IMG/VR virus record: IMGVR_UViG_3300028920_000023
DNA: 64,000 nt
Reading direction: 5' to 3' (one strand)
Source of the DNA: a virus
Taxonomy: Duplodnaviria; Caudoviricetes
Under the pieces are notes generated by a model, which was not told where the DNA came from, ran no database searches, and worked only from the letters and a program-made list of their open reading frames with translations. This document shows positions 1 through 64,000 of the stretch, one piece after another (position 1 is the first letter of the stretch; the number at the start of each line of letters is the position of its first letter). The translations under genes were made by a program, and so were the position numbers.

Positions 1-171
1 AAATTCCCCGGACTGCCTTCATCGCCATGGTTCTATAGCGACCTGCAAGAATTCCTCCCCAAAATCCTTAAGAAAGAAGGGATTGTTCGCTGGGAGGGAT
101 ATTATTTCAAGTACAAAAACGGGAACCACCGATTCTCAGGAAAAGCGAAGGAAATCATACTTCCTGCCTAA
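1..171 (+). CDS. 5'-truncated hypothetical protein (window edge)
   Basis: Frame 1 is open from base 1 to TAA at 169-171 (KFPGLPSSPWFY...KEIILPA), co-oriented with the downstream + genes. Confidence 0.45.
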   Translation, partial: KFPGLPSSPWFYSDLQEFLPKILKKEGIVRWEGYYFKYKNGNHRFSGKAKEIILPA

Positions 172-249
172 CCCGGAAAGGAGACAACATGGTCGGATCT
201 GACCTGTTCAGGAGGTGTGATGACCGGCTGCACCCAAAAAGGAGATAAG

Positions 250-546
250 ATGACAGACAAACGGCTAACCACAGCCCTGGTAAAACACATGCTCACCCAG
301 GAATTTAGCGACAATGGGACCTGGGGCGGCAACAGAACAGAAGCGATCTACCTAATCGCCTCCTTGCCAAAGGAGCAAAAGGACCGCTTCTACATCTCGT
401 TTCTCATCAAATTCGGGCAGAAACTCCGAGAGGTTCTAGACGACAGAGAAATGAGTCTCGCTAGCCCCGAAGACATCGAGAAAGCCAAAGAGGCATTCTC
501 TCAGCATAACCCAAAATTCACCGGTAGGTTTCTACTGCCGTCATAA
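250..546 (+). CDS. hypothetical protein
   Basis: ORF track 217..546; GGAG Shine-Dalgarno (SD) precedes the ATG at 250. Confidence 0.6.
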   Translation: MTDKRLTTALVKHMLTQEFSDNGTWGGNRTEAIYLIASLPKEQKDRFYISFLIKFGQKLREVLDDREMSLASPEDIEKAKEAFSQHNPKFTGRFLLPS

Positions 547-593
547 CACTTTGCATCACTCTGATTCCTAGATAGGACACGTCAGGAGGAACA

Positions 594-854
594 ATGAAAA
601 AGATCATCAAAATCAGCCCGGACGGGAAGAATATCTCCTACGTCCACGACGACAGACTAACCGGAATGATGAAACACGGCGAAGCCAAGATAACCAGAGC
701 CTCGCACGTCGAGCCAACCCCAGACAACAAATGGACAGCAGACCTCAGCCCAGTAAAAGGACCAATCCTAGGTCCATACAACACGAGAACTGGAGCACTG
801 GAAGCCGAGATAAACTGGCTCAACAACAACGGACTAGGCGAATCCGAGAACTGA
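594..854 (+). CDS. small conserved protein of the type found beside Ycf46-like AAA/DUF1257 loci
   Basis: AGGAGG SD. The motif RASHVEP..D.KWTADLSPV.GP.LGP...R..AL.AE..WL is recalled from such neighbourhoods, not searched. Confidence 0.6.
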   Translation: MKKIIKISPDGKNISYVHDDRLTGMMKHGEAKITRASHVEPTPDNKWTADLSPVKGPILGPYNTRTGALEAEINWLNNNGLGESEN

Positions 855-1029
855 AGAGAAACGAATCAGCAGAGCACGTCTCTGCTGAACAAACCACGAA
901 AGGAGAAAAGACATGAGCGCTGACAGGCGAAAACGACAAAGGGAAAAGGACCAATAACCCTTTTTCTTTGTCGTTGCTAAAACCTACTGGCCCCAAAAGT
1001 ATCCAGACATAAATTAACAGGAACAAAAA

Positions 1030-1734
1030 ATGCTCGTAAGAATCACCAACCAATGCAACATGCAATGCGGACACTGCATGGTAGAAGCAACACCACAAGG
1101 CAAACACATGACAGAAGAAACATTCATACAAACCCTCCTCTTCATCCAGAAAGGACCAACCCCAATAGTCCTGATCAGCGGCGGAGAACCAACACAACAC
1201 CCGCAGATAACAGAATTTCTAGAACAGACCAAAAAAGCACAACTAACACCACTACTATTAAGCAACGGTCAATTCCTACACCAAAACCCAGAACTAAGAG
1301 AAAAAATACTGTCCCTAGTACACAGCGTACAGGTAACAAACGACCCGAGATACTACCCAGAACACGTGCCAGACTACGACCACCCAAAAGTCACAATCGT
1401 AAGAAAACTGCTCCAGCTATCACCACACGGCAGACAAAAAGGAAAACCAACAAACCGAACAGCACCAGAATGCTACAACCTTAGGACGTTAATAAAACAC
1501 GGATACAGCTTCGACCAAGCCAAAATCACCCTGATGTCCAAAATGAAATTCTGCACCCCAAGCATAAACATCAACGGAACAATCGTAGCCGGAGAAGCAC
1601 CCTCCTGCGCCGCCATAGGGCACATAACAGACGACCCCACCACCATAACGAAAAATGTGCGGGAATTGGATTGTGATAATTGCGGGCTTTCTAAGAATCT
1701 TCCTGAAGAATTGCGCAAGGCTGGTGGTTATTGA
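1030..1734 (+). CDS. radical SAM protein
   Basis: CxxxCxxC (CNMQCGHC) near the N-terminus, GGEP motif, C-terminal Cys cluster (SPASM/twitch-like). Confidence 0.9.
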   Translation: MLVRITNQCNMQCGHCMVEATPQGKHMTEETFIQTLLFIQKGPTPIVLISGGEPTQHPQITEFLEQTKKAQLTPLLLSNGQFLHQNPELREKILSLVHSVQVTNDPRYYPEHVPDYDHPKVTIVRKLLQLSPHGRQKGKPTNRTAPECYNLRTLIKHGYSFDQAKITLMSKMKFCTPSININGTIVAGEAPSCAAIGHITDDPTTITKNVRELDCDNCGLSKNLPEELRKAGGY

Positions 1735-2432
1735 CAATATTTACTGTGGAAAGAAGGTTCGGGCGGAAAGAAGGTTTCGACTGGAACAAACAACCCAGGT
1801 TCAGACTCACTTGGAACAAGCAACCCAGGTCTAAACTTCGCAATAAAATCAAAAACCTTCGCCCTACAATTCTTACCAAACTCAGGATCACATATCGGCA
1901 AGAATATATCTAAAGTACTGGGCCTAACAGGTGTCTTGTGCGAGGGAACCCTAACCATACCATCTTTGTATAACAAACAAAAGTTAAAATCACCTACACG
2001 TAACCAAACCTGTAAATCAAGATTACAATTCAGATCGGACACAACCTCCATACCAGTAGATTCATTAATCAACTTCTCAACCATATTAAAGACATCAACA
2101 CGATCACTAAGAACCTCAGGCAAATATTCACGAACACAATCCCTAAAAGAATAAATAAACCCAGGATCTAGAGAATCCAGCTCAACACCACCAACAGTAA
2201 CAACATCACCATCTGCATAAAAAACCAAATTAGAATCCAGTCTAGCTTCGTAAACAGCGTCTATCGTACATCCTATAACGAACGACGAATGCCCATCACA
2301 ACTGATAACACTACCCCCAGGCAGTTTTCGACAGACAATATCAGACTTAATACCAAAGAAAGGGCGAACATCCGTCCTGTAGGCCTGCCACAGAGCGCGT
2401 GAAATTTTGTTCTCTACGCCCATAGTGAACAT
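1728..2432 (-). CDS. hypothetical protein
   Basis: 234-aa ORF filling the space between neighbours. Confidence 0.65.
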   Translation of the reverse strand: MFTMGVENKISRALWQAYRTDVRPFFGIKSDIVCRKLPGGSVISCDGHSSFVIGCTIDAVYEARLDSNLVFYADGDVVTVGGVELDSLDPGFIYSFRDCVREYLPEVLSDRVDVFNMVEKLINESTGMEVVSDLNCNLDLQVWLRVGDFNFCLLYKDGMVRVPSHKTPVRPSTLDIFLPICDPEFGKNCRAKVFDFIAKFRPGLLVPSESEPGLFVPVETFFPPEPSFHSKYCQ

Positions 2433-2436
2433 ATGT

Positions 2437-2631
2437 TTACAGTAGCGCTCTTACGAAACAGTCTTTTGCCTCTAGGAGTTTTCTTAGACCTGCGTTTTTT
2501 TCTGCGCAGTCTGGTAGTTCTTCGTCCATTTTTGTGGCTAATTCGCAGATTGGTTTGCTTGTTTTCTGTAGTTTTTCTGGCAGGTGTTCGTACTCGAAGT
2601 ATTTCATGATTGGATTGATCGTTTTGTTCAT
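2437..2631 (-). CDS. small phage helical-hairpin protein, Acb2/Tad1-hairpin-like (candidate nucleotide-signal sponge)
   Basis: AGGAG SD. YFEYEHLP..LQ..SKP..ELA..MD..LP..AEK.AGLRKLLEAKDCFVRA is a widespread phage family whose C-terminal helix pattern resembles the Acb2/Tad1 hairpin by eye. Confidence 0.55.
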   Translation of the reverse strand: MNKTINPIMKYFEYEHLPEKLQKTSKPICELATKMDEELPDCAEKNAGLRKLLEAKDCFVRALL

Positions 2632-2710
2632 TTTTTCTCCTTTGGGTTATTTACTATCACCCACAAACCAGAACACAACCGCGCCACCACCAGCACGCGC
2701 CGCCACCACC

Positions 2711-2799
2711 CCCGTCGCTTGCAGACGAGCAAACGGACGGCACTCCTGCACCGGCACGGTATGCCGGTACCGCCACCGCCGCGCTCGGTCGTCATCAAG
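2711..2799. repeat. 89-bp GC-rich dispersed element, copy 1
   Basis: 79/89 identical to 2874..2962 with no indels (hand alignment). Confidence 0.95.
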
Positions 2800-2873
2800 G
2801 GGCCAGAGAAAGACATCTTGGTACCGAAATGAAGGCCGACCGCCACCGGCGCGTCTGCCGCACCACCGCCGCC

Positions 2874-2962
2874 CCCGTCGCTTGCAGACGAGCAAGCGGA
2901 CGCGCCTCCCGGACGGGCACGGTATGCCGGTACCGGCACCGGCGCACTCGGTCGTCATCAAG
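2874..2962. repeat. 89-bp GC-rich dispersed element, copy 2
   Basis: Contains GCTTGC-agacga-GCAAGC and GGCA-cggta-TGCC hairpins and a CCCGTC/GACGGG outer stem. Confidence 0.95.
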
Positions 2963-3851
2963 ACGGCGTAGTAAAATTATTCGAGCCAAGCCAATTCGGA
3001 TCAAGATACGGAGTAACATAACCGATCAGGCCAATGCCATACTTCGCAGCAACCGATCTCCTATATTCAAGATCGGAGAATTGGAACATCTTCTTCGGTT
3101 CCTGAACCAATCGGCCATCATGCACCACAACATTCCCGGATTTCGGAGAGCCAAGCTCCTTCAACATATCAAGATTACCGGGGCTAACATCGTCCCTACC
3201 ATCAGTCGAATCGCGACGATCCAAAGGCATAGCAGCTCCACACTTCGTGCAAAAACATTCCATCTGCTCTACATAATCCTTGGGAGTGCGTTTCCACCAG
3301 CCGGGTTCTATCGGCCACCCCCTAACACCCATTAGAGCGCCAAAAGCGGCCGCTACTTCACAAAAATAAGCACCATTCGGTGTGATAGACGCACTCCAAG
3401 TATTCTGAACCCAACAATGATCTATCCAATACCACATTAGGTCCTTATCTTTGGCAACCTCGTCGGAGGCTACCAAAAGAGGAGCATGCATGATACCAGG
3501 TTTACTATGGTCATTCAGATAGATCGCGTTAAAGGTCTGGACGATAATCTCTCTGTAATGTTCTTTTCCTTTGGGGAGGGTGGTCCAGAGACCCATCCTA
3601 GATCGGTCCACCTTAGATCGTATATGCTCGCATATTTCTCCGAATTTGGGATGAAGGAGTGGTTCTCCTCCGGTTATCCCTATTCTGTTTGGTGCTTCTA
3701 TGACGCTATCTAGCGCATCTGCGAATTGATCTAGGTCCATCACGAATGGATGTTTGTGATGCCCGACTAGCCTCGTGCAGTTTGAACACCTATACAAGCA
3801 ATTGTTCGTTATTTCGATCTGGATGATATCCAGATCCGCTATACATTTCAT
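2958..3851 (-). CDS. radical SAM protein
   Basis: CxxxCxxC (CLYRCSNC), GGEP, additional C-terminal Cys residues. Confidence 0.9.
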   Translation of the reverse strand: MKCIADLDIIQIEITNNCLYRCSNCTRLVGHHKHPFVMDLDQFADALDSVIEAPNRIGITGGEPLLHPKFGEICEHIRSKVDRSRMGLWTTLPKGKEHYREIIVQTFNAIYLNDHSKPGIMHAPLLVASDEVAKDKDLMWYWIDHCWVQNTWSASITPNGAYFCEVAAAFGALMGVRGWPIEPGWWKRTPKDYVEQMECFCTKCGAAMPLDRRDSTDGRDDVSPGNLDMLKELGSPKSGNVVVHDGRLVQEPKKMFQFSDLEYRRSVAAKYGIGLIGYVTPYLDPNWLGSNNFTTPS

Positions 3852-3866
3852 GTTTCGCCTAGCGAA

Positions 3867-4157
3867 CTAGAGTGAGCCGACCGGCGGAAGCCCTATTTTC
3901 TGGGCAGCTATTTCGACTTCCTTAGCTGCCTCTTCCGTAGCTCCCTTCAGATCCAAAAGAGCGTGTCGGATTCTCTGTATATCGCCTGTTTTGGCATTCT
4001 GCAATAATTGCCTACCATTGAGTATACACCATTTGGCTAGTTTGCCTACGTCATCTAGATTGCCATCTGGTTTTCCATCCATGTCTCTTTCGGAGAGTAC
4101 GTTAGAGACCGATTCTTTAATATCGTTGTCCAGTGTGTTCAGGTCTATGTATTCCAT
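3867..4157 (-). CDS. hypothetical protein
   Basis: GGGAG SD; CAAAAATA motif upstream. Confidence 0.75.
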   Translation of the reverse strand: MEYIDLNTLDNDIKESVSNVLSERDMDGKPDGNLDDVGKLAKWCILNGRQLLQNAKTGDIQRIRHALLDLKGATEEAAKEVEIAAQKIGLPPVGSL

Positions 4158-4175
4158 ATTTGTCTCCCTTTCCTA

Positions 4176-4183
4176 TATTTTTG
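4176..4183 (-). promoter_or_regulatory. putative phage late promoter CAAAAATA
   Basis: Same 8-mer recurs just upstream of many start codons (see findings). Confidence 0.6.
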
Positions 4184-4250
4184 ATGAGTATCCGGATGAT
4201 ACAATCTACCCAAGGAGTACTTGTTCCTTAAGGAACTCATGCTCGATGTG

Positions 4251-4258
4251 CAAAAATA
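4251..4258 (+). promoter_or_regulatory. putative phage late promoter CAAAAATA
   Basis: 16 nt upstream of the ATG at 4275; divergent from the copy at 4176. Confidence 0.6.
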
Positions 4259-4274
4259 GGGTGGAGGACACCAT

Positions 4275-4709
4275 ATGGATATCTGTGAACTCGATACTTA
4301 CTCCTTCTGGAAACTAGGAACACCATCAGATCACAACGAACTACCGGATGCACTACCGCTAGGCACAACACCGGAAGTATTAAAGAGAATTGGATCACTT
4401 CCCGAGATATACCACTGGACAGCAGGACCCGGCAAACACAAGAAACTGGTCAGTCTCCCAATCGTAAGACTACTATGGGGAAAAGAAGGCGACTTCAAAA
4501 TAACGCTCAGAATCAAACCAGAAATATCGCCACTATTAGACAAAGACGAACGACTCGTATACAGCATAGACGTATCCAGCACAGCAGACGAAAAAGACTT
4601 CTTCCGGTTATACGTCCAACTAAGAGAACATTTCGGGGTCACACTCTTTAGCGAAATACGGCGTCAGTTCATCGAGATACAAGAATTCCGACAATGGTGT
4701 AGATCATGA
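4275..4709 (+). CDS. hypothetical protein
   Basis: GGAGG SD; 144 aa. Confidence 0.75.
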   Translation: MDICELDTYSFWKLGTPSDHNELPDALPLGTTPEVLKRIGSLPEIYHWTAGPGKHKKLVSLPIVRLLWGKEGDFKITLRIKPEISPLLDKDERLVYSIDVSSTADEKDFFRLYVQLREHFGVTLFSEIRRQFIEIQEFRQWCRS

Positions 4710-5005
4710 GAAAAAAGAGAAAATGCATAATCGAAGGCTGCGAAGCACAACAACTAGCAAGAGGCTGGTGCAGAAGGCATTACAACGAATGGTACAGATC
4801 AGGTGATATCGACACAGAAAGAGAAAAACACAAACATTACTCAAAACGCGTCAACGAGCTGGACAGACGAAAATCACTAGAACAAGAACTCCAAGAGACA
4901 AGAGCAATCTATGACGCCGTAATAGGGACAAAAAATCGTCTGAATTGGCGCAGAAAATTATTAGAACTAGAACTAGAAGCTTCAGAAGCCGGTCTTTGCA
5001 CATGA
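4706..5005 (+). CDS. small Cys/His zinc-finger-like protein with coiled coil
   Basis: C..EGC....ARG.C..HY motif typical of N-termini of phage HNH proteins, but no HNH domain follows; ATGA overlap with the upstream gene. Confidence 0.65.
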   Translation: MRKKRKCIIEGCEAQQLARGWCRRHYNEWYRSGDIDTEREKHKHYSKRVNELDRRKSLEQELQETRAIYDAVIGTKNRLNWRRKLLELELEASEAGLCT

Positions 5006-5026
5006 CCTTTCCTTCTTGGAAAGGTC

Positions 5027-5079
5027 CCCAGGTGGCCACCATATGGAGCCTTAGCCAGGGACGGCCCCGGCCACCTGGG
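5027..5079. terminator. inverted repeat between convergent genes
   Basis: CCCAGGTGGCC (5027-5037) / GGCCACCTGGG (5069-5079). Confidence 0.5.
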
Positions 5080-5092
5080 CACCCAAGTCACC

Positions 5093-7051
5093 TCACTTCA
5101 ACTCTGCTTTAATAAGCTTATGCTGAATCCTAGTGACATGCTCCTTACACAAAGAACGACGAGCACTAAGAGACAAAGACTCAACATCCCTGCCCGTAAT
5201 CGGCTCATAATTCGTACTTAGATAATCAATATCGAAATCAACCTCCCCGATCTCCACCCTCTCATTCGGGCCATACGGGAAGACATCCATCACAAACTGT
5301 GCAATACTCTTCTCTTCCGGAGACAAGCCAGCATCGTCCATCATCTGCTCAAGATGCCTACGCACAATCTGCTTATTCTGGAAAATCACCTTAAACAACG
5401 AAGCGCGAACCCGATCCTCCACACGCTCATGATACTGCGTGATCCTCTGACGACTGACCGACCGCCTAGCCGAATAGCCCGTACAGCCAGTCCGAGCACA
5501 ACAACCACCCTTATGTTCAGAACGATAGGCCCCACAAGGACCAGACGGAGTATCGGAAACGCACTTCTGAATCACCTTGCCAAAATTCTCCGCAAGCCAC
5601 GACCCGGAAGTAGGAACTGGCCTAAAGTACCACTTGCCATTTTCCTCATAGACGGAACCTTGCGTAACTTCAGCAAGCCTGAGACATTCGCCTTCTGGTT
5701 GTTCCAGCGGGAAGCCGTAATAGAAGCAAAGAACGACCTCCTGCTCATAGGTGAGGTCCAGATCATTACGGACCATCTCGATCAATCGGCGTTTGTGATC
5801 TTCTTCTTCGTTCTTGTCGGATATTTCCCTCGGATCCGGCGTCTTCTTATCCATGACATCGAATTCGCGTTCTTCCGAGTCAGAGGTCTTCTCTATAGTC
5901 AGAGGATTGCCGTGGAAGTCCGGGTTAGGAGCTACAACCGAGATAACATCACCAATTGTGCGGTGCCTATCTTGGTTGTAGAACCCGAGGATGCTGGATT
6001 TGTCGTCATCGACTAAGTAATTATACCGCCACTCCAGGAAGCTGAAGAGTTCCCAGACTGTTTCGATCCCCAATTCCTCTAGCGGGAAATCCAACCGGAT
6101 GAGGTTACAATAAGCTAGCTTGTTGCCTAGTTTCTGGATATTGACCATTCGCAGATCTGAGGCTTTGGCGAGCCTGGTCTTTGCCATGGGCACTTTTGCT
6201 TTTCGTGCTTTAGTTACGAAGCCTGATGCTATTTGTTTGGCTTCTTTTATGGCTTCGCTTTGGATCTTGTCTGCTTCTTTCTTTATTTTATCGTAGGATC
6301 TCTTGTCGTGTTTCTTGAGATGTGCGGTTAGAGCTGTTAGGAATTTCTTTTGGTTTTCCCATTCACGCAGAGATCCGGATATTCTGCTGCTGATTTTGCA
6401 GTGTTCTTTTGGGTTGTGTTGCTGGTAGTGTCTGCGTACGAGGCTACCGAGTACTGTTGCGTAATTTGCGAGTTTCTGCTTTTGGACGATGTCGTCGGCG
6501 TGGCGTGTTACCCAGTCTTTGGTCAGCCACGAGGTGACTAGTTTTCTGACTTCGATTGTGCTCGGCAATCGTTCTCCGTCTTGCCTTCGGGAGATTAGTC
6601 CACTGCCTACGGAGCCTCTTCGCACTTTGGTTCTGATGTGTGTGTAGGCGTGTCCTGCGAATGGGCTTTTTCCGGCGTCTGTGCGGAGTGCTGCTATTAT
6701 GCCGATTGCGGCTTCTTGGAATGCGTCTTCGTCGACGAAGCGTTTGGTGCAGTATTTGCTGCAGTGGGTCCTTATAAAGGGTGTCATTGCTAGGATGACT
6801 TCTTCTGTTGTCCAGCCTACGAGCAGTGGTAGTTTGATATGGATTAGGGCTTCAAGTCCGTGTTGTGATAGTGAGCCTTTTTCACGGATTTTGTTTGTTT
6901 CTTCGATCCAACTGTCTATTTCGTCTTGCGTTGGTACTTGGAACTTTTGGAGTGTACTGTCTGGCGGCTCTAGTGCCGCCCAGTTCTGTAGTGCTCCTTC
7001 AGGCAGACACAGGCCTCTTAGCCTCTCGTAGAGGCTTTCTTGCTTTGTCAT
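5093..7051 (-). CDS. giant sigma-70-like factor with large insertions (652 aa)
   Basis: Region 2-like EDAFQEAAIGIIAALRTDAGKSPFAGHAYTHIRTKV; region 4.1-like DLTYEQEVVLCFYYG; region 4.2-like VSRQRITQ. Confidence 0.7.
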   Translation of the reverse strand: MTKQESLYERLRGLCLPEGALQNWAALEPPDSTLQKFQVPTQDEIDSWIEETNKIREKGSLSQHGLEALIHIKLPLLVGWTTEEVILAMTPFIRTHCSKYCTKRFVDEDAFQEAAIGIIAALRTDAGKSPFAGHAYTHIRTKVRRGSVGSGLISRRQDGERLPSTIEVRKLVTSWLTKDWVTRHADDIVQKQKLANYATVLGSLVRRHYQQHNPKEHCKISSRISGSLREWENQKKFLTALTAHLKKHDKRSYDKIKKEADKIQSEAIKEAKQIASGFVTKARKAKVPMAKTRLAKASDLRMVNIQKLGNKLAYCNLIRLDFPLEELGIETVWELFSFLEWRYNYLVDDDKSSILGFYNQDRHRTIGDVISVVAPNPDFHGNPLTIEKTSDSEEREFDVMDKKTPDPREISDKNEEEDHKRRLIEMVRNDLDLTYEQEVVLCFYYGFPLEQPEGECLRLAEVTQGSVYEENGKWYFRPVPTSGSWLAENFGKVIQKCVSDTPSGPCGAYRSEHKGGCCARTGCTGYSARRSVSRQRITQYHERVEDRVRASLFKVIFQNKQIVRRHLEQMMDDAGLSPEEKSIAQFVMDVFPYGPNERVEIGEVDFDIDYLSTNYEPITGRDVESLSLSARRSLCKEHVTRIQHKLIKAELK

Positions 7052-7090
7052 GGCGTTCCTCCCTGGCTAGGGTGCCGACGTAGCTGGCAC

Positions 7091-7119
7091 ATTGTAACAC
7101 AAAGCGATCTCCTTGTCAA
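7091..7119 (-). promoter_or_regulatory. host sigma-70-type promoter
   Basis: Minus strand TTGACA-17 nt-TACAAT, 40 nt upstream of the start at 7051. Confidence 0.85.
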
Positions 7120-7322
7120 GTACAGACCTGCAAGGAAGATATCTCCCGTGCAATGAACGGGGTGCACAGGTGCTACCCAGCTCATTTGCCTACTGGCGTC
7201 CAGCTCTTTTTGGCGGCCACATCATGTGGACAACGCATTAAGGGGCTGTATACGCAGTGTGTTTATCGGGTTAAAGACACCGGGAAATATGGCGGGTGGT
7301 GGCGGTGCCGCTACGGCGTATA

Positions 7323-7404
7323 CCCGTCGCTTGCAGACGAGCAAGCGGACGCGCCTCCCGGACGGGCGCGGTATGCTGGTACCGCCACCGGCGTGTTCAG
7401 TCGT
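7323..7404. repeat. 89-bp GC-rich dispersed element, copy 3 (3' end diverged)
   Basis: First 45 nt identical to copy 2; 75/82 identical overall. Confidence 0.95.
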
Positions 7405-7409
7405 GTTGC

Positions 7410-7889
7410 TTACGGACGAGCAAGACGGCTGCTTATGCGTGTTTTTCGTCTCTCGGTCACCTTGGGGTAGCCCTCGGGGTCGAAAGACCTTGCTGTTCTG
7501 AAGCCAATGACGTTCCTGTCGCCACCACGACAGAGTGCAAAGGTGTAGCCATCTTTGGTGAATAGCTGGTTTTTTCTTGCTTTATTTTGTTCGTAGACCA
7601 GCCAAATGGCTAGTCTGTCCAACAGAGTAGCTGCTGCTTTTGGTGGTGTTTGGCGTATTTCCAGTTCTTTTTCGCCAAATCTTAGCAGTCCTTTCGTGTA
7701 GGCCACTGGGGTTGTTTCGCTATTGTCATAACGGATTGTCCAGGGCGGGGGAGTTGGGGTCTTGCTTGGGATTGTGTGGTTGAGATCGATGATCATCGAT
7801 TGGCTCCGTAGGTATGCACATTGAGCAGTCAAATCCCTGTTTGTTTCATATCGCACATGAGCAGCGCTGAAACCCCCATCGAGCAGCAC
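7410..7889 (-). CDS. hypothetical protein
   Basis: 159-aa ORF in the minus-strand gene run; start uncertain. Confidence 0.55.
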   Translation of the reverse strand: MLLDGGFSAAHVRYETNRDLTAQCAYLRSQSMIIDLNHTIPSKTPTPPPWTIRYDNSETTPVAYTKGLLRFGEKELEIRQTPPKAAATLLDRLAIWLVYEQNKARKNQLFTKDGYTFALCRGGDRNVIGFRTARSFDPEGYPKVTERRKTRISSRLARP

Positions 7890-8013
7890 ATGTGCGATAA
7901 TACCTCCTATCCCAAATTATCTTTTAGTGCAGCACCTGAGACCAACACAACAGCACGTTGCAGCTGTTGCAGCTCTTACAGGACCTTTTATCACGCAAAA
8001 AACAACCAGATAA

Positions 8014-8349
8014 TTACGAATAATACCCCAAGGTCGTCAAAGCAGAAAAACCAACCAAAGACCGCTCATCCTTATCGACCTCAGTAAGGAACAAATCAAA
8101 AACAGCATCACTTTCAACCTCAGTCAACTCCATCAAACCCAGAACAACACAACCAGAATCCCTCCTAGAACCACGATAACAATACAAACGCAGAAAATCC
8201 AAATCCTTCATCTCGCGTCTAATCCTAGTAGACCAATCCTTATCACAATCATCCTCATCATAAATCACAGAAATAATCTTGTACCTAGACAAGACCTCAT
8301 CATAAATCTTACCATACTCCTGCTTAGTCAATCTAACAAGAGCCTCCAT
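8014..8349 (-). CDS. hypothetical protein
   Basis: ATG at 8349 overlaps the upstream TAA (TAATG coupling). Confidence 0.65.
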   Translation of the reverse strand: MEALVRLTKQEYGKIYDEVLSRYKIISVIYDEDDCDKDWSTRIRREMKDLDFLRLYCYRGSRRDSGCVVLGLMELTEVESDAVFDLFLTEVDKDERSLVGFSALTTLGYYS

Positions 8350-8759
8350 TATAACCTCCTCAACAACAAAGAGGAACAACCCGGAACACAACGCAACCTA
8401 CAAAAAGAAAGAACACTACGAACCGGGTAACCACAACAAACACCAATAACAAAATCCCTCAACTGCTTAGGAAGATACTGGTCCTTATAAGCCCAGCACA
8501 ATAAATCCGCAATATCCTCATTCTCGGGTAAAAAAGCAACACCCGTACCAATATCCCTCACCACCAAACCACAACCCTCCAAAGAAGACGGAGCAAAACG
8601 ATACAAAAGAGGCTTCTCACCAGCCAAAACAGCCGATAAACAAACCCCCAACGGCCAACGCCAACTCCGACTCCTAGGAGAAAAATTCAGAGCCCTATCA
8701 TACCAGACACACAAACCATCCGGATCAACAACATTACAATATCTCTTAACAATCATCAC
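8349..8759 (-). CDS. hypothetical protein
   Basis: 136-aa ORF within the operon. Confidence 0.6.
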   Translation of the reverse strand: MMIVKRYCNVVDPDGLCVWYDRALNFSPRSRSWRWPLGVCLSAVLAGEKPLLYRFAPSSLEGCGLVVRDIGTGVAFLPENEDIADLLCWAYKDQYLPKQLRDFVIGVCCGYPVRSVLSFCRLRCVPGCSSLLLRRL

Positions 8760-8774
8760 AATAAATTTGCCACA

Positions 8775-9236
8775 TCACGACTCAAAAAGAAGCTCAACAG
8801 AACCATCCTCCGAGACCTCCTCCGAATCAAAAACAAAACCCTGTTCCTCAAGCTGATCAATAGCAACCTGCTTAGAATACTCACGCATCAACTTATTGCA
8901 ATCCTTCTCACCATCCCCAATGTGACCCATCAAACCAAAACCACCATTATAAAAATCATAGATAACCCGAAAACCACCCTCCCCATCATCAACAAGACCA
9001 ACCTCATAAGCACCAGAAACACCCCTAACCCTCAACACATGATCACACTTACCATACTGACTAGGATCAACACCATCACGATACGCAGCATCCTCAGCAT
9101 GATAATCATTCACCCACTTACCAAACCACCTATACGTCTTTTGGCCACGGACAAGCTCCAAACCAAGCCTGTCCGCAGCACGCTCCAAACAATCCAAATC
9201 AGTCACACGAACCTTCATCGTAACAACATGACTCAT
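8775..9236 (-). CDS. DUF1257 (Ycf35-like) protein
   Basis: MSH.VT....VTDLDCL..A..RLG....RGQKTYRWFG...CDH.L....YEVGL pattern; family normally linked to Ycf46 AAA ATPases. Confidence 0.75.
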   Translation of the reverse strand: MSHVVTMKVRVTDLDCLERAADRLGLELVRGQKTYRWFGKWVNDYHAEDAAYRDGVDPSQYGKCDHVLRVRGVSGAYEVGLVDDGEGGFRVIYDFYNGGFGLMGHIGDGEKDCNKLMREYSKQVAIDQLEEQGFVFDSEEVSEDGSVELLFES

Positions 9237-9487
9237 TCAGTCACCTCCTTAGGATCGCCAAGCGTAGCACCATCATCCAGAAAGCTCTCGGGAATTGCGA
9301 ACCTGACACCACTTAGGTGTTCTCTCATATTCTTCTCGGTCTCTTCCTTGTCCTTGACTCCACAAGCATAGCAGATATAAGCTCCGTTGCGCCCATATGG
9401 GCGCAACTCCGCAATTTTGCCGCAATAATCACACTGTTGCGGCTTTTCTCTCCCAATCACAAAAACGTCCCCAATCCTCTTGCTCAT
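9233..9487 (-). CDS. small CxxC-x16-CxxC zinc-binding hypothetical protein
   Basis: CDYC...CYAC; ATGA overlap with the ligA stop. Confidence 0.65.
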   Translation of the reverse strand: MSKRIGDVFVIGREKPQQCDYCGKIAELRPYGRNGAYICYACGVKDKEETEKNMREHLSGVRFAIPESFLDDGATLGDPKEVTE

Positions 9488-11448
9488 ATCATCCCCCAAA
9501 AATCAGACTCACTAATAATCTCCACACCAAGCTTCCTAGCCTTCTTAGTCTTAGACGACTCCTTAGAAGGATCAGCCTGGACAAGGAAATCAACCCCAGA
9601 AGCAACCTTATCAGACGTGGTTCCACCATTCCGCACAACCACATCCCACATCATCTTCCGAGTAAAACGCTTCCCATCCTCACCCACCTTCTCAATAGCA
9701 CCCGTAAACACAAAACACTTACCAGCAAGAGAACCACCAGAAACAACCGGTGCCTCAGGAGACTCCTCCTCCACAATCCGAACACCAGCATCCAAAAGAC
9801 CCTGATAAAGACCACGGCCAATAACACCACAAATACCCTCACAAACCGCAGTAGCCTTACGCTCACTGAAACCCTCTAAAGCAGAAAGCCTCTCCGGATC
9901 CAACGACAACATATCAACCTGCCCAATACCCTGAGAAATCATAATCTCCATCTGACGACGACCCAAGAACTGGATACCAAGCGAACCCCAAAACTCCTGA
10001 AGGGAGCAAGACTTAGACTTCTCCAATTCGGCCATAATCCTCTTAGCATTAGAACCAACCACACCATTCCCACGAGGGATCGCAGCCAAAACATCCTCAG
10101 TCAAACCATACAGATCAGCCGGAGTCCTAATACCATAATTGTCATACAAGGTCTCCAACAACGTATCACCAATATGCAAAATATTCCTCTTGGTGATCCA
10201 CGTCTTAAGAAGACGAAACTGCTTACCCTCACAGGAATCAGACATACACTTGATATGCGCCCCATCCTTCACTAGCTCAGAAAAGCAAACAGGGCAATTC
10301 GTAGGAGTAAAAATCTGCTCCCTATCCGCAGCTTCATTCGCCACACCAATAACCTTCGGAATAACATCACCAGAACGGATGACCTTGACCTCGTCCCCAA
10401 CAGCCACCCTCAGGCGCTCGATCTCCTCAAAATTGTTCAGAAGAGCACTCGTAACCGTAACTCCCCCAATATGCACAGGAGCCAAATCCGCAGTAGGAAT
10501 AATCGCCCCAGTATGCCCAACCGTAAGCTTAACACCAAGAAGCTTCGTAGTCGCCTCCATAGCCTTAAACTTAAACGCAATACCACCCTTCGGACGATTA
10601 TCGCGAACACCAAGATCCGAAAAAACATCAGAATCATTAAAAAACACAACAAGACCATCAATCTCAACATCCAAACCAGCCCTATCAGAAGCAACCTGCT
10701 GGTGAGTAGCATAGACATCATCCACAGTATGGTGGAGAACAAACCATACCACCTCAAAACCAAGCGATTGAAGAAAAACCAACTTCTCAGAATGAGAAAC
10801 GAATTCATCATCCCCAATCACATCAAACGCGATAAACGAAATACACTGCGCACGATCGCCATCACTCCTTCTGACCGTGCCATTCGCCGCATTCCTCGCG
10901 TTCGCAGCATCACCAAAATGCTTCTCAAAATCCTCCTTAAGAAGAATAGCCTCACCACGAACATGAAGATCCGAACGAATAGGAATCCTCACAGGAACAT
11001 TCTTGAACTTTCGGGCATTTCGCGTAATATCCTCACCGAAATGGCCATCACCACGAGTTATAGCCTGGACCAAAATCCCATCCTTATAAATAAGCTCTAC
11101 CGAAGAACCATCGAGCTTATGCATAACCAACAGCTCAGCCATTTCAGATTCAATACCAACATCCTTAATCCGCCTAGCATGCCACTCCCTGAACGAAGGC
11201 GTGGCATTATCCCCATCTCTTGAGCAATTATTCAAACTGCCCATAGGGATCTTATGTTCAGCCTTCGTCAGGTGATCAGCTACCGGAGCGCCCACAGACG
11301 ACAAAATGGGATGATCCGGACACTTCTCACGAACGTAATCCTTAAGCTCATCATACTCGGCATCAGACATGATACTACTGCCGGTATTGTAATAAGCTCT
11401 GTCAGCTTCCATGAGCTTAGACGTAACTTCCTTAAGTTGGTCTTTCAT
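9484..11448 (-). CDS. ligA: NAD-dependent DNA ligase
   Basis: YY...SDAEYDEL N-terminus, KLDG adenylation motif, VRGE, EIDGLV, CPVC zinc finger, HhH repeats, C-terminal BRCT. Start taken at 11448 from AAGGAG spacing. Confidence 0.97.
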   Translation of the reverse strand: MKDQLKEVTSKLMEADRAYYNTGSSIMSDAEYDELKDYVREKCPDHPILSSVGAPVADHLTKAEHKIPMGSLNNCSRDGDNATPSFREWHARRIKDVGIESEMAELLVMHKLDGSSVELIYKDGILVQAITRGDGHFGEDITRNARKFKNVPVRIPIRSDLHVRGEAILLKEDFEKHFGDAANARNAANGTVRRSDGDRAQCISFIAFDVIGDDEFVSHSEKLVFLQSLGFEVVWFVLHHTVDDVYATHQQVASDRAGLDVEIDGLVVFFNDSDVFSDLGVRDNRPKGGIAFKFKAMEATTKLLGVKLTVGHTGAIIPTADLAPVHIGGVTVTSALLNNFEEIERLRVAVGDEVKVIRSGDVIPKVIGVANEAADREQIFTPTNCPVCFSELVKDGAHIKCMSDSCEGKQFRLLKTWITKRNILHIGDTLLETLYDNYGIRTPADLYGLTEDVLAAIPRGNGVVGSNAKRIMAELEKSKSCSLQEFWGSLGIQFLGRRQMEIMISQGIGQVDMLSLDPERLSALEGFSERKATAVCEGICGVIGRGLYQGLLDAGVRIVEEESPEAPVVSGGSLAGKCFVFTGAIEKVGEDGKRFTRKMMWDVVVRNGGTTSDKVASGVDFLVQADPSKESSKTKKARKLGVEIISESDFWGMI

Positions 11449-11461
11449 CGACATAACTCCT

Positions 11462-12244
11462 TTAGAGATCCAAGATTCGCGAACCGATCGAAGCAAAAGC
11501 ACCCACAACCTGCCTACTGACAGAAGATTTACCCATCTTCTTTTCGACTTCCTCTACCAAATCATCACTTTTCTTCTCATCAAAATCCAAAATCCGCTTC
11601 GGATGCTGAATATTCACAGCCGAAACCCTATTAGGTCCGGAATCCAGATCGAGAACACGAGCACTCTTCGCAAAAGTATCGATCGCAATGACCTGGCGAA
11701 CGGACTCAGCCAATCTCTTAACAAAATTACGCACACCAGCAGCAAAACCCGAACTGGTCTGATAAGAGGAAGAGAAACCGAGATCAGAATCGAGATCAGA
11801 CAACGTCCTAGTCTCATTCTTGGATAAAACAAGATGAGTTCTTTCTCTAGTCCAAGAATTCATTATCTCCACATAGATATGATCTGTGGGATTATAACCA
11901 GGAAGCTCAACAAGCCTATTATCCTCAAGACGTACAAACAAAGTCCGCACAATCTTGTTCTGATGGCCGATATCATCAGCCGTCTGCTTCTCCTCCTTAT
12001 ATTGCTTATCGTCTACAAGCTGATACCTCTTCCCAGCTTTGTCTTTCGTCTTATCTGCAATTTTCTTCTGTATAAAGCGCGCAGCAGCATCATGAGTACC
12101 GAATCTCTTGGTCTGTTCAGAAATATTAGAACCAATTCTGCCCCATTTAATCTCGACAGTCGTATCGTCTATGAACTTGTAACTCCACAGCTTATTGCTG
12201 TTAGAGTCCTTGCTGATGTACCGAATCTCTTTCCCTATATCCAT
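11462..12244 (-). CDS. WGR-domain protein
   Basis: N-terminal SNKLW...VEIKWGRIG...A.RF..KKI.DK; ends in RILDL. Confidence 0.8.
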   Translation of the reverse strand: MDIGKEIRYISKDSNSNKLWSYKFIDDTTVEIKWGRIGSNISEQTKRFGTHDAAARFIQKKIADKTKDKAGKRYQLVDDKQYKEEKQTADDIGHQNKIVRTLFVRLEDNRLVELPGYNPTDHIYVEIMNSWTRERTHLVLSKNETRTLSDLDSDLGFSSSYQTSSGFAAGVRNFVKRLAESVRQVIAIDTFAKSARVLDLDSGPNRVSAVNIQHPKRILDFDEKKSDDLVEEVEKKMGKSSVSRQVVGAFASIGSRILDL

Positions 12245-12269
12245 TTGCTACCTCCTACTCGGGGTTAAT

Positions 12270-12292
12270 TCAGCAGAGATTACCTCTGCTGA
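12270..12292. terminator. intergenic hairpin
   Basis: TCAGCAGAG-attac-CTCTGCTGA. Confidence 0.5.
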
Positions 12293-12303
12293 TTCGGAAC
12301 TCC

Positions 12304-13227
12304 TCAGTCTAAATCAAGCTTCCTGCCATGACCCAAGATACTCTCGCGGGCCTTGTCCAAACTGGACCTGAGATCATCAACACCCCCTGCAATCAGGTGC
12401 TCATAAGAGCCAATACGGGCTTTGATCTTGGCGATCTCCTCTAGCTTATTCTTGAGCCATTTATCACCAACATCTTTATTCCCGGAAGTGACTTCCGAGA
12501 TCTTCTTCTCCAAGTTCTCCAAAGAGGACTGGAATTCCGTAGAAGCTGCATTGCCTACAACTTCCTGAGCGTGGGCCACATTCGGCATCGGGAAGAAAGA
12601 CAGATAATTGCCCCCACCCAAAGTGCCCAAGAATTCGGCCAAATTCCGCACAGTCTGCTCGTAAGCAGCAGGCACGAAATACACACAGCCTTGATCCCGC
12701 AAGGACACGATATCCGCGTTCTCTCGAAGAATCGATTTGATATATCGCGTCACATCAGAAGAAGAATACGTAACTTTCTGAGCACCAAATTCCTCAACGA
12801 CCCGATCTTTGATCTCGGAAACCGAGCAAGTGACAGCAGCCGAGAAATCCTTCGTCTCACGATAACGCTGCTTATCCACCAAGAAACTGGCTTCCCGACT
12901 ATAAGACAACTCCGCCTCAGCGCCAGTACCGTTCTTCAGTTCCGCTGTGAACTGATAATTCATAAAGCGATCATCCTCATCTGCCAAACGGATAATACGC
13001 TGTTCCTCCATAGCACGAAGAGAACGAGTAAGGGCACTCCTATAATTGTGTTCCCGAGCGTATTTCTCATCAAAACCACAACTCACAAGAGCCTGTTTGA
13101 ACTCCTCTTGGGTGATGTTCACGTTCCGGACATTCCACCAGATCATATAACCAAGGATCTGGAAGTCTTGATCACCCTCAACGAACTGACCCATCAAAAG
13201 ATTCTGAGCTACTTGCGTTTCTGTCAT
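12304..13227 (-). CDS. DUF6744/DUF3150-like phage protein
   Basis: LGYMIWW N-terminal motif, GCVYFVP, C-terminal coiled coil; ends in RKLDLD. Family assignment from memory. Confidence 0.55.
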   Translation of the reverse strand: MTETQVAQNLLMGQFVEGDQDFQILGYMIWWNVRNVNITQEEFKQALVSCGFDEKYAREHNYRSALTRSLRAMEEQRIIRLADEDDRFMNYQFTAELKNGTGAEAELSYSREASFLVDKQRYRETKDFSAAVTCSVSEIKDRVVEEFGAQKVTYSSSDVTRYIKSILRENADIVSLRDQGCVYFVPAAYEQTVRNLAEFLGTLGGGNYLSFFPMPNVAHAQEVVGNAASTEFQSSLENLEKKISEVTSGNKDVGDKWLKNKLEEIAKIKARIGSYEHLIAGGVDDLRSSLDKARESILGHGRKLDLD

Positions 13228-13264
13228 AAATCCTCCTTTGGCTAGAAGCCGAACCTGAAAATCC

Positions 13265-13633
13265 CTATTTGATCACGCTATTGGGCGGAGAAACCGGCAA
13301 ATGCTCGGGATGTCTTTTTGCCAAATCCCTCAGAGCATCAGAAACCATCTGGTTAAAATACCCAGAATTGGCAACGAAATCATAGGAGGAGATATACGAG
13401 CAATTGCCCAGATAAGACGTCTCCTCATCAACGACCCTGTTACGGTCCTTAAGCTGAGCAGTAACCGTGGCTGTACACCAGCCCCACCCGCCCTTAGCGA
13501 TTTTCATCACCTTGCGGACTGCTTCAGCATAACCTTCACAGGAACTTGTTCTTCTCTCGGATTGCTCCGGAGTCTCATGTTCCTTCACATTGTCGACTAC
13601 GATCACAAGTTTCATGGCTTCTCCTTTGGTCAA
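13265..13633 (-). CDS. hypothetical protein
   Basis: 122-aa ORF. Confidence 0.6.
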   Translation of the reverse strand: MTKGEAMKLVIVVDNVKEHETPEQSERRTSSCEGYAEAVRKVMKIAKGGWGWCTATVTAQLKDRNRVVDEETSYLGNCSYISSYDFVANSGYFNQMVSDALRDLAKRHPEHLPVSPPNSVIK

Positions 13634-13635
13634 TA

Positions 13636-13660
13636 GGAGGGCAAGGACTTCTTGCCCTCC
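13636..13660. terminator. intergenic hairpin after the AAA gene
   Basis: GGAGGGCAAG-gactt-CTTGCCCTCC, perfect 10-bp stem. Confidence 0.6.
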
Positions 13661-13675
13661 TTCCCAAATCGTCCG

Positions 13676-15331
13676 CTACAGATCCAAAATCCGAGCGTAA
13701 TTCCTAGCCACTGTCTTCTTGACAGTCGATGCTGGGACTGCATGGGTCTTAGCCCATTCAGCCATTTTCTTGAGATTATCGGCTTGGGACTTACTCAGGG
13801 GCGTCGTGTTCTGCACCGCGTGCATAATGTGCAAAACATCCAGATCCACATCCTTTCCGGACTCGATCTTCTGATTATAGGCGGAAAGCAAAGCAGACTT
13901 AACAGCCTCCTCGATCTCCGAACCAGAGAAACCTTTAGTCGAGGAAACCAGTTCTTTCCACCCAGTGGGGTCTTTCTTCTTGAGTACCTCGGGGTCACGC
14001 CCCTTCTTCCTGATATGGATCTCCAAGATCTCCTCACGCGCCGCATCATCCGGCTGATCCACGAAGAAGATCTCATCGAACCGACCCTTTCGGGTAAGCT
14101 CAGGGGGAAGACCTTCAATGTTATTGACCGTAGCGATGATGAAGGAACTGCCGCTACGCTCCTGCATCCAGGTCAGCAACGTACCAAACACCCTCTGAGA
14201 GACGCCAGAATCACCAGAACTCTGGCCGACACCACCAAGCACCTTCTCGACCTCATCCAGCCAAACCACCGAGTCGCCAATAGCGTCGATAGTGCTCAGC
14301 GCATTCCGCATATTGTCCTCAGATGCCCCCACAAGACCCTGGAATACCTTGGCAATATCGAATCGGACCAAAGGAACCTGCATCTCCGTTGCTGCAGCCT
14401 TTGCCGACAAGCTCTTTCCACAGCCCGGAAGACCCACAAGGACAATACCTTTGGGTTTGTCCACGCCAAAAGCTGCAGCCTCTTTACTGTAGCAGAGCCT
14501 CCGACGATTGAGCCAAGCCTTAAGGACATCCAAACCACCAATATCCCGGGACAACTGCTTGATATCCCAGAATTCCAAGATACCAGACTTCTTGATAGTC
14601 TTGGCTTTCTCCTTCATAACCAGCTCAGCGATGGTCGGAACCGCCTCCTGGTCATCCGTTTTAGCCTCCTTCAGCTCCTTCAGCAGAGTGGACCGGACGA
14701 TCGCCGCCTTGGCAAAGGCATTGGACGCCTCCATCAGAGTCAAACCAACCGCAGCCTCACCAATCTTGTCATGATCGTCTTCCTTTAGATCAGAGAAACT
14801 ATCGGGCTGCTGATTGTAGATCTCCTCCTTCCACTGGGTTTTGAGCTGCTCCTGTCGGGGAAGGCTATATTCCACCAAATGCAGATCACGTTCGATCTCC
14901 GGCGGGATTTTGCGCACTGGACTAACGAGAATCAGCGAATGCTTCACACTCTTGAAGCACCTCGAGATATCCCGTAGCAACCGCAGAACCACCGGGTTAT
15001 TGAAGTGCAGATGAAGATCACGGAAGATGAAAAGCTTGCGCTTCACATCCATGTTCTTGTCGACGACAACATTCTTTGCCTCGGAATAGATCTTCCCGAG
15101 AGCATTCGCAGCCAGCATCGTCTGTTTTGCTTGCTTGTCCGAGATCCAGTCGGTGACTTTGTCTACTGGATGAAGACCCTCTGAGCAACTCCAGACCTGG
15201 AATTGTTCGCCCGTGAGGTTGTAGTAACTGGCGATTTCATGACATGCCAGTTCTGCTCGGAACTCCTCGAGGCAGTGCAGATAGATGACGGGAAATCCAG
15301 CCCGTACGTAGGGTATAAGCGATGACGACAT
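13676..15331 (-). CDS. Ycf46-like AAA+ ATPase
   Basis: Degenerate first AAA domain (DLHLHF); second domain with IGGLD.LK.WL, GLPGCGKS, DEVEK, PPELTRKGRFDEIFFVD. Start set from AGGAGG spacing; ends in RILDL. Confidence 0.92.
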   Translation of the reverse strand: MSSSLIPYVRAGFPVIYLHCLEEFRAELACHEIASYYNLTGEQFQVWSCSEGLHPVDKVTDWISDKQAKQTMLAANALGKIYSEAKNVVVDKNMDVKRKLFIFRDLHLHFNNPVVLRLLRDISRCFKSVKHSLILVSPVRKIPPEIERDLHLVEYSLPRQEQLKTQWKEEIYNQQPDSFSDLKEDDHDKIGEAAVGLTLMEASNAFAKAAIVRSTLLKELKEAKTDDQEAVPTIAELVMKEKAKTIKKSGILEFWDIKQLSRDIGGLDVLKAWLNRRRLCYSKEAAAFGVDKPKGIVLVGLPGCGKSLSAKAAATEMQVPLVRFDIAKVFQGLVGASEDNMRNALSTIDAIGDSVVWLDEVEKVLGGVGQSSGDSGVSQRVFGTLLTWMQERSGSSFIIATVNNIEGLPPELTRKGRFDEIFFVDQPDDAAREEILEIHIRKKGRDPEVLKKKDPTGWKELVSSTKGFSGSEIEEAVKSALLSAYNQKIESGKDVDLDVLHIMHAVQNTTPLSKSQADNLKKMAEWAKTHAVPASTVKKTVARNYARILDL

Positions 15332-15454
15332 GTTCATCCTCCTGTGGCAAATTGGGCAGACACGCACGCGCCGCCCATACCACCATCGTGGCATGTGGCT
15401 TTGTCCGGCGTCCGTATCAGCTTGATTAAAGAAAGAAAGGTGCTTCTTTGAAAA

Positions 15455-15787
15455 CTACGAAATGTCAGACTTGTCAATGAAACGAAGCAAACCAAGATAA
15501 GAAAAACGAGACCGCACTATCTCGCTCTTGGTAAAAGACCTACAACCACACTCATAAACATCAGGCAGACTAGAAGCCGCACCAGCTACAACCTTAACGG
15601 CCTCAGGCAAAGTAAAACCCTCACCAACCTTCTTCCTAGTAACAAAATCAAGAAGCCACCTCTCAGCCCTCCTGAAAGAAGGCTGCGCATTGCAAAATAT
15701 CAAATCCAATTCTTCACCAATGACCGGGTTAATCTTCCCGATCTCTTCAATTACATCCATGACAAACCCCAATCTAACTCTTACCAA
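15455..15787 (-). CDS. hypothetical protein
   Basis: 110-aa ORF. Confidence 0.55.
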   Translation of the reverse strand: MVRVRLGFVMDVIEEIGKINPVIGEELDLIFCNAQPSFRRAERWLLDFVTRKKVGEGFTLPEAVKVVAGAASSLPDVYECGCRSFTKSEIVRSRFSYLGLLRFIDKSDIS

Positions 15788-16610
15788 GGAGAATCGGCTC
15801 CCTACTTCGCCGAATTTCCTCGTATTCGCTACTTATTGGACCAATAGAATCATTAAGATAAGCAATGATCTTATCGGCAGTTTTGAGACGTTTACCAGCA
15901 ACCACCATACTTACATCCTCGCCCCACCTCAGCGTGGCCATACGCCCACCGACATCTACTTTCGCCACAGCTACATCCCCCTCACGCTTGATGCCGGTGT
16001 AATCAGCAGCAACATAACTCTCGCTAAGATGCCTAAATATAACCTCATTGAAAAGCAACTCATACAGAAGCAACGCCCTCTCCATAAATTTAGATTTAGG
16101 AAAATTCCCCTCTTTCAACAGAGTTCTAAGGATTTCCTCTACCCTCCCACGACTATCGCCATAATAACTAGCACCAAGAATATCCGCAATAACGGACTCT
16201 CTCAGAGACTCAGAATTAGGATCAGCTAACTCATAGCTGATACCCTTATGCCGGAAACAAGCATCCTTGTAAACAAACCTGCTGGACGGGAACTCCCAGC
16301 GGCAAACGCCATGGGGATGCCGGTGCAGAACTACTTCCAACTCACCGTTACTCCCATTACTGCTTAACTTAATCTTGAAAGCACTACCGAATATATCCTT
16401 CAGGAACTTTCGGACAAGCCCCATATTGTCCCTAGCTTTGGATTTAGGGAGCTTCTGGGGTTTGGTCTTTCTCTTGCTAAGAAGCGAAATCTGATCGATA
16501 CCGACAGCCGCCCCATTCCTTGTCTTGATGTACCTATAGAGATCCATATTATCATGATCTCCAGGCACTTCGATTTCCAAGCAGACCTTGAACTTCGAGT
16601 AATTCCCCAT
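15774..16610 (-). CDS. hypothetical protein
   Basis: 278-aa ORF with SD. Confidence 0.7.
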   Translation of the reverse strand: MGNYSKFKVCLEIEVPGDHDNMDLYRYIKTRNGAAVGIDQISLLSKRKTKPQKLPKSKARDNMGLVRKFLKDIFGSAFKIKLSSNGSNGELEVVLHRHPHGVCRWEFPSSRFVYKDACFRHKGISYELADPNSESLRESVIADILGASYYGDSRGRVEEILRTLLKEGNFPKSKFMERALLLYELLFNEVIFRHLSESYVAADYTGIKREGDVAVAKVDVGGRMATLRWGEDVSMVVAGKRLKTADKIIAYLNDSIGPISSEYEEIRRSREPILLGKS

Positions 16611-16624
16611 AAAATTCTCCTATC

Positions 16625-16831
16625 TCAGATCAACTCGCCACAAACTGGACAACTACGAGGTTTGATGACTAAACCTCGTCGTTTAGCTTCAGCATTGCAG
16701 ATCTCATTCTCCTCTTCAGTGCACTCGTGCCACCTGCCACCAAACAAACACGACCACTTGTCGTGTCCAGTAGGAGAACCAACCCCAATACACACATCAA
16801 CAAGACCAAACCTCGGCAGTGAAATCCTCAT
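16625..16831 (-). CDS. small Cys-rich hypothetical protein
   Basis: 68 aa ending in CPVC. Confidence 0.55.
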   Translation of the reverse strand: MRISLPRFGLVDVCIGVGSPTGHDKWSCLFGGRWHECTEEENEICNAEAKRRGLVIKPRSCPVCGELI

Positions 16832-16839
16832 GTTCTCTC

Positions 16840-17487
16840 CTAAACAATATCCCGACCATCAAAACCTGAGCGCCACTTCAGTTTCAGCATGTGGCCGCTC
16901 TTCTTGGCACCAGCAGGATCGCCCAAAAGACGCCCCGTGGAGCGCTTCAGAACAATGCCCTCCGTGTACGGCAATTCCTTCTGCGCATTATAGAAATCCA
17001 AAAACCCAGAATCTACAGTTTCCGGAGTCCTCAAATTCGAAAGACCATCAATACACGGAAGAACCGCAAACCGCTCAGAAGCGCCACGATCGCCAACATA
17101 CTGGTCAGCAATATAAATCGAATCAATCAAATAGAGGCACTCGGGAAAACCAAGATCATCCGTACGGCGCTTCATCCATTCGCAAACGAGGATAGTCTTA
17201 TTCGGCAGACCCAGAGACCGCACATCGGACACCATATCGCCAGAAACCGGGATTTCCGTCGGACCACCCTTCTTCATATCTCTTCTAGAAAGGAAATATA
17301 GCCCGTTGCTCCTATCCCAGGCAGGATCACCGACACCAAGAGAGGAGATATCGTCATCGACAACGAGGTAACAACACCAGCCGTCTAGCTTCTGTTGTGC
17401 GAAGTATGTCGATTTTTGCTCGTACTCTGGGAGTTGTTCTTCTGCACCAAAAATCTCGATCGGTTTATCTGCGTACCTCCAGTTCAT
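16840..17487 (-). CDS. ATP-dependent ligase-type nucleotidyltransferase (catalytic core only)
   Basis: Motif I QKLDG, III VCEW, IIIa YLID, IV EGIVLK, V LKLK; no room for an OB domain. Confidence 0.8.
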   Translation of the reverse strand: MNWRYADKPIEIFGAEEQLPEYEQKSTYFAQQKLDGWCCYLVVDDDISSLGVGDPAWDRSNGLYFLSRRDMKKGGPTEIPVSGDMVSDVRSLGLPNKTILVCEWMKRRTDDLGFPECLYLIDSIYIADQYVGDRGASERFAVLPCIDGLSNLRTPETVDSGFLDFYNAQKELPYTEGIVLKRSTGRLLGDPAGAKKSGHMLKLKWRSGFDGRDIV

Positions 17488-17834
17488 TTTTTACTCCTTT
17501 CGACTACTTTAAATGCGAGTTCATGGGCTTCTGGTAACGGAAGCTTGACAAATTTTGCAAGGTTTTCTGGCTTCAGTGCTTTGCAGACTTGTTGTAAGAT
17601 CTGCGCACTAAAGAAATCTAGAAGAACAGCTCCTTCCTCCTCTTCCTGTTCTAATCGTTTACCAGTTACCGGGTCAACAAGTGCATATTGCTTATTTCGC
17701 ACAACCCAATCTACCGCATCAGTCCAATCCAATGTCTGCCTCCTTGTCGCTCTCTGCAGCGAGTTTCTCCCCTCTTTCCCTTGCGTCTCTATCCCTATCG
17801 GCAGTCGTGCGCCTATCCACACAAACCACATCAT
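17484..17834 (-). CDS. hypothetical protein
   Basis: 116 aa; overlap-coupled to the next gene. Confidence 0.6.
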   Translation of the reverse strand: MMWFVWIGARLPIGIETQGKEGRNSLQRATRRQTLDWTDAVDWVVRNKQYALVDPVTGKRLEQEEEEGAVLLDFFSAQILQQVCKALKPENLAKFVKLPLPEAHELAFKVVERSKK

Positions 17835-17843
17835 TTACCCTAA

Positions 17844-18269
17844 TCACACTAGCCCACTCTCATCCCGAGCAACCTGGATGTTGAGGTGGGGATACTTGTG
17901 AACATAAAAGCAGGCCATACCCTCGTCATGGTGAAGACCATCATGATGGCCTAGATCCTTGATGATCGAGAACGTCTCACAATGCGGGTAAACATCCACA
18001 TAACAAACACCCCTAATATTCATTACCTTAAAGCAGATACTTGGCGGGAGGCCCTTCTTGGCCTCTACGCCTGTATCTCCGATCTTGAGATCTGCATCGA
18101 AGGTTTTTAGAAGATTATAGATGGAGTGTGCCCAGCCGTCTAGGTCGCCAGGATTAATTTCTACGAAGTTGATCTCCATTTTCTCGATCAATTCCTCGAA
18201 GACGTCTCCATGGTCTGAGGGGTCTTTAACTTCTCTATGGATTATGTGCATTGTTTCTCCTTCTCTCAA
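17844..18269 (-). CDS. hypothetical protein
   Basis: 141-aa ORF; start may be 18251. Confidence 0.65.
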   Translation of the reverse strand: MREGETMHIIHREVKDPSDHGDVFEELIEKMEINFVEINPGDLDGWAHSIYNLLKTFDADLKIGDTGVEAKKGLPPSICFKVMNIRGVCYVDVYPHCETFSIIKDLGHHDGLHHDEGMACFYVHKYPHLNIQVARDESGLV

Positions 18270-18295
18270 TGTGCAAAACTACCCTGGGGGATACG

Positions 18296-18892
18296 ATGCC
18301 AAAAATCAAAAGAATCCACTTCTACCATATACCAAGGACCGGTGGACATAGCGTTTACAAGTTCTATCCCAGAATAAGAAAATTCGGCATCCAAATGCCG
18401 AATAACGGTCATACGCCATATCAGGATTACAATATTCCAAGCTTCATATTCCTAAGGAACCCAGCTATGCACTCGTTCTCAAGCTACCATTATATCCGTG
18501 AGCACAAAACACATAAGCTACATAACGAAATGCTCCGCAAGAGCTTCACCCAAATACTCAGAGAAGGACAGCCCCTAGACAGGTTCTGCGGCTTCCTAGG
18601 CAGGGGTGCAAAAACACCAAAAGAAAGATTAGAGAGAGCAAAAAGGAATATAGACAAAATCACCTTCGTAGGGTTCACAGAACGGTTCGACGAGGACATG
18701 AACATCTTCCTCCGGGATATTTTGGGCGTCCCCCTACGATACAACAGAGCCGTGGTAAATTCTAGCAACGTCTACAAAAAGAAATTAAGACCAAGCCCCA
18801 CAGACATCAAACTGCTGAAGGAACTACGCGCAGACGACTACGAACTAGTAAGATATGTAATGAAGAAAAGAAACGTAAGAATCCCACTGTAG
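18296..18892 (+). CDS. sulfotransferase (Sulfotransfer_2-like)
   Basis: 5'-PSB-like FYHIPRTGGHSV, 3'-PB-like FLRNP...SFSSY, FVGFTERFDED, DYEL. Confidence 0.85.
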   Translation: MPKIKRIHFYHIPRTGGHSVYKFYPRIRKFGIQMPNNGHTPYQDYNIPSFIFLRNPAMHSFSSYHYIREHKTHKLHNEMLRKSFTQILREGQPLDRFCGFLGRGAKTPKERLERAKRNIDKITFVGFTERFDEDMNIFLRDILGVPLRYNRAVVNSSNVYKKKLRPSPTDIKLLKELRADDYELVRYVMKKRNVRIPL

Positions 18893-18894
18893 AC

Positions 18895-18938
18895 GAAATG
18901 CCGACCAAAAACGGTCATTTGCCTTTGGTCGGCATTTC
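18895..18938. terminator. bidirectional terminator-like hairpin between convergent genes
   Basis: GAAATGCCGACCAAA / TTTGGTCGGCATTTC, perfect 15-bp stem. Confidence 0.75.
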
Positions 18939-18956
18939 ATCACCCCCATCAGGTCT

Positions 18957-19400
18957 TCAAGAAGCCGAAGTGGGCCAGGGCGTGGCTAAATCATCCGCTT
19001 CTAAACCATCCGCTTTCAGAATACGAGCGCGCAGTTCTATGATCTCTTCTGCGCGTTTCAAGGACATGCCTGAGTTCATCAGATCGTCTGTAGTCTTGCC
19101 GTCCAGCACCTCCACCAGAGCCCTAGCTACGGACTTCGCTTTCCACAACAAGGAGGGATCCTCCTTGCCCGCAAGTTTGAATGCCGTATCTCTGAACTCA
19201 TCACACAGATCAGACAACGTACCTGCCCCGAGATCGCGGAGCCTTATCCTGGGCCGTATCTGTTCCGGCCCTTTGCCTGTGTTGGGCACCTTCGAAGGCG
19301 TATCTATCAAAACCACGTTGGGCACTTCAAACGAGCTAAGCTTGATTGTCGTTTCTACCATCACTCCTCCTCTCTGATTACAGGCTTGTTGTTCAGACAC
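18957..19400 (-). CDS. hypothetical protein
   Basis: 147-aa ORF. Confidence 0.6.
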   Translation of the reverse strand: MSEQQACNQRGGVMVETTIKLSSFEVPNVVLIDTPSKVPNTGKGPEQIRPRIRLRDLGAGTLSDLCDEFRDTAFKLAGKEDPSLLWKAKSVARALVEVLDGKTTDDLMNSGMSLKRAEEIIELRARILKADGLEADDLATPWPTSAS

Positions 19401-20148
19401 GCAAAGACGGGGTTTGTGGCTTAATCCAGGTCTTCCCGATGGCCTTGTCGGCCAGGGCTTGTACTGCGGCGTCGGTCATTCGGTCATTGTGCAAAGCATC
19501 CTTGACCTCGTGGTACTGCTTAACCGCCATGTATTCGAGGAATGTTTCCTCGGCTTTCTCCTGTAGCGTAGCGATCTCGGCCTCGAGATGTGCGATCTTC
19601 TTTTCGATCGGCGCTTTGGTCTTTGCCTTCTTCAATTCCTTCTTTGCTTCCTCCAGAAGGTATTCAGCCACAGGCAAACGCTTCCCGCCAAACGCACTCA
19701 CTACCATGGGCAGGATTTCGTCCATTTTGGCCATCGCCGCATCACTTAGCGAGATTTCTGTTTTCTGGGTGAAGTACTTCTCGAATTTGTCCCCAAAGAG
19801 TTTTTCTAGCTCTTTGGCTTGTTTCGGGTCGATTTTGCTGTATTTGTTCTGTACCACGAAAGTAAGGGGCGTGAGTTTGCCGACTTGGACCTTAACTGAA
19901 GAGAAAGCCTTTCCTTCTTTGAGGCAGAAGGCCTTCATCTCCTTGCTTGACTCCTCGCGGAGCGTCGCGGCGTTGGTCTCAGCTTTCGCTTTGGCGTTCT
20001 TTTCTTTCTCTTTGGCCTCTCGGTATTCGTTCACAGCCTCCCTGAGTTCCTCAGTATCCGGCAATTCGATGACCGGCATACTGCTCTTCTTTGCTTTCGT
20101 GTCCGCATTCTTGCTCGCAGCCTTCTTCAGCAGATTACCAATACCCAT
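19393..20148 (-). CDS. hypothetical coiled-coil protein
   Basis: 251 aa, Lys/Glu/Ala rich, AGGAG SD. Confidence 0.75.
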   Translation of the reverse strand: MGIGNLLKKAASKNADTKAKKSSMPVIELPDTEELREAVNEYREAKEKEKNAKAKAETNAATLREESSKEMKAFCLKEGKAFSSVKVQVGKLTPLTFVVQNKYSKIDPKQAKELEKLFGDKFEKYFTQKTEISLSDAAMAKMDEILPMVVSAFGGKRLPVAEYLLEEAKKELKKAKTKAPIEKKIAHLEAEIATLQEKAEETFLEYMAVKQYHEVKDALHNDRMTDAAVQALADKAIGKTWIKPQTPSLRV

Positions 20149-20236
20149 GTTTCTCTCCTTTGTGAGCGTGGCGCGGCCCCTGTGCCGCGCCTGTGTGTTT
20201 GTTGTAGCGCCTATCTTGGTACGACGACCTTACAGC

Positions 20237-20509
20237 TTAAATCCGTCTCTGATAGATCGCAACGAACATCAAAGCCGGAACAGCAGACATAACCCATCCC
20301 TCGCCCTCGAGCCGGACCATCTCATGGCAATCATCATCTGTCGAGAAACGACCCACTCTGGTGAACTCGTGTCTCGACACCACATCGTCATCAGCCACCT
20401 TGATCACAAACGACCGGCGACTTTCGCTATAGAGAGTAAGCTCCAAACCGTGCTCACGTGCACAACCAGACATCCGGTCCACTATCGTCTTGACGAAGGT
20501 ATCTTCCAT
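20237..20509 (-). CDS. hypothetical protein
   Basis: 90-aa ORF. Confidence 0.6.
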   Translation of the reverse strand: MEDTFVKTIVDRMSGCAREHGLELTLYSESRRSFVIKVADDDVVSRHEFTRVGRFSTDDDCHEMVRLEGEGWVMSAVPALMFVAIYQRRI

Positions 20510-20532
20510 ATTCTTCTATCCTTACTAAAGCA

Positions 20533-21732
20533 CTAGTTGAGAATTGCGCCAGATGCCCAATGATCCCGCGCTGTCTTACTATTTGGGTCGATGAAATCCT
20601 CGAATTCACCTAACTCCACCACCGAATTCTCCAGATCATACTCCTTGGCGATCAGATCCCCAAACACACCAGTAAACTTCCTAGCCGCATCTGGGGTCAG
20701 CTGATGCGTAGCAACCTCAGTAACGAAATTCAGCAAACGATACATATGGCAGGGCGTCGGCGTCATCCGCTGTCGCTTCTCCGAGATACTGTTGAGATCC
20801 GCGACCCCATAAAGCGCCCTGAGGTCACCCGTGAGGTTGCGGAAGTGCTTGAACAGATCAGACCTCAGAGTCTTACCAATAGTCCCTGTATCGGTCTGAC
20901 CAGTCTTCTCGGCCATCTGAGCCGAGAATGACTCATCGAAATCCTCAGGAGCTAAATTTGCGACGAGCTTGCCCACCCTGACGCACTCCGCGACGCTAGC
21001 ATGCGTCCTCTGGGAAGCATCCATCCTCTGCAGAAGGGCTGCATACCCCTCTTCGTTCTGGAAGCTCTCAAGAATCCGAATCGCGGTCCCCACCGGGTCT
21101 TCAGAACCCACTTGGATTGCAGACCTGAAGATCTTGCTATGCGCAATAACACCGTTGGTACAAACCTGACGCCAGAGGCTAAGGAAGACAGCCGGGTCGC
21201 CATAGCCGTCGATTGGTGTTTCGAGGGCAATCTTCATTGCGAAGTCATCTGGACCGATCTTCCTATTAATTCCTAGGAGATTCAGAGGTGTATGAATGGT
21301 TTGGTATTTGCCATCGCAAAAGGATGCTCTTTCCACTCCAAGGTGGTTGTAGACCGCTATTGCTTGTTCATCATACAGCATCTTGCGTCCTGGTTTGGTG
21401 ACGCCCCATAGTCTTGGGTTGTCACCTCTTTCTACACAGAGCTGTACTTGGTCATCGGTGAATCGACCTGTGTCTCCGATTCTTTGGAAGACTTCGTAGT
21501 GGTCGAAGAGACGGAACACGCTTGGACCAAATTGGAAGCGTGATCCTAGACTGATCCAGAATCGGGATGTCGGTCTAGCTTCTCGTCCGTCTGGAAGGAC
21601 GATCTTATCTGCGACCATGGACCCTGTCTTGGGGTCTCGATGCCCCAGTGCTTTGAGATCCGACACCGCTGCTTGCGGGTAATCGAATGTGGGTAGGTCT
21701 ATCAGTTGACTACTGCCTGAATCGTACGTCAA
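20533..21732 (-). CDS. DUF932-like protein
   Basis: L.RQVCTNG motif characteristic of DUF932; TTG start with GGAGG SD. Confidence 0.6.
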   Translation of the reverse strand: MTYDSGSSQLIDLPTFDYPQAAVSDLKALGHRDPKTGSMVADKIVLPDGREARPTSRFWISLGSRFQFGPSVFRLFDHYEVFQRIGDTGRFTDDQVQLCVERGDNPRLWGVTKPGRKMLYDEQAIAVYNHLGVERASFCDGKYQTIHTPLNLLGINRKIGPDDFAMKIALETPIDGYGDPAVFLSLWRQVCTNGVIAHSKIFRSAIQVGSEDPVGTAIRILESFQNEEGYAALLQRMDASQRTHASVAECVRVGKLVANLAPEDFDESFSAQMAEKTGQTDTGTIGKTLRSDLFKHFRNLTGDLRALYGVADLNSISEKRQRMTPTPCHMYRLLNFVTEVATHQLTPDAARKFTGVFGDLIAKEYDLENSVVELGEFEDFIDPNSKTARDHWASGAILN

Positions 21733-21846
21733 AACCGCCTCCTCTCTGTTGGGACATTCCCCAGGAAGATCCTCCTAGGGAATACCACACACCTAGTATG
21801 GACAAAGTTAACGCTTCACCAGATTGTGCAAGTTGCCACGCCGCCT

Positions 21847-21854
21847 CAAAAATA
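21847..21854 (+). promoter_or_regulatory. putative phage late promoter CAAAAATA
   Basis: 5 nt upstream of the ATG at 21860 with no SD in between (possibly leaderless). Confidence 0.5.
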
Positions 21855-21859
21855 AGATT

Positions 21860-22612
21860 ATGAAACTCTCAACACTAACACTAAACTACAACAGAGCCAA
21901 CAGTATAATCTCGGGAAACATCGGCCAGATTATCAAAGAATCCCTCGTCCTAGAGGGAGCTGATCTGGTCGACGCCCTAACGGAGCATTTCCCAAATCTG
22001 CCAAAAATACTAGCCAAACTAGGCATAGACGTACCAAACCTCCAAATGGTAGGACGCGGAGACAAAGGAACGGCATTCTATGACGGTAATAAGATAGTAA
22101 AAATAACAGAAGACGAAAGAGAAGCAAGAGCCTCAGCGAATATCATGGGTGTAGATGTGCCAGGAGTGAACAAAGTCTACCATGTCTCTCGCTTCGCCAA
22201 GGAGATACCATACCAAGAAGAAGGTGACGAAGAACCAATCGATACTCAATATTACCTCATTATACAAGATTACCTTAATACCAAGATCAGTAGAGCCCAG
22301 TCCAAAGCATCTGAATTAGTTGATGAATTTCTTATCGACCATCTTAGAAAAATACCATGGCCTTTCGATCCCAGGGCACTGCTGCGCCCTGTGCATAATT
22401 ACTGGTTCAGGAAAAAACACGAATCCGCAATGAGTCCAGAAGTAGACAAGTATATATTGGAGCTATTGCAGAGCATCTCGGACCTCTATGCCAGACATCA
22501 TATCAAATTCTTCGATGTCAAGGGCAATGTTGGGGTTGACGCTGACGGCCATTTGAAACTCTTCGATCTGGGCATCTCGGATTCGCCAGAAGTCAACATC
22601 CCAGTTATCTGA
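21860..22612 (+). CDS. protein kinase-like fold protein
   Basis: Gly-rich loop VGRGDKGTAF, IVKITED, catalytic-loop-like DVKGNVG, DFG-like LFDLG. Confidence 0.75.
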   Translation: MKLSTLTLNYNRANSIISGNIGQIIKESLVLEGADLVDALTEHFPNLPKILAKLGIDVPNLQMVGRGDKGTAFYDGNKIVKITEDEREARASANIMGVDVPGVNKVYHVSRFAKEIPYQEEGDEEPIDTQYYLIIQDYLNTKISRAQSKASELVDEFLIDHLRKIPWPFDPRALLRPVHNYWFRKKHESAMSPEVDKYILELLQSISDLYARHHIKFFDVKGNVGVDADGHLKLFDLGISDSPEVNIPVI

Positions 22613-22994
22613 TGGTGCCCATTCTAAGATCTGATCGAATTCCCAGGATGGCCGATTTTAGATTTATTACTTCGGGGTTACAGATCCAGAACCTTTTGAT
22701 GTGTTCTGGCATGTTCATGAGGACCTCTGGGGAGTCTTCGAACATGCAGTCTATGCCTAGGTTCTGTGCTTGTTTGGCTTTCCATGTGGCGAAGTCGTCG
22801 TCTTCTTCGGGCAGGACTATGTCTGTGTAGGATATTTTGTGTTCAGCCAATAATTTTTGTATTTCTTCTTTGCTGTCGGTCCTGTATGTGATTACGTAGA
22901 CTTCTCCGCCTGATTTGATTATGGCTTCGGATAATATCGAGAAGAGTTCTGGTGCGTCGGTGATTGTTCCGTCGTAGTCGATACCTATCTTCAT
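22605..22994 (-). CDS. HAD-superfamily phosphatase (capless)
   Basis: Motif I IGIDYDGT, motif II ITYR, K, motif IV FEDSPE. Confidence 0.85.
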   Translation of the reverse strand: MKIGIDYDGTITDAPELFSILSEAIIKSGGEVYVITYRTDSKEEIQKLLAEHKISYTDIVLPEEDDDFATWKAKQAQNLGIDCMFEDSPEVLMNMPEHIKRFWICNPEVINLKSAILGIRSDLRMGTIR

Positions 22995-23053
22995 GATGTT
23001 CCTTTCTGTTCCTCGGGATAGGGAGAGGTACTAGCATCTTGCCCTATCTGCCG

Positions 23054-23461
23054 TCATTTGCTAAAAATTAGGCAATAAGATCTGCCATATTCTTCCACTG
23101 CAGAACGAAATGAGAACGGTACTATAATCCTCAGATTATCGTATTCCTCAATCTCGCTCTCCGAGAGTGAGCCGTTCTCGGTAATTTCGTCGATCTCGGC
23201 AATCTCTTCGTCTGATATAGCAATCTTAGATCGGTGCTTCTTAGAACCCAGTAGAACCTCTAGGGAGACGACTCTGACGAGCCTATAAGTGCCCCTTTTT
23301 GGCATATTTTTAAGCTTATGAATCATATCCCCCAGAGCTTCTGTAGCATATCGCCCAAGCTCGAGACTAGCACTATCAAGGAATATATCATGTTTTCTTT
23401 CTTTGTAGATCTCGAATTTAGCAGCAGATATTCGTTTTTTGATTTCCTTGATTTTCATCAA
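23054..23461 (-). CDS. hypothetical protein
   Basis: 135-aa ORF with AGGAGG SD. Confidence 0.65.
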   Translation of the reverse strand: MMKIKEIKKRISAAKFEIYKERKHDIFLDSASLELGRYATEALGDMIHKLKNMPKRGTYRLVRVVSLEVLLGSKKHRSKIAISDEEIAEIDEITENGSLSESEIEEYDNLRIIVPFSFRSAVEEYGRSYCLIFSK

Positions 23462-23529
23462 CCATCCTCCTAATTTTCAAACCCCGGCTCCAGCCGAGAG
23501 ACGTCCACAACGTCCCCAAGTGCTTAATC

Positions 23530-24810
23530 TCATTTGTTTACAGAACCTAACCACTGACAAACCAGATCAATGACCACCGGAAACTCACACTCCGGGTCAG
23601 AAAGGATCTCGGTCGAAGCACCAATCTCCAAAACGGCCTTAGTCTTGATATTGTCTATCTTGAAGCTGGTCCCAGAACGGTGGCTTAAAGCAAAGCATAG
23701 ATCCAAGATCTTCTGGCTTTGATCTCCACTAAGGGACCTCGGCCACTGCACCAGCGCAATCGTGCCCTTCTCATAAGCTTCTACCTTGAAGTGAACAGGA
23801 CCATAATCCAAGGTCATTCGCGTAAATTTCCCAGTAAACTGCCCATAATGTTTAGTTGATCCAAGAATTTCGGTTGCCAGACCGTATTCCGAGAGCAGCT
23901 TGTTCCCAACCGCCCTAGCCAGATCAGACGCACCTTCCTCAACTGTCATCGACTTGCCTAGCCTGGGTTTAATCTTCTCGTTGCGAATATACTTAAGCGG
24001 GTTCTTTACCAGCTTGCACAACTCCACCAGCTGGTCCTCAGTGATCCTGCCCTCTTCCTCGAAGTGATCCATGAACTGTAATGCACCTACAGACTTCTTG
24101 ACAGCAACTCTGCAATCTTCAAAGGTCGGATTCCTAAAATACCGTATTGCTAATCCAGACTTCTTTAGAGCAGCCTGTTCAAGTTCGTCTGTGCGGTTCT
24201 CTTTCCTGATCCGCTGCAGCGCGTTGTAATTCTGTTTAATCGCAGCAAGCTTGATTGCCTCTGGCGGATTCCTGATATGCTGTATAGCATAACCATTTTG
24301 CTTTACTGCCGCTAATTTGACATCTTCCGAAAGACTCTCGATACACCGTATAGCAGTGCCATCTTGCTTTACTGCCGCTAATTTGACAGCTTCCGACGGA
24401 TTCTCGATATACTGTAGAGCAGTGCCGTTTTGCTTTACTGCTGCTAATTTGACAGCTTCCGACGGATTCTCGATACGCTGTAGAGCGTCAACACATTGCT
24501 TTACTGCTGCTATTTTGACATCTTCCGAAGGATTCTCAATATGTCGTATAACGTCACCGTGTCGATTTACCGCTGCTAATTTGACAGCTTCCGAAGGATT
24601 CTCAATATGTCGTATAACGTCACCGTTTTGCTTTACCGCTGCTAATTTGACATCTTCCGAAGGATTCTCGATATACTGTATAGCGTCACCATGTCGATTT
24701 ACTGCTGCTAATTTGACAGCTTCTGACGGATTCTTAATTTCTGTTATGACATCGGATTTGGAATGCCAACTCCGGACCTTCTTTAGCTGCTCAGCTTCGG
24801 ACAGGGCCAT
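23530..24810 (-). CDS. DUF4116-repeat protein
   Basis: Eight 22-aa units NPSE[AD]VKLAAV[KN][QR][NH]G.A[IL]..IE plus a unique C-terminal domain. Confidence 0.85.
   Translation of the reverse strand: MALSEAEQLKKVRSWHSKSDVITEIKNPSEAVKLAAVNRHGDAIQYIENPSEDVKLAAVKQNGDVIRHIENPSEAVKLAAVNRHGDVIRHIENPSEDVKIAAVKQCVDALQRIENPSEAVKLAAVKQNGTALQYIENPSEAVKLAAVKQDGTAIRCIESLSEDVKLAAVKQNGYAIQHIRNPPEAIKLAAIKQNYNALQRIRKENRTDELEQAALKKSGLAIRYFRNPTFEDCRVAVKKSVGALQFMDHFEEEGRITEDQLVELCKLVKNPLKYIRNEKIKPRLGKSMTVEEGASDLARAVGNKLLSEYGLATEILGSTKHYGQFTGKFTRMTLDYGPVHFKVEAYEKGTIALVQWPRSLSGDQSQKILDLCFALSHRSGTSFKIDNIKTKAVLEIGASTEILSDPECEFPVVIDLVCQWLGSVNK
24205..24732. repeat. 66-bp coding tandem repeat, 8 units
   Basis: Recurrent gctaatttgaca..ttc.ga.ggattctc at 66-nt period. 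Confidence 0.9.
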
Positions 24811-24836
24811 TTTGTATCTCCTCCTGTGAACACAAC

Positions 24837-26045
24837 CTATTCCTCATCGAACATATCAGCAAGTTCGCTCAGAGCAGATTTCCTCTGCTTCAGCTCCGTA
24901 CTCTGCTTAGATAGTTCCCCATCCTTATTGAGCTTCAATGCTCCTTTCTTAAACCCCTGCAGATACAGGGGTAACTCCACAGGCTTATCAAACAAATTCT
25001 CAGCCACCAACCTATTCAGACGAAGAACATCAGCACCCTCACCGATACAGCGCCATTCCCCGTCCTGAAGAAGAAACTGACAACGAGGGTTGGCTACCTT
25101 CGTATAGGTGAACCGGGTCTGCGAAGATTGCACCATCATAGCAACTTTGTCAGGGTTCTCCGGATCCTTCCGGAGAACCCGACCAGCCATCTGCGTCGTA
25201 GGGAGCTTACAACTGTCCCTAACCCATGAGGTCTGCAAATACGGCGCATCAAACCCCTCAGTCAACAGATGGATATTAGCCAGAACCTGCACCGAATCAG
25301 AGCAATGAGGTCGACCCATCCGATATTCCCTCGACCACGTCTCGTGGGCCTCGAACAGGTCATCACGCTCACTCTCCGACAATTTACCATGCATAAACGC
25401 ACAACTCACGCCACCCTTCTCGAGTATAGAGATATATTCTCGACAAAGAGCCTCATTCTGGAAATAAATAACCGAGCTTCCCCATTTCTCCGGATCCATA
25501 AGCAAAGCATCAGCTGTGGACCGAGGAGTCCACTCCGGTAGAACATACTGGTCGAATTGGCTCAGATAACCCTGGTCGATGAGGAAACGTACACCGCAGT
25601 CCTTGATGATTTTGTTATAGCCAAGCTTCACACGGTCCGTCCTAAAAGGAGTCGCCGTAAGACCTATAGAATAGGTGGAGCCAGCCAGCTCGTGTATATT
25701 GGCGCAAGAAGAAGCAGCGTCGTGCTGTGCTTCGTCTGTTAGCACCAGATCTGCCTTCGGTGGATTCTTGTCGAACATGCTTACGAACGAGATATCTCTA
25801 ACGCCGATAGACTCGTTCTCTTCCCTTGCTTGAGCTAGCAGCTTCCTGCGCATGGCGACCCAAACAAAGCGCATAGAGGGATCGTGTTGCTTGAGTTTGT
25901 ACAGGATCTTTAGAGCCATTATTGTCTTGCCGGACCCAGTTGGGCTCTCTATGAGGATAGACTTGCTGTCGCCGGAGGCGATACAGTCAAATGCTTTTTC
26001 GACTATACGCTTCTGGTATGGTCTATCCTCCAAGACTCTCGCCAT
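24837..26045 (-). CDS. SF2 DEAD/DEAH-box helicase
   Basis: ESPTGSGKT, DEAQH, LTAT, LTEGFDAP, QMAGRVLR. Confidence 0.92.
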   Translation of the reverse strand: MARVLEDRPYQKRIVEKAFDCIASGDSKSILIESPTGSGKTIMALKILYKLKQHDPSMRFVWVAMRRKLLAQAREENESIGVRDISFVSMFDKNPPKADLVLTDEAQHDAASSCANIHELAGSTYSIGLTATPFRTDRVKLGYNKIIKDCGVRFLIDQGYLSQFDQYVLPEWTPRSTADALLMDPEKWGSSVIYFQNEALCREYISILEKGGVSCAFMHGKLSESERDDLFEAHETWSREYRMGRPHCSDSVQVLANIHLLTEGFDAPYLQTSWVRDSCKLPTTQMAGRVLRKDPENPDKVAMMVQSSQTRFTYTKVANPRCQFLLQDGEWRCIGEGADVLRLNRLVAENLFDKPVELPLYLQGFKKGALKLNKDGELSKQSTELKQRKSALSELADMFDEE

Positions 26046-26376
26046 CTGTATCCTCCTCGGCTGTTGTGGCCTTCTCGTAGTCCTCCTGCATGAGAGCCAT
26101 CAGGCGTTTGGTTCTTTGCCATATCGCGTTGAGCTCGGAATGATAGTTCCGAACCTGTAGTCTTGTTTCTTTCTTCAGGTACTTCTGGTCGGCCAGCAAC
26201 TTCTCGAATGCAGCCATGAGGTCATCAGCGTAGTTGGCCAACTCCGGCGCATCCTCGATCATCGTCTGCAGTGCTTCTTCGATTTCTTTCTTAGTTGGTT
26301 GCTCTGGCGGGATGATTTGTGTAATTCTAGCCCAGTTATCTGGTGTGCCACCAAAGCATATTCGGTTTTTGCTCAT
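26023..26376 (-). CDS. hypothetical protein
   Basis: 117-aa ORF. Confidence 0.6.
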   Translation of the reverse strand: MSKNRICFGGTPDNWARITQIIPPEQPTKKEIEEALQTMIEDAPELANYADDLMAAFEKLLADQKYLKKETRLQVRNYHSELNAIWQRTKRLMALMQEDYEKATTAEEDTDGESLGG

Positions 26377-26464
26377 TGTGCGCTCCTTGCATGCATAAGA
26401 GACAGCCCATCACAGACAGGCTGTCTCTCGTATCTCCGTTGCGGATCGTGTACAGGAGTGCGTT

Positions 26465-26947
26465 TTAGTCTCCGACCGAGACCAGCTTGTAGGCCGGGGC
26501 TTTGTCGGTGGACTTGGCGAGCTTCTTGTAGAAGTATTCGCCCACGTCCTGGATCTGTCCTTTTTCCTCGCCGACCTGACGCGGGGCGTTTCCCTTGGCG
26601 CAGGAAAAGCCGTTCTTCTTCAAGAAGACGCGGCGGTGGTGGGGAGTGGTATCCAGGGGCTCGCGCAATTCGGCAGGAGCCTTGACATACTTCGAGATGG
26701 AACCGTAAAGATTGAAGGTCCGCACGATACCGTCCTCGAGTTCGGCTACGGCCTTACAGCCGCACTTCTGGTCGAAGTTGGCGTTGCGGTAGGCGATTAT
26801 CCTCTGGGGCGTGTCGGCTAATTGGGTTTTGCTCACCGTGGTCGGTCGTTTTCGACCCGGCAACAGCACCTTCACTTGCTCACCCTTGTCCTCGATGACA
26901 CGGACAAAGATATTCTTGTCTGCGAGATAGGCGTATTGCTGCTTCAT
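26465..26947 (-). CDS. hypothetical protein
   Basis: GGAGG SD; 160 aa. Confidence 0.7.
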   Translation of the reverse strand: MKQQYAYLADKNIFVRVIEDKGEQVKVLLPGRKRPTTVSKTQLADTPQRIIAYRNANFDQKCGCKAVAELEDGIVRTFNLYGSISKYVKAPAELREPLDTTPHHRRVFLKKNGFSCAKGNAPRQVGEEKGQIQDVGEYFYKKLAKSTDKAPAYKLVSVGD

Positions 26948-27504
26948 GGTACATCCTCCAAAAAAGAGTGAAAAAGAATCTCGTCGCCTCGCCGACGAGG
27001 TTGTATCGTCATCCTACGGTGCCGCCAGGGGGTATTCTCACTAGATCCTCATCTTAACCACCTCCACAAACCACAATGCCCAATTAGAAAACACACGCGC
27101 CAAACCACGCGCCTCTCGATACCGCCAGAGAAAAATCAAGAATAATCTACATCTCTACCCCTCCGTAAGCCATTGCGATTAAACTCATCCCGTGCGCAAA
27201 CCGCACCATCCTGCTCCGATCGTGTCGTGGCGCGCAGCTTCGTCCGGCGTCCTCTGCCGTACGGGAATGCCAGATATCCAAACGCCTTCTGCTACTAGCC
27301 AAAGCCTCCCATTTCTCTTGACCCGAGAACAAGATTTTGCTTTTCTTCGCTGGTCGTGTCATGGCGGGCGGCTCGGTACGGCGTCCTTACGTCTTGATAT
27401 GGGTATTCTTACTTCGGGTATTTCTATAAGTGTAATAAGAATTAACTACACCTTTACAGGACAGAATAAGAGGATAACAGTAGCCCCCACAGGAGATACC
27501 GGAC

Positions 27505-28224
27505 ATGCCAGACGCGATACGAGAAGGTCAATACGTCACTCTAAAGGGGCAAGACGACACTCGGCTAGAGGGCGTTTACGAGGTACTGGGTATCCCAATG
27601 GACGATGGGAAACCAAGCAAGCACGCTTTGCGAGTTAAGACCCCACATGGAACAATAATACGCATTCACAAAAGCAGAGTAGATAGCATAGCCAACCAGC
27701 CAGGAAAGGAAGAAGAAATGCCGGAAGAAACCGCAGAAGCCACAGAAGCCACAAAGCAAGAACAAACGCCAGAAATCCAGGCGGAGCCAGAAGCCAAAAC
27801 AAGTCCAAAGAAAGCAAAAAAGAAGACCAAGAAAGCCAAAGCAAAACCAGAAGCAAAACCAGAACCAGAACCCTTCGATCTCAAACAATTCGCAGTAGAA
27901 AACGGTGGAGTATTATTCAGCAAAAGATGTAACTTCGACCATAAGAAATACAAAGTGCACAGCCACTGTGTAATCGATACCAGCAAAAAAGTATTTTATT
28001 GTTTCAACACATACACCAAATCCAATGGCGTAGTAACCCTAGGGAGTAAAGCCAAACCAATGGCCTACCCCCTGAAGGGTAAGAAAATGAACAAAGTCAA
28101 AATCTGCAAGAAAACCGGCGAAAAAGAAACAATATCCTCACGTGGTACCAAGACCGCCGAAGAAATCATGATCAGCTATAAAAAGAAAGGCTACAAAGAA
28201 GCAGATCTAGCAGTCACAGCATAA
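27505..28224 (+). CDS. hypothetical Lys-rich protein (SH3-like N-terminus, E/P/K linker)
   Basis: AGGAG SD; 239 aa. Confidence 0.75.
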   Translation: MPDAIREGQYVTLKGQDDTRLEGVYEVLGIPMDDGKPSKHALRVKTPHGTIIRIHKSRVDSIANQPGKEEEMPEETAEATEATKQEQTPEIQAEPEAKTSPKKAKKKTKKAKAKPEAKPEPEPFDLKQFAVENGGVLFSKRCNFDHKKYKVHSHCVIDTSKKVFYCFNTYTKSNGVVTLGSKAKPMAYPLKGKKMNKVKICKKTGEKETISSRGTKTAEEIMISYKKKGYKEADLAVTA

Positions 28225-28241
28225 TATTTCCTGGAAGGAAA

Positions 28242-28278
28242 GTCCCCGTGGCCTAAAGGACAAGGCAGCTGACTTGTA
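28242..28278 (+). pseudogene. tRNA 5'-half-like fragment (anticodon UGU)
   Basis: GTCCCCG-TG-GCCT-aaaggaca-AGGC-A-GCTGA-CTTGTA with no T arm following. Confidence 0.5.
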
Positions 28279-28331
28279 TAATTGGGAGCCAGTTGCTTTG
28301 CGTGGACTATATCTTCCAGATGATTCACCAA

Positions 28332-28409
28332 GTCCCCGTAGCTCAGCCAGGATAGAGCATCTGTCTTCTAAACAGAATGTCGAAGGTTCGAATCCTTCCG
28401 GGGATGCCA
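28332..28409 (+). tRNA. tRNA-Arg(UCU)
   Basis: D stem GCTC/GAGC, anticodon arm TCTGT-CTTCTAA-ACAGA, T arm GAAGG-TTCGAAT-CCTTC, encoded CCA. End coordinate +/-1. Confidence 0.93.
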
Positions 28410-28429
28410 GTTCGAATCAAATTTAATAT

Positions 28430-28564
28430 ATGCTAGACGAAATAAAAAGATTGCAGGAAGACGGCTTATCATCTCGACAAATACAAAAGATATTGTGTAT
28501 ATCGCCAGCTAGATTAGATAAAATTAAAGAATCTGGCAAGATTAAATTTGTTATAAAATTATAA
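28430..28564 (+). CDS. 44-aa HTH-like peptide (possible homing-endonuclease remnant)
   Basis: Hand translation MLDEIKRLQEDGLSSRQIQKILCISPARLDKIKESGKIKFVIKL; AT-rich; below the ORF-track cutoff. Confidence 0.4.
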   Translation: MLDEIKRLQEDGLSSRQIQKILCISPARLDKIKESGKIKFVIKL

Positions 28565-28605
28565 AGACACAATTTACTAAAATAACAATCAGAACCTTGA
28601 TGACA

Positions 28606-28632
28606 GTCGAAGGTTCGAGTCCTGGCGGGGAT
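28606..28632 (+). pseudogene. tRNA 3'-half-like fragment
   Basis: GTCGAAGGTTCGAGTCCTGGCGGGGAT: a T loop plus CGGGGAT complementary to GTCCCCG. Confidence 0.5.
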
Positions 28633-28664
28633 ATGCTCCTCAAAGATACAAAGAGGAGACAAAC

Positions 28665-29033
28665 ATGCGCGACATAATCGACGAAATGCTAATCGAAATC
28701 CATAACGAAAACAAAATACTAGAAGCAACAGAAAGATTATATCCAAAACTCAAACTGCTAGAATCAACCAAAAGAATAATAACCGAAGGAAGATTATTCA
28801 AAAGATACCTAGCCTACCTCCTAACAAGATACAACGTATTCAAGAAACCAATCACCGCCATAGACATGCGCAAAGCAATAGAAAACGTCCTCAAAGCTCA
28901 ACAAGAAGGAATGGACTGGTCTGACGAAGAACTACAATCCCTAATAACAGACCACATATCAGACGAAGGAATAATCGGAAGCTTATTCCGAGAATTGAAT
29001 AAAAGAAAAATACCCTACATCCTACCAAAATGA
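28665..29033 (+). CDS. hypothetical protein
   Basis: CAAAGATA (28641-28648) and GAGGAG upstream. Confidence 0.75.
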   Translation: MRDIIDEMLIEIHNENKILEATERLYPKLKLLESTKRIITEGRLFKRYLAYLLTRYNVFKKPITAIDMRKAIENVLKAQQEGMDWSDEELQSLITDHISDEGIIGSLFRELNKRKIPYILPK

Positions 29034-29407
29034 GGATTACCAAAAATACCAACCAAAACATCTAAATCCACACACTTAGGCATATAAGCACTAGGCTTCA
29101 CAACCCACCTTGGCTTAGAATGAAAAGAAGGATCATATTTAGACCTAGGAACATAATCGCTATTCGGATTATACTGCACCACCTCGGCATACCCCATATC
29201 GACATACAGGTCCACGGCTTCCTCGTACGACAAACCATGCTCATGCATAAGGATCTCAACAGCTGAAGACATCTCCTCTTCTATAATGCGGTTGGTCTCC
29301 TCGTCCGTGAGAGGACGGCAGATATGGCCACATTCAAGGACCGGGTCGTCCTTTTCAAAGCCTACTGTTTCCTTTATTTCGTCGCAGTGTTTACAATATA
29401 TCTTCAT
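29015..29407 (-). CDS. hypothetical zinc-ribbon protein
   Basis: CKHC...CGH; GGAGG SD before MKIYC. Confidence 0.65.
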   Translation of the reverse strand: MKIYCKHCDEIKETVGFEKDDPVLECGHICRPLTDEETNRIIEEEMSSAVEILMHEHGLSYEEAVDLYVDMGYAEVVQYNPNSDYVPRSKYDPSFHSKPRWVVKPSAYMPKCVDLDVLVGIFGNPHFGRM

Positions 29408-29453
29408 TGTTGCTCCTCCAGACCCTTGGTATCGTGTCTGCACAGAGAACAAA

Positions 29454-29735
29454 TTAATTGCACTTCAGATCGCTCGGCTTCGCATTCCCTTTCCTTGGGC
29501 AATTACCCGAGGCAGCACTGACGCGATTCGGGACAATAGGCTCGGTCACAAAACCAGCCTCATTAGCGACATCACAACCGCAGCCAGTAACGAGGGCATA
29601 CTGTTCACATACCCTAGAGCCAGCTTGTATGTACTTGCTTAGAAGCAGATCATAATTTTGTTTGTTAGTGCCGCCAATGAGTGCTTTGGTGGGTCTTCTT
29701 TCGGGAAGTATCGGACAACCGGTTAGGTCTGGCAT
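29454..29735 (-). CDS. hypothetical Cys-rich protein
   Basis: 93-aa ORF. Confidence 0.6.
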   Translation of the reverse strand: MPDLTGCPILPERRPTKALIGGTNKQNYDLLLSKYIQAGSRVCEQYALVTGCGCDVANEAGFVTEPIVPNRVSAASGNCPRKGNAKPSDLKCN

Positions 29736-29738
29736 CTT

Positions 29739-29930
29739 TTACTCCCTTACAATAGCTTTTTTGGGTAGTTGTTCTCTGGTTGCTTTCCAGACTCCTGTTT
29801 TTAGGAATTTGTAATAATATTCTTGTTTTAGACTTCCATCTTTGTCATATTCTGGTATACGCCACCAGGGGTGTCTTGATGTTCCTTTTGATATTTTCTC
29901 ATTCTTGCCCATCTTAAAGCCCAGGAACAA
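29739..29930 (-). CDS. hypothetical protein
   Basis: 63-aa ORF; start uncertain. Confidence 0.5.
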   Translation of the reverse strand: MFLGFKMGKNEKISKGTSRHPWWRIPEYDKDGSLKQEYYYKFLKTGVWKATREQLPKKAIVRE

Positions 29931-30216
29931 TGTCCCCGGCAGATGCTCCTGTGGCTTTCACGATCTTCCTAAGAGAATCTACCGAAGGATCTCGATGCAC
30001 ATCGTCCTTCTTGCTCTTATATCGTGAAACCGTGCTCGGATGCAGCCCAGCCTTCTGGGCTATATCTTGCTGAGTTTCCCCAGAATTGACATAAGCACGT
30101 TTGATCTTGGATATTTCATCATCTCGCACTTTTCTCTTGGTGTCTTTCACGCTTTTCCCGTCCTCTTCCTCAGAAAGAGAAACAAGACCCTGCGTATGAA
30201 GTTCATATAATTTCAT
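29914..30216 (-). CDS. XRE-family HTH protein
   Basis: TQQDIAQKAGLHPSTVSRY...PSVDSLRKIVKATG; CAAAAATA at 30233-30240 upstream. Confidence 0.8.
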   Translation of the reverse strand: MKLYELHTQGLVSLSEEEDGKSVKDTKRKVRDDEISKIKRAYVNSGETQQDIAQKAGLHPSTVSRYKSKKDDVHRDPSVDSLRKIVKATGASAGDIVPGL

Positions 30217-30300
30217 AATTGTCTCCTCACCTTATTTTTGAACCAGAAGCACCTTTTAAGAGCATATAAGAAAGATATTATATAACAAAAGGAGAACATT

Positions 30301-30753
30301 ATGGTAGCACCAAAAGAAAAACACAAAGACTGTCGGTGCCTTCGCTGCGAAAAACACGTTCAAAAAATGCTAGACGAGCATGGCTGGATAGTGGATCTCA
30401 TCAGAGATGGTGACAAACCAAACTTCCATAGCCATTATCTAGAAAGCTACCTTGGACACAAGGACATCCAATTAGTCTATCCTTTACCCGACAATCTAGT
30501 CGGCGGGATCATGCACACCGTGGTGGGCAATATCAAAAAAGGAAGGAAGTATAAAGCTGGAGATATAACCAGCAGCGTTCTAGAGGGACTGGACGTACTG
30601 TTCGTAGAAGCCACAGAAACTGGACGTACAGTTCTGAGAATTATTCTACCAGATAAAGAAGGTAGACTCAAACCTGGGGAAATCATTAGTCCATACGATA
30701 TGCAATGGGACGAGAACGTGAAAATTCCTGAGGCCTACCAGAAAATCGACTAA
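30301..30753 (+). CDS. hypothetical protein
   Basis: AGGAG SD; 150 aa. Confidence 0.75.
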   Translation: MVAPKEKHKDCRCLRCEKHVQKMLDEHGWIVDLIRDGDKPNFHSHYLESYLGHKDIQLVYPLPDNLVGGIMHTVVGNIKKGRKYKAGDITSSVLEGLDVLFVEATETGRTVLRIILPDKEGRLKPGEIISPYDMQWDENVKIPEAYQKID

Positions 30754-30780
30754 GTAAATATCCTAAAAAGGAGATTTATT

Positions 30781-31230
30781 ATGTCGATGAAAGACATTCG
30801 CGTAGTCAATACCAACAGTCTACGCGGCAGAGTGAATCGTAAAGTGAACGGGCACAACACTCAGGTAGCTAGGCCAGATACGACCGTTATCCAACAACGT
30901 GGGGAACACGAGATTGGTGCTCGTGTGATCAGTTCCGAACCAAATAAGATGATGATCGGCTCGGAATGGAAATGCAAGAAAGACAAATTGGATTATCCAG
31001 AATTCTGCACGGTGATAGAGACTAATCAAAGATTCGTAATATTCGCGGTCAAAGCTGAGGTTGATTCGGATCTACCTGCTAATATCTATTCGTTTGATTC
31101 TAGATTGTTTGTCAGACTTTACGAGCCATTGAAGGAACAGAGTAATGCACGCAGATCAGCTAAACAAATTGCTACGGAAAGCTCTGAGACAGAAGGGTCT
31201 AAGGGGGATAATGAGCCTAAGGGAAGCTAG
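30781..31230 (+). CDS. hypothetical protein
   Basis: AAGGAG SD; 149 aa. Confidence 0.7.
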   Translation: MSMKDIRVVNTNSLRGRVNRKVNGHNTQVARPDTTVIQQRGEHEIGARVISSEPNKMMIGSEWKCKKDKLDYPEFCTVIETNQRFVIFAVKAEVDSDLPANIYSFDSRLFVRLYEPLKEQSNARRSAKQIATESSETEGSKGDNEPKGS

Positions 31231-31402
31231 ACAAATCAGAGCAGAAATATTAGAGGCCCACAAAAAGCATATCGAAAATCATAAGGTGAGTATCGAGTTC
31301 AGTCCTGTCCATAGCGTTGGGGAGAATCCCCAGTGTGATGCAGATAGGACTAAGATTATTGTTGTTCCGCTAGAGACGGATACTGTAAAGTTCAAGACTT
31401 AG
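31211..31402 (+). CDS. hypothetical protein
   Basis: GGGGG SD before the ATG at 31211. Confidence 0.5.
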   Translation: MSLREARQIRAEILEAHKKHIENHKVSIEFSPVHSVGENPQCDADRTKIIVVPLETDTVKFKT

Positions 31403-31922
31403 ATTGGTTTCTTCTAGCTATTCCAGACAGGTATGAACAAAGCCAGAAGTATCCGTCTTTGATCCATTCGGCGTCTTTGAGTGCGTCATGCGCGCCTTCT
31501 TCTTGTTTTGGTAGTTTGTCTCTGGTTATTCCGTAGGCGTTTAGTGATTGCATGAGGTCCAGGCATAATTTTGGGAAGTGTTTTGGTAGTTTGTACATGG
31601 GTCCGAATAACCAACAGAAGTTTACCCAGTCATAATCTGCGAAGTATCCCCAGAATAGTGGGTTTTCGTCTTTGCCTATGAAGTCGAGTATTTCGTCTCT
31701 TATTTGTGTTCTGGTTTTCCATTGGTCTTTTGGTGGTAGTTTGGGTAGGACTTCTCTCATTAGGAAGTTGTGTTTTTTAGCTGCTTCGTAATCGAATTCT
31801 TTGCTAACTGCGTAATATTTCTTTTTGCCGGTTTCACAGACGATCCCTATGCTTATTAGTTCTATTCTTCCTCCGGTTGCGTCTGGCATTTCGTGAAATT
31901 CGGTGTCTATGAAGTACCTCAT
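31392..31922 (-). CDS. DEDD 3'-5' exo(ribo)nuclease, Rv2179c/DUF5051-like
   Basis: YFIDTEF, LISIGIV, FADYDWV, HDALKDA. Confidence 0.88.
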   Translation of the reverse strand: MRYFIDTEFHEMPDATGGRIELISIGIVCETGKKKYYAVSKEFDYEAAKKHNFLMREVLPKLPPKDQWKTRTQIRDEILDFIGKDENPLFWGYFADYDWVNFCWLFGPMYKLPKHFPKLCLDLMQSLNAYGITRDKLPKQEEGAHDALKDAEWIKDGYFWLCSYLSGIARRNQSKS

Positions 31923-31959
31923 AGTTGTCTCCGGTTTATAGATATTTACGTCGCGATAA

Positions 31960-32223
31960 TTATTCAGTCAAATGATTCTCGATAATATCCATAATCTCGG
32001 CGATATCATCATCGACGAAGTCCCTCAGACCAATAATTTTATGCCAATCCTCCTCAGTAAGAGAAAGATCGCTATTCGGACCCAACAAGTTCTGTAAACG
32101 ACTGATTTCGGAAGACAGAACACCCAATTCACAGAATAAACTAATCTGTTGATCCTTAGTTAGATCAACTTTCACAATCCGATTGTGGCCTACGCAATCC
32201 GAAGCATGAGCAGGCTCTGTCAT
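31960..32223 (-). CDS. hypothetical protein
   Basis: GAGGAG SD; 87 aa. Confidence 0.65.
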   Translation of the reverse strand: MTEPAHASDCVGHNRIVKVDLTKDQQISLFCELGVLSSEISRLQNLLGPNSDLSLTEEDWHKIIGLRDFVDDDIAEIMDIIENHLTE

Positions 32224-32374
32224 TATGTGCTCTCCTCTTGTCTTTCACTTTGGAGTCAATGCATTCGCACATCTTGGAGTGATTGAATTCTTCGTCTGCT
32301 TCGCCCCAAAATATACAGTCTCTGCATTTCTTGTTTCTAGGATTATAGTTAGATATTATTGTTATTATGGACAT
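32165..32374 (-). CDS. small Cys-rich hypothetical protein
   Basis: C.DC..W...C.C...C.CF pattern; start uncertain (32374 or 32440). Confidence 0.45.
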   Translation of the reverse strand: MSIITIISNYNPRNKKCRDCIFWGEADEEFNHSKMCECIDSKVKDKRRAHNDRACSCFGLRRPQSDCES

Positions 32375-32467
32375 ATGTCCCCCACCAAGACAACCGTCGC
32401 GGTCTTCCTTTTGCCGTCCGTTCCGCGTTGAACAGATCACCGGACTGAACGATAGAGCGTTGGCTTA

Positions 32468-32921
32468 CCACGCGCCCGTACGCACGCGGAACGATTTGGC
32501 CACTAGGAGTACAGCTCGCTGTACCACGCGCCCGTACGCACGCGGAACAAACCCTCCGGCAGTAGGCCAGTCAGGTTTGCCTTACCACGCGCCCGTACGC
32601 ACGCAGAACAAACCCAACGTCCACAACAGGGATGAAGTGAACAGCCCACGCGCCCGTTGACGTCCACTTTTGGCCATTGCACGTTCCACGCGCCCGTACG
32701 CACGCGGAACAGACCCTACCGCCGTTGCCTACGTCATTTGCCCAAACCACGCGCCCGTACGCACGCGGAACAGACGTTCTGTCCAGGGTCGGCACTACCC
32801 CACGCGCCCGTACGCACGCGGAACTCGGCGTGCCTGCTCGCGTTGACGCTGTTGCTCCACGCGCCCGTACACACGCGGAACTCCGTAACGATTCCTGTGG
32901 GCAAAGCGTGCTGGGCGGAAC
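32468..32921. CRISPR. CRISPR-like repeat-spacer array, no cas genes in window
   Basis: Repeat CCACGCGCCCGTACGCACGCGGAAC at 32468, 32524, 32585 (1 mismatch), 32686, 32747, 32800, 32857 (1 mismatch); 12-nt truncated copy at 32646; GCGGAAC remnant at 32915. Spacers 31, 36, 36, 28, 36, 28, 32 nt. Confidence 0.75.
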
Positions 32922-33094
32922 TCCATAGTTCGTCTTCGACTATCACTTCTGGATAGCCTCTAGGCGACCGTATAGCCTGAAAACCCACAGGACTGAATTG
33001 TCAAAGAACCACTGCGGACCGCTTGTATCGAAGCAGGAAAACACATAAATTTAATCATCAATAGTATCATCATCTGATTTGAAAACACTAAGGA

Positions 33095-33122
33095 TTGCGC
33101 CGATAATTATCACGAGTATAAT
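33095..33122 (+). promoter_or_regulatory. sigma-70-type promoter with palindromic operator
   Basis: TTGCGC-16 nt-TATAAT. Perfect palindrome GATAATTATC (33102-33111) in the spacer; second ATAATTATCAC overlapping the -10. Confidence 0.55.
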
Positions 33123-33217
33123 TATCACCGCAGAAATAAGTAATCCAGAAGTCATAAAAGAGCCTCCAGCACACAACTTTCAACACCATAAAAAAGAGGT
33201 ACTATGCACATTGTGAG

Positions 33218-33277
33218 GTCGATACAAGGAGAAACACCATGCGCTGCGTCGATACAAGGAGAAACACCATGCGCTGC
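33218..33277 (+). repeat. exact 30-bp tandem duplication spanning SD and start codon
   Basis: GTCGATACAAGGAGAAACACCATGCGCTGC x2. Confidence 0.95.
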
Positions 33278-36172
33278 ACCTATGCACTCCTCTTTTTTGC
33301 ACCCGTTCTATGTTTTGGCACAGAAGAAGCCCTACTCAACACAGACGCCACCACAGACACAGACAAACACGACTGGCGCATCCACGCAGACACCAACCAA
33401 CAAGGCCTCTGGCACGCCATCTGGTATCGCACCAAACCAGACAACACAATCAGCATCCTAAAAGCCAAAAGCACCGACAACGGATACACCTGGAACACAC
33501 CAACAGTCCTAAGCCAAAACAGCATCGCAGACGCCAAACACACATCACCCAAAATAGCCACAGACAAACAAGGCCTCTGGGTAGCCACCTGGATGACAAA
33601 CGACAACCAACAAGGACGCAAAACCTCCTACAACATAGCCATACGCACAAGCACAAACAACGGAGAAACCTGGACCAAAACCAAAATCATCGGAACAAAC
33701 TCCTGCAAAGACCCAGACATCAAAATACACAACGGAACAATACTAATAGCCTGGGACTACTGGGACGGCAACAAAACCAACATCGCATATAGAACCAGCA
33801 CAAACGGAAGCACCTGGAGCAACACAACAATCTTCAACCACGACGGAGACGACAGCAACGTCAACATAGAAGCACACAACAGCACCTGGGCCATAACCTG
33901 GAGCAAAACCTACACAATCGGATCATACAAACAATCAGACATCTTCCTAACCCACAGCACAGACCTACAAAACTGGACAACACCACAAAAAATCAACAAC
34001 GGCAAAACAGGACAACAAAGCTACGACATCTACCCAAAAATCGAAACAAACGGAAACAAGTGGGTAGTCATCTGGAACGGCAAAAACACACTCAACAACG
34101 CCGGAACAGACTACGACATCATCAGCACAACCAGCACAGACCTACAAAACTGGACAACACCAACCGTTGTCAACAGCAACGGCACAACAGACAACAGATC
34201 AGACGAAGACCAGCAAATCGTCTACAACCAAGGAATTTGGACAGCAGTATGGTCCGGCTCCAATAACGTAGACATCAACGACATGGACGTCTACTACGCC
34301 ACAAGCACAGACGGACAAAACTGGGGGCCAAGGCAAGCCCTCAAATCAAACACCTACACAGATCCAACCTGGGTCGACGACGAAGCACCAAACATCTTCA
34401 CAGACGGAACTGGCTGGCTAATTGCCTGGACCTCCGAAGACAACAGAGACAACTGCGAAGCAGACAGAGACCTCTTCTACACCGTCAGCACAGACGGACA
34501 AAACTGGAACACCACACCACCAGCACCCCTAATCGCACAAGACGACCAATACACAACACAAGAAGACCAAAGCATACACAACAGCGTACTAACCAACGAC
34601 AACCCAGAAATATCATCAAGATCATTAGTCGCAAAACGAACCACCCTAAACGCCACACTAAACTCGCCACCCTCACATGGAACACTAGACTTCCATGCCG
34701 ACGGAACATTCACATACCAGCCAGACACCGGATACAATGGACAAGACACCTTCACATACACCGCCACAGACGGGATAAGAATATCCAACGAAGCCACAGC
34801 GCACATCACCGTACAGCCCATCAACGCCATAATACCAACCGCCATAATACAAGCCAGCCTCTGGAATATCCAGGTCGGTGATGATGTAGGATTCGATGGT
34901 AGCCATTCAGAAGATATCGACGGGGAAATTATAGAACACCTGTGGGATTTCGGAGATGGAACCATCATGGTAGGTGAGATACTAACTCACAAGTATAACA
35001 ACCCAGGCAATTATGAAGTCACACTCACAGTAACAGACAACGAAGGACTAACCGATAACGATACAATCATTATTATAGTAGAAAAAACAGAAGAAGGCAA
35101 CGATAAATTCGATATCGACGACGGCAAAATAACACCAAAAGACACATATATCGTCACAGCCAAAGTACTTGGAGCAGCCATCGAGATACCAGGACAATAC
35201 GAACTCATGGTCACAACCAGAATCAAGATCGGGGACGAAATCTTCGAATGCTGGGGAGACTGGAACAATGCGACCGAATCCAACGTGAACGACCATCAAG
35301 TGCATACCTGGACATCCGATAGAGAATTCGACATGCTCCCAATCTCCGCACAGGGGAAATCCTGGAAGAAGTACGGACAGAGCTGGAGACCCTTTATAAC
35401 AGTAGACTCAGAAACAAAACCTCAAATGGTCAAAATACTCAAGAATGGAGACACAATCCCAAATCTCTTGCCCTGGAACAACCAGAGCAATATAGAGGAT
35501 TTCATACAAGGCTTTCTGGATCTAGAGACGAATACCATCACACTGAACGAGAACGAAGCGATTTTCCTTTTCGAACTGGGTACAACCGACCCACACAGCG
35601 CCGCAGCCGATTACCAAGACCTCGTTGTCCTAATCTCCCTCGGGGAACCAGAACCCACACCAGAACCCACACCAGAACCCACACCAGAACCCACACCAGA
35701 ACCCACACCAGAACCCACACCAGAACCCACACCAGAAGCCAGAAAACCAGGATTTAAGCAGCTAAAATACAGAACAGTCTGGGATAAAGACAATCAAGAC
35801 CAATTCATGCTTAAAATGATAGACTTCGACGGACAGAACGGAGACCAAATAACAATAACCGTAGGCAAAAACACCTGGACAATCGAACTAGGGAAAGGAA
35901 ACGCACACAAAGACAACAATATAAGAGCCAAAGTGACCTCAAGCAACATGCTAATGTTCAAATGCGTGAGAGGAAACTTTGAAGACAACCTAGACTACAG
36001 ATCAAAGAAACAAAAGAAAGGAACAATGACACTGCCCATCACTGTCAATATAAACGAATCAACATTCAATTATAAAATCGACGTCGATTACAAAGTAAAA
36101 TCCAGGAAGAAAGAAGAATTCTCAATCTTCGGAAAGGACCTACGCAAAAGAAGAAAAACTAACCGTTTCTAA
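33269..36172 (+). CDS. large exported-type multidomain protein (signal peptide, Asp-box beta-propeller, Ig/cadherin-like, PKD, PEPT linker)
   Basis: Hydrophobic N-terminus; S-x-D/N-x-G-x-x-W Asp boxes; AQDDQY...GTL...DGTFTY.P; FDGS.S.D.DG.I...WDFGDG; (PEPT)7. Confidence 0.85.
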   Translation: MRCTYALLFFAPVLCFGTEEALLNTDATTDTDKHDWRIHADTNQQGLWHAIWYRTKPDNTISILKAKSTDNGYTWNTPTVLSQNSIADAKHTSPKIATDKQGLWVATWMTNDNQQGRKTSYNIAIRTSTNNGETWTKTKIIGTNSCKDPDIKIHNGTILIAWDYWDGNKTNIAYRTSTNGSTWSNTTIFNHDGDDSNVNIEAHNSTWAITWSKTYTIGSYKQSDIFLTHSTDLQNWTTPQKINNGKTGQQSYDIYPKIETNGNKWVVIWNGKNTLNNAGTDYDIISTTSTDLQNWTTPTVVNSNGTTDNRSDEDQQIVYNQGIWTAVWSGSNNVDINDMDVYYATSTDGQNWGPRQALKSNTYTDPTWVDDEAPNIFTDGTGWLIAWTSEDNRDNCEADRDLFYTVSTDGQNWNTTPPAPLIAQDDQYTTQEDQSIHNSVLTNDNPEISSRSLVAKRTTLNATLNSPPSHGTLDFHADGTFTYQPDTGYNGQDTFTYTATDGIRISNEATAHITVQPINAIIPTAIIQASLWNIQVGDDVGFDGSHSEDIDGEIIEHLWDFGDGTIMVGEILTHKYNNPGNYEVTLTVTDNEGLTDNDTIIIIVEKTEEGNDKFDIDDGKITPKDTYIVTAKVLGAAIEIPGQYELMVTTRIKIGDEIFECWGDWNNATESNVNDHQVHTWTSDREFDMLPISAQGKSWKKYGQSWRPFITVDSETKPQMVKILKNGDTIPNLLPWNNQSNIEDFIQGFLDLETNTITLNENEAIFLFELGTTDPHSAAADYQDLVVLISLGEPEPTPEPTPEPTPEPTPEPTPEPTPEPTPEARKPGFKQLKYRTVWDKDNQDQFMLKMIDFDGQNGDQITITVGKNTWTIELGKGNAHKDNNIRAKVTSSNMLMFKCVRGNFEDNLDYRSKKQKKGTMTLPITVNINESTFNYKIDVDYKVKSRKKEEFSIFGKDLRKRRKTNRF
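35648..35737 (+). repeat. 12-bp coding tandem repeat (PEPT)7
   Basis: CCAGAACCCACA x7, all identical. Confidence 0.95.
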
Positions 36173-36509
36173 TCCTTTCACTCAAATACTCGACCTCCTG
36201 TCTAATCCGCTGATCCGTCTCAACAGCATGGCCCATCCTGCGAACAACATAATGGACCGAAGAATGATCACGATCACAAAAAAACTGACCAATCTCAGAC
36301 AAACTATGATCAGTCAACTCCCTACATAAATAAATCGCAAAATGCCTAGCCCTAACAGCCGTAACATGCCTCCGATGCGAACGAACGACATCCCTGTCGA
36401 TATTATATCTAGAAGCAACAACACCAACTATCTCCGACATCGACAAAATGCTACCAACCTCCCTATCTGGGGACCACCTACCGCACCAGGGGCATCTCAT
36501 CATGACCAC
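36159..36509 (-). CDS. stand-alone DnaA domain IV (DnaA-box-binding HTH) protein
   Basis: I...VA..Y.I....V.S.RR...VRARHFAIYLCRELTDHSLSEIGQFF..RDHSSV; N-terminal CPWC; no AAA domain. Confidence 0.88.
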   Translation of the reverse strand: MVMMRCPWCGRWSPDREVGSILSMSEIVGVVASRYNIDRDVVRSHRRHVTAVRARHFAIYLCRELTDHSLSEIGQFFCDRDHSSVHYVVRRMGHAVETDQRIRQEVEYLSERIRNG

Positions 36510-36892
36510 CCATCAAAACCAACAGAACCGTATTCCACACGTGTACAAAAGACCGACAGGCTGTAGCTTGTGCTCTGCAAAACGAAGTCGATTCGGTAGT
36601 ACCTGTCCTGGTCCCGGATGATGTCCCCTCTGGTCGGTGGTATCGTCAGATTGATGAATTTCCTATCGTCATTCTTTCTGTTGCTGATCAGCAGATTCGC
36701 TCTAAGCCCCTTTAGACTTTCCTCTAGGCCGTCACAAATGTCCAGAATTCGGTCATGCTCGTAATCATCGAATTGTGTTACGACGATACTGCCGTCTCTG
36801 ATGTGTAGATCCGGTGCTGGTTCCCAACCGACATCACCTTTAAAGCTAAGGCATGATATTGCTCTTACTTCGTTGCTCTTGTGTATCTGCAC
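36500..36892 (-). CDS. hypothetical protein
   Basis: 130-aa ORF with SD. Confidence 0.6.
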   Translation of the reverse strand: MQIHKSNEVRAISCLSFKGDVGWEPAPDLHIRDGSIVVTQFDDYEHDRILDICDGLEESLKGLRANLLISNRKNDDRKFINLTIPPTRGDIIRDQDRYYRIDFVLQSTSYSLSVFCTRVEYGSVGFDGWS

Positions 36893-36993
36893 TTTGTGTT
36901 CTCCCTTTTCCCCGTCCTATCGCTCCATATGCGATTAGGAAGTAGAGCGCCAAAAACATATATCTTCGATATCGCCTGCGTAAAGCTATCCAT

Positions 36994-37001
36994 CAAAGAT
37001 A
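36994..37001 (+). promoter_or_regulatory. putative phage late promoter CAAAGATA
   Basis: 24 nt upstream of the ATG at 37026. Confidence 0.6.
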
Positions 37002-37025
37002 CCATAAGACAAGGAGACAATACTG

Positions 37026-39299
37026 ATGGAACTGAGTGAAAAACTAGATCGCGTGTTTGGTCTAAAGCAAGTATTCGTTGAAGAAAATCAAGTATTAGAC
37101 GCCAACAAATGGCAAGCAGCAGACCCAGACCACCTAAACAAATTAGCTTTCTCTAAAAGCACAGGAGCACGAATGAACGCGCTCCTGAGAATCTTACGCG
37201 ATCTAGGCGAATACGACCTATTAAACACAATCAAAAAATATGACTCAGAAAATCCAAATTCAAGAAATCTAGCTTATGAGCTATACAAGCAAGCACGCAA
37301 AGAAGCACGCAAAGAAGCCAACAAAAGAGCTGCCATAGACCCCACCAGACGCGGCAAAGTCTTACGCAGAAGAGAAGCAGAAGCGCCAGCAGCTGGTATA
37401 GAGAAATCCCCAGAATCCAAACTGGTGGACCTGGCCCAAGCACGAGAAAAACCAGACAGAGAAAGACCAGACGATTATCGTTGGGCAATCATGGATGTAG
37501 ACACCGGAGAATATGCCAAAGACGACCAAGGCCACGCCATAACCGCAGAAACAGAAGACGACGCCCAAGCCCTAATCGACGGCGAAGTCGATATGTTCCC
37601 AGACCCGGACCAGTACACACCTAAAAGAATTGAAAACCCCAAATCACTAAAAGCACTAAGTAAAATCGTTAAACCACTACAGAATGGTTGGACTATGGAC
37701 GAAGTAGTCAAAGCGCTCATGCCTTATATCAGAAGTTTATCATGGAAATTCAGAAATGAAAAAGCAGACTTCGACGACCTAACTCAGACAGGCGCATTAG
37801 CCGTACACAACGCTATAGAAACAGACAAAGGCATAGCGCCATTCGCATGGCACGCCTATCCGCATGTCAAAGGGGCAATCATGAACACCGCCCTACGTGG
37901 TGGCGTAGTGTCCGGAGGAGAAAGAACATTCCGGCAAAAAGGACCAATCTCCGGATATACCATACTCTGGCGAGAACCAGAAGACAACCCAGACGAAGAA
38001 CCTAGATCAATTCACTTCGGCAGTAAAGAAATGACCGGAGCTCAATATGGGGGAACAGCTAGAGCAGAAGCGGGAAAAGGCGGAAGATCCGACCCCGGTC
38101 TAGAAAAAGCAAAACAGATGCAAGACCGACTCCGCGAAAGAGGTATCATCTCAGCCATCCGACCAGAACGACAAAGACTGGCGTCAATGGCATCCAAACT
38201 AAAAGGATCAGAAGGACAAACCGAACTTGGCGATACAGTCAAAGCAACCAAAGTAGCATCCCCAGAATTCATAACCCAACAGCAAGAATTATTCAATATG
38301 CTTATGGATAAAGCAGAATTGAATGATAAAGAAAAAGAAGTAATGAGAATGGCCTATGGACTCGATGTACCAGAAGCAGGACTTAGAGGCCCCTCCTACA
38401 GCGGAAGAGACCAAGGCGTCTTCGGTCCACCCGAATCAGGTGAAAAAGAAAGAAAACCGGGAGAACAATGGGGCATACCCTCGCCAACTGCCCAAGGCAA
38501 GCTCCTCAGACGCCATGCAGGCGAACTCGAAGGAGAACCCGAAGCAAGAGGGCCAGTAGAAATATCCGATATCCTGGGAATGCCGCGTAGCACCGTAAAA
38601 CGAAATTTCCAATCCGGTAGTAAGAAGCTGTACAAAGCAAGAGACGAACTATACAAACAATACCCGCATCTGCGACCCTTCATGAACAAAGCCTTTGGGA
38701 AGAAAAAAGCAGAAGAACCAGTAGGGAAGCCAACAAAGAAAGCCGCAAGGAAACCAAAGCCCGCAACAGTACCGGCTGCAGCGCCAGGGCAATACGACCA
38801 AGAAACGCTAGACTGGGCTCAAAAACACGGCTTCCCGCCAGAACAAGCCGCAATAATGATGCAAGCATTACGTAGCGCAGGAAAATTAGATGATAGCTTA
38901 GACAGAATCTTCGATGGGGAACTAGATCAACTGGACGAGCGATTTGGGCGAAAAGAAGTACCAAACATCAAAGCAACAAACTATTATTGCGCACGATGTG
39001 GGGAAACTACAAGACACTCCCTCAGAGGAGATAAATCGACCTGCGAAAAATGTGGAGCCATAAAAAGCAAAGTAACAGAAAGCCAAGCAGTATACGAAGC
39101 CAACATCATGTACCGTACATTCCTTAAAGCAACAAGGAAAATACGTAAAGCAGCCATAGAAGAAATAGACGAAAGATCAAAGCACATCCTAGAAGGAATA
39201 GACGAGCAAGAAATCAAAAACCTCTTAGAAATAGAAGACATCTGCAGACAACACCTGATAAAAGCAATCGTCTCCGGAGATTACAACGACATCGTCTAA
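37026..39299 (+). CDS. giant sigma-70-like factor (757 aa), paralogue of 5093..7051
   Basis: Region 2-like DDLTQTGALAVHNAIETDKGIAPFAWHAYPHVKGAI; region 3.2/4.1-like TELGDTV...SPE...LNDKEKEVMRMAYGL; HTH EISDILGMPRSTVKR. Confidence 0.75.
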   Translation: MELSEKLDRVFGLKQVFVEENQVLDANKWQAADPDHLNKLAFSKSTGARMNALLRILRDLGEYDLLNTIKKYDSENPNSRNLAYELYKQARKEARKEANKRAAIDPTRRGKVLRRREAEAPAAGIEKSPESKLVDLAQAREKPDRERPDDYRWAIMDVDTGEYAKDDQGHAITAETEDDAQALIDGEVDMFPDPDQYTPKRIENPKSLKALSKIVKPLQNGWTMDEVVKALMPYIRSLSWKFRNEKADFDDLTQTGALAVHNAIETDKGIAPFAWHAYPHVKGAIMNTALRGGVVSGGERTFRQKGPISGYTILWREPEDNPDEEPRSIHFGSKEMTGAQYGGTARAEAGKGGRSDPGLEKAKQMQDRLRERGIISAIRPERQRLASMASKLKGSEGQTELGDTVKATKVASPEFITQQQELFNMLMDKAELNDKEKEVMRMAYGLDVPEAGLRGPSYSGRDQGVFGPPESGEKERKPGEQWGIPSPTAQGKLLRRHAGELEGEPEARGPVEISDILGMPRSTVKRNFQSGSKKLYKARDELYKQYPHLRPFMNKAFGKKKAEEPVGKPTKKAARKPKPATVPAAAPGQYDQETLDWAQKHGFPPEQAAIMMQALRSAGKLDDSLDRIFDGELDQLDERFGRKEVPNIKATNYYCARCGETTRHSLRGDKSTCEKCGAIKSKVTESQAVYEANIMYRTFLKATRKIRKAAIEEIDERSKHILEGIDEQEIKNLLEIEDICRQHLIKAIVSGDYNDIV

Positions 39300-39673
39300 G
39301 TTTCCTCGGAGGAAACCTCATCATCAAACTCGACAGAACGACGCTGCAACTCTAAAATATCAGGCTCTTTTTCGGCCAGTCTCTCATTACCAAGAGACTG
39401 GCCTTTCTCTATCCACTCGTCTTTCTCAAGTATGGACTCCACACGGTTCTCGTCTAGAAATATCCACTCCACTTCACTAAATGTTCCACAGACCCTCTCG
39501 TGGACATTCTTGAAGAAACCCTGGAATGATGGTATCTGCCGGCCTTTGTTATCGCGAACCACAACGATCCCAGAGTGATAAAGAACGACCTTTACGACGT
39601 TTCGATATGACATTATGAACACACTCCTCAGATATCGGCCTAAACGAATCATCCGAATGGTAAATACCCTCAC
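39296..39673 (-). CDS. hypothetical protein
   Basis: Overlaps the next ORF; start may be 39613. Confidence 0.5.
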   Translation of the reverse strand: MRVFTIRMIRLGRYLRSVFIMSYRNVVKVVLYHSGIVVVRDNKGRQIPSFQGFFKNVHERVCGTFSEVEWIFLDENRVESILEKDEWIEKGQSLGNERLAEKEPDILELQRRSVEFDDEVSSEET

Positions 39674-40805
39674 CGAGATCTAGAGCAATATCGCTGACAT
39701 CCATATCCTCAACCTCGGACCCAGCAGCATCCTCAATCTCTTCATCATCTGGAAATTCATCATCAACGTCAATATCTGTATCTTCTATCTCATCCTCAGG
39801 CTGAGTACCGTAGTCCTGAGCAGGTTCCTCGATAGGTTCTTGTTGTTTATACCTATTCGAATTACCATCGAGCATATAATCTGCCATTTTCTGGATGAAA
39901 CTAGCTGCATCTTCGCCTTCTGGCACATCTAGACGACCTTTGTCCAAAATCTTGTCATCCCTCCACAACTGCGCCATATAACGCCCCGGAACCATATTGA
40001 CCGGACGAAATCTCAACTTAAAACCATCTGACCTCTCGAAACCAATATCCTTCTTGTTCGGCAATTCCAAAGACGACCAAGAAGGAATCTCCGGACCAGT
40101 CTCTTCATCACCCAGACCACCCAGATCATCCTCCAGACCACCCAGATCATCCTCCAAATCACCTAGATCATCATCCAATTCATCATCCAATTCATCATCC
40201 ATACCTAATTCCTCATCATCGGCCTCTGTAGGGTCCTGCGAAGGAGGAGGATCACCAGCACTAGGCAGATCCTCTCCCTTGCCCCAACGATCCGGAGAAG
40301 AATAAGGATCAGAAGAAGACGGAAGGCCCTCTATAGCCTCCCTAATACCCAAGAAATCCCTCTGTAATACACCAGAAATCTCTCTGAGGCGCTCCCCAAT
40401 CTCAAGGAAATCATGGCGTTTCTCACCATCAGGATAATATCCAGCAAGCTCCATCCACTTATCAACAATACCATCCAACTGATTCTTAGCATTCTCAAGG
40501 GTATAACCACTACCTCCTGGGGTAGAACCACCATAATTCTCAGCTTCTTTGGACTGATCAGGATCTTTGATGCTTACGTCGATTTCCTCTTCTTCTCTTA
40601 TAATACCATCACTTAATCTGACCTTATCTCTTTGTAGGTTGGTATTGACCTGCTGTACGGCAACAGGCTGGTCAGGCAATGGTTCCATTCTCTGTAACCT
40701 AGAACTGGCCTTAGACATCCTGGTGTCCGAAGACAACCTCGGGTCTAAATCTTCAAGATTATCTATTTCAAGTCGCTTATCGAGTATTTTCTCTAGATTT
40801 TCCAT
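39549..40805 (-). CDS. highly acidic hypothetical protein (possible head scaffold/core)
   Basis: Long D/E tracts; AAAAGATA motif and GGAG SD upstream. Confidence 0.75.
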   Translation of the reverse strand: MENLEKILDKRLEIDNLEDLDPRLSSDTRMSKASSRLQRMEPLPDQPVAVQQVNTNLQRDKVRLSDGIIREEEEIDVSIKDPDQSKEAENYGGSTPGGSGYTLENAKNQLDGIVDKWMELAGYYPDGEKRHDFLEIGERLREISGVLQRDFLGIREAIEGLPSSSDPYSSPDRWGKGEDLPSAGDPPPSQDPTEADDEELGMDDELDDELDDDLGDLEDDLGGLEDDLGGLGDEETGPEIPSWSSLELPNKKDIGFERSDGFKLRFRPVNMVPGRYMAQLWRDDKILDKGRLDVPEGEDAASFIQKMADYMLDGNSNRYKQQEPIEEPAQDYGTQPEDEIEDTDIDVDDEFPDDEEIEDAAGSEVEDMDVSDIALDLGEGIYHSDDSFRPISEECVHNVISKRRKGRSLSLWDRCGSR

Positions 40806-40844
40806 TTACACGCTCCCGTTTCTTTATCTTTTCAGGAGCACCAC

Positions 40845-41108
40845 CTAGAGATCCAGAATACGAATATCATATTGCCCAAACCTACGAGGTTCAACCTTTG
40901 GCGTCTTCTCCTCGGTCCTAACATCCCCCTGCCCCAACCTACGCATCTCATCTAGAGCATCAGACTTAGAATAAAGCCTACCAAAGCCAGACCATCTACG
41001 CCCATCCCAATATTCCACAAAAATTGACGAACCTATCTTACGAGTTATACAAAAATGGCCCTCGACACCATCAGCGCGATCCGTAAGGAACATATCAGTC
41101 ACTTCCAT
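40845..41108 (-). CDS. small hypothetical protein ending in RILDL
   Basis: 87 aa, directly downstream of thyX. Confidence 0.6.
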   Translation of the reverse strand: MEVTDMFLTDRADGVEGHFCITRKIGSSIFVEYWDGRRWSGFGRLYSKSDALDEMRRLGQGDVRTEEKTPKVEPRRFGQYDIRILDL

Positions 41109-41989
41109 GGGGCTCTCATACCTAATGCTTCAAGCTTCTCCTCAATCTCAACACGTTCTCTATTCTTGCGTGGTTTATGATCTGGATCAATAAGCTTAGC
41201 TCCGATAGCTATAGAATATACCCCATCAATATCTCCGACAGCAAGACTATTAATAATCCTGGATTCCAGGGAGGATAATGTTATACTATTTAAAGAATAA
41301 TCTTCGAAAGCTTCCCAAGCCAACGGACACCATTTCTGGACAATCTTACCAATAACATTAGCATAGGCCCTGATTTCACATTGTGCATGGCTATCCATGC
41401 GCAACCTAAGAAAATGCAACAAATTATGCAGATCAATTTTCCAATACGCCTCAGTATAAGTCGAGAGGGGCAAATCCTTCCTAGCCTGCTCACGTGCTAC
41501 ACCCTGCTCAATCCTATACTTATAAACAGACCCAGCCTCCTCCAACAACTTCTTCTCCTGCTCAGACAAAATAGTGCCAACCCGAGCATCAAGATAATCG
41601 CCACTCCCCTGCTTATTGTCCTTGTTCTGGAAACGCCACTGACAGACTTCCGTAGCATAGGCAGAACCAATGGCGAACGAATACCTCGTAGAATATTCGT
41701 TAACAGAAGCAGTCCGATGCCGAATCCACTGTCTCCAACAATCCATAGGCACACGAACATGCAATTTGATCTCGCACATCTCAAAGGGCGTAGTATGCCT
41801 ATGCCTCATCAAATATCGAATCAAACCACGATCTTCACTAATCTTCTTGGTTCCACTGCCGTAAGAAACACGAGCAGCCTGAACAATAGAAGCATCATTG
41901 CCCATATAATCCACAACGCGAACGAAACCATTATCAAGAACATCAAAGTTATGATCAATAATCTCTTCCAAACCCTCAGAAATAATCAC
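41099..41989 (-). CDS. thyX: FAD-dependent thymidylate synthase
   Basis: ARVSY, RHRHTTPFEM, RHRTASVNEYSTRY, EQARKDLP, LR....AQ.EIR.YA. Confidence 0.97.
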   Translation of the reverse strand: MIISEGLEEIIDHNFDVLDNGFVRVVDYMGNDASIVQAARVSYGSGTKKISEDRGLIRYLMRHRHTTPFEMCEIKLHVRVPMDCWRQWIRHRTASVNEYSTRYSFAIGSAYATEVCQWRFQNKDNKQGSGDYLDARVGTILSEQEKKLLEEAGSVYKYRIEQGVAREQARKDLPLSTYTEAYWKIDLHNLLHFLRLRMDSHAQCEIRAYANVIGKIVQKWCPLAWEAFEDYSLNSITLSSLESRIINSLAVGDIDGVYSIAIGAKLIDPDHKPRKNRERVEIEEKLEALGMRAPWK

Positions 41990-42642
41990 CTCTTAATCCT
42001 CTCCTTAACTGGTAGTTTCATACGTCTCTTGAACGTCTTATCGTCCTTGCCACCAGCTGCCATCCCTGGCTTATCATGAGCATCCGTATTTCGTTTACCA
42101 CATGCCCAATGACGGTGCTCAAAAAGAGGAGAAGATTTCCTGACATTCCTTAATAATCCAAGATCTTGTAGATTATGATACAATTCAGCATCCGAAAACT
42201 GCCAAACATACGCAGGATGATAAATGAACCTATTCAATTTAAGTAGACAAGAATAGGTCATAATAGGAATAGTAACACAACCACCCTGCTGATAACCATC
42301 CTTAACCATCAAACAACCATCAAAATTCTCGAACTCCTTAAGGAGATACTCATCCCAACCCTTCGGAGCATAAAAATCATCAGAAATCAGAATAACAACA
42401 TCACCATCATTAGCAATCACACGCTTCGATAACACATTGGTAGCATGTACAGGACCTTTCTTTTGGTCCCCAACAACAAAAACATCCTTGAAATTAGGTA
42501 ACCTATCTCTCTGTTCTTGGGTGTTGACAGCTACAATAGTTCTTATCTTAGCTTTTGAGGTCTTATTAGTTATCCAGTGTTTATATGTTTCTTTCATAAC
42601 TTCTGGACGTACTGTTGGCCATAGGAAAATTATTTCCCTCAT
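41986..42642 (-). CDS. GT-A fold (GT2-like) glycosyltransferase
   Basis: ISDDFY DxD-like motif, WD..L, Y...FSD.EL, FEHRHW. Confidence 0.75.
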   Translation of the reverse strand: MREIIFLWPTVRPEVMKETYKHWITNKTSKAKIRTIVAVNTQEQRDRLPNFKDVFVVGDQKKGPVHATNVLSKRVIANDGDVVILISDDFYAPKGWDEYLLKEFENFDGCLMVKDGYQQGGCVTIPIMTYSCLLKLNRFIYHPAYVWQFSDAELYHNLQDLGLLRNVRKSSPLFEHRHWACGKRNTDAHDKPGMAAGGKDDKTFKRRMKLPVKERIKR

Positions 42643-42655
42643 TAGAATCCTCCAA

Positions 42656-43378
42656 CTAGAATTTATAATTAGCCATTAAGAACTCTTTGTCCCTCTTCAC
42701 ACAAGCGTCAAAGTTAGTCAATAATTCCTGATATAAAGGACCATTCTGAGCCTGCCGGCCCATCTGATAATTAGTTTCATGAGGAAGGTGCATAGTAAGT
42801 TTCTTCAGGTTTTTCTGTTTAGTCAATTTTTTCACCTTAGTACGCATATAACAATCTTCCCAACCATAAACCTTAAACAATTCACAATGACCACCAATAC
42901 GAACAAAAGCCTCTCTAGTAAGAGCAATACAAGCACCAGGAGCATCGCGAAGACAAGATTTAAAATCAGTATTAACAACCTTCTGTACATGTCCAGGGTC
43001 GATACCAATACGCCGAATATGGTTCATACCAAGATTCACACAATTCTCACCGACCCTAACAGACTCATTGCCCTGTTTGATAGCTTCGATTATCATATCA
43101 TAATATGCAAGTCTAAATACGATATCAGCATCTTGGAAAATGAAAATATTGGTCTTAGCCATAGAAGCACCAATATTATTAGCCTTAGCCGACTCAAACG
43201 GCTCAGGGACAAATTTTTTACGAACACCCTTAATATCAGCTAAATTTATATCCTTCTCCATAGCAACCACAATACATTCCAAATTACTCCTCTTCAAAGC
43301 ATGCCTCAATACTATCTTAAGATTTTCCGCTCTTCTATGTGATCTATTAGAGAATCTGAAAATCACAGATGCTGTCAT
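42656..43378 (-). CDS. GT2/GT7-like glycosyltransferase
   Basis: F..A.A.N.GA, FQDAD, F..IGG..E.F..YGWED. Confidence 0.8.
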   Translation of the reverse strand: MTASVIFRFSNRSHRRAENLKIVLRHALKRSNLECIVVAMEKDINLADIKGVRKKFVPEPFESAKANNIGASMAKTNIFIFQDADIVFRLAYYDMIIEAIKQGNESVRVGENCVNLGMNHIRRIGIDPGHVQKVVNTDFKSCLRDAPGACIALTREAFVRIGGHCELFKVYGWEDCYMRTKVKKLTKQKNLKKLTMHLPHETNYQMGRQAQNGPLYQELLTNFDACVKRDKEFLMANYKF

Positions 43379-44319
43379 CCGAACACCCTCTTAATCGCAT
43401 TATCTAGTTGGGAGAACCTACTCTCGCAACTATACTGACGACCAGGACCACCCAACCATTCCTCGATGCGATCTAGATAGCCCTGATATTCGCTATCCGG
43501 CATCTTCTCGCAAAAATCAAAAGCTCTGCTAAAATCAGAAATATACTTCCTGAGATCTATAAAGGTGCCTGGGGGAAGCAAACTCTCAACATTATAACAC
43601 CCAAAATAAATCGGCACAGAATAAGAAAAGAAAGCATGCCAAATCTTCTCAGTCAAATAATTGATACTATATACAGGATGATAAGTATTCTCAACAGCAA
43701 AAACAAACTTAGCACCAGCCATCAACTTCCTAGCATCATTAAACTTAACAGGAGAACCCCTATGACCCTGTATATAAGCCTCGCCACCATAATTCGGATC
43801 ATCCTTAGGCCAGGCCGTACCAAAATACCTAAAAGAACGTCCCCTACCAGCATTCACAATTCTCTTTCTAAGATAACCTACATTACACTCCTCATTACCC
43901 GGTTTCTTATCACCCTTATTACCCAAAACCATACCAAAAGTATGATCTATTTTCTTGCTCTTCTTAATCTCCTCATAATCATTATATTCACAATTCCAGT
44001 GAGTACCAATCTGAATCTTAGTGCAATTTTTATCATTAGCATATTTGTCATTAAAATGAAACCTATGGCTCCATTTAGTGAAATTTTTCTTCCAATTCAC
44101 ATACTCATTTCTAAGATAAGTATAACTCTCCCAGAACAAGCTAGCCTTGTGAAAATTACCACCTCTCCAATTATATCCATTGGTCGTAAGCCACAAATCG
44201 CCCTTTCTTGGCATATTCTTATGGCCATTTAACCAAGTATTCTGAAAAGGAAGACCAGCCAGTTTAGACAACTCAAACTCGGCCTCTAACGGACTCCAAG
44301 AAGTATACAGCACCCTCAT
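43375..44319 (-). CDS. GT10 (alpha-1,3/4-fucosyltransferase-like) glycosyltransferase
   Basis: KFVFAVEN...YLTEKIWHAF...PIYFG motif. Confidence 0.85.
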   Translation of the reverse strand: MRVLYTSWSPLEAEFELSKLAGLPFQNTWLNGHKNMPRKGDLWLTTNGYNWRGGNFHKASLFWESYTYLRNEYVNWKKNFTKWSHRFHFNDKYANDKNCTKIQIGTHWNCEYNDYEEIKKSKKIDHTFGMVLGNKGDKKPGNEECNVGYLRKRIVNAGRGRSFRYFGTAWPKDDPNYGGEAYIQGHRGSPVKFNDARKLMAGAKFVFAVENTYHPVYSINYLTEKIWHAFFSYSVPIYFGCYNVESLLPPGTFIDLRKYISDFSRAFDFCEKMPDSEYQGYLDRIEEWLGGPGRQYSCESRFSQLDNAIKRVFG

Positions 44320-45344
44320 CTGTCATCCCCCGCAGTCTCGTACCAAGAAATCGTATCCCTAAGACCCTGTTCAAGAGAAACCTCACTAGACCAACCCGCA
44401 ACCTCACGAAAATTCGAAGAATCGACATTCCGCCTAGGCTGACCATCGGGTTTAAGATTATTATAGACAAAATCACCCTCATAACCAATAAGATTAGCTA
44501 TGAGATCAACCAAATCCCTAATTTTAATCTCCTCACCAGAACCAATACAAAATGGACCTATATCCGGTAAGCCTATTGACTTGATTATAGCATTGGCACA
44601 ATCATCAACATATAGAAATTCTCTGGTGGCCTCACCAGTGCCCCAAATCTCGACTGAATCTTTGTTCAAGGCTTTGGCTTCGAAACATTTTCGAATTAGA
44701 GCTGGTATAACGTGGCTAGTATTGAGGTCGAAATTATCTCTAGGACCATATAGATTAGTGGGGATCAGATATACGGATCTGAATGAGTATTGTTGTTGAT
44801 ACGCCATGAGCATAGTCAGAAGTGCTTTTTTGGCGATACCGTAGGGTGCATTGGTTTCTTCTGGAAAGCCATTCCAGAGGTCCTCAATTTGGAATGGGCA
44901 TTTTGTGAATTTTGGAAAACTGCACACTGTGCCTATCTGTATAAATTTCTCTACACCTGCTTTCATACTCTCATGAATAAGATTCAGACCCATAGCCATA
45001 TTATTATAGAAAAAATCACCAGGCATATCCCTATTCGCTCCAATACCACCAACATTCGCAGCTAAATGAATAACCACATCTGGTCTATGGATTCTCAATA
45101 ATTGTCTAATATCTTCTACAATAGTCAGATCATAAGGACCAACATATTGCGTCCTATCTGGTGAATAATTACCATGAGTTCTAGATGGTACTATGATTGC
45201 TTCTACGGGGTAGGTTCCAATTAGTGAGGTCAGACGGGATCCCAAAAAGCCAGTTCCGCCTGTGATTAGAATTCTTGCTCCTGATAAGTGCGATATTAGG
45301 ATTCTTGCTTGCGGTATGCTCATTATTGGCTCTCCAAGGTTCAT
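44316..45344 (-). CDS. fcl: GDP-L-fucose synthase
   Basis: GGTGFLG, HLAANVGGIGAN, YGIAK, NLYGPRDNFD...SHVIPALIRK, WGTG...REFLYVDD, PDGQPRR. Confidence 0.93.
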   Translation of the reverse strand: MNLGEPIMSIPQARILISHLSGARILITGGTGFLGSRLTSLIGTYPVEAIIVPSRTHGNYSPDRTQYVGPYDLTIVEDIRQLLRIHRPDVVIHLAANVGGIGANRDMPGDFFYNNMAMGLNLIHESMKAGVEKFIQIGTVCSFPKFTKCPFQIEDLWNGFPEETNAPYGIAKKALLTMLMAYQQQYSFRSVYLIPTNLYGPRDNFDLNTSHVIPALIRKCFEAKALNKDSVEIWGTGEATREFLYVDDCANAIIKSIGLPDIGPFCIGSGEEIKIRDLVDLIANLIGYEGDFVYNNLKPDGQPRRNVDSSNFREVAGWSSEVSLEQGLRDTISWYETAGDDR

Positions 45345-45376
45345 ACCTATATATCATGAGCCAATAACATCAGGAA

Positions 45377-45721
45377 TTATAACTGTCTAAGAGCAGAGTC
45401 CAACCTATCATCTAGACTTTGGGGTTTATAATTAATAGTCGCTAACGGTTTCTGATCTTTAATACTAAGAACTTGCTCGTTACAATTATCCTTGTTCCTC
45501 GACCATTCATGATTACAATCTGCACAGTGATTCGGTTCTTCTTTATTCCCAAGAAGAACATCTTCGGAATCACATTTTGGACATCTAATTTTATTCTCTA
45601 ATAGGTTCTTAGCGGAACTAATTCTAGCCGCAGTAGTATTAAGATTGCCTTTCTGGAGATGCAGAAGACCCTCTCTCAGGCATCGGATAGCGCTATTTAG
45701 TCTCTTTCTTGAAATATTCAT
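45377..45721 (-). CDS. hypothetical zinc-ribbon protein
   Basis: CPKC...CADC; CAAAAATA at 45736-45743 upstream. Confidence 0.7.
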   Translation of the reverse strand: MNISRKRLNSAIRCLREGLLHLQKGNLNTTAARISSAKNLLENKIRCPKCDSEDVLLGNKEEPNHCADCNHEWSRNKDNCNEQVLSIKDQKPLATINYKPQSLDDRLDSALRQL

Positions 45722-45730
45722 AATTCCTCC

Positions 45731-46306
45731 CTAGATATTTTTGCTGTTAATATTAATTCCTTTACGTCTTCTATACATCACGATTTCCCTCATCTTATCC
45801 GGCACTTTCTCCATCTCCTCCTTGTATCGCTGATGAAAATACTCTATATAAGCGAAATGTCCAACTATAATATAATCACAACCCACCTTGTCCCTACAAA
45901 AACGAAGAGCATCCCTACGCAATACCTTATAATCCTTATTATACAAAACCATCCTATGTGGAAACGTCAACCTATTAGGATTATAAGTCTTAAACATTAC
46001 AAAATCAGGCAAAGGCCTAAACAACTTCTTAGTAGCATTACTAGATATCTGCTTATGGACCCTCTTTACATCCTGAAGCACATGTGGAAAAACCAATTTC
46101 AAGAACTCTACAAGATCATCCCTAAGCCCCTTCTTAAAAAGTGCTTTCTCAATCTGAATCATCTTATCACGGTTTTTACTACAGGTCTCATTCTTAGCAA
46201 GATGATTCATCAAATCCCTATGAAGATCCTTCTCACGTTTCAACAGCCAATCATGAAAGGCTTTCTCATGGGATAATGCACAAAATTGACTAGTTCTTAT
46301 GTTCAT
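45731..46306 (-). CDS. hypothetical protein
   Basis: 191 aa; ATGA-coupled to the upstream gene. Confidence 0.7.
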   Translation of the reverse strand: MNIRTSQFCALSHEKAFHDWLLKREKDLHRDLMNHLAKNETCSKNRDKMIQIEKALFKKGLRDDLVEFLKLVFPHVLQDVKRVHKQISSNATKKLFRPLPDFVMFKTYNPNRLTFPHRMVLYNKDYKVLRRDALRFCRDKVGCDYIIVGHFAYIEYFHQRYKEEMEKVPDKMREIVMYRRRKGININSKNI

Positions 46307-49300
46307 GCTTCTATATATGGAAAAACAATCATCTCGAATTCATTGGAGAAGGTTCTAGCTTCTTCTAATAATTGTTCATATGCATCAGGACTAGACTCCC
46401 TCAAGGCATCAATAATTGTCCTAGAAACAACACCAGTCTGACTCCGCACTACCGAAGATGGTCTAGCAGTAAAATACGCATCCACATCCAAAGCAGCCAA
46501 CTTACTCAAAAGAATATCCTGTAAATCCGGATCGCTTATCATTCTAGTAGTCGTAGTCCCACTAAATCCAGCAAAATTCTTTCCATCTAAAGTGGGGAAA
46601 CCCCAAGCCGTAACCAAACCTACCTGATCTAGACTCTCCCTAATACATTCCGTATCTCTAGAGAAAGAAGCTTTACACTCGAACTCATCCGAAATAATAT
46701 TCCTACCATCATCACTAACGCTCCCACGCACAACCACATACTTCAATCCTTCTGACTCCGCTATAAAATAACACATGGAATTATTCTTAAAGAACTGATT
46801 CAAACTACGAATAAACGCCGGGCCAAGATCACAAGAGAAATCAGCCAACGGATTATAAGGATCTATCGGGGCCGAACCTATTGTATCATCACCAGTATCA
46901 ACTGGTATATTCGGATCTTCTGGTTCCTGCGTATTGAAACATTCAGATCTGAATATCCTAACAGTCAGTTTTCCATTTCTCTGATTGTATTTGCTTAAGT
47001 CTGTAGAACCATAATCGACCCATAACCTGATCTCACCACCCGCATGAGAGAAACCTATGGTAGATTTCTCATATACCGAGAAAGCTTCCTCGATAGTCTC
47101 AAATTGTCCTAGATCTACATTGGTTTTAGTTCCTATAGATGATAATGGTGTACCTGTCGGCAAATTCTGGAATCTATTATATTGCATATGGAAAAAGCCA
47201 GTATACCCATAAGGAATCAGATCCTCCTGGCCCAACCGGTAGGACCTATAGCCACAGCAACAATCAACAAGCTGAGCTACATAAGATCCAACTTCCAATT
47301 CTGCCCTAGCTTGTACTGTACCTCCGCCAGTCTGAAAACAATCCACCTCAATATCCATAACCCCATTTACACAATCTGGGGTATCATCGATACAAGACAC
47401 CTTGACAGATATATTGCCCGTATTAAGAGTTGGTACGGTCTGAATACCGTCAGTGAAGGCCTGCGAACTATCAACATCATCAAAGAATATAGCGACTTGT
47501 CCACCAACGGCATTGATCTGGAATTGCCTACCAATATAGGCTGCTCTAGCTTCATCATTAGTCTTGAAACCTTCAACAGGTAAAATAGGTTCTTCTCTAG
47601 CTTCCCAGTCATCATTTATAATATAATAATTTTTTGTATCATCATCCTTAAGGGTCTTAATAGCAACCCAAGAAGAACCAGCAAAACCCAACTGAGGCTC
47701 AACACCCCTATAGACGATAGTAACGACACCAGAATAAGGACGGAACGACCCACCAGCTTTCAGAAATAAGCTTGTTGTATCTAAAACGAAACCTGGCAAC
47801 TGGCCAGCAATAGCCTGTCTCTCTATTTCACCAAGATCATTCAGATACCCTTCGGCTTTACCCGACCTAGCATCGTACGTAAATGGATAAACATCTAGGA
47901 GATGCTGAGTTTCAATCTTGCTTGTACGCCATCTCTCTACGAACTCATCCTCGTTGCCAGCAACCGCAGCAGAATGCATAGCCTGGGTTATTATAAGCGC
48001 ACCACCACTGCCCGTATTATTTAGAGTAGCAAAATTATCGAATATACAACAAGCATCGGTAATCTCAATAAGATGCTTCCCAGAACCAAGCTCTAAAATA
48101 ATCGGCTGTAAAGGATCTGTAGAATCTATTTCAAAGGGATTAAGAACCTTGTTAGGATTATTAGGGTCTTTGGGGAACGGCGTAAACTGTAAAGTATTCT
48201 CCTCGCCAGTCACCTCAATCTCAGCAGCAGCACCAGGAGTACAGGGCTCAGCCTCGTCCGTAATATCCGTTACAGGAGGTTCCTCGGATTCTTGTGGGAT
48301 GAGTGTGATAACAATCTCACCCTCACGAGCCGAGGGAGGATCCAAAGACTCATTAAATGGATTAGAATTAAACAAACCAGAATACCAAGCCCTAACCTCG
48401 CCGCTCGTAGTGAAATCTAATGGATTCGTAGTTACGTCACCTTCGCCAATTATTCGCTCAGTCTGTTCATCGAGACCTATAAAATACTCCTCAGAATCCG
48501 CCGATGTCCTAAAGGCACTGGGTATTGAACTGACCTTCTTATCATTAAACTTACTAGGATCACTCTGATCAGAAAATTTGAAAGTAACCTCGCCAGAATA
48601 AGGCCGATTATCCAAAGCAGCCTTCTTCAGATCTGGGCCAAAATTACTCAGATCCCCAGAATCAACTTTATCCTCAAGTTCACCCCAAGCATACCTACTC
48701 AAAGCAATCTTATCATTAGGAGCCCGCAACAAAGGCTGCCTAGGAATCTCATAACAACAACAATTCGTATACGTAATCCGATAAGTACCAGCAGGAACCT
48801 CAATGTTAGCAGCATTCTCCTCAGAATCGTTATAACGACAATTAATAGTCAGAACATACTCTACAGGGGCTGTACCACCACTTCCCGTACCCCCGGTACC
48901 GCCCGTACCATCCTGCGGAATATCAGCCTGATTATCCTCTTCTGGACAATCCTTATCAACATTCGTCTCCACATTCTGCCGAGCATTCTGACCATCAATA
49001 CGAATACCAAGACCATCCCTAGCAGCATGAACATTAATATCCTCAATACGCCTACGCTCCCTAGCATTCTCCCTCTTGGACTCACAATTCTCAATAGCAC
49101 AACACAAAGACTGCTTCTGCTCATTATACACACGAATCAAAGTACCCAAATACTCATTAACAACAGCCTCCTTAGTCTCCTTCATCTGCAAAAGTAATTC
49201 CATAAACCTATTAAAAATACGATCCTCTATAACCGTCATATCAATATAAAACAGACGAGAAGAACAAAAAACCTGACTAATCCTAGTAGTAGTAATATCC

Positions 49301-50133
49301 CTAGTACAATTCCTAACCCCGCAAATCTCTTTCTCACACTCAGTTAAAATCTGTCTAGAAGCCGGAGTATCATCAATAGCAACAACCCATTTAGAAGACA
49401 AATTCTCAGACTCAACGAACTTCGGACAAAAATCAGGATCACCAAGATTACCACGAGTAGCAACTAAATAATTCTCAGACGGGCTAATCCTCTGAATACG
49501 AAGATCCACCACACCACGATTATCCTCAGCAGTCACAAAATCACGAGGCTCACGAGATAAGGAACCAGGGAAAGGCGCATTAACACCACTCTCCCCAATC
49601 TCACCCTTGGGACCACTCTCAATGCGATCTTCACCATCTTCGCCATCATCACCACGCTCACCCTGCGGACCAATAGACTTCCGATAAGTAAGCTGTCCGA
49701 GACCTTCCAATTGTTCAATCAAATCATCAACATTCACCCTAAAATCAATACCATAAGTATTCTCATGGATCTTCCAAACAGCCCTCCTCTCAACAGGAAA
49801 ACCTTGCTCATCCTTATCAACCAAAGTCCTCTCATACTGAATATCAAGATCCCCAGTGCTAGACCTAAACCCATAAATGCCACGCTCGAATTTGATCTTA
49901 CAATCATCTGTAGTTAGACTAGTCCTAGGAGGAGGTATCAACAAACCCTGTAATTTTTCGAAATCACCAGACGACATCAAACCGCTCTTAAGAGGAGTAG
50001 CCAACTCAAACTGCTTATCTAAGCCGGGAACGTGCACCCAAGACTTAGTCCTACCATCATACTGGTAATAATCACCTTGTGTTCTCTCAAATAACATCCC
50101 ATCACTAGGATTCTTTGGGAACGACACGCTCAT
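46303..50133 (-). CDS. large putative virion/tail structural protein with short collagen-like segment (1276 aa)
   Basis: GPQGERGDDGEDGED..GPKGEIGESG, coiled coil, repeated beta-rich modules containing a CC motif. Confidence 0.75.
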   Translation of the reverse strand: MSVSFPKNPSDGMLFERTQGDYYQYDGRTKSWVHVPGLDKQFELATPLKSGLMSSGDFEKLQGLLIPPPRTSLTTDDCKIKFERGIYGFRSSTGDLDIQYERTLVDKDEQGFPVERRAVWKIHENTYGIDFRVNVDDLIEQLEGLGQLTYRKSIGPQGERGDDGEDGEDRIESGPKGEIGESGVNAPFPGSLSREPRDFVTAEDNRGVVDLRIQRISPSENYLVATRGNLGDPDFCPKFVESENLSSKWVVAIDDTPASRQILTECEKEICGVRNCTRDITTTRISQVFCSSRLFYIDMTVIEDRIFNRFMELLLQMKETKEAVVNEYLGTLIRVYNEQKQSLCCAIENCESKRENARERRRIEDINVHAARDGLGIRIDGQNARQNVETNVDKDCPEEDNQADIPQDGTGGTGGTGSGGTAPVEYVLTINCRYNDSEENAANIEVPAGTYRITYTNCCCYEIPRQPLLRAPNDKIALSRYAWGELEDKVDSGDLSNFGPDLKKAALDNRPYSGEVTFKFSDQSDPSKFNDKKVSSIPSAFRTSADSEEYFIGLDEQTERIIGEGDVTTNPLDFTTSGEVRAWYSGLFNSNPFNESLDPPSAREGEIVITLIPQESEEPPVTDITDEAEPCTPGAAAEIEVTGEENTLQFTPFPKDPNNPNKVLNPFEIDSTDPLQPIILELGSGKHLIEITDACCIFDNFATLNNTGSGGALIITQAMHSAAVAGNEDEFVERWRTSKIETQHLLDVYPFTYDARSGKAEGYLNDLGEIERQAIAGQLPGFVLDTTSLFLKAGGSFRPYSGVVTIVYRGVEPQLGFAGSSWVAIKTLKDDDTKNYYIINDDWEAREEPILPVEGFKTNDEARAAYIGRQFQINAVGGQVAIFFDDVDSSQAFTDGIQTVPTLNTGNISVKVSCIDDTPDCVNGVMDIEVDCFQTGGGTVQARAELEVGSYVAQLVDCCCGYRSYRLGQEDLIPYGYTGFFHMQYNRFQNLPTGTPLSSIGTKTNVDLGQFETIEEAFSVYEKSTIGFSHAGGEIRLWVDYGSTDLSKYNQRNGKLTVRIFRSECFNTQEPEDPNIPVDTGDDTIGSAPIDPYNPLADFSCDLGPAFIRSLNQFFKNNSMCYFIAESEGLKYVVVRGSVSDDGRNIISDEFECKASFSRDTECIRESLDQVGLVTAWGFPTLDGKNFAGFSGTTTTRMISDPDLQDILLSKLAALDVDAYFTARPSSVVRSQTGVVSRTIIDALRESSPDAYEQLLEEARTFSNEFEMIVFPYIEA

Positions 50134-52649
50134 GCTTCGGCTCCTGTGATCTGGTCCACAGCCGGAGCAGTACCATCAACCTCCGGAACAGATTGCTCAG
50201 TAGGACAACTAATCCTCATCACCTTAATATTAATCTGACCATCCGCTACAGGAAAAGCATTCACCATAGGAATAAGAGGAGAAGGTCTATTCGCCTCACT
50301 AACAAAACCAAGACCAGCTATGTTTGTAGATATGGGTCTAGTACCCCCAGTCTTCTCAGGAGGCATAACAACATCACCCAAATAATTCACAATCGAATAA
50401 GCAGTCCTAATCCTAGCAAAAAAGAAACCGGGCTCAGAAGTAGTGAAATAAACCATCCTATTCTGAATAGGACCAGACAAATAAGCCTGCTCTACAGAAC
50501 TAGCATCATTCTTATCAGCATTATCATCAACACCATCAAAAGCCTTCCAAGTAATCTTACGCTCCTCCGCAGCAGCCTCGCTACTCGGAGTAGTACCACT
50601 AAAATCCGTAGTCGACAAAGGACGCTCAACAAAAGCATTCCCAGAAAACCTCAGAGGATCAAACTTATATCGCTCAAACAAAGAATCCGGCAAAAGATTC
50701 CTGTAACTAGCAGGAGCAAAACCAACCTGTAAACCCATAATACTCTGAGCAACAAGAGACCTAAACGGCACAACACTACCACCATACTGAGATTCACCAT
50801 TAATAATGTAATAAGGACCAGAATAAGCTATACCACCCTCATTGCCAACATAATACTGCTGAAAACCACCATTAATAAGCCTAGACTCATCTAGATCATT
50901 CGGAATAGACGGAGAACGTTGTTGACGAACAGCACCACCAGTATACAAGAAAGCGTACGTACCAGCCGGAAAACTAGTCTGGTTCGGACCTGACTTCAGT
51001 TGTGTCTTGTGATAAATCAACCCAGCACGGCTAATCGCAGAACGAAACTCCGAAGCCCACTCCGAAATAGCCTCCAACTGGGTATTACCACCACCGCCGC
51101 CAACACCAGATGGACAGCGAATCTCCTGATTTCGACGATCAACACAAATAGTTTCAGTCCTAATCTTACGATTACTCGTAAGAGAAGCAGTAGTTGGGAT
51201 ACGACCACCCTTCGGAACAAATCCCGAACCACCACCAATATTAATAGGACAACCAGCATCATCATCACAAACCCGAATGGTCCTAGTACTCACACCAGGA
51301 GGTAGAGAACCACCAGCACCACCACCGAAATCAGGAGGCCCAGGACTATCAAAAGAGAAAATAGGAGCAACATCAGCCTTCAGAACAGGAGTAGACAACA
51401 CCTGACAACTACCACCAGGACAGCCGGCAACAATAGCAACCGACTCACACTCAGGACGATCAGAAGGAACATCCACCACAGGAGGCTCAGAAGGCTGCCC
51501 TGGCAAAGTAGACTCACCACGGCAATCCGTAGGAGCCAAACAATACTCCAAATACGTAATATTCTCACATTCAGCTAACCTATCCCCAAGAACATCAAGC
51601 TGCTTCCTAGCCTCAGCATCCTTCTCAATCAAAAACTCACGAATCTGCTTATCATAACTCTCAGCAATCTCATCCAACTTATCCTTATAATACCCAGTAA
51701 TATCATTAACAAGATCACTTAATCTTCGCTGAAGAAGAATATACTTCCTAGGACCCTCTCTCTTATCCAAATTACTCGGATCATAATGTTCCGGATAATA
51801 GGCAATAACAGGATTCACCTCATCGAAACCAGGATCATCCTCATTACAAGGAGGGGCCAAAAGCTCATATTCAAAACAATCATCAACAGTAAAACTAACA
51901 TCCCTAGAAATCTGTTGAGCAATTAACTGCTGAGCAGCCGCATCCTCGTCATCAGGTAAATTCATACGAGCCTTAGTAACAAACAACTTACCAGCATCCT
52001 GATCCAACTCCAATTTCACAATAGCTGTATCGAAAATATCATCAACATCAACAACCCTAACACCAGACAAAGTATGATGCTCCAAAGCATCCTCGCCAGG
52101 ATCACCCTGCTCACCCTGCGGACCGTCACCATAACCATCCTCACCCGGATCGCCTTTCTCACCCTTTCTGCCAGGCAAACCAGGCCCACCGGGAACCTCC
52201 ACACAAAGAGTATTTAATAAACTTTCCTTAAAAGACAAATCAAACCCAGGGGGATCATCATCTGTCTCACAGAACGCCAACATATTCAGATCACTGCACT
52301 CTGTGCTTACCGGACGGCCATCAGAAAACACACACTTAATATCAAGACTATCACTACGGAGCGTAACATCACCAAACAACAAACCATCCGGGTTGCTCTG
52401 GCTCCGCAAAGACAGAAAGGGTCTGGTTATGATCGCATAGCCGCCAGCTTTATTTGGGATCTGGTCTAGAGCTGACTTCAATCCCCTATCAAGAAGACCA
52501 GTCGTTACCTGGTCTGCCAGAGGAATAGAGTCGATTCTTCCTGTCCTAACCCAGAATCCTGTTTCTGCGCTATAGACCCATTTGATTCTAAATGCATCTA
52601 TAAATTCCTGACCATCGAACATGCCAGGCGGTAGTGGACACTTATTCAT
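50130..52649 (-). CDS. putative virion structural protein with collagen-like segment (839 aa)
   Basis: GLPGRKGEKGDPGEDG...GPQGEQGDPGED; N-terminal architecture parallels 46303..50133; CAAAAATA at 52670-52677 upstream. Confidence 0.75.
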   Translation of the reverse strand: MNKCPLPPGMFDGQEFIDAFRIKWVYSAETGFWVRTGRIDSIPLADQVTTGLLDRGLKSALDQIPNKAGGYAIITRPFLSLRSQSNPDGLLFGDVTLRSDSLDIKCVFSDGRPVSTECSDLNMLAFCETDDDPPGFDLSFKESLLNTLCVEVPGGPGLPGRKGEKGDPGEDGYGDGPQGEQGDPGEDALEHHTLSGVRVVDVDDIFDTAIVKLELDQDAGKLFVTKARMNLPDDEDAAAQQLIAQQISRDVSFTVDDCFEYELLAPPCNEDDPGFDEVNPVIAYYPEHYDPSNLDKREGPRKYILLQRRLSDLVNDITGYYKDKLDEIAESYDKQIREFLIEKDAEARKQLDVLGDRLAECENITYLEYCLAPTDCRGESTLPGQPSEPPVVDVPSDRPECESVAIVAGCPGGSCQVLSTPVLKADVAPIFSFDSPGPPDFGGGAGGSLPPGVSTRTIRVCDDDAGCPINIGGGSGFVPKGGRIPTTASLTSNRKIRTETICVDRRNQEIRCPSGVGGGGGNTQLEAISEWASEFRSAISRAGLIYHKTQLKSGPNQTSFPAGTYAFLYTGGAVRQQRSPSIPNDLDESRLINGGFQQYYVGNEGGIAYSGPYYIINGESQYGGSVVPFRSLVAQSIMGLQVGFAPASYRNLLPDSLFERYKFDPLRFSGNAFVERPLSTTDFSGTTPSSEAAAEERKITWKAFDGVDDNADKNDASSVEQAYLSGPIQNRMVYFTTSEPGFFFARIRTAYSIVNYLGDVVMPPEKTGGTRPISTNIAGLGFVSEANRPSPLIPMVNAFPVADGQINIKVMRISCPTEQSVPEVDGTAPAVDQITGAEA

Positions 52650-52744
52650 GAAAATTCCCCACTTTATGGTATTTTTGATATTTTCTCTAACCTACCATTT
52701 TACGTAAAATATCTACGCGATACAATGATACAAAGGAGACAAAC

Positions 52745-53719
52745 ATGTACGAACCTTATTTCGGTGTAGCACAAAGCATGCGCCTAGAAGCCAAACTAAG
52801 CAGACAAAAAATGAAAAGAGACGAACTAGCAACAGCCCTAGATGGATTATTCATCACATCGTGCATGTCTAAACCAGGAATAATCTCAACAGCATCAATA
52901 ACAATAATATTAGAAAGCATACACTATCTACTAGACCACAGAACATACTACGTCAGCAGCAATCTAGCAAGAAAATTAGCTGAAACCGATGTAGAATTAG
53001 ATATAGAAGCATTTAAACAAATGCACCTACCAAGTAGAGTATTCGAAGTTTGCTTCAACGACCTAAAGATCAACGGACACAAAATACCATCAGCTCTCGT
53101 AACAGCCGGACTAGACGACACATATAGAAACATGATGAACGAATTCATAGAAAGAAACACCGCAATAATAAACGAAGAACTAAACAGAAGCCGCAAAGAA
53201 ATAGGAATGAAATCCGTACCATATACGCCACCGAAAATAACATCAGACAGATTCAAAATAGATTACTCACTAGGAACCGACGCCCTATACCATTGTGTAA
53301 TACCCCTCGATGATGACAATTTTACAGGTAAAAACATTACAGAAATCATAGAATCATTGGGAGTTATTTGCGACACAGCAAAACTGAGCCCAGAAGAAGT
53401 AGAAACACAGAAATACCTAGCTAGAATAATATTCGGTCTAATCTGCTATATAAACCTGCCAGAGCCCGATATGCAGAAACACAAAGACCACAGCAGAGCA
53501 GCTATCGGACCAAATAGACCACAAATCTTTATGCTAGGCAAAAAAGAAACAGAATGCTCATGGCATCTAAGAAAAGGACACTGGAGAATACTCAAACACG
53601 AAAGATATAAAAGAAATGAAGACGGAACAATCAAAACCATCTGGGTACGGCCCACAGAAGTCAACAAAGGACATGCCCCAGCAATGCCAGATAACAAAAT
53701 CGAGATACTCGATGGCTAA
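52745..53719 (+). CDS. AcrVA2-like family protein (C-terminal HxRxGHWR motif)
   Basis: WHLRKGHWR...G..KTIWVRPT.VN near the C-terminus, 324 aa. Confidence 0.5.
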   Translation: MYEPYFGVAQSMRLEAKLSRQKMKRDELATALDGLFITSCMSKPGIISTASITIILESIHYLLDHRTYYVSSNLARKLAETDVELDIEAFKQMHLPSRVFEVCFNDLKINGHKIPSALVTAGLDDTYRNMMNEFIERNTAIINEELNRSRKEIGMKSVPYTPPKITSDRFKIDYSLGTDALYHCVIPLDDDNFTGKNITEIIESLGVICDTAKLSPEEVETQKYLARIIFGLICYINLPEPDMQKHKDHSRAAIGPNRPQIFMLGKKETECSWHLRKGHWRILKHERYKRNEDGTIKTIWVRPTEVNKGHAPAMPDNKIEILDG

Positions 53720-53918
53720 AGTCCACGAAATAGAACAAAAACTAAAACGTGAAAGAAGAAATATCTGGAGCGGCTATCTCACATGTATAGAAATATCAAA
53801 ACTGATATGGAACGGATATAAATTAGTACTCCAATCCGACATGGGTTGGATAAGAGAATATAAAAAGAAAGGCAACATGAAACCCAGATGGGTATCCCTC
53901 ATAAAGGCCAAAAAATGA
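53712..53918 (+). CDS. hypothetical protein
   Basis: Overlap-coupled small ORF. Confidence 0.55.
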   Translation: MAKVHEIEQKLKRERRNIWSGYLTCIEISKLIWNGYKLVLQSDMGWIREYKKKGNMKPRWVSLIKAKK

Positions 53919-54091
53919 ACATAGACAAACTCATCAAACAAACACTCAAAGAAGAAATGATAAGATATAGAGACAAAATCCTGGTTATAGGACCCAAAGA
54001 CAAACAAGGAAACAAAACCCTATACCACAAAGACAAACCCGTAGGATATATGAGGCCAGACTACAGCATAGAGATCACAGAGGAAATATAA
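53915..54091 (+). CDS. hypothetical protein
   Basis: ATGA overlap with the upstream stop. Confidence 0.6.
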   Translation: MNIDKLIKQTLKEEMIRYRDKILVIGPKDKQGNKTLYHKDKPVGYMRPDYSIEITEEI

Positions 54092-54307
54092 ATGGGAAGA
54101 TGTGAATGCTGTAAAGAACAAACAGCAGAAATAATCAAAGTCGGAATAATGAGAATCTGTAAAGATTGCTTAGAATATTCCGGGGAAATAGCAAAACCAA
54201 TAGGACAAGCAGATGCCAACAAAAACCCTAAAATCAATGGCCAAGAAAAGCAACAAAAGCAGCAAAGACCTAGAACGATACTGGGGACAAGCCAAAAAAC
54301 AAGCTAA
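54092..54307 (+). CDS. small CxxC/CxxC hypothetical protein
   Basis: CECC...CKDC; overlaps the next ORF. Confidence 0.45.
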   Translation: MGRCECCKEQTAEIIKVGIMRICKDCLEYSGEIAKPIGQADANKNPKINGQEKQQKQQRPRTILGTSQKTS

Positions 54308-54641
54308 GAAAAAAGGCGTAAAAAACAAATACGCCTACATGATGGGAATCGTAAAGAAAAGAGCCGGACTAGGAGAAAACACAGAACCAGAAGGAGAACT
54401 AACAAAAGAAGAAGCATTCAATAAAATAATGACCGGGTTAGCCCAAGCTATAGGACAATGCATAGAAAGATTCGGACCCAAGCTAGATATCCAATTAGCC
54501 ATCAAACCCCAAATAGATAATCTACCACAACTATTATCATCAGATGTAGAAAGACTTAAAAACAAAATAGTCAGAGAATATATGCTGATGAACAAAATAA
54601 CGATTAACGAATCAATCCGGCCTTCCTCATACAGTCCTTAA
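54213..54641 (+). CDS. hypothetical protein, basic N-terminus (possible head-internal protein)
   Basis: LERYWGQAKK.A......YAY.MGIVK pattern. Confidence 0.65.
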   Translation: MPTKTLKSMAKKSNKSSKDLERYWGQAKKQAKKKGVKNKYAYMMGIVKKRAGLGENTEPEGELTKEEAFNKIMTGLAQAIGQCIERFGPKLDIQLAIKPQIDNLPQLLSSDVERLKNKIVREYMLMNKITINESIRPSSYSP

Positions 54642-54846
54642 TCTTACTAACCGCAGGAACATCTCCTGCGCCCGGTACAGATTTAAATTCGGGTTCTCTC
54701 TCCTCAAGAATAGCCAAAGCCATCTCTAAACCATTATAAAGACCATACGAGTAAACATCGCCACAATCACAGAACTTGCTAGTAGCATCCCTCAAAAACC
54801 TAATGCTTTCGGTCTTTGTCACGTCGTAAACCCCTAAACTCAGCAA
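54604..54846 (-). CDS. hypothetical protein
   Basis: YGLYNGLEMALA.LE.REPEF. Confidence 0.55.
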   Translation of the reverse strand: MLSLGVYDVTKTESIRFLRDATSKFCDCGDVYSYGLYNGLEMALAILEEREPEFKSVPGAGDVPAVSKIKDCMRKAGLIR

Positions 54847-55033
54847 TCAAACTAGACTGCTCCTGCATCTCATTCCACAGATTCACCACGGATCGTATCG
54901 CCTTATTCCTATTCCCGCAAATTGGTTCCTTGACTTCTTCACCACAATCAAAACACCTAACAGCAACATACTCGTCAGTCTCAACAGTCTCGACGCCAGT
55001 CTTACATTTAAAACACTCAAGAATCTTGCTCAT
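54800..55033 (-). CDS. Lar-like zinc-ribbon protein
   Basis: C..C...V.C..CG...A...WN pattern. Confidence 0.45.
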   Translation of the reverse strand: MSKILECFKCKTGVETVETDEYVAVRCFDCGEEVKEPICGNRNKAIRSVVNLWNEMQEQSSLIAEFRGLRRDKDRKH

Positions 55034-56195
55034 TATCCCACCTCTCATGATCAACAAACCTCATATCAACCCCAACATAAGCATCCTGATTAGAACCATC
55101 AGCATAAGCGCCATGGCCAAGCTCACCAGCGCCCCTATAATGACAATCCCTCATCATCTTAGGAACTACAACATCCAATCCCTTGCGTATAGCATTCACC
55201 GCACTATGAACAGCAACGCAAGCCGTCTTATCCCTTCTGCTCTCCGCAATCAATATCACAGCCTGGGCCATAATAATATCACACTCAGGCCTTCCGATTT
55301 CCTTGGCAGAAACATAAGCCGCATGCGCAACCGCAGTACAAATAGGATTAGAAAAAGCATCCTCAGCAGCAGAAACCATCAAGCGCCTAGCAATATACCT
55401 CGGATCCTCTCCGCTCTCCAACCATTTAGCCAACCAATAAATAGCAGAATCAGCATCACTAGCCTGGATACTCCCCTGGAAAGCAGAAGCCAAATCATAC
55501 TTCATATCCTTATTATGAATAACATACTTAAAAGGACATACGACCTTAGCAGTATCCAAATCAATATTATCACCAAGGCCCTCCGTGAAATTCGCAAGAG
55601 ACTCCAAAATTGTCAAGACCTTACGACCATCCCCACAAGCCATATGCACGATATGCAGGACAGCATCATCATCGAAAGACAAATCCCTCCCAGAAGACCT
55701 GATACTATCCAAACCAGAACTGAAAATCTCCAAAAGATCCCTAATAGACAAAGACTCAAACTCATAAACCGTACATCTAGAAACCAAAGCAGACTGAAGA
55801 TTCAAATAGGGATTCTCAGTAGTAGCACCAATCAATATCAGATGCCCATCCTCCACATAAGGAAGAAGAACATCTTGCTGATTCTTAGCCCAACGATGAA
55901 CCTCATCCACAAACAGAATGATCGTGCCATTCTTCTTGGCAGATTCCCCAACCTTACGTACAGCAGACACAGTAGCGCTAGTAGCATTCAGAGATACAAC
56001 CTCAATATCACTCATACTGCCTATGATATTAGCCAAGGTGGTCTTGCCGGTGCCAGCAGGCCCGTAGAAAAGCATCGAAGACAGATTATCTTCCTCAATA
56101 GCCTTCCTGAGGCGATTTATAATATGCTCCTGGCCGAAAAACTCATCAAGTTTCTTCGGTCTCATCATACTTGCTAATGGTCTTCTTACAGGCAT
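55017..56195 (-). CDS. rarA: replication-associated recombination ATPase RarA/MgsA
   Basis: PLA..MRP..LDE..GQEHI, GPAGTGKT, DEVHR, GATTENP, GD.R, MgsA C-terminal YIARRL...A.ED. Confidence 0.92.
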   Translation of the reverse strand: MPVRRPLASMMRPKKLDEFFGQEHIINRLRKAIEEDNLSSMLFYGPAGTGKTTLANIIGSMSDIEVVSLNATSATVSAVRKVGESAKKNGTIILFVDEVHRWAKNQQDVLLPYVEDGHLILIGATTENPYLNLQSALVSRCTVYEFESLSIRDLLEIFSSGLDSIRSSGRDLSFDDDAVLHIVHMACGDGRKVLTILESLANFTEGLGDNIDLDTAKVVCPFKYVIHNKDMKYDLASAFQGSIQASDADSAIYWLAKWLESGEDPRYIARRLMVSAAEDAFSNPICTAVAHAAYVSAKEIGRPECDIIMAQAVILIAESRRDKTACVAVHSAVNAIRKGLDVVVPKMMRDCHYRGAGELGHGAYADGSNQDAYVGVDMRFVDHERWDNEQDS

Positions 56196-57066
56196 TCACC
56201 AACTCCCTATATGAATTCGTGTAATCGAAGTATCTGTCATCTTCTAATATCTGAGGACACTTCTCAACCAAATCCATAGCATCTTTAATTTCCACCTCAG
56301 CATAAATATCCAACTCAGGAGCGAATTGCATCCCCGGAAGCAAAAACGTCTTAGCAACCAAATTATCATCTTCTATCATGCAAGGACAATACCCAAAAAT
56401 CTTATCACCCAAAAGCAAAGGCACCCTGTGCACATCCCCAGAAGATGTAGGCTCACCCAAACCAATAAACCTAAGCAAAAAGCTAAAGACCGTCAACCGA
56501 GTAATACCCAAACATGGAGACATCCTCTCATACAACCTCTCCATAGCATGCGTAGAAAAACCAAAGCGGTACGTAATACCATCAACAACAATATCTTCCT
56601 CATAAATATTGCAATAGATCGAACCTGCCTTGCCATTCCGTTTCTTCGGAGTAACATGCTCAATGCGCATGCCATGGGAACTAACACTCACTATCGGAAT
56701 ATAAAAAGGAGGATCCGAATACAGACTCTGGGCTGCAGCCGTGAAGACATCATTCAGATTATACATCTCTTTTTTGGTCTGAACGCAACCAAAGCCATAT
56801 TTTCTGAATTCTCGGAGGATCTTCTCTTTTGGGTATAATTCGAAAGCCCTTTTGATGATGGCTTTCGCATCTCTCATTTTACTGAGTCTGGACCATGCCT
56901 TTCTATCGTTCTTATCAGGCATATACTCTGGCATCGAAGTATTGAATTCAAAATCTGGGTAGGATATTTTTTGGTTTTGTTTTTTCTTTCTCTCTTCTCT
57001 TTTCTTTCTCTTTCTTTGTTTTTTCTGTTCCTTATTCATAAATACACAATATCCCCTGAATACCAT
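56146..57066 (-). CDS. hypothetical protein
   Basis: 306 aa; start may be 57039. Confidence 0.7.
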   Translation of the reverse strand: MVFRGYCVFMNKEQKKQRKRKKREERKKKQNQKISYPDFEFNTSMPEYMPDKNDRKAWSRLSKMRDAKAIIKRAFELYPKEKILREFRKYGFGCVQTKKEMYNLNDVFTAAAQSLYSDPPFYIPIVSVSSHGMRIEHVTPKKRNGKAGSIYCNIYEEDIVVDGITYRFGFSTHAMERLYERMSPCLGITRLTVFSFLLRFIGLGEPTSSGDVHRVPLLLGDKIFGYCPCMIEDDNLVAKTFLLPGMQFAPELDIYAEVEIKDAMDLVEKCPQILEDDRYFDYTNSYRELVNACKKTISKYDETEET

Positions 57067-57088
57067 CTAGACAATTAGGATATTGAGG

Positions 57089-58813
57089 TTAACTTACCCA
57101 GGTATCGCCCGTGTATCGCTTGAATACAACGCCGTCAAACCAAGTATCGCCAAAAACAGGATCCCTGCCTAAAAGACAACGCAACCTAGGCAGAATATCA
57201 TCCTCATAATCCAAAGAATCATCACTAGCATCAACACACAAACGCACAGCCCTATGGACCAACCCGCCTACATTGCCAATAGGATCAATAGCAGAATGAT
57301 CCGTATAACCCAAAGTACGGAAATCAACCTCATCGCCCAAACCCTGATCACCCTCAGTAACAAACCTATTGCTAACTGAAGGAGGAACAGGCGTAGAACG
57401 ACTGGAGGTAGTCCCAGCCAAAGCCTCAAACTGACCCTTCGTAGGCTGATATCGAGGATTGCGACTAAGAGCAAAGCTGCTAATAACAGAACTGACCTTA
57501 ACAAACGGAGCCGAAGCAGGAACATCCGTAATAGACAAGAAAGAATCAAAGAAATCAGCAATCTCGTCCGAAGTACCACCCCACAGACTACTCAGAACAA
57601 CATGACCATTACCGAATCCCTGCTGAAAATTCTCCTGATCTGATTCCTCATTTTTCTGCAGATCATCAATCGGAACTATATTAACAACCTGCCCAGCAGT
57701 CATACTTCTATTCAATAACAAACTAGCAAACTCAACAACATCCGGGGTCTCCCCATCCATCTTAATACTATGTGTAGAAAAAATAAACTTGATATTATTA
57801 GCTAGATCATCCTGACGCTCAATAGAACTCACCCACACCGGAGAATTTTCTCTGGAAGTATCCCCAGACTCCTCATCTGGAGACGGAGCTACAATATCAA
57901 ACTCTCTGAAGATACCAGAAGGAATCTCAACATTATTAGTAGAAGTTCTCGTAGCACCAACTCTAAACGGATAATTCGAAGATTGAATCCAGCTCTCAAA
58001 ATTCGAATCCTGGTCAGGAACAGCATTACTAGCACTATTAGTCAACAAACCAGTACCATGACTTCCTGTACTACCCTGATAATCACTGCTGGACGTAGAA
58101 GATGCAATCTCGTAAACGGCAGGACTATCGAACTCACCATCAGAATCGCTATCCGTAGCATCTGCTGGTGGCGCTAATGCCTCCAAGAATGTTCTGTATT
58201 CTGGTAAACTAGTATCTAGAGTGCGGAAAGTTAAATACCCATCTATGGTATTTGCTTCGGCTGGGTCTACAACTACAGTTTCTTCGGTGCTGGTAATAAC
58301 CTGTATTCTTTTATATTGATATGTGAATGTATTGTCTATTTGGTAATCTACGTAGAATAATGCGACTTCGATTGCTGAACCTTGTTGGTTGGCTGTGAAT
58401 ATGAGTCTTAGTTTGCCAGTTATTTCGTCGCTATCTGATCCGCCTGTGTTGGTCCCACTTATTCTTTTTATTTTGGCTAGCCGGATTTTCTCCCATTTTC
58501 CTGGCATAGAGACATGCATGTCCCATACCCAGCTTCCTGGGAGGCTGTAGGTGTTTGTTCCGGTTTCTACTTTGGCTGTTATTAGGAATGGGAATAGGTT
58601 CTGGTGACTTAGTCTGAGCTGTAGGTTGTCTAGGGCTTTGGCGATGATGAGCTGCCGCACGGTTATGTCGGCTGATGGACGGTTCAGGACGTCTGCTTGA
58701 ACAGGGTCGCTAGGGATAAACCATCTGATATTCAGAGAGTCTTCTTCAGTCAAAGTTGTGAAAAGGTTTCCTGGCGATACAGTCGGTATCAAAGCCGGGT
58801 TAATCGTAGGCAT
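57089..58813 (-). CDS. putative virion structural protein (574 aa)
   Basis: S/T/D-rich, beta-rich composition; GGGGA SD. Confidence 0.7.
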   Translation of the reverse strand: MPTINPALIPTVSPGNLFTTLTEEDSLNIRWFIPSDPVQADVLNRPSADITVRQLIIAKALDNLQLRLSHQNLFPFLITAKVETGTNTYSLPGSWVWDMHVSMPGKWEKIRLAKIKRISGTNTGGSDSDEITGKLRLIFTANQQGSAIEVALFYVDYQIDNTFTYQYKRIQVITSTEETVVVDPAEANTIDGYLTFRTLDTSLPEYRTFLEALAPPADATDSDSDGEFDSPAVYEIASSTSSSDYQGSTGSHGTGLLTNSASNAVPDQDSNFESWIQSSNYPFRVGATRTSTNNVEIPSGIFREFDIVAPSPDEESGDTSRENSPVWVSSIERQDDLANNIKFIFSTHSIKMDGETPDVVEFASLLLNRSMTAGQVVNIVPIDDLQKNEESDQENFQQGFGNGHVVLSSLWGGTSDEIADFFDSFLSITDVPASAPFVKVSSVISSFALSRNPRYQPTKGQFEALAGTTSSRSTPVPPSVSNRFVTEGDQGLGDEVDFRTLGYTDHSAIDPIGNVGGLVHRAVRLCVDASDDSLDYEDDILPRLRCLLGRDPVFGDTWFDGVVFKRYTGDTWVS

Positions 58814-58873
58814 AATCTGTCCCCTAATTTATCTCTATTTATGTTTGGTTATAAATTAGGAGTTTAGTAGTAA

Positions 58874-59125
58874 TCATTTTCTCACATATTTGCCGTGAAA
58901 ATTAAGATAATGGTACTCTTTGCACTTGGGGCAGATATAGACATCAACCCTAGCTGTCTCCCTTAGATAGGCCCTACAATCAAGACATATTGGTAACCTT
59001 ACGGTCGGGCTTCGGAGAGAATTATTTGACTTTTGTGGGGAACCCTGCGGGGATTTCCCTGGTGCCAGACAGGGAGGATTGTCCTTCGGTAGGTAAGAAG
59101 CCCGAACCAACTTATGTTTTATCAT
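58874..59125 (-). CDS. small zinc-ribbon protein
   Basis: CLDC...CPKC. Confidence 0.5.
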   Translation of the reverse strand: MIKHKLVRASYLPKDNPPCLAPGKSPQGSPQKSNNSLRSPTVRLPICLDCRAYLRETARVDVYICPKCKEYHYLNFHGKYVRK

Positions 59126-59143
59126 TAAGCAAAAAACCCGTAA

Positions 59144-59623
59144 TTACTTCCTATAGTATTCCATTAGAATTCTACGAATGTCCGAAGGAAGATCTAGTTT
59201 CCTGACACCACGCATTTGCTCCTCAGTTAACTTTTTCTTCCTTACAAGCTCATTTAGATGCTTACGCAAATGAGCAAACTTAGCAGCACCATTCGGAGGT
59301 GATTTCTCGCCACACCACTCGCACCTATCACCTGTCTCTAGAGGGCTTTCGACGTCTTTCTTCACAGCATCAAAAACCCTCTTGAGATTAACGTCTGTAG
59401 GTTTATCCGGAACCTGGAAAGCAAAAACTCCGATTTCTTTGAGCCCAGGCAGATAACGGTCTAAACTCTGTGTAGAGAGAAGGCTAGCGAAGGCCTTTTC
59501 CTTTGTTTCCCCTTCCTTGACCCCCAGATATAGTGATGCGCCTCCAAAAGACACTTCCTTGCCATCGGGAGTTAAAGAAACGAACTCTCCTGCCATATTT
59601 GTGCAGAAAGCCCACCTTGCCAT
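59144..59623 (-). CDS. hypothetical protein with C2H2-like zinc finger
   Basis: CEWC...HLRKH; GGAGG SD. Confidence 0.7.
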   Translation of the reverse strand: MARWAFCTNMAGEFVSLTPDGKEVSFGGASLYLGVKEGETKEKAFASLLSTQSLDRYLPGLKEIGVFAFQVPDKPTDVNLKRVFDAVKKDVESPLETGDRCEWCGEKSPPNGAAKFAHLRKHLNELVRKKKLTEEQMRGVRKLDLPSDIRRILMEYYRK

Positions 59624-59641
59624 ACGACCTCCGAATACAGA

Positions 59642-59666
59642 AACAGGACGGTTTAACCGTCCTGTT
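59642..59666. terminator. intergenic hairpin after the AAA gene
   Basis: AACAGGACGG-tttaa-CCGTCCTGTT. Confidence 0.65.
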
Positions 59667-59692
59667 GTATCACATTGTGAATTGTTTGGAAG

Positions 59693-60694
59693 TTAGAGAG
59701 ACTCAGATATCAGCCTGGAGATCTCATCCTCATCTGGCATAACCTGACGAGAAGAAGGAACAAAATTACGATAAGCCTTACCCGTACCAAACATCTCATA
59801 AAAAGCTTCCTTCTCCTCCAGAAACCTCTTATGGGACTTCACTGCGTTTCCAACCGATTCCTTCATATAAGGGTCAAACGAACTAGAATGTTTACGTCTG
59901 TTCATACCCTTTAGAGCCTGTAAAGTGGCTTCGTAAGAATTTTCCAGTATTTGGGTAGCAATATATAATTCCTTGATATGTGCAATACTAAGACCGTTAG
60001 TATCCTTAACCCACCTTTCTATCATTGTGCCATCTGCCTCAGGCAATTTCGATCTAATATAGATCCTTCGGGACTCTGCACAGGGCATACCGATTTCGAT
60101 AACTCGATCGAACCTACTCGGCCTAGACATAATATTGGATCTTATTTTCTCAGGATAATTCGTAGTTGCCAAGAAAACAACTTTATTAAGATCGAACATC
60201 CCATCTAGCATATTCAATATCTCAGATTCACAACTTCTTGCTAAAATGGAATCAACATCCTCCATAAGATAAATCAGAGGCATATTCGGATGTATCTTAC
60301 GTATTAAGGTATAACTTTCCTTAACAAGATGTACACCTGGCCAATCTAATACTACACCACTACGATTTTTGATAAGATCCTCAACAGCGAGTCTAATACA
60401 GCAAGACTTGCCACTTCCAGGAGGACCCATCATCATAATCCCGCGTCTATAGGGGACCTCGGCTCTTTTGAACCTATCTTCTAAAGCCCAAAAACTCTTG
60501 ATTTCATTGAGTACCTTATCTGAGGCAGTATCCGGAAAACGATACAAAGCTTCCGTCTTGATTTTCTTATCAACAAAATATGTTCCCTGCATATTTCTCT
60601 CAACATCATAATAACCAGGAGGAAGTTGTTTGACCACCTGGCCAGCAGGAAGAAACACACCATCATCCACTTCCGTCCACTGGATATACTTCAT
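59693..60694 (-). CDS. single-domain AAA+ ATPase (BCS1-like)
   Basis: RRG...GPPGSGKS, MEDVD, LNMLDG, ATTNYPE, RPSRFDR; CAAAGATA at 60713-60720 upstream. Confidence 0.9.
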   Translation of the reverse strand: MKYIQWTEVDDGVFLPAGQVVKQLPPGYYDVERNMQGTYFVDKKIKTEALYRFPDTASDKVLNEIKSFWALEDRFKRAEVPYRRGIMMMGPPGSGKSCCIRLAVEDLIKNRSGVVLDWPGVHLVKESYTLIRKIHPNMPLIYLMEDVDSILARSCESEILNMLDGMFDLNKVVFLATTNYPEKIRSNIMSRPSRFDRVIEIGMPCAESRRIYIRSKLPEADGTMIERWVKDTNGLSIAHIKELYIATQILENSYEATLQALKGMNRRKHSSSFDPYMKESVGNAVKSHKRFLEEKEAFYEMFGTGKAYRNFVPSSRQVMPDEDEISRLISESL

Positions 60695-60721
60695 CTGAAA
60701 TCTCCTTTGTGGTATCTTTGT

Positions 60722-63700
60722 CTATGTGCAGGGAGAAACACATGGATCAAGAATACCAGAATCACCACAAACAGTACCATCAAGAAGGGTCACACTACGG
60801 GCCTCAACCTGGATATCAAAAGAAGCTTTAGGATTATCACAACACCCCGAAATAGAGTCCATATGATACTGTATCGTAGAAGAAACAATCTTATTATTAG
60901 GACACAAACAAATAAAATTCGTAGCGCCACCATAACCAGACGGAGACAAAGTCAAATCACCACAACCCAACTCCGTACCACCATCAGAAGGACTATCCCT
61001 AAGCAAAGGACAATCACCATTAACATCAGCACCAACCGTATCCGTACCAGGCTCAACATGCCGCATCAAAACCTGAACACACTTACTAGTCAGATTAATG
61101 AAATTATATTTAATAATCTTAGAACTCTTATTAGGACCGTCAGTACCATCAAGACACTGACGCCCAGTAGTTGGACTAACAGAAATCTGTTCCAACCTAG
61201 TCGTGTAATCAGTACCCTCAGGAGACACAGTCAAATCTGAAGAATCTATGAAGATATCATAAATCTCATCAGGATCAGAATCACAAGACTTCAAGAAATC
61301 CTCACCCTGACAACATTCAATTTCAAGAGAAATATCCCCAACAATATCACAACAAGGAAATTCACCCACAAACGGGAAAGAGAAATCCAAAAGATCCTCA
61401 CAACCAGCATCTAAAGAATAATACTCGGCACTAAGAACATCACCAGACACAACACAACGCCCGCCAGTAACAGAGAACTTCGCTCTAACCTGCATAGCCG
61501 TATTGCTATTATTCAAAACCCGAACGCTAGTCTGTGGAGCAGGATCAATAAACTTTCTCTCAAAAACAATATTAACATTCTCTTTAACAAGCACCTCGCG
61601 ACCACAATCAGTAGTACCCTCCGAAGTCCACTCATTAGGAGTCTGATACAACACAATATCCGGAATTTCTGTCTTAAAGATATCTGGGCCATCAAAACTG
61701 ACAGATAAACCCTTAGGACCAACAAGCTGAAAATAAGTAACAACCAACTCATGAAAACCAGGAGAAAGATCTACAGAACCAGACTTCTCAATTAAACCAT
61801 GCGTACCATCATTATCAACAACCAAAGCACCATCAACAAACAACTGACTACCATCATCAGATTCCGTATAGAAAGTATACGTACCAGACTTAGAAATATT
61901 AATATAGCAAGTCCACCTGAAAGCATAGAAATCAGAAGGAGCACCTATCTGATCAAAATTGTTAGACACACCAGAAGCATCAGGAACCAACGAATCAAAA
62001 TCAGGTAAAGTAAAGAAAAATCCCGTATACCTCTCCCAATTAACACCATTCACAGCAGTACTAGCCCGAACAGGAGGCGTCCGGCTAGCATCTATCACAG
62101 TATAAGGGAGCTGCCCCAAAGGAATATCACCAGACGTAGAATCAGCCTCAACACAACGTATCGTCGGAAGCGGAGCCTCATCATTATTCCAAACATCCAT
62201 AAAAATAAACGGCTGAACCTTACCAGGATTAGACAAATAACCATTAACACCACTAGAATCCAAAGAAAGCTCAGGCCATTCTACCTGCGTATCCCCAACT
62301 TCAGTCCAGCGCGTGCCACAAAGAACAAAAGAATCAACCTCATCAGTAATATTACAATCTAAATGGAAACAGAAATTATCAACATACCTATCCTCGCCAC
62401 ACAACAAATTAGTTTGGAAGAACCCAATCTTCTGTTCACAAACCTCATAAGTAACCTCATAACTACCATCCAAATAAACCCTAATCACCTTACGAGTATT
62501 AGTGATAATACCCTTACGAAATACAGCCAAACCATCCAAATAACCATCCGGATCTTCACCCCAAACCCCAGGAGACTTAATACTATACGAAATATCCAAA
62601 GTGCGATATAATCCAGAGATATCTAACTTGTAATTCCATATACCCTCATAGATAACACCATACTGGTCCTTGTAATAATAAGAGCCATTAGGCAAAATAC
62701 CAAATTCATCCGGAAACTCGCCCTCATCCAAAATACACAACATATTCGGTATCGTACCGTCGAGGACATAAGAACAAGATCCAAATCTCTCCTCCAAAAT
62801 AACCCTTGGAGTATACAATAGCTGGTCACAATTAAAATCATAATTTCCAGAAGGAAGAAGATACTCATTTGTAGGACAAGTATTGACATTCAAATAAGAT
62901 TCTAAATCAACCCTCTGAGTGACATCAGTAGTCTCGCACTCATACTTCAAACAATCACAATCTAGACGATACGGAACATAATAACGGTATTGAGCCTCAT
63001 CCTCAGTCACAAGAATCTGAGAACCCAAAGTATACAACAATTCAGTTCCGGATGTAACACTCGTAACATCCGAGGCAGGAAGACCTAGAAGCTCATACAG
63101 GCTGTCTGTCTGATCATCACGAACATAATCATATTCAGTAAGATCCACAATATATCTGCCATACTGTGCAGGATAACCAGACCTATAATCCTGACTACAA
63201 TCCTCATTAGCAGATCTGAAAATAGGACCATATGGCAAAGAAGAACCAAAAGTTAAAACCTCTTCCTGCGTAATAACAATTCTAGAATCTTCCTCTATCG
63301 CCGGATGGCCCTCCTCAGACACCATCCAAATCTTATGCGTAACCAAGAAATCCCTATCATCATGACCACCTAAACTAGAAATGTCAGAAAGAAGACCATT
63401 ACCATAATAAACCAGATCCTCATCATCAAAAACAAGATATTCATCACCAGCGGAATTCACCCCTAGCCTAGCATTAAGATCATTATCTGAATAATCCCAA
63501 GGTCTAGCCCTATACTCTCCACTCGTATAATCTTCAAGTAAATTACTCATAGAAGGAAGGCGATGTGATGGGAAATTAAGATTATCCTTCTCAATACACA
63601 AAGAAGGCCTCTCATAAGCCAACATCCTATCACTACGGCTCATAAAAGACTCAAAATTAGGTCTATTGCTAAAATGTAAACTCTTAGGCTCTGGGTGATT

Positions 63701-64000
63701 ATACCAGAAAATCCTACGTCCAAGATAGCTAGTCTTGTTCTGACCCTTGTAAGACCCAAAACCATTCCGCAAATTGCTAATAGCATCGGCAGGGTGGGTC
63801 CAGTACGTGCCGATACCCATCCCAAGAACACAAGGCTTACATTTAACACATTCTTCTAAGACCACATCTGGAGTTACATCTAATTCTTGTTCTACTCTGC
63901 CCTTGAAGCAATTCTCAGCAGTCTCAGTAGTTGTCGAGCAATATTTGGGTCTAAGATCCGGATTATGGTCAAAGTCCGCATCCGGTTGAAACCTTACCCT
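60722..64000 (-). CDS. very large Cys-rich putative virion protein with PA14 domain (5' end beyond window)
   Basis: Frame is open from 63865 to the window edge by hand translation; PA14 motif F..RW..YI.....GTYTF...SDDGS.LFVDG..VVDNDG.HG. Confidence 0.8.
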   Translation of the reverse strand, partial: RVRFQPDADFDHNPDLRPKYCSTTTETAENCFKGRVEQELDVTPDVVLEECVKCKPCVLGMGIGTYWTHPADAISNLRNGFGSYKGQNKTSYLGRRIFWYNHPEPKSLHFSNRPNFESFMSRSDRMLAYERPSLCIEKDNLNFPSHRLPSMSNLLEDYTSGEYRARPWDYSDNDLNARLGVNSAGDEYLVFDDEDLVYYGNGLLSDISSLGGHDDRDFLVTHKIWMVSEEGHPAIEEDSRIVITQEEVLTFGSSLPYGPIFRSANEDCSQDYRSGYPAQYGRYIVDLTEYDYVRDDQTDSLYELLGLPASDVTSVTSGTELLYTLGSQILVTEDEAQYRYYVPYRLDCDCLKYECETTDVTQRVDLESYLNVNTCPTNEYLLPSGNYDFNCDQLLYTPRVILEERFGSCSYVLDGTIPNMLCILDEGEFPDEFGILPNGSYYYKDQYGVIYEGIWNYKLDISGLYRTLDISYSIKSPGVWGEDPDGYLDGLAVFRKGIITNTRKVIRVYLDGSYEVTYEVCEQKIGFFQTNLLCGEDRYVDNFCFHLDCNITDEVDSFVLCGTRWTEVGDTQVEWPELSLDSSGVNGYLSNPGKVQPFIFMDVWNNDEAPLPTIRCVEADSTSGDIPLGQLPYTVIDASRTPPVRASTAVNGVNWERYTGFFFTLPDFDSLVPDASGVSNNFDQIGAPSDFYAFRWTCYINISKSGTYTFYTESDDGSQLFVDGALVVDNDGTHGLIEKSGSVDLSPGFHELVVTYFQLVGPKGLSVSFDGPDIFKTEIPDIVLYQTPNEWTSEGTTDCGREVLVKENVNIVFERKFIDPAPQTSVRVLNNSNTAMQVRAKFSVTGGRCVVSGDVLSAEYYSLDAGCEDLLDFSFPFVGEFPCCDIVGDISLEIECCQGEDFLKSCDSDPDEIYDIFIDSSDLTVSPEGTDYTTRLEQISVSPTTGRQCLDGTDGPNKSSKIIKYNFINLTSKCVQVLMRHVEPGTDTVGADVNGDCPLLRDSPSDGGTELGCGDLTLSPSGYGGATNFICLCPNNKIVSSTIQYHMDSISGCCDNPKASFDIQVEARSVTLLDGTVCGDSGILDPCVSPCT

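Follow-up and report, generated by a model that had tools for sequence, protein, structure and literature searches.

Two genes in a 64,000-nt stretch of a 354-kb giant-phage genome (the window, to which all window-based counts and searches refer) encode proteins that are related to the bacterial sigma factor but strongly diverged and oversized. The evidence supports both proteins, A-type (P0001) and B-type (P0002), as members of the sigma-70 family that are paralogous through a distinctive region 2 and have a split region 4. The promoters of their genes suggest a two-tier circuit in which the host holoenzyme makes A early, a phage sigma factor drives genes preceded by the element CAAAnATA, and B is made late; we assign this reading a probability of about 0.75.

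Architecture of the two proteins

Both open reading frames lie where the earlier note placed them (Table 1) and have the sizes it gave; it omitted that the first is on the minus strand. BLASTP aligns P0001 and P0002 in one significant block of ∼95 residues (A 66-159, B 208-306; 38% identity, E 3e-16), with no further alignment outside it. The block contains the region 2 variant quoted in that note and folds as sigma domain 2 in both proteins. Pfam Sigma70_r2 scores 17.6 and 21.8 bits on the two proteins, under the gathering score of 24, and Sigma70_r4 has a weak match in B (residues 512-534). The A-type profile (30 sequences) matches solved sigma factors at E 7e-4, with positions 330-446 aligning to SigA 258-354 and positions 461-527 to RpoD region 4 (552-613). 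The B-type profile (25 sequences) matches SigA (8x6f_E, E 8.7e-15) in three collinear pieces, regions 2, 3.2/4.1, and 4.2, of which the second has a conditional E of 2.7e-10 against SigA 250-323 and the third aligns to SigA 326-358.

Structure prediction, proposed earlier as a check for the sigma region 2 bundle, yields a domain 2 that superposes on sigma factors with an rmsd of 1.8-3.3 Å over 71-93 residues (VIA-align). Domain 2 of A matches that of sigma70, RpoS, and SigA at 2.5-3.3 Å over 83-93 residues (Z 7.1-7.8), with some alignments of A extending to residue 652, and domain 2 of B matches 1sig at 1.8 Å over 71 residues (Z 9.8) and 7xya_F at 2.6 Å over 86 residues. A Z near 7-8 alone is not decisive; the listed rows for A and B are all sigma chains or sigma-containing models. 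The 50 best Foldseek matches of the AF2 model of A (pLDDT 84) are all sigma chains within RNA polymerase (RNAP) holoenzymes, with a best E of 0.05 and none reaching 0.001, and the top matches of B are all sigma chains. A structural search of the ESM Atlas gave TM values around 0.2 only.

The second suggested check, co-folding with the beta' clamp helices, was carried out with domain 2 of A and Escherichia coli beta' 230-340. The predicted complex has an ipSAE of 0.74 (best control 0.01), a mark that 58 of 80 solved complexes attain but 2 of 110 mismatched pairs attain as well; the runs share at least 85% of contacts, with a partner pLDDT of at least 76. Residues 108-116 of A are placed on beta' 274-298 through the region 2.2 equivalents D108, Q111, and E112. 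Such a model expresses likeness to already solved complexes and is a stand-in for core binding. The core-binding aspartate and glutamine of region 2.2 are invariant (D108/Q111 in A, D251/Q254 in B). Escherichia coli sigma70 melts the -10 element with the region 2.3 aromatics Y430, W433, and W434; in the phage proteins the first position is H or Y, the second varies, and the third is H. The tryptophans of region 2.3 are missing from many alternative sigma factors too, and the replacements argue for a different promoter chemistry, one that cannot be read from known sigma factors, rather than for exclusion from the sigma-70 family.

Inserts split region 4 in both proteins, and the insert in A (residues 497-523) is Cys-rich, as first described; the long N-terminal extension claimed for the pair is present in B, where domain 2 begins near residue 205, and absent from A, where it begins near residue 59. 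The A subfamily alignment runs in the order LTxxQExVL..GL, ..LAxxFG, variable insert, and VSRQRITQY. The insert in its helix-turn-helix ranges from about 6 to 80 residues, is Cys-rich in some members only, and has low pLDDT in the A model (residues 499-527). In B, regions 4.1 (413-448) and 4.2 (507-539) are separated by a segment with pLDDT <50 at residues 451-504. The zinc-ribbon Pfam matches in the tail of B (648-689) are weak, and P0003 is without the CxxC...CxxC insert.

Table 1. Positions in the window of the sigma genes, their parts, and the associated promoter elements
Feature	Positions	Strand	Basis or context
A-type sigma gene, P0001, 652 aa	5093..7051	minus	ORF and translation
A-type domain 2 (regions 1.2-2.4), residues 59-152	6596..6877	minus	structural superposition
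A-type region 4.1-4.2 with two inserts, residues 428-558	5378..5770	minus	profile and alignment
Cys-rich insert in turn of A region 4.2 helix-turn-helix, residues 496-528	5468..5566	minus	pLDDT and alignment
A second region-4-like C-terminal domain, residues 564-651	5099..5362	minus	profile
Sigma70-type promoter TTGACA-17-TACAAT, extended -10 TG	7091..7119	minus	39 nt before A-type ATG
B-type sigma gene, P0002, 757 aa	37026..39299	plus	ORF and translation
B-type domain 2, residues 205-295	37638..37910	plus	structural superposition and residue map
B-type region 3.2 linker and region 4.1, residues 361-448	38106..38369	plus	profile
Disordered insert between B regions 4.1 and 4.2, residues 449-506	38370..38543	plus	pLDDT and profile gap
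B-type region 4.2 helix-turn-helix, residues 507-557	38544..38696	plus	profile, weak Pfam
CxxC...CxxC zinc-ribbon-like insert, B C-terminal tail	38973..39065	plus	weak Pfam
CAAAGATA, candidate -10-only late promoter of B gene	36994..37001	plus	24 nt before ATG
CAAAGATA	28641..28648	plus	before ORF 28665-29033
CAAAGATA	60713..60720	minus	before ORF 59693-60694
CAAAAATA	52670..52677	minus	before 839-aa ORF 50130-52649
CAAACATA	58840..58847	minus	before 574-aa ORF 57089-58813
CAAAAATA	45736..45743	minus	before ORF 45377-45721
CAAAAATA	30233..30240	minus	before ORF 29914-30216
CAAAAATA	4251..4258	plus	before ORF 4275-4709

Distribution and promoters of the two subfamilies

The family comprises 217 metagenomic representatives in an exhaustive search, and two full-length subfamilies, 36 A-type and 26 B-type, are distinguished among 153 representatives. 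A word-based search with P0001 was empty, missing even P0001 itself, whereas the exhaustive search recovered the 36 A-type proteins. A single-protein scan of IMG/VR gave no match, a metagenome scan gave four short loci, and 50,697 deposited phage genomes contain no match to either protein (tblastn) or to 6 kb (blastn). In public sequencing data the stretch is present in three DNA runs from marine sediment, which may be its source, and in no listed RNA run. The sole Rfam match is a tRNA.

One A-type and one B-type protein each occur in the window and in two near-complete related phages of the T4 capsid type, G001 and G002 (234-247 kb; the G002 capsid is of the T4 gp23 type). B-type proteins are often expanded, with representatives of 953-1206 aa, and the G002 homologue, whose region 2 is weak, reaches 2140 aa and lies beside a 1786-aa late gene. 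Sigma70_r2 matches in the two relatives are confined to A and B. Profile searches of these genomes detected no PF00562, phrog_234, or phrog_12791 match and no T4 gp55-like sigma factor, of which a very diverged one might escape; a phage RNA polymerase was seen neither there nor in the window. Neither phrog_234 nor phrog_12791 is among the matches of P0001 and P0002, and the identification of A as a T4 gp55-type late sigma factor was rejected (hhalign of A1 against T4 gp55, probability 0.1).

The near-consensus host promoter reported before the A-type gene is present and is the single such site in the window. A promoter of the form TTGACA-17-TAnAAT, in most cases with a TG extending the -10 element, precedes the A-type gene in eight of eight independent loci, whose proteins are merely 26-38% identical. 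Sites of this type show no genome-wide enrichment; the early TTGACA-type promoters are few, and their flanks are alike beyond the hexamers. The second promoter class claimed for the pair also holds: CAAAGATA stands before the B-type gene of the window, and CAAAnATA lies 20-27 nt upstream of the B-type ATG in all eight loci (the window, L005, L016, L017/18, L019, L046, L047, and the G002 homologue).

As an exact 8-mer, CAAAGATA is not enriched in the window (5 occurrences versus 3 expected). The degenerate form CAAANATA occurs eight times 8-40 nt before window start codons (0.27 expected, p 6e-10), and CAAAnATA precedes 15 starts in one of the other two genomes (1.7 expected, p 4e-10) and 23 in the other (1.6 expected, p 3e-19), with gene calls made within this analysis. 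Enrichment before gene starts is 9-30 fold across the three genomes and strongest in G002, where CAAAnATA tops the de novo 8-mer ranking. Structural genes and the B-type gene carry the element 14-30 nt upstream of their start codons, and the genes so preceded include tail sheath (phrog_23, E 1e-80) and head-tail adaptor genes. A -35 partner was sought, and no signal was found.

Proposed circuit and competing readings

The sigma cascade outlined in the earlier note is plausible. A and B would replace the host sigma factor on the host core polymerase, as RNAP-less jumbo phages pair their own sigma factors with host polymerase (PMC7824862, PMC13282480). The A-type gene lies behind one of very few host-consensus promoters, so the host holoenzyme would make A soon after infection; conservation demonstrates the wiring, and the timing is our interpretation of it. 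A phage sigma factor would then direct the core polymerase to the -10-only CAAAnATA element. Because this element precedes both the structural genes and the B-type gene, B would be a late product. Elimination and the analogy with phage SPO1 point to A, at roughly even odds, as the likeliest reader of CAAAnATA; B would then either strengthen late transcription or serve another promoter class. The helix-turn-helix inserts in region 4 would suit promoters recognised without a -35 contact.

The invariant position of the B-type gene behind CAAAnATA could also mean that B itself reads the element, with A reading a middle class and starting B, which would then amplify its own expression and drive the structural genes. 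Many genes, including ligase and helicases, are preceded by neither type of promoter, which requires at least one more class, and candidates for a second motif, ACGTAAA(A)TATCT among them, occur in the window. However, the search for a middle motif gave none that was significant, the suggestive k-mers being ACGTAAA, AATATCT, and GGTCCCAAGTCC in G001, and the CAAAnATA site of B has no recognisable A-dependent promoter further upstream. Region 2.3-2.4 is nearly invariant within the A subfamily, matching an invariant motif, whereas the B equivalent is more variable; the weak region 2 of the G002 B homologue also fits poorly with the strongest enrichment being found in that genome. We regard B as reader as possible but doubtful. 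Packaging of B in the virion, raised in the earlier note, is improbable. The injected protein would guide the host core polymerase of the next cell to the small set of early promoters of the TTGACA type, among them the A promoter, and might start the early programme even in starved sediment hosts, with its giant relatives (up to 2140 aa) as injected multi-domain versions. Co-regulation of B with virion genes, the large expansions of B-type proteins, which are frequent among injected phage proteins, the RERxRQ-like region 4.2 helix kept in the B subfamily consensus, and the shared flanks of the few early promoters are in keeping with delivery. Against it, these promoters are of the ordinary strong host type and need no phage factor, P0002 departs from the consensus in its recognition helix, and a late-acting sigma factor would equally be expressed late.

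A loss of initiation function in one or both proteins, leaving decoys that sequester the host core polymerase or DNA-binding regulators on a sigma scaffold, would agree with the replaced melting residues of region 2.3, the large inserts in the turn of the A helix-turn-helix, and the sub-threshold Pfam similarity to sigma models. It is very unlikely in view of the full collinear sigma architecture kept over deep divergence in both subfamilies, the invariant core-binding residues of region 2.2, and the strongly enriched promoter motif, for which no other candidate reader was found.

Relation to known sigma factors and phage circuits

As in cellular group 1/2 sigma-70 factors (RpoD/SigA, RpoS), domain 2 of the pair keeps its fold and region 2.2 its core-binding motif D-x-x-Q-E; the linker of region 3.2, which reads SLD.P.G in B, and regions 4.1 and 4.2 follow in unchanged order. 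In contrast with the cellular proteins, the phage pair has replaced region 2.3 aromatics, the hallmark A-L-x-T-D-x-G-x-x-P-F-x-x-H-A, a region 4 split by inserts of 58 or more residues, and scores below Pfam thresholds. B has no clear domain 3, its N terminus is extended by 200 residues, and its tail carries the zinc-ribbon-like insert; A has the second region-4-like domain.

RNAP-less 'group 2' jumbo phages encode RpoD-like sigma factors (Iyer et al. 2021, PMC7824862). These phages and the cultured Bacillus phages Eldridge and Slash and Vibrio phage Kuja resemble the present lineage as T4-capsid-type giants without their own polymerase, and sizes of 500-700 aa occur among their large sigma factors. 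Here, by contrast, two paralogous subfamilies are found together, the promoter wiring of each is fixed, and no minimal gp55-type sigma factor was detected beside them. Phage RpoD-like sigma factors are thus already known; the paired A/B subfamilies with fixed promoter wiring add a variation to them.

The cascade of Bacillus phage SPO1 passes from host sigma A to gp28 and then gp33/gp34. As proposed here, an early sigma factor made from a host promoter redirects the core enzyme of the host, and a second sigma gene, expressed later, lies under a phage promoter class. The SPO1 sigma factors are small and read -35/-10 promoters, whereas the present class is -10-only, the sigma factors are of 650-760 aa, and the assignment of a reader is an interpretation. 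Late transcription in T4 uses gp55, gp33, and gp45 at the promoter TATAAATA. Both combine a virion module of the T4 type with a late promoter of 8 bp that is A/T-rich, consists of a -10 element only, and lies shortly before structural genes; the differences are the motif CAAAnATA, the lack of a detected gp55 homologue, and candidate readers that are full-length sigma factors with a modified region 4.

The general assumption is that giant phages lacking a polymerase reprogramme that of the host through sigma factors of their own, and we know of no promoter-to-sigma wiring worked out for uncultured giant-phage lineages. In the improbable case that B is virion-delivered, it would play, as a sigma factor, the part that injected virion RNA polymerases play in N4, phiKZ, and crAss-like phages. 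The same wiring in related giant phages looks like a conserved switch for taking over the host RNA polymerase. The findings suggest a T4-type virion lineage that runs T4-like late promoter logic with split-region-4 full-length sigma factors instead of gp55/gp33. Two sigma subfamilies invisible to standard annotation, together with an early host-type and a -10-only late promoter, make up a testable circuit, and the genes of these phages can already be assigned to temporal classes by their promoter motifs.

Two subfamilies of divergent sigma-70-like proteins

The window encodes two members of the sigma-70 family, the 652-residue A protein (P0001) and the 757-residue B protein (P0002), and no further family member was found within it. 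Pairwise comparison of the two reveals a single common block (A 66-159 versus B 208-306; 38% identity, E 3e-16). Pfam matches, to Sigma70_r2 in both proteins and to Sigma70_r4 in B, all lie below the gathering scores, which accounts for the missing annotation of such genes. A profile of B matches solved SigA, RpoD, and RpoS chains in three collinear pieces (E 8.7e-15); the A profile matches solved sigmas more weakly (E 7e-4), with region 2 among the pieces matched.

Structural models agree with the profiles. The AF2 models reach pLDDT 84 (A) and 69 (B), and their top 50 Foldseek matches in the PDB are, without exception, sigma chains in holoenzymes. Domain parsing, a check proposed in the earlier note, finds the sigma domain 2 fold in both models, which superposes at 1.8 Å rmsd in B (71 residues, Z 9.8) and at 2.5-3.3 Å in A (83-93 residues, Z 7.1-7.8). 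The same note proposed co-folding with the beta' clamp helices; A residues 60-165 with E. coli beta' 230-340 give an ipSAE of 0.74 against 0.01 for the best control, a prediction that speaks for likeness, not binding, given the solved complexes of this kind and the use of the E. coli polymerase as a stand-in. Among solved complexes, 58 of 80 reach that ipSAE mark; among mismatched pairs, 2 of 110 do. Contacts agree between runs at 85% or more, the partner pLDDT is at least 76, and A 108-116 is predicted to touch beta' 274-298, the canonical region 2.2 to clamp-helix interface.

Both proteins depart from cellular sigmas, whose region 2.3 tryptophans are replaced in the A-type and B-type proteins. 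B differs further in a 200-residue N-terminal extension with a confident small beta domain at 151-203, in its zinc-ribbon-like tail, and in a disordered insert of 58 residues that separates region 4.1 from region 4.2. In A, inserts both precede and interrupt the region 4.2 helix-turn-helix. The one in the turn ranges in length from about 6 to 80 residues among subfamily members; some of these, P0001 among them, have a Cys-rich version and others do not.

An exhaustive profile search of 1.84 billion representatives returned 217 family proteins at E <= 0.001 and 105 at E <= 1e-10. Local phmmer separates two groups, each aligning near full length with just one of the window proteins. In the sorting set of 153 sequences (P0001, P0002, P0003, and 150 representatives among the matches listed), 36 are A-type, with a median of 592 aa, and 26 are B-type, with a median of 648 aa and a maximum of 1206 aa; the remaining 91 have region 2 alone in common. 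The hallmark common to the family is D-x-x-Q ... A-L-x-T-D-x-G-x-x-P-F-x-x-H/Y-A.

Features of the two sigma genes, their surroundings, and a related giant-phage contig (G002)
Feature	Location	Strand	Basis or remark
A gene, P0001, 652 aa	window 5093-7051	minus	ORF call
A region 3.2-4 piece	P0001 381-548		A profile match
A second region-4-like piece	P0001 573-637		A profile match
B gene, P0002, 757 aa	window 37026-39299	plus	ORF call
B region 2	P0002 235-295		B profile match to solved sigmas
B regions 3.2 and 4.1	P0002 375-448		B profile match to solved sigmas
B region 4.2	P0002 507-539		B profile match to solved sigmas
Small gene, DnaA C-terminal-like helix-turn-helix	window 36159-36509	minus	PF08299 in precomputed calls
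tRNA-Arg(TCT)	window 28332-28409		ARAGORN and Rfam
Large late-region proteins	window 33239-36172, 60722-63865, 46303-52649		
ACGTAAA(A)TATCT / TAAATATC sites	window 52650-52745, 31923-31950, 30750-30780, 45722-45770		
Giant B-type ORF, 2140 aa	G002 151259-157681	minus	behind CAAAAATA; part in locus L008

Giant-phage genomes with one gene of each type

The window is a piece of a giant phage; the same B-type protein is encoded on contigs as long as 354,787 bp, and the public runs containing the stretch are marine-sediment metagenomes. A-type genes are present on two related IMG/VR contigs, G001 (246,684 bp) and G002 (IMGVR_UViG_3300029288_000065; 233,959 bp). The B-type gene of G001 encodes 566 aa. 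In G002, the B-type hallmarks reside in the 2140-aa ORF (region 2, and region 3.2/4.1 at a conditional E of 4e-12), where YENPRSL, GWT, ALENDK, and SLD...LTDRERNLLMLKFGL are scattered across ~600 residues with huge inserts. This ORF, which adjoins a 1786-aa gene with a late promoter, could represent a sigma that has undergone extreme expansion or fusion. One A is paired with one B per genome, and neither G001 nor G002 contains a Sigma70_r2 match beyond these. Neither contig has a match to RNA polymerase beta or to a T4 gp55-type sigma, and G002 encodes a T4 gp23-type capsid protein (E 5.6e-79). This combination assigns the clade to the 'group 2' jumbo phages that lack an RNAP, in which phage-encoded sigmas are known (PMC7824862; PMC13282480).

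Upstream of A-type genes, and separated from them by a few small genes, an NAD-dependent ligase is kept in synteny. B-type genes are typically solitary plus-strand genes flanked by minus-strand genes. The DnaA-like gene lies directly upstream of the B gene, divergent from it, a position kept on other contigs with the same protein. In window 32000-40000 the AT skew is very strong, reaching +0.45, and the GC skew is negative (2-kb windows). Among the large late-region proteins, one of 977 aa contains Big_9, cadherin-like, and PKD domains and one of 1047 aa a PA14 domain; those of 1276 and 839 aa have no family match. Fucosyltransferase-like, epimerase, and ThyX genes adjoin them.

Two conserved promoter classes

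Two promoter classes are conserved, each preceding one sigma type. The TTGACA-17-TACAAT promoter that the earlier note had placed before the A gene is present at 7119-7091, with an extended -10 TG. Its architecture recurs 28-67 nt before the start codon at 8/8 independent loci (the window, L003, L004, L010/11, L012, L013, L014/15, and L048), whose A-type proteins share only 26-38% identity with P0001. Genome-wide, such sites show no enrichment (3, 17, and 13 versus shuffle means of 3, 21, and 25), so the host-consensus promoter of the A gene is one of a very small number in each genome. At the window, L004, L010, L012, L013, L014, and L048, TGTGn or ATGG abuts the -10 hexamer as a TRTG-like -16 region, and 'ac' precedes TTGACA. 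Gram-positive promoters typically have such a -16 region, which possibly hints at the host type.

The second promoter claimed earlier, CAAAGATA before the B gene, is likewise present and conserved; it lies at 36994, and further CAAAnATA sites of the window include those at 28641 and 60713. CAAA[GTCA]ATA lies 20-27 nt before the B-type ATG at L005, L016, L017/18, L019, L046, L047, and the G002 giant. Counted at 8-40 nt before start codons, CAAANATA occurs 8 times in the window versus 0.27 expected (p 6e-10), 15 versus 1.7 in G001 (p 4e-10), and 23 versus 1.6 in G002 (p 3e-19), whose top de novo 8-mer is the CAAAnATA motif. No -35-like signal was found in the 45 nt upstream. The motif precedes the tail sheath (phrog_23, E 1e-80) and head-tail adaptor genes of G002, which identifies a promoter of late class, and its association with late genes is firm. 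With CAAAnATA placed at -13 to -6, its invariant A3 and T7 would occupy -11 and -7, as in sigma-70-type -10 elements; the ribosome-binding site would sit in the 8-24 nt leaders.

A second upstream motif, ACGTAAA(A)TATCT or TAAATATC, recurs 12-36 nt before several window start codons, in the divergent 52650-52745 region partly alongside CAAAnATA; it could mark a further class of promoter or operator but is not significant once multiple testing is accounted for. Among words in the 90 nt ahead of gene starts in G001, GGTCCCAAGTCC-like 8-mers show the highest enrichment (8 versus 0.64 expected); they probably reflect a repeated element, RNA or terminator, unrelated to CAAAnATA. A tRNA T-arm-like stretch, GGTTCGAGTCC (about 28600-28640), called by neither ARAGORN nor Rfam, lies ~200 nt downstream of tRNA-Arg(TCT) and abuts CAAAGATA at 28641.

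Novelty and a proposed sigma circuit

Phage sigmas, RpoD-like ones included, are already known (PMC7824862; PMC13282480), as are phage sigmas of 500-700 aa, so the kind itself is not new. New are the two unannotated subfamilies, the co-occurrence of one A with one B, the strict conservation of early and late promoter wiring, a late class built on the -10 element alone in a T4-type lineage with no detectable gp55, and the split region 4 architecture.

In the proposed circuit, the host holoenzyme would transcribe A early, and a phage sigma would then read CAAAnATA. B would be a late product that reinforces late transcription, reads another promoter class, or is packaged. Packaging into the virion, the fate suggested in the earlier note, finds only circumstantial hints in the late wiring of the B gene, the tendency of B-type proteins to huge expansions, and the RERxRQ-like region 4.2 consensus of the subfamily. 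As for the sigma that would read CAAAnATA, elimination and the analogy to SPO1 both point to A as the most likely candidate.

Follow-up and report, generated by a model that had tools for sequence, protein, structure and literature searches.

An R-x-L-D-L C-terminal tail as a candidate new address tag on phage proteins

The DNA analyzed here was a 64,000-nt stretch (the window) of a Caudoviricetes virus, record IMGVR_UViG_3300028920_000023, which is a giant phage. Four genes on the minus strand of the window encoded proteins with a common C-terminal peptide: a 260-aa WGR-domain protein (11462..12244; Pfam WGR, 1.7e-9), a 307-aa DUF6744 protein of the AAA-linked subfamily (12304..13227; Pfam PF20529, 2.4e-20), a Ycf46-like, p97/Cdc48-like AAA+ ATPase (13676..15394; 572 aa as listed), which was assigned via Pfam, PHROG and an AF2 model, and an orphan 87-aa protein (40845..41108) encoded directly downstream of thyX. 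The original prediction had reported the four C-termini, and re-reading the sequence bore this out. The WGR protein ended ..GSRILDL (tail R-I-L-D-L, residues 256-260, 11465..11479), the DUF6744 protein ended ..GRKLDLD (tail R-K-L-D-L-D, residues 302-307, 12307..12324), the AAA protein ended ..ARILDL (tail R-I-L-D-L, residues 568-572, 13679..13693, directly before the stop) and the 87-aa protein ended ..IRILDL (R-I-L-D-L at 40848-40862). A DUF1257 protein (8775..9236, minus strand; Pfam PF06868, 1e-5) was untagged.

An R-[IK]-L-D-L(D) C-terminus was found on 4 of about 80 window proteins, while 0.02 to 0.05 were expected (P ~1e-7 to 1e-9). Specifically, the internal rate predicted 0.016 terminal R.LDL motifs where four were found (P = 2.6e-9), and for the looser terminal pattern R.L[DE][LIF] the expectation in the window was 0.048 (P = 2e-7). 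A six-frame scan of the window yielded only five stop-terminated frames ending in [RK].[LIVM][DE][LIFM][DE]?, four of which were the tagged genes; the remaining one was a 54-codon frame inside another gene. When the tails were removed, no BLAST similarity was detected among the four tagged proteins. The three RILDL tails had 12 of 15 coding bases in common, with the differences at synonymous sites, and the 30 bases on either side matched at 7 to 11 of 30 positions, which is the random level, so the likeness was limited to the 15 coding bases. The position before L-D-L was variable (I, K, V, T, E, S or M). The tails had been ascribed to protein-level convergence rather than DNA duplication. A likeness at the protein level rather than a DNA repeat held, but "convergence" was wrong for three of the four proteins because their tails were inherited with a conserved gene module. 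A 159-aa protein (59144-59623) with a near-terminal RKLDL was dropped as a member; its orthologue has RKIRL.

In the WGR protein, the WGR domain was followed by a middle domain rich in beta structure, and all three motif copies were in the C-terminal region, which was modeled with low confidence. The internal RVLDLD that had been noted in this protein was present (ARVLDLD; residues 196-201, 11642..11659, minus strand), but there were two internal copies rather than one. The second, R-I-L-D-F-D (KRILDFD; residues 217-222, 11579..11596, minus strand), was located in an insertion specific to this phage. In the AF2 model, pLDDT was below 50 at residues 190-224 and 254-259, where the motifs sit. 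Four aligned orthologues ended RILDL, RELDL, RMLDL and RMLEL, with G253, R255, L257 and L259 invariant, and R195, L197, D198, L199 and D200 (alignment numbering) of the first internal copy were invariant in all four as well. Thus, each of the four had two conserved motif copies, one of them the tail. A fifth orthologue, in locus L155, ended RVLDL and contained the internal copy RVLDIG.

Most of about 35 close DUF6744 cluster representatives (35 to 45% identity) ended in R-x-[LIM]-[DE]-[LIFV] followed by zero to two acidic residues or a short extension, and distant members were without the tail. The DUF6744 gene adjoined the AAA gene in the window, in G001 (a relative that is 91% complete; also locus L019) and in the viral loci L146, L152 and L155. 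DUF6744 genes with the tail adjoined AAA in all five informative contigs, whereas those without it adjoined bpMoxR (a MoxR ATPase) in 3/3 contigs, and VWA too in two of them; the association between tail and AAA or MoxR neighbor had a Fisher P of 0.018 in a sample of eight contigs only. The ESM Atlas contained no informative fold relative for DUF6744, and a complex prediction for AAA plus DUF6744 gave a score of 0.00, weighing neither way on binding.

The AAA protein had a degenerate D1-like half, an active-type D2, a linker and the tail. Pfam matched AAA at residues 317-446 plus AAA_lid_3; D1 was considered degenerate because the N-terminal half had no Pfam AAA match. The protein also matched phrog_8638 (9e-128), and its top PDB sequence matches were D2 of VAT, Cdc48 and p97. 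The AF2 model (pLDDT 88) gave a Foldseek alignment of about 580 columns with the D1-D2 region of p97, Cdc48, Rix7 and AFG2. Residues G320, G323, G325, K326, S327, D379, E380, N423, R434 and R437, which include the Walker A and B motifs, sensor 1 and the Arg fingers, were invariant in 57 homologues. Judged from the model, the protein is predicted to be a p97/Cdc48-like D1-D2 type II classic-clade ATPase with two stacked AAA folds. A double-psi-barrel cofactor-binding N domain was not found in the model, in which a D1-like alpha/beta domain started at about residue 20. Residues 1-18 had pLDDT below 50, and translation may actually begin about 20 codons after the listed start. The tail followed a conserved last helix (LRxWAxxRARxAS) and a variable linker of 15 to 30 aa; block-mean pLDDT was about 50 at 551-560 and about 45 at 561-571, with only 560-564 flagged below 50. 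The tail was conserved in AAA homologues at 30 to 40% identity, and tails of the R.LD[LIFM] type were found on AAA homologues in Shida, L002, L014, L020, L028, L030, L036, L038, L051, L066, L146, L152 and L155. At the DNA level, the AAA region matched none of the cultured phages searched.

The 87-aa protein had no homologue among 5.8 billion proteins (its sole match was itself), no Pfam or PHROG family and no homologue in G001. A PHROGs search with large window proteins gave no matches, and a Pfam search with ten further tagged proteins (from G001, L036 and L038) found no families. Tagged proteins in other phages included helix-hairpin-helix (HhH) proteins, DUF3150 and dozens of small proteins. 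It had been suggested that the idea would fail if the motif were not conserved at the C-termini of orthologues or if its frequency matched chance. Neither was the case: the tail was clearly kept at or near the C-termini of orthologues, as in an orthologue in G001 that retained RELDL 22 aa before its end. The tails had the properties of short linear motifs, as they were located in flexible or low-confidence segments outside folds, with the peptide conserved and the flanks divergent.

A common module of AAA and DUF6744, usually with WGR, DUF1257 and DUF2997, was found in five independent contigs (the window, G001, L146, L152 and L155), and the tails in this module were on AAA, DUF6744 and, where present, WGR. 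DUF1257 was a constant partner of the AAA family in many phages; jackhmmer placed DUF1257 and DUF2997 beside AAA in about 25 loci, and both are annotated adjoining AAA in Rhizobium phage RHph_I4. The window itself had AAA and DUF1257, and DUF2997 was not found among its ORFs of at least 30 aa; DUF2997 was present in G001, L146 and L155. Across about 70 viral loci, AAA was the only family common to all loci with an LDL-type AAA tail, a result that was partly built in, as the loci were collected through AAA. Neither small partner was a universal receptor for the tail because each was absent from some phages with AAA: DUF1257 from Mycobacterium phage Shida and from the complete genome of G003 (a related 548-kb phage, 100% complete), and DUF2997 from Shida and G007.

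The tails co-varied within genomes, being R-x-L-D-L in the window and RVIRR or acidic -EEDL in others. In L007, AAA and two downstream ORFs all ended RVIRR, and in RcKickapoo, RAVRR near the end of AAA was matched by RVVVRR in the adjoining gene. The AAA of L002 ended RTLDF and two of its HhH proteins ended ERNID[IL]; in L022, AAA ended DEDDDL and DnaB ended GDDDI. Two actinophage examples were Shida, in which the AAA ended RVLDL and was paired with gp95 (ALDFEEVV), and locus L030, in which the AAA had RQLDLA and the adjoining gene RTLDLE. Similar-tail pairs numbered 45 within loci versus 13 between loci. The tag was most abundant in G003, in which about 40 of about 780 proteins, from 31 unrelated clusters, ended RFEILDL; a strict consensus, P-I-x-[SND]-R-F-[ED]-I-[LM]-D-[LI], was present at the C-termini of about 5% of this proteome. 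The AAA of G003 ended PRDLDL, and its R-D-L-D-L was without the two hydrophobic positions of the R-F-E-I-L-D-L tags. The extended tag was confined to one clade, being found in 6 of 2.9 million viral contigs with a search pattern biased to AT-rich codons.

We propose that R-x-L-D-L docks its carriers onto a receptor that belongs to an AAA machine and co-evolves with them, because the tail was non-chance and protein-level, was kept in orthologues, followed linkers, was linked to the AAA module and co-varied within genomes. We regard this reading as a serious possibility that falls short of probable. R-x-L-D-[LIF], at the free carboxylate or followed by Asp or Glu, would act as a portable docking peptide that caps a flexible linker, and it would couple otherwise unrelated phage proteins to one common, phage-encoded, co-evolving receptor that is part of a machine around the Ycf46/Cdc48-like AAA+ ATPase. 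The likeliest candidate for the receptor would be the AAA double ring itself, with the small partners DUF1257 and DUF2997 less likely. As clients or adaptors, tagged proteins might thereby reach the ATPase and be held, remodeled or unfolded there; in the window, these would be the 87-aa orphan, DUF6744 and the DNA-binding WGR protein, which would be bi- or trivalent. The AAA protein's own tail might compete for the same docking site or serve as a tether, binding either in cis or from ring to ring. Against the AAA protein as receptor, there was no Cdc48-type N domain, which is the usual docking site of cofactor motifs, and the docking site on AAA was left undefined because of this. In addition, an untagged hub would be a more parsimonious receptor than one that carries the ligand itself.

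The original prediction was that a docking motif or degron recruits the proteins to one hub, such as a sliding clamp, a protease or the AAA ring. A protein-level short linear motif agreed with our results; of these three candidate hubs, the sliding clamp was weakened and the AAA machine was the best-fitting candidate. An epitope for a clamp or another conserved replisome hub, with tagged proteins riding a host or phage clamp on DNA as in phage T4, seemed unlikely. T4 gp43, gp55 and gp33 have highly similar, interchangeable hydrophobic/acidic C-termini that bind gp45, and a divergent unstructured linker precedes the clamp epitope of gp55 (PMC2988020). T4 gp43 ends ..SLDFLFG and gp55 ends ..SLDFLYEAND. 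Thus, the tails resembled the T4 epitopes in architecture (a short hydrophobic/acidic peptide after a divergent flexible linker, on unrelated proteins in a replication/DNA setting) and in their LDF/LDL cores, including the internal RILDFD of WGR. Several tagged proteins were DNA binding (WGR, and HhH_3 in L002), the AAA gene was located in replication modules adjoining DnaC-like, DnaB and primase genes and, in the window, ligA, and Shida encoded its own beta clamp. However, a clamp was less likely because the G003 polymerase ended in a different, clamp-type motif: its Pol III alpha C-terminal piece, belonging to the one protein that has to engage a clamp, ended VDMFEDLF rather than in the tag, and a neighboring protein ended EIDMFD. 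Similarly, in L040/L050, Pol III alpha ended ..SLDLFPDDLL while AAA ended ..EEDEEL, and the window helicase ended ADMFDEE; there was no polymerase gene in the window. The tail was also without the Gln at position 1 and the aromatic residue or Leu at position 5 of QL[SD]LF, where the chain ends or has Asp, and without the two hydrophobic residues that follow L-D-F in T4. Models of beta and gp45-type clamps (PF00712, PF02768, PF09116 and PF02916) had no match in G001 or G003, for which a host clamp was possible. The RVIRR lineages, in AAA and its neighbors, were a misfit for a conserved clamp pocket, the clientele of any known clamp is far smaller than the roughly 40 small tagged proteins of a single genome, and the carrier common to all lineages was an AAA unfoldase rather than a polymerase.

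We considered it quite unlikely that the tail is a degron, recognized by an unfoldase pore or by a ClpXP-, Lon- or Tsp-like protease of the host, that limits the lifetime of early or replication proteins, including AAA. Bacteria are known to use C-terminal degrons of similar length, such as the ssrA-type LAA signal. The tail was at or within 1 to 2 residues of the free C-terminus, exposed on a flexible linker, it was carried by many small, otherwise unrelated proteins in early-gene-like arrays, and the linked ATPase was a predicted Cdc48/p97-like unfoldase with intact D2 catalytic residues. On the other hand, the internal WGR copies (R-x-L-D-L-[GD]) were conserved and looked functional, some tails were followed by extensions of 2 to 22 residues, no peptidase was recognized in the module, the tail class switched between lineages infecting similar hosts, and an unfoldase with its own degron would need a special explanation. 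A sorting signal, comparable to peroxisomal SKL, to a phage compartment, procapsid, membrane or export route with AAA at the receptor or translocon was judged improbable. It would suit the strict C-terminal consensus on about 5% of a complete 548-kb phage proteome, its confinement to one clade and the constant co-encoding of a Cdc48-like AAA; yet neither a compartment nor a translocon nor association with the virion was indicated, those tagged proteins whose domains are known were cytoplasmic and related to DNA or replication, and small phages had just one or two tagged proteins. Finally, TGGATCT was common to three tails, as might be expected of a DNA-level signal (a repeat, a terminator or the ribosome-binding site of the next gene) that translates to RILDL. 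The chance of such a signal, or of coincidence, was negligible: in addition to the P values and unrelated flanks described above, the sequence had no Shine-Dalgarno character, and in orthologues the peptide persisted although its codons and middle residues differed, by which this explanation was already refuted.

The proposed docking tag resembled two further systems in part. PUB/PUL domains recognize the ..DDLYG tail of p97, and pockets of the 20S alpha ring accept HbYX tails, which are found on PAN, archaeal Cdc48, Bpa and Blm10. Like p97 and Cdc48, the AAA protein here had a predicted D1-D2 architecture and a flexible C-terminal tail whose last residues form a short conserved peptide, and, as with HbYX, unrelated proteins had one C-terminal peptide, which in HbYX serves one ring-shaped receptor. 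In contrast, no R-x-L-D-L tail contained Tyr or followed the hydrophobic-Tyr-any pattern, the module had no recognizable PUB/PUL domain, proteasome or peptidase gene, and the Cdc48 N domain was absent. In phage T7, the gp4 helicase-primase and gp2.5 SSB dock on gp5 polymerase via acidic C-terminal tails. The acidic tails shared by two or more T7 replisome proteins end in a hydrophobic residue and are comparable to -EEDL and -DDDI on AAA and DnaB of some relatives; R-x-L-D-L differed in that it was not strongly acidic and had a conserved Arg. Shared C-terminal docking peptides organize well-understood phage machines (the T4 clamp toolbelt and the T7 replisome), and the present tail was a different peptide. 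No description of it was found in the literature searched, which covered the families and shared phage C-terminal tags.

The AAA family is uncharacterized but widespread, being present in phages of Mycobacterium, Rhizobium, Pseudomonas and Rhodobacter, which are cultivable, and in megaphages. The tail offers a direct handle on three families without an assigned function (Ycf46-like AAA, DUF6744 and DUF1257/DUF2997), and its presence predicts which of the many orphans encoded by giant phages act jointly, a set of about 40 in one genome. A bolder idea, which we consider a long shot, is that large phages have a general C-terminal address-tag system with a hydrophobic-Asp-Leu end that marks up to about 5% of the proteome, and that the Cdc48-like AAA captures, sorts or unfolds the marked proteins as a phage counterpart of PTS1/Pex or ssrA/ClpX. 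Should the AAA machine indeed use the tag to capture or sort proteins, this would be a new layer of phage proteome organization and would provide a portable engineering tag. The window and G003 had seven proteins in common, and AAA was by far the best match. The AAA of phrog_8638 is of the Ycf46 kind, and in many phage loci it was linked to both DUF1257 and DUF2997, as in the Ycf46/Ycf35(DUF1257)/DUF2997 neighborhood of cyanobacteria and phages, for which the literature searched described no function or shared tail. Compared to that neighborhood, the module in the window additionally included DUF6744 and WGR, and its genes were interleaved with ligA.

Translation of the four genes reproduced exactly the R-[IK]-L-D-L C-termini described in the original prediction. 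The WGR protein (11462-12244, minus strand; Pfam WGR) ended in GSRILDL, the DUF6744 protein (12304-13227, minus strand; Pfam DUF6744) in GRKLDLD, the Ycf46-like AAA ATPase (phrog_8638; 13676-15394, minus strand; Pfam AAA and AAA_lid_3) in ARILDL, and an orphan 87-aa protein (40845-41108, minus strand) in IRILDL. The proteins had been called unrelated, and no similarity among the four was detectable once the tails were removed. The internal RVLDLD reported in the WGR protein was present (as ARVLDLD), but it was not a single copy, as KRILDFD formed a second.

In a greedy set of 77 to 82 ORFs of the window, four proteins carried R.LDL within one residue of the C-terminus compared to 0.016 expected from the internal frequency of the pattern (P=2.6e-9). 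With the looser pattern R.L[DE][LIF], 0.048 window proteins were expected to match at the C-terminus (P=2e-7). A six-frame check of the window yielded one further stop-terminated frame with such an ending, which had 54 codons and was located inside another gene. The DNA of the tails was similar solely across 15 coding bases, in which synonymous differences were present, and the 30-base flanks agreed at a random level, as was anticipated when DNA duplication was dismissed as the source of the tails. The NAD-dependent ligA ORF, as listed with a TTG start at 11508, overlapped the final 47 bases of the WGR gene (11462-11508), including the tail codons; the true ligA start may be further downstream.

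Loss of the motif from orthologue C-termini had been named as evidence against the original prediction; conservation was found in the WGR, DUF6744, and AAA orthologues. WGR orthologues ended in GERELDL (P0003, 49% identity in the alignment), GERMLDL (viral locus L146), and GERMLEL (G001, an IMG/VR relative contig). These three kept an internal R-x-L-D-L-[GD] copy, both the terminal and internal copies formed invariant alignment columns, and a fifth orthologue (L155) had RVLDIG and RVLDL. Among 150 cluster representatives of DUF6744, most of the approximately 35 closest had an R-x-[LIM]-[DE]-[LIFV] ending (e.g., RKLDL, RTLDLE, RVLDIE, RALEL, RSLDL, and RILDI), which was followed by nothing, by one or two acidic residues, or by a short extension; distant members had no tail. 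In the G001 DUF6744 orthologue, DRELDLT was placed 22 residues before the C-terminus.

About 70 AAA homologues from viral contigs shared a conserved final helix (LRxWAxxRARxAS), followed by a variable linker of 15 to 30 residues and a short tail. The tail was of the R-x-L-D-[LIF] type in many lineages (RTLDF, RVLDL, RVLDI, RELDI, [KR]DLDL, KELDL, and RQLDLA), including that of Mycobacterium phage Shida (Corndogvirus; 31% identity; KVRVLDL). In other lineages, the tail was either basic or acidic (-[DE]3-4-L). In the closest relative, the AAA orthologue (L019 9956-13060, corresponding to G001 116999-120103) was interrupted by an intein with a LAGLIDADG endonuclease and was 1034 aa in total. In an AF2 model (pLDDT 88), about 580 columns of the AAA protein aligned to p97/Cdc48/Rix7/AFG2, which indicates a D1-D2 type ATPase that has no Cdc48-type N domain and combines a predicted degenerate D1 with a predicted active D2. 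No variation was observed among 57 homologues at the Walker A/B, sensor, and arginine residues. Block-mean pLDDT fell to about 50 (residues 551-560) and about 45 (residues 561-571) in the AAA tail region, and all three WGR motif copies were in stretches below 50. Judging from these models, the low-confidence setting of the tails is the usual context of short linear motifs.

The tailed AAA, DUF6744, and WGR genes formed part of a conserved module. G001 (246,684 bp), which contains L019, encoded homologues of 30 of the 77 window proteins in largely the same order and is a true relative. Tail-bearing DUF6744 homologues led to three independent contigs (L146, L152, and L155) with a compact form of the module that the window spreads over 8.7-15.4 kb, in the order AAA, DUF6744, (x), WGR, DUF1257, and DUF2997; L152 showed AAA and DUF6744 only. 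The AAA, DUF6744, and WGR tails were RSIDI, RSLDL, and RMLDL in L146 and RTVDVD, RALDI, and RVLDL in L155, and L152 had RKLDM and RTLDLE, with no WGR protein found. DUF1257, located at 8775-9236 in the window, and DUF2997 accompanied the Ycf46-like AAA in about 25 loci, as well as in Rhizobium phage RHph_I4.

In L149, L150, and L157, the gene for a tail-less DUF6744 protein directly followed that of a bpMoxR AAA ATPase; in L149 and L150, a VWA protein was encoded between the two. DUF6744 thus seems to work with two distinct AAA+ systems, either as a partner or as a client. The tail was present in 5/5 informative contigs with a Ycf46-like AAA and absent in 3/3 with MoxR (Fisher P=0.018, in a small sample).

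Tagged proteins were far more numerous in some larger genomes. Four huge-phage contigs (219-548 kb) had the AAA gene between IF3 and the DnaC-like, DnaB, and primase genes, and their proteins ending in R-[FWLM]-[DE]-[ILM]-L-D-L numbered five to eight per 20 kb. A full-length IF3 gene (IF3_N and IF3_C) was directly upstream of AAA in this clade (L036 9345-9854, with equivalents in L025, L038, L051, L063, and L066). In the complete megaphage G003 (IMGVR_UViG_3300033145_003233; 547,943 bp), which contains L038, about 40 of about 780 proteins ended in P-I-x-[SND]-R-F-[ED]-I-[LM]-D-[LI]. They fell into 31 clusters with no BLAST relationship, and codon use in their tails varied. Many were small (60-150 aa) and arranged in tandem arrays at 136-153 kb (e.g., 136469-153110), and a dozen surrounded AAA. 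Another region with tagged proteins was 407052-431181. Of 2.9 million viral contigs, only 6 contained the exact DNA pattern of this extended tag. Beyond AAA, DUF6744, and WGR, G001 had four more R-x-L-[DE]-[LI] proteins (RSLDI, RTLELEVS, RHLEL, and RQLEI), and its strictly terminal tails numbered 5 compared to 0.2 expected. Ten of the extra tagged proteins, from G001, L036, and L038, matched no Pfam family. The 292-aa protein tagged GVRSLDI was encoded after the G001 orthologue of the window protein at 37026-39299 (plus strand, 757 aa); this window protein and another at 5093-7051 (minus strand, 652 aa) had weak matches to sigma-70 region 2 (and region 4).

Within individual genomes, the tails resembled one another. 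Equal numbers of pairs were compared, and similar-tail pairs numbered 45 within loci and 13 between loci; the commonest C-terminal dipeptide of these loci was DL, at 5.9x expectation. In L002, ERNID[IL] ended two helix-hairpin-helix proteins and the AAA tail was RTLDF. In L021, L024, and L045, the DUF3150 protein after AAA ended in MRGLD[IL], and RAVDLSF was near the AAA C-terminus. L030 had RQLDLA in AAA and RTLDLE in the next gene, Shida had RVLDL in AAA (gp98) and ALDFEEVV in gp95, and L022 had GDDDI in DnaB and DEDDDL in AAA. In L007 (8841-11869), RVIRR ended AAA and two downstream ORFs, and in Rhodobacter phage RcKickapoo (L144, 4671-7084), RAVRR was near the AAA C-terminus and RVVVRR was in gp64. 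In some lineages, a basic RVIRR/RVVVRR tail common to AAA and the genes after it replaces R-x-L-D-L, and the proteins of one genome change tail class together.

The tail is a real C-terminal peptide that is conserved and portable, and it belongs to a phage module centred on a Cdc48-like ATPase; no description of it was found in the searched literature. Our tentative reading, somewhat short of an even chance, is that it serves as a putative docking tag whose receptor co-evolves with it and belongs to the Cdc48-like AAA machine; the AAA ring would be the most probable candidate for this receptor. Within 10 kb, all loci with LDL-type tails had AAA and no other family in common, and AAA was also the best conserved of the seven proteins found in both the window and G003, although the presence of AAA in all loci is only partly independent support because the loci were collected through AAA. 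The DUF6744 pattern, with tails beside Ycf46-like AAA and none beside MoxR, is free of that bias and points to AAA too. Neither DUF1257 nor DUF2997 can be the universal receptor because each was absent from some tail-bearing phages.

It is unlikely that the tail is instead an epitope for a sliding clamp or replisome hub. T4 gp43 and gp55 end in SLDFLFG and SLDFLYEAND, several DNA-binding proteins are among the tagged set, and Shida encodes its own beta clamp. The clamp-binding C-termini of T4 have the same architecture and are interchangeable (PMC2988020). However, no clamp family was detectable in G001 or G003, and lineages with RVIRR tails do not match a conserved clamp pocket. Moreover, a classical clamp-type motif distinct from the tag was present in G003, where the C-terminal piece of Pol III alpha ended in VDMFEDLF and a 92-aa neighbour in EIDMFD. 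In L040 and L050, Pol III alpha ended in SLDLFPDDLL and AAA in EEDEEL. In the window, the SNF2/ResIII-type helicase (24837-26045, minus strand) ended in SELADMFDEE, which resembles E. coli QADMF and is a beta-clamp-type motif of the kind seen in the two G003 endings. Two different C-terminal tags seem to be in use in these phages. A role of the tail as a degron is slightly less probable than clamp binding, and a role as a sorting signal is the most doubtful of these alternatives.

The ADMFDEE-type ending of the window helicase was absent from its G001 orthologue. In G003 (405016-410391, in the L038 region), Pol III alpha was split into two genes encoding 470 aa and 660 aa, with other ORFs between them, and two proteins of this region (470 aa and 110 aa) shared the ending ELEDDLGGVDRY.

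Follow-up and report, generated by a model that had tools for sequence, protein, structure and literature searches.

A 64-kb stretch of marine sediment DNA, which resembles part of a very large, novel phage, carries a compact series of short repeats separated by unique sequences. The series lies between minus-strand ORFs that are about 680 nt apart. The window, as the whole analysed stretch of 64 kb is called here, encodes no cas gene. The locus raises the question of what it is and, should it be a CRISPR array, which effector could make use of it. A first-pass annotation had described it as a Cas-less, CRISPR-like array with a hybrid-looking repeat. Seven full 25-nt repeats, one truncated repeat of 12 nt and a terminal remnant had been listed, and on recounting all of these were found as claimed, at the positions given (Table 1).

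The repeat reads CCACGCGCCCGTACGCACGCGGAAC on the plus strand and GTTCCGCGTGCGTACGGGCGCGTGG on the minus strand. Five of the seven full copies are identical, and the remaining two, at 32585 and 32857, carry one change each. Start-to-start periods along the window are 56, 61, 61, 40, 61, 53 and 57 nt. The eight spacers, all of them unique, measure 31, 36, 36, 28, 36, 28, 32 and 33 nt, in agreement with the unequal lengths of 28-36 nt reported earlier. Dinucleotide-preserving shuffles of the window gave zero matches to the repeat; because of this, and of the seven copies, the architecture cannot be put down to chance. The locus shows what generically marks a CRISPR array, namely three or more direct repeats (23-47 nt) that hardly differ from one another, with unique spacers of similar length, and it is the only one of its kind in the window (n = 1), the other repeat families being coding tandem repeats. 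The object at 32468-32921 is a CRISPR-type array in a phage genome.

Table 1. Positions of the array, its units and adjoining features in the window.
Feature	Position	Strand	Remarks
Whole CRISPR-like array	32468..32921	-	7 full repeats, 1 truncated repeat, 1 remnant and 8 spacers
Repeat R1	32468..32492	-	consensus; last repeat in minus orientation
Repeat R2	32524..32548	-	consensus
Repeat R3	32585..32609	-	variant C5->U (minus strand), U-G pair kept
Truncated repeat	32646..32657	-	3' 12 nt only (minus strand); unit 40 nt vs 61
Repeat R4	32686..32710	-	consensus
Repeat R5	32747..32771	-	consensus
Repeat R6	32800..32824	-	consensus
Repeat R7	32857..32881	-	variant C11->U (minus strand), U-G pair kept
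Repeat remnant	32915..32921	-	GCGGAAC (plus-strand letters), first 7 nt of the repeat on the minus strand; GGA 5' extension in common with R7
Eight spacers (span 32493..32914)	32493-32523, 32549-32584, 32610-32645, 32658-32685, 32711-32746, 32772-32799, 32825-32856, 32882-32914	-	
Sequence after R1 in minus orientation	32432..32467	-	9 of its first 12 nt agree with those that open the spacer after R3 (by eye); candidate terminal guide slot or former spacer
Inverted 8-nt partial copy of the repeat 5' end	32420..32427	+	GTTCCGCG
34-aa ORF	33051..33155	-	precedes the array on the minus strand; annotated as a gene in an ENA assembly
69-aa cysteine-rich ORF	32165..32374	-	directly downstream of the array on the minus strand; uncalled in the ENA assembly
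Rv2179c-like 3'-5' exoribonuclease	31392..31922	-	about 550 nt downstream, same orientation as the array

The genes of the window include those for ThyX, an NAD-dependent DNA ligase, helicases, AAA ATPases, radical-SAM proteins and a PKD/Ig surface protein, together with one tRNA-Arg. Several of the largest window proteins have no match among the PHROG families, and no close relative of the phage was found in INPHARED or IMG/VR. Likewise, no relatives of a 757-aa protein were found in IMG/VR or of a 1276-aa protein in INPHARED, and homologues of an ATPase are only about 35% identical. A scan of 75 ORFs against PADLOC and Pfam detected no cas gene, as had been claimed; weak Cas3/DinG-type matches were obtained, of the kind a generic helicase gives. 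The neighbouring 418-aa protein was considered as a Cas protein and dismissed, having no recognisable likeness to any of them. An 87-aa ORF also lies downstream of the array, and the start codon of the 69-aa ORF is located inside a perfect 12-nt palindrome, GGACATATGTCC (32369-32380).

A number of further features were observed in the surrounding DNA. The 757-aa protein (37026-39299, plus strand), whose gene lies 4 kb from the array, bears signatures of the sigma-70 family; with TIGR02937 (sigma70-ECF) it reaches 43.1 bits, slightly more than the cutoff of 42.9. Its regions 2 and 4 lie about 250 residues apart, and it is far above the size of a normal sigma factor. A 116-aa protein (36159-36509, minus strand) consists of the C-terminal DNA-binding domain of DnaA only (PF08299, 5e-21; TIGR00362 positions 346-437). 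At 33218-33277 the ribosome-binding site and ATG of the PKD/Ig gene fall within a perfect tandem duplication of 30 nt, so that the gene has two in-frame starts; the PKD/Ig surface protein has 957 aa in assembly ERZ27252253 vs 977 aa. Over the PKD-protein and sigma-like genes, AT skew is 0.41-0.48 in five of the six 1-kb bins at 33000-39000 (plus strand), where it is sustained over about 5 kb; strong AT skew also occurs elsewhere in the window. The coding tandem repeats comprise 66-nt units at 24208-24735 (ORF 23530-24810) and 12-nt units at 35635-35753, near the C-terminus of the PKD protein.

As RNA of the minus strand, the repeat forms a hairpin of 8 bp in which CCGCGUGC pairs with GCGCGUGG (-14.6 kcal/mol). 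RNA of the plus strand reaches only -6.7 kcal/mol, and two of the pairs turn into A-C mismatches. Over the seven copies, 56 of 56 pair cells are paired on the minus strand. Both repeat variants are C-to-U changes at stem positions that keep G-U pairing, whereas the plus strand would have A-C mismatches at these sites. Since the minus strand gives the stronger fold and is the only one on which both variants are G-U-compatible, it is likely the RNA strand, although the evidence is modest; the likeness to type I-C repeats described below implies the same orientation. The 3' end of the 8-bp helix coincides with the repeat-spacer border on the minus strand.

The borders of the repeat bear on how the array came about. 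The 25-nt core is invariant in all positions apart from the two changes, and identity per column in both flanks is at background overall (0.18-0.57, with an expectation of 0.25). The exception is a run of 3-6 bases 5' of the core (minus orientation) that is common to blocks of neighbouring units: GGA, GGA and CGA in the remnant, R7 and R6; GTCT in R5 and R4; GGGTYT in R4, R3 and R2; and ATC in R1. Such blocks in neighbours are expected if a mutated end repeat was copied onward repeatedly while the array grew. The sharp edge between core and flanks fits copy-and-paste duplication of the repeat better than slow tandem divergence of a 61-nt unit, and a near-invariant core between random flanks argues against neutral decay of a longer repeat. 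No conserved handle of 8-11 nt follows the hairpin, column identity past GTGG being at background.

The array has lost sequence since. One unit, that of the truncated repeat, measures 40 nt instead of 61, so that about 21 nt are lost, with one break inside the repeat, and two of the nine repeats (the 12-nt copy and the remnant) are truncated. Small deletions are wearing the array down. Its growth has probably ceased as well, given that the phage has no adaptation genes in view. The same DNA is present in assemblies of ENA and Logan. One of these could be read and has an identical array; in a second, the gene spacing across the array is the same, as taken from its gene calls. Spacer turnover, proposed earlier as a check on CRISPR function, accordingly shows no sign in the one readable assembly and the gene spacing of the second.

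The repeat had been viewed as a mixture of type I-E and type I-C, the last 12 nt on the minus strand corresponding to the I-C core and lacking what normally follows it. When IMG/VR was scanned for sequences with two copies of ACGGGCGCGTGG, typical I-C repeats of 32 nt were obtained (L246:173-672 and L245:1-91), in which this block is identical to the final 12 nt of the repeat. The I-C continuation is indeed missing: a GTTGAAAC-type handle follows the core in L246 and is absent here. The repeat is therefore unusual, as had been suspected, in that the I-C core is kept and the handle is not. As a family, the proposed hybrid of I-E and I-C could not be upheld, because no handle follows the hairpin and no Rfam family matched the repeat at E<=10. 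Rfam includes the CRISPR-DR repeat models.

Class 1 repeats carry a conserved 8-11-nt handle after the hairpin, and the type I-E repeat in particular is 29 nt long, recurs regularly every 61 nt and has, besides its hairpin, a conserved 3' handle of 8 nt. A working type I-E repeat was rejected here, there being no conserved 8-nt 3' handle and only three of seven intervals of 61 nt, and a working type I-C repeat was rejected for want of a conserved 11-nt handle ending TTGAAAC after the hairpin. The array and type I-C have the 12-nt block in common, identical in both, and both have GC-rich hairpin repeats. However, the I-C repeat is 32 nt long, in L246 with its handle and a period of 65-67 nt, whereas the repeat of the array has 25 nt; its hairpin register is shifted, GTGG being drawn into the stem, and the sequence past GTGG is not conserved. 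Judging from the sequences, the I-C likeness may reflect ancestry.

Exact searches did not return the repeat. The 25-mer is absent from IMG/VR, from 185,579 species genomes (GTDB) and from the JGI metagenomes, and the 21-nt hairpin core, likewise sought as an exact match, occurs in neither the 185,579 genomes nor the JGI metagenomes. Scans of IMG/VR with looser patterns of the hairpin arms were set aside, the inspected matches being 12-nt coding tandem repeats or single chance matches. When, in search of further arrays with this repeat, the spurious reading frames across the array were used as protein queries (ENA, Logan), nothing was found in one and a single unrelated repetitive protein in the other. 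An IMG/VR contig (L243:5542-5748) carries an array with a 61-nt period, in which a repeat of about 30 nt contains CACGGGCGCGTGG, then ACTGCGGG. By its letters, this repeat appears as a different family around the same GC-rich block.

The spacers have a GC content of 0.50-0.66, with a mean of 0.558 vs 0.451 for the window, which bears out the earlier remark that they are richer in GC than their surroundings. Random sets of equal-length window pieces reached this mean in 19 of 20000 cases. A spacer GC well above that of the phage points to a foreign origin of the spacers, unlike the phage's own DNA. The search for protospacers, likewise proposed as a check, came back empty: none was found inside the window (best match 13 nt), INPHARED phages and PLSDB plasmids gave chance-level matches only, and two spacer 20-mers were both absent from IMG/VR. 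The short motifs said to be common to some spacers are present, ACGTCCAC in spacers 3 and 4 and CGTTGACG in the truncated-repeat junction and spacer 7, but they rise barely above chance in shuffles. Spacers 2 and 5 agree in register at 19 of 36 positions. The top pair score was reached by 10 of 300 shuffles and the second observed value by 16 of 300; the total of the anchored similarity, with the first 6 nt skipped, was reached by 75 of 1000. Similarity between spacers is marginal and is not taken as a sign of an iteron array. Four spacers (2, 3, 5 and 6) start with A[AG]AC, as stated in the first-pass annotation, and if these bases are counted as repeat, three spacers become 32 nt long.

Which effector could the array serve? 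In guides of class 2 type V systems, such as those of Cas12a and Cas12j, a repeat-derived handle lies 5' of the guide, with the hairpin flush with the spacer. Here, too, the hairpin is located at the 3' end of the repeat and abuts the guide, as would be looked for in a type V or dCas12f-type array, and by analogy the flush hairpin would be the layout of type V guide RNAs. The description of the array as Cas-less holds for the 64-kb window and does not extend beyond it, a putative nuclease-dead Cas12f-like protein being located about 200 kb away in the same phage genome. We tentatively prefer the reading that the array is an eroding satellite of the phage's own putative nuclease-dead Cas12f-like system, to which we would give a little less than an even chance. 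The repeat holds CGCGTG twice, one copy per hairpin arm, and a deletion between the copies would yield the 8-mer CCGCGTGG. It is mainly from this predicted collapse to CCGCGTGG and from the spacers that would be 32 nt long that we infer a place for the array in the phage's own system.

According to the proposed satellite model, this would be a genuine CRISPR array that grew in the past by repeat copying and is now worn by small deletions. Transcription would follow the minus strand and might take in the small genes that flank the array on that strand. Having no effector of its own, it would work in trans with the distant Cas12f-like protein, and the scaffold RNA, if the array is used, would likewise be supplied in trans from the distant putative Cas12f-like locus. 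Such dependence is suggested by array flanks in which no strongly folded element was found (z -1.45, +0.19 and -0.55) and by a window in which no anti-repeat was found. Up to eight guides would be added in this manner, with which the protein would bind, but not cut, GC-richer DNA belonging to the host or to competing elements. We infer three things here, namely kinship of the repeat with the distant arrays, loading onto the Cas12f-like protein and a repressive outcome. That the Rv2179c-like exoribonuclease trims the 3' ends of the guides is pure speculation. If the phage's own putative Cas12f-like effector serves the array, the undescribed system that had been entertained earlier is not needed.

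Several observations weigh on the satellite model from the other side. The scaffold or tracr-like RNA that would mark a dCas12f-type system was not found beside the array. In a word look-up of one repeat plus flanks against the distant putative Cas12f-like locus, zero sampled words were common to both. With longer queries three to four words were in common with that locus; these were given no weight, an unrelated bacterial gene having yielded as many and the sampled words varying with the query. Counting against use is also that two of nine repeats are truncated, so that part or all of the array may be dead. The empty protospacer searches and the unchanged array in the one readable assembly speak against the model as well. 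RNA-guided transcription has reportedly been shown of late for bacterial dCas12f-sigmaE. A viral version of this mechanism, with the array guiding the putative dCas12f-like protein, which together with the 757-aa sigma-70/ECF-like protein of the phage would start transcription at RNA-specified sites, is conceivable by analogy but very improbable.

Two other explanations retain a CRISPR origin, and we regard each as unlikely. The array could be a viral mini-CRISPR array directed against competitors with the help of a host type I (I-C-like) system, or an RNA decoy or regulator of the Racr/Cracr type, with hairpins that sequester or reprogram host Cas proteins. Such phage strategies have been described (PMC6858448, PMC10651486, 10.1101/2024.10.29.618823), the repeat ends in the same 12 nt as real I-C repeats have in their core, and the window has no cas gene; moreover, Cracr spacers target variants of one target, which could explain the weak similarity of spacers 2 and 5 (19/36). 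However, with no handle after the hairpin class 1 crRNAs could not form, and by exact matching the 25-mer occurs in no species genome, JGI metagenome or IMG/VR record. The repeat is not known from any host array. A decoy for which the hairpin suffices should allow the loop and the 5' GTT to vary, yet both are invariant. Alternatively, the array could be an inert relic, captured or inherited long ago, that gives no functional RNAs and persists in the intergenic gap of about 680 nt. The truncated repeat, the remnant and the irregular units would suit a relic, as would the lack of a leader-like or scaffold element, of targets and of turnover. Against this, five of seven repeats are identical and both changes keep the hairpin, and neutral decay would not spare 25 positions so sharply while the adjoining bases are at background.

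The remaining explanation, that the locus is no CRISPR array and instead provides protein-binding sites (iterons, an origin, a partition site or an operator) or RNA hairpins for transcript processing or stability, is in our view decidedly improbable. A protein consisting of DnaA domain IV only is encoded 3.2 kb away, and some spacers have motifs in common, both of which would be in keeping with it. But neither the regular helical phase nor the GC-skew switch of iterons and origins is seen, as the periods of 53-61 nt are out of helical phase and cumulative GC skew makes no turn at the array, and no DnaA box was recognised at the repeat-spacer junctions (compared with the consensus by eye). The repeat departs from palindromy twice, each time in a way that allows G-U pairing on one strand only, which argues for RNA rather than a DNA-binding dimer. 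For hairpins in transcript processing, there are no genes between them to punctuate, and the relatedness of the spacers is too marginal in the shuffles described above to lend the non-CRISPR explanation much weight.

The consequences differ with the state of the array. If it is used by the distant dCas12f-like protein, the guide repertoire of the phage would be spread over several loci. The effector would then tolerate a diverged repeat without an adjoining scaffold, which would help to define the part of the repeat read by the protein, and what the phage silences, be it in its host or in rival elements, could be traced through the GC-rich spacers. A dead array would still be a record of how arrays decay in a genome without adaptation genes, via deletions that start inside repeats.

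Virus-borne repeat-spacer units without nearby cas genes are also known as mini-arrays, Racr and Cracr (PMC6858448, PMC10651486, 10.1101/2024.10.29.618823). These mimic a known host repeat including its handle, whereas the array described here has neither a host match in exact searches nor a handle, and it has eight spacers where described Cracr arrays have two or three. In bacterial dCas12f loci, arrays can be discontinuous or vestigial, with a structured RNA upstream (PMC13472631). The vestigial state is alike, and here as there the guide would sit 3' of a repeat-derived hairpin; however, those systems are from Bacteroidota and use 14-16-nt guides, whereas the phage array has spacers of 28-36 nt, no adjoining scaffold and a link to its effector that is putative. 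Closest in setting are the huge phages. Compact arrays with a median of six repeats are frequent in them; Cas1, Cas2 and Cas4 are lacking, and in some cases so is the effector. Repression of a host gene has been put forward as the role of a catalytically impaired Cas14/Cas12f ('dCas14') of a phage (Al-Shayeb et al. 2020, PMC7162821). The present locus is likewise a small array in a giant phage, with no Cas1, Cas2 or Cas4 nearby and the effector elsewhere or absent. It differs from those arrays in its distance of about 200 kb from the putative effector, in being visibly eroded and in having a repeat found nowhere else in the collections searched. Most likely, it is a further example of this known type of phage array.
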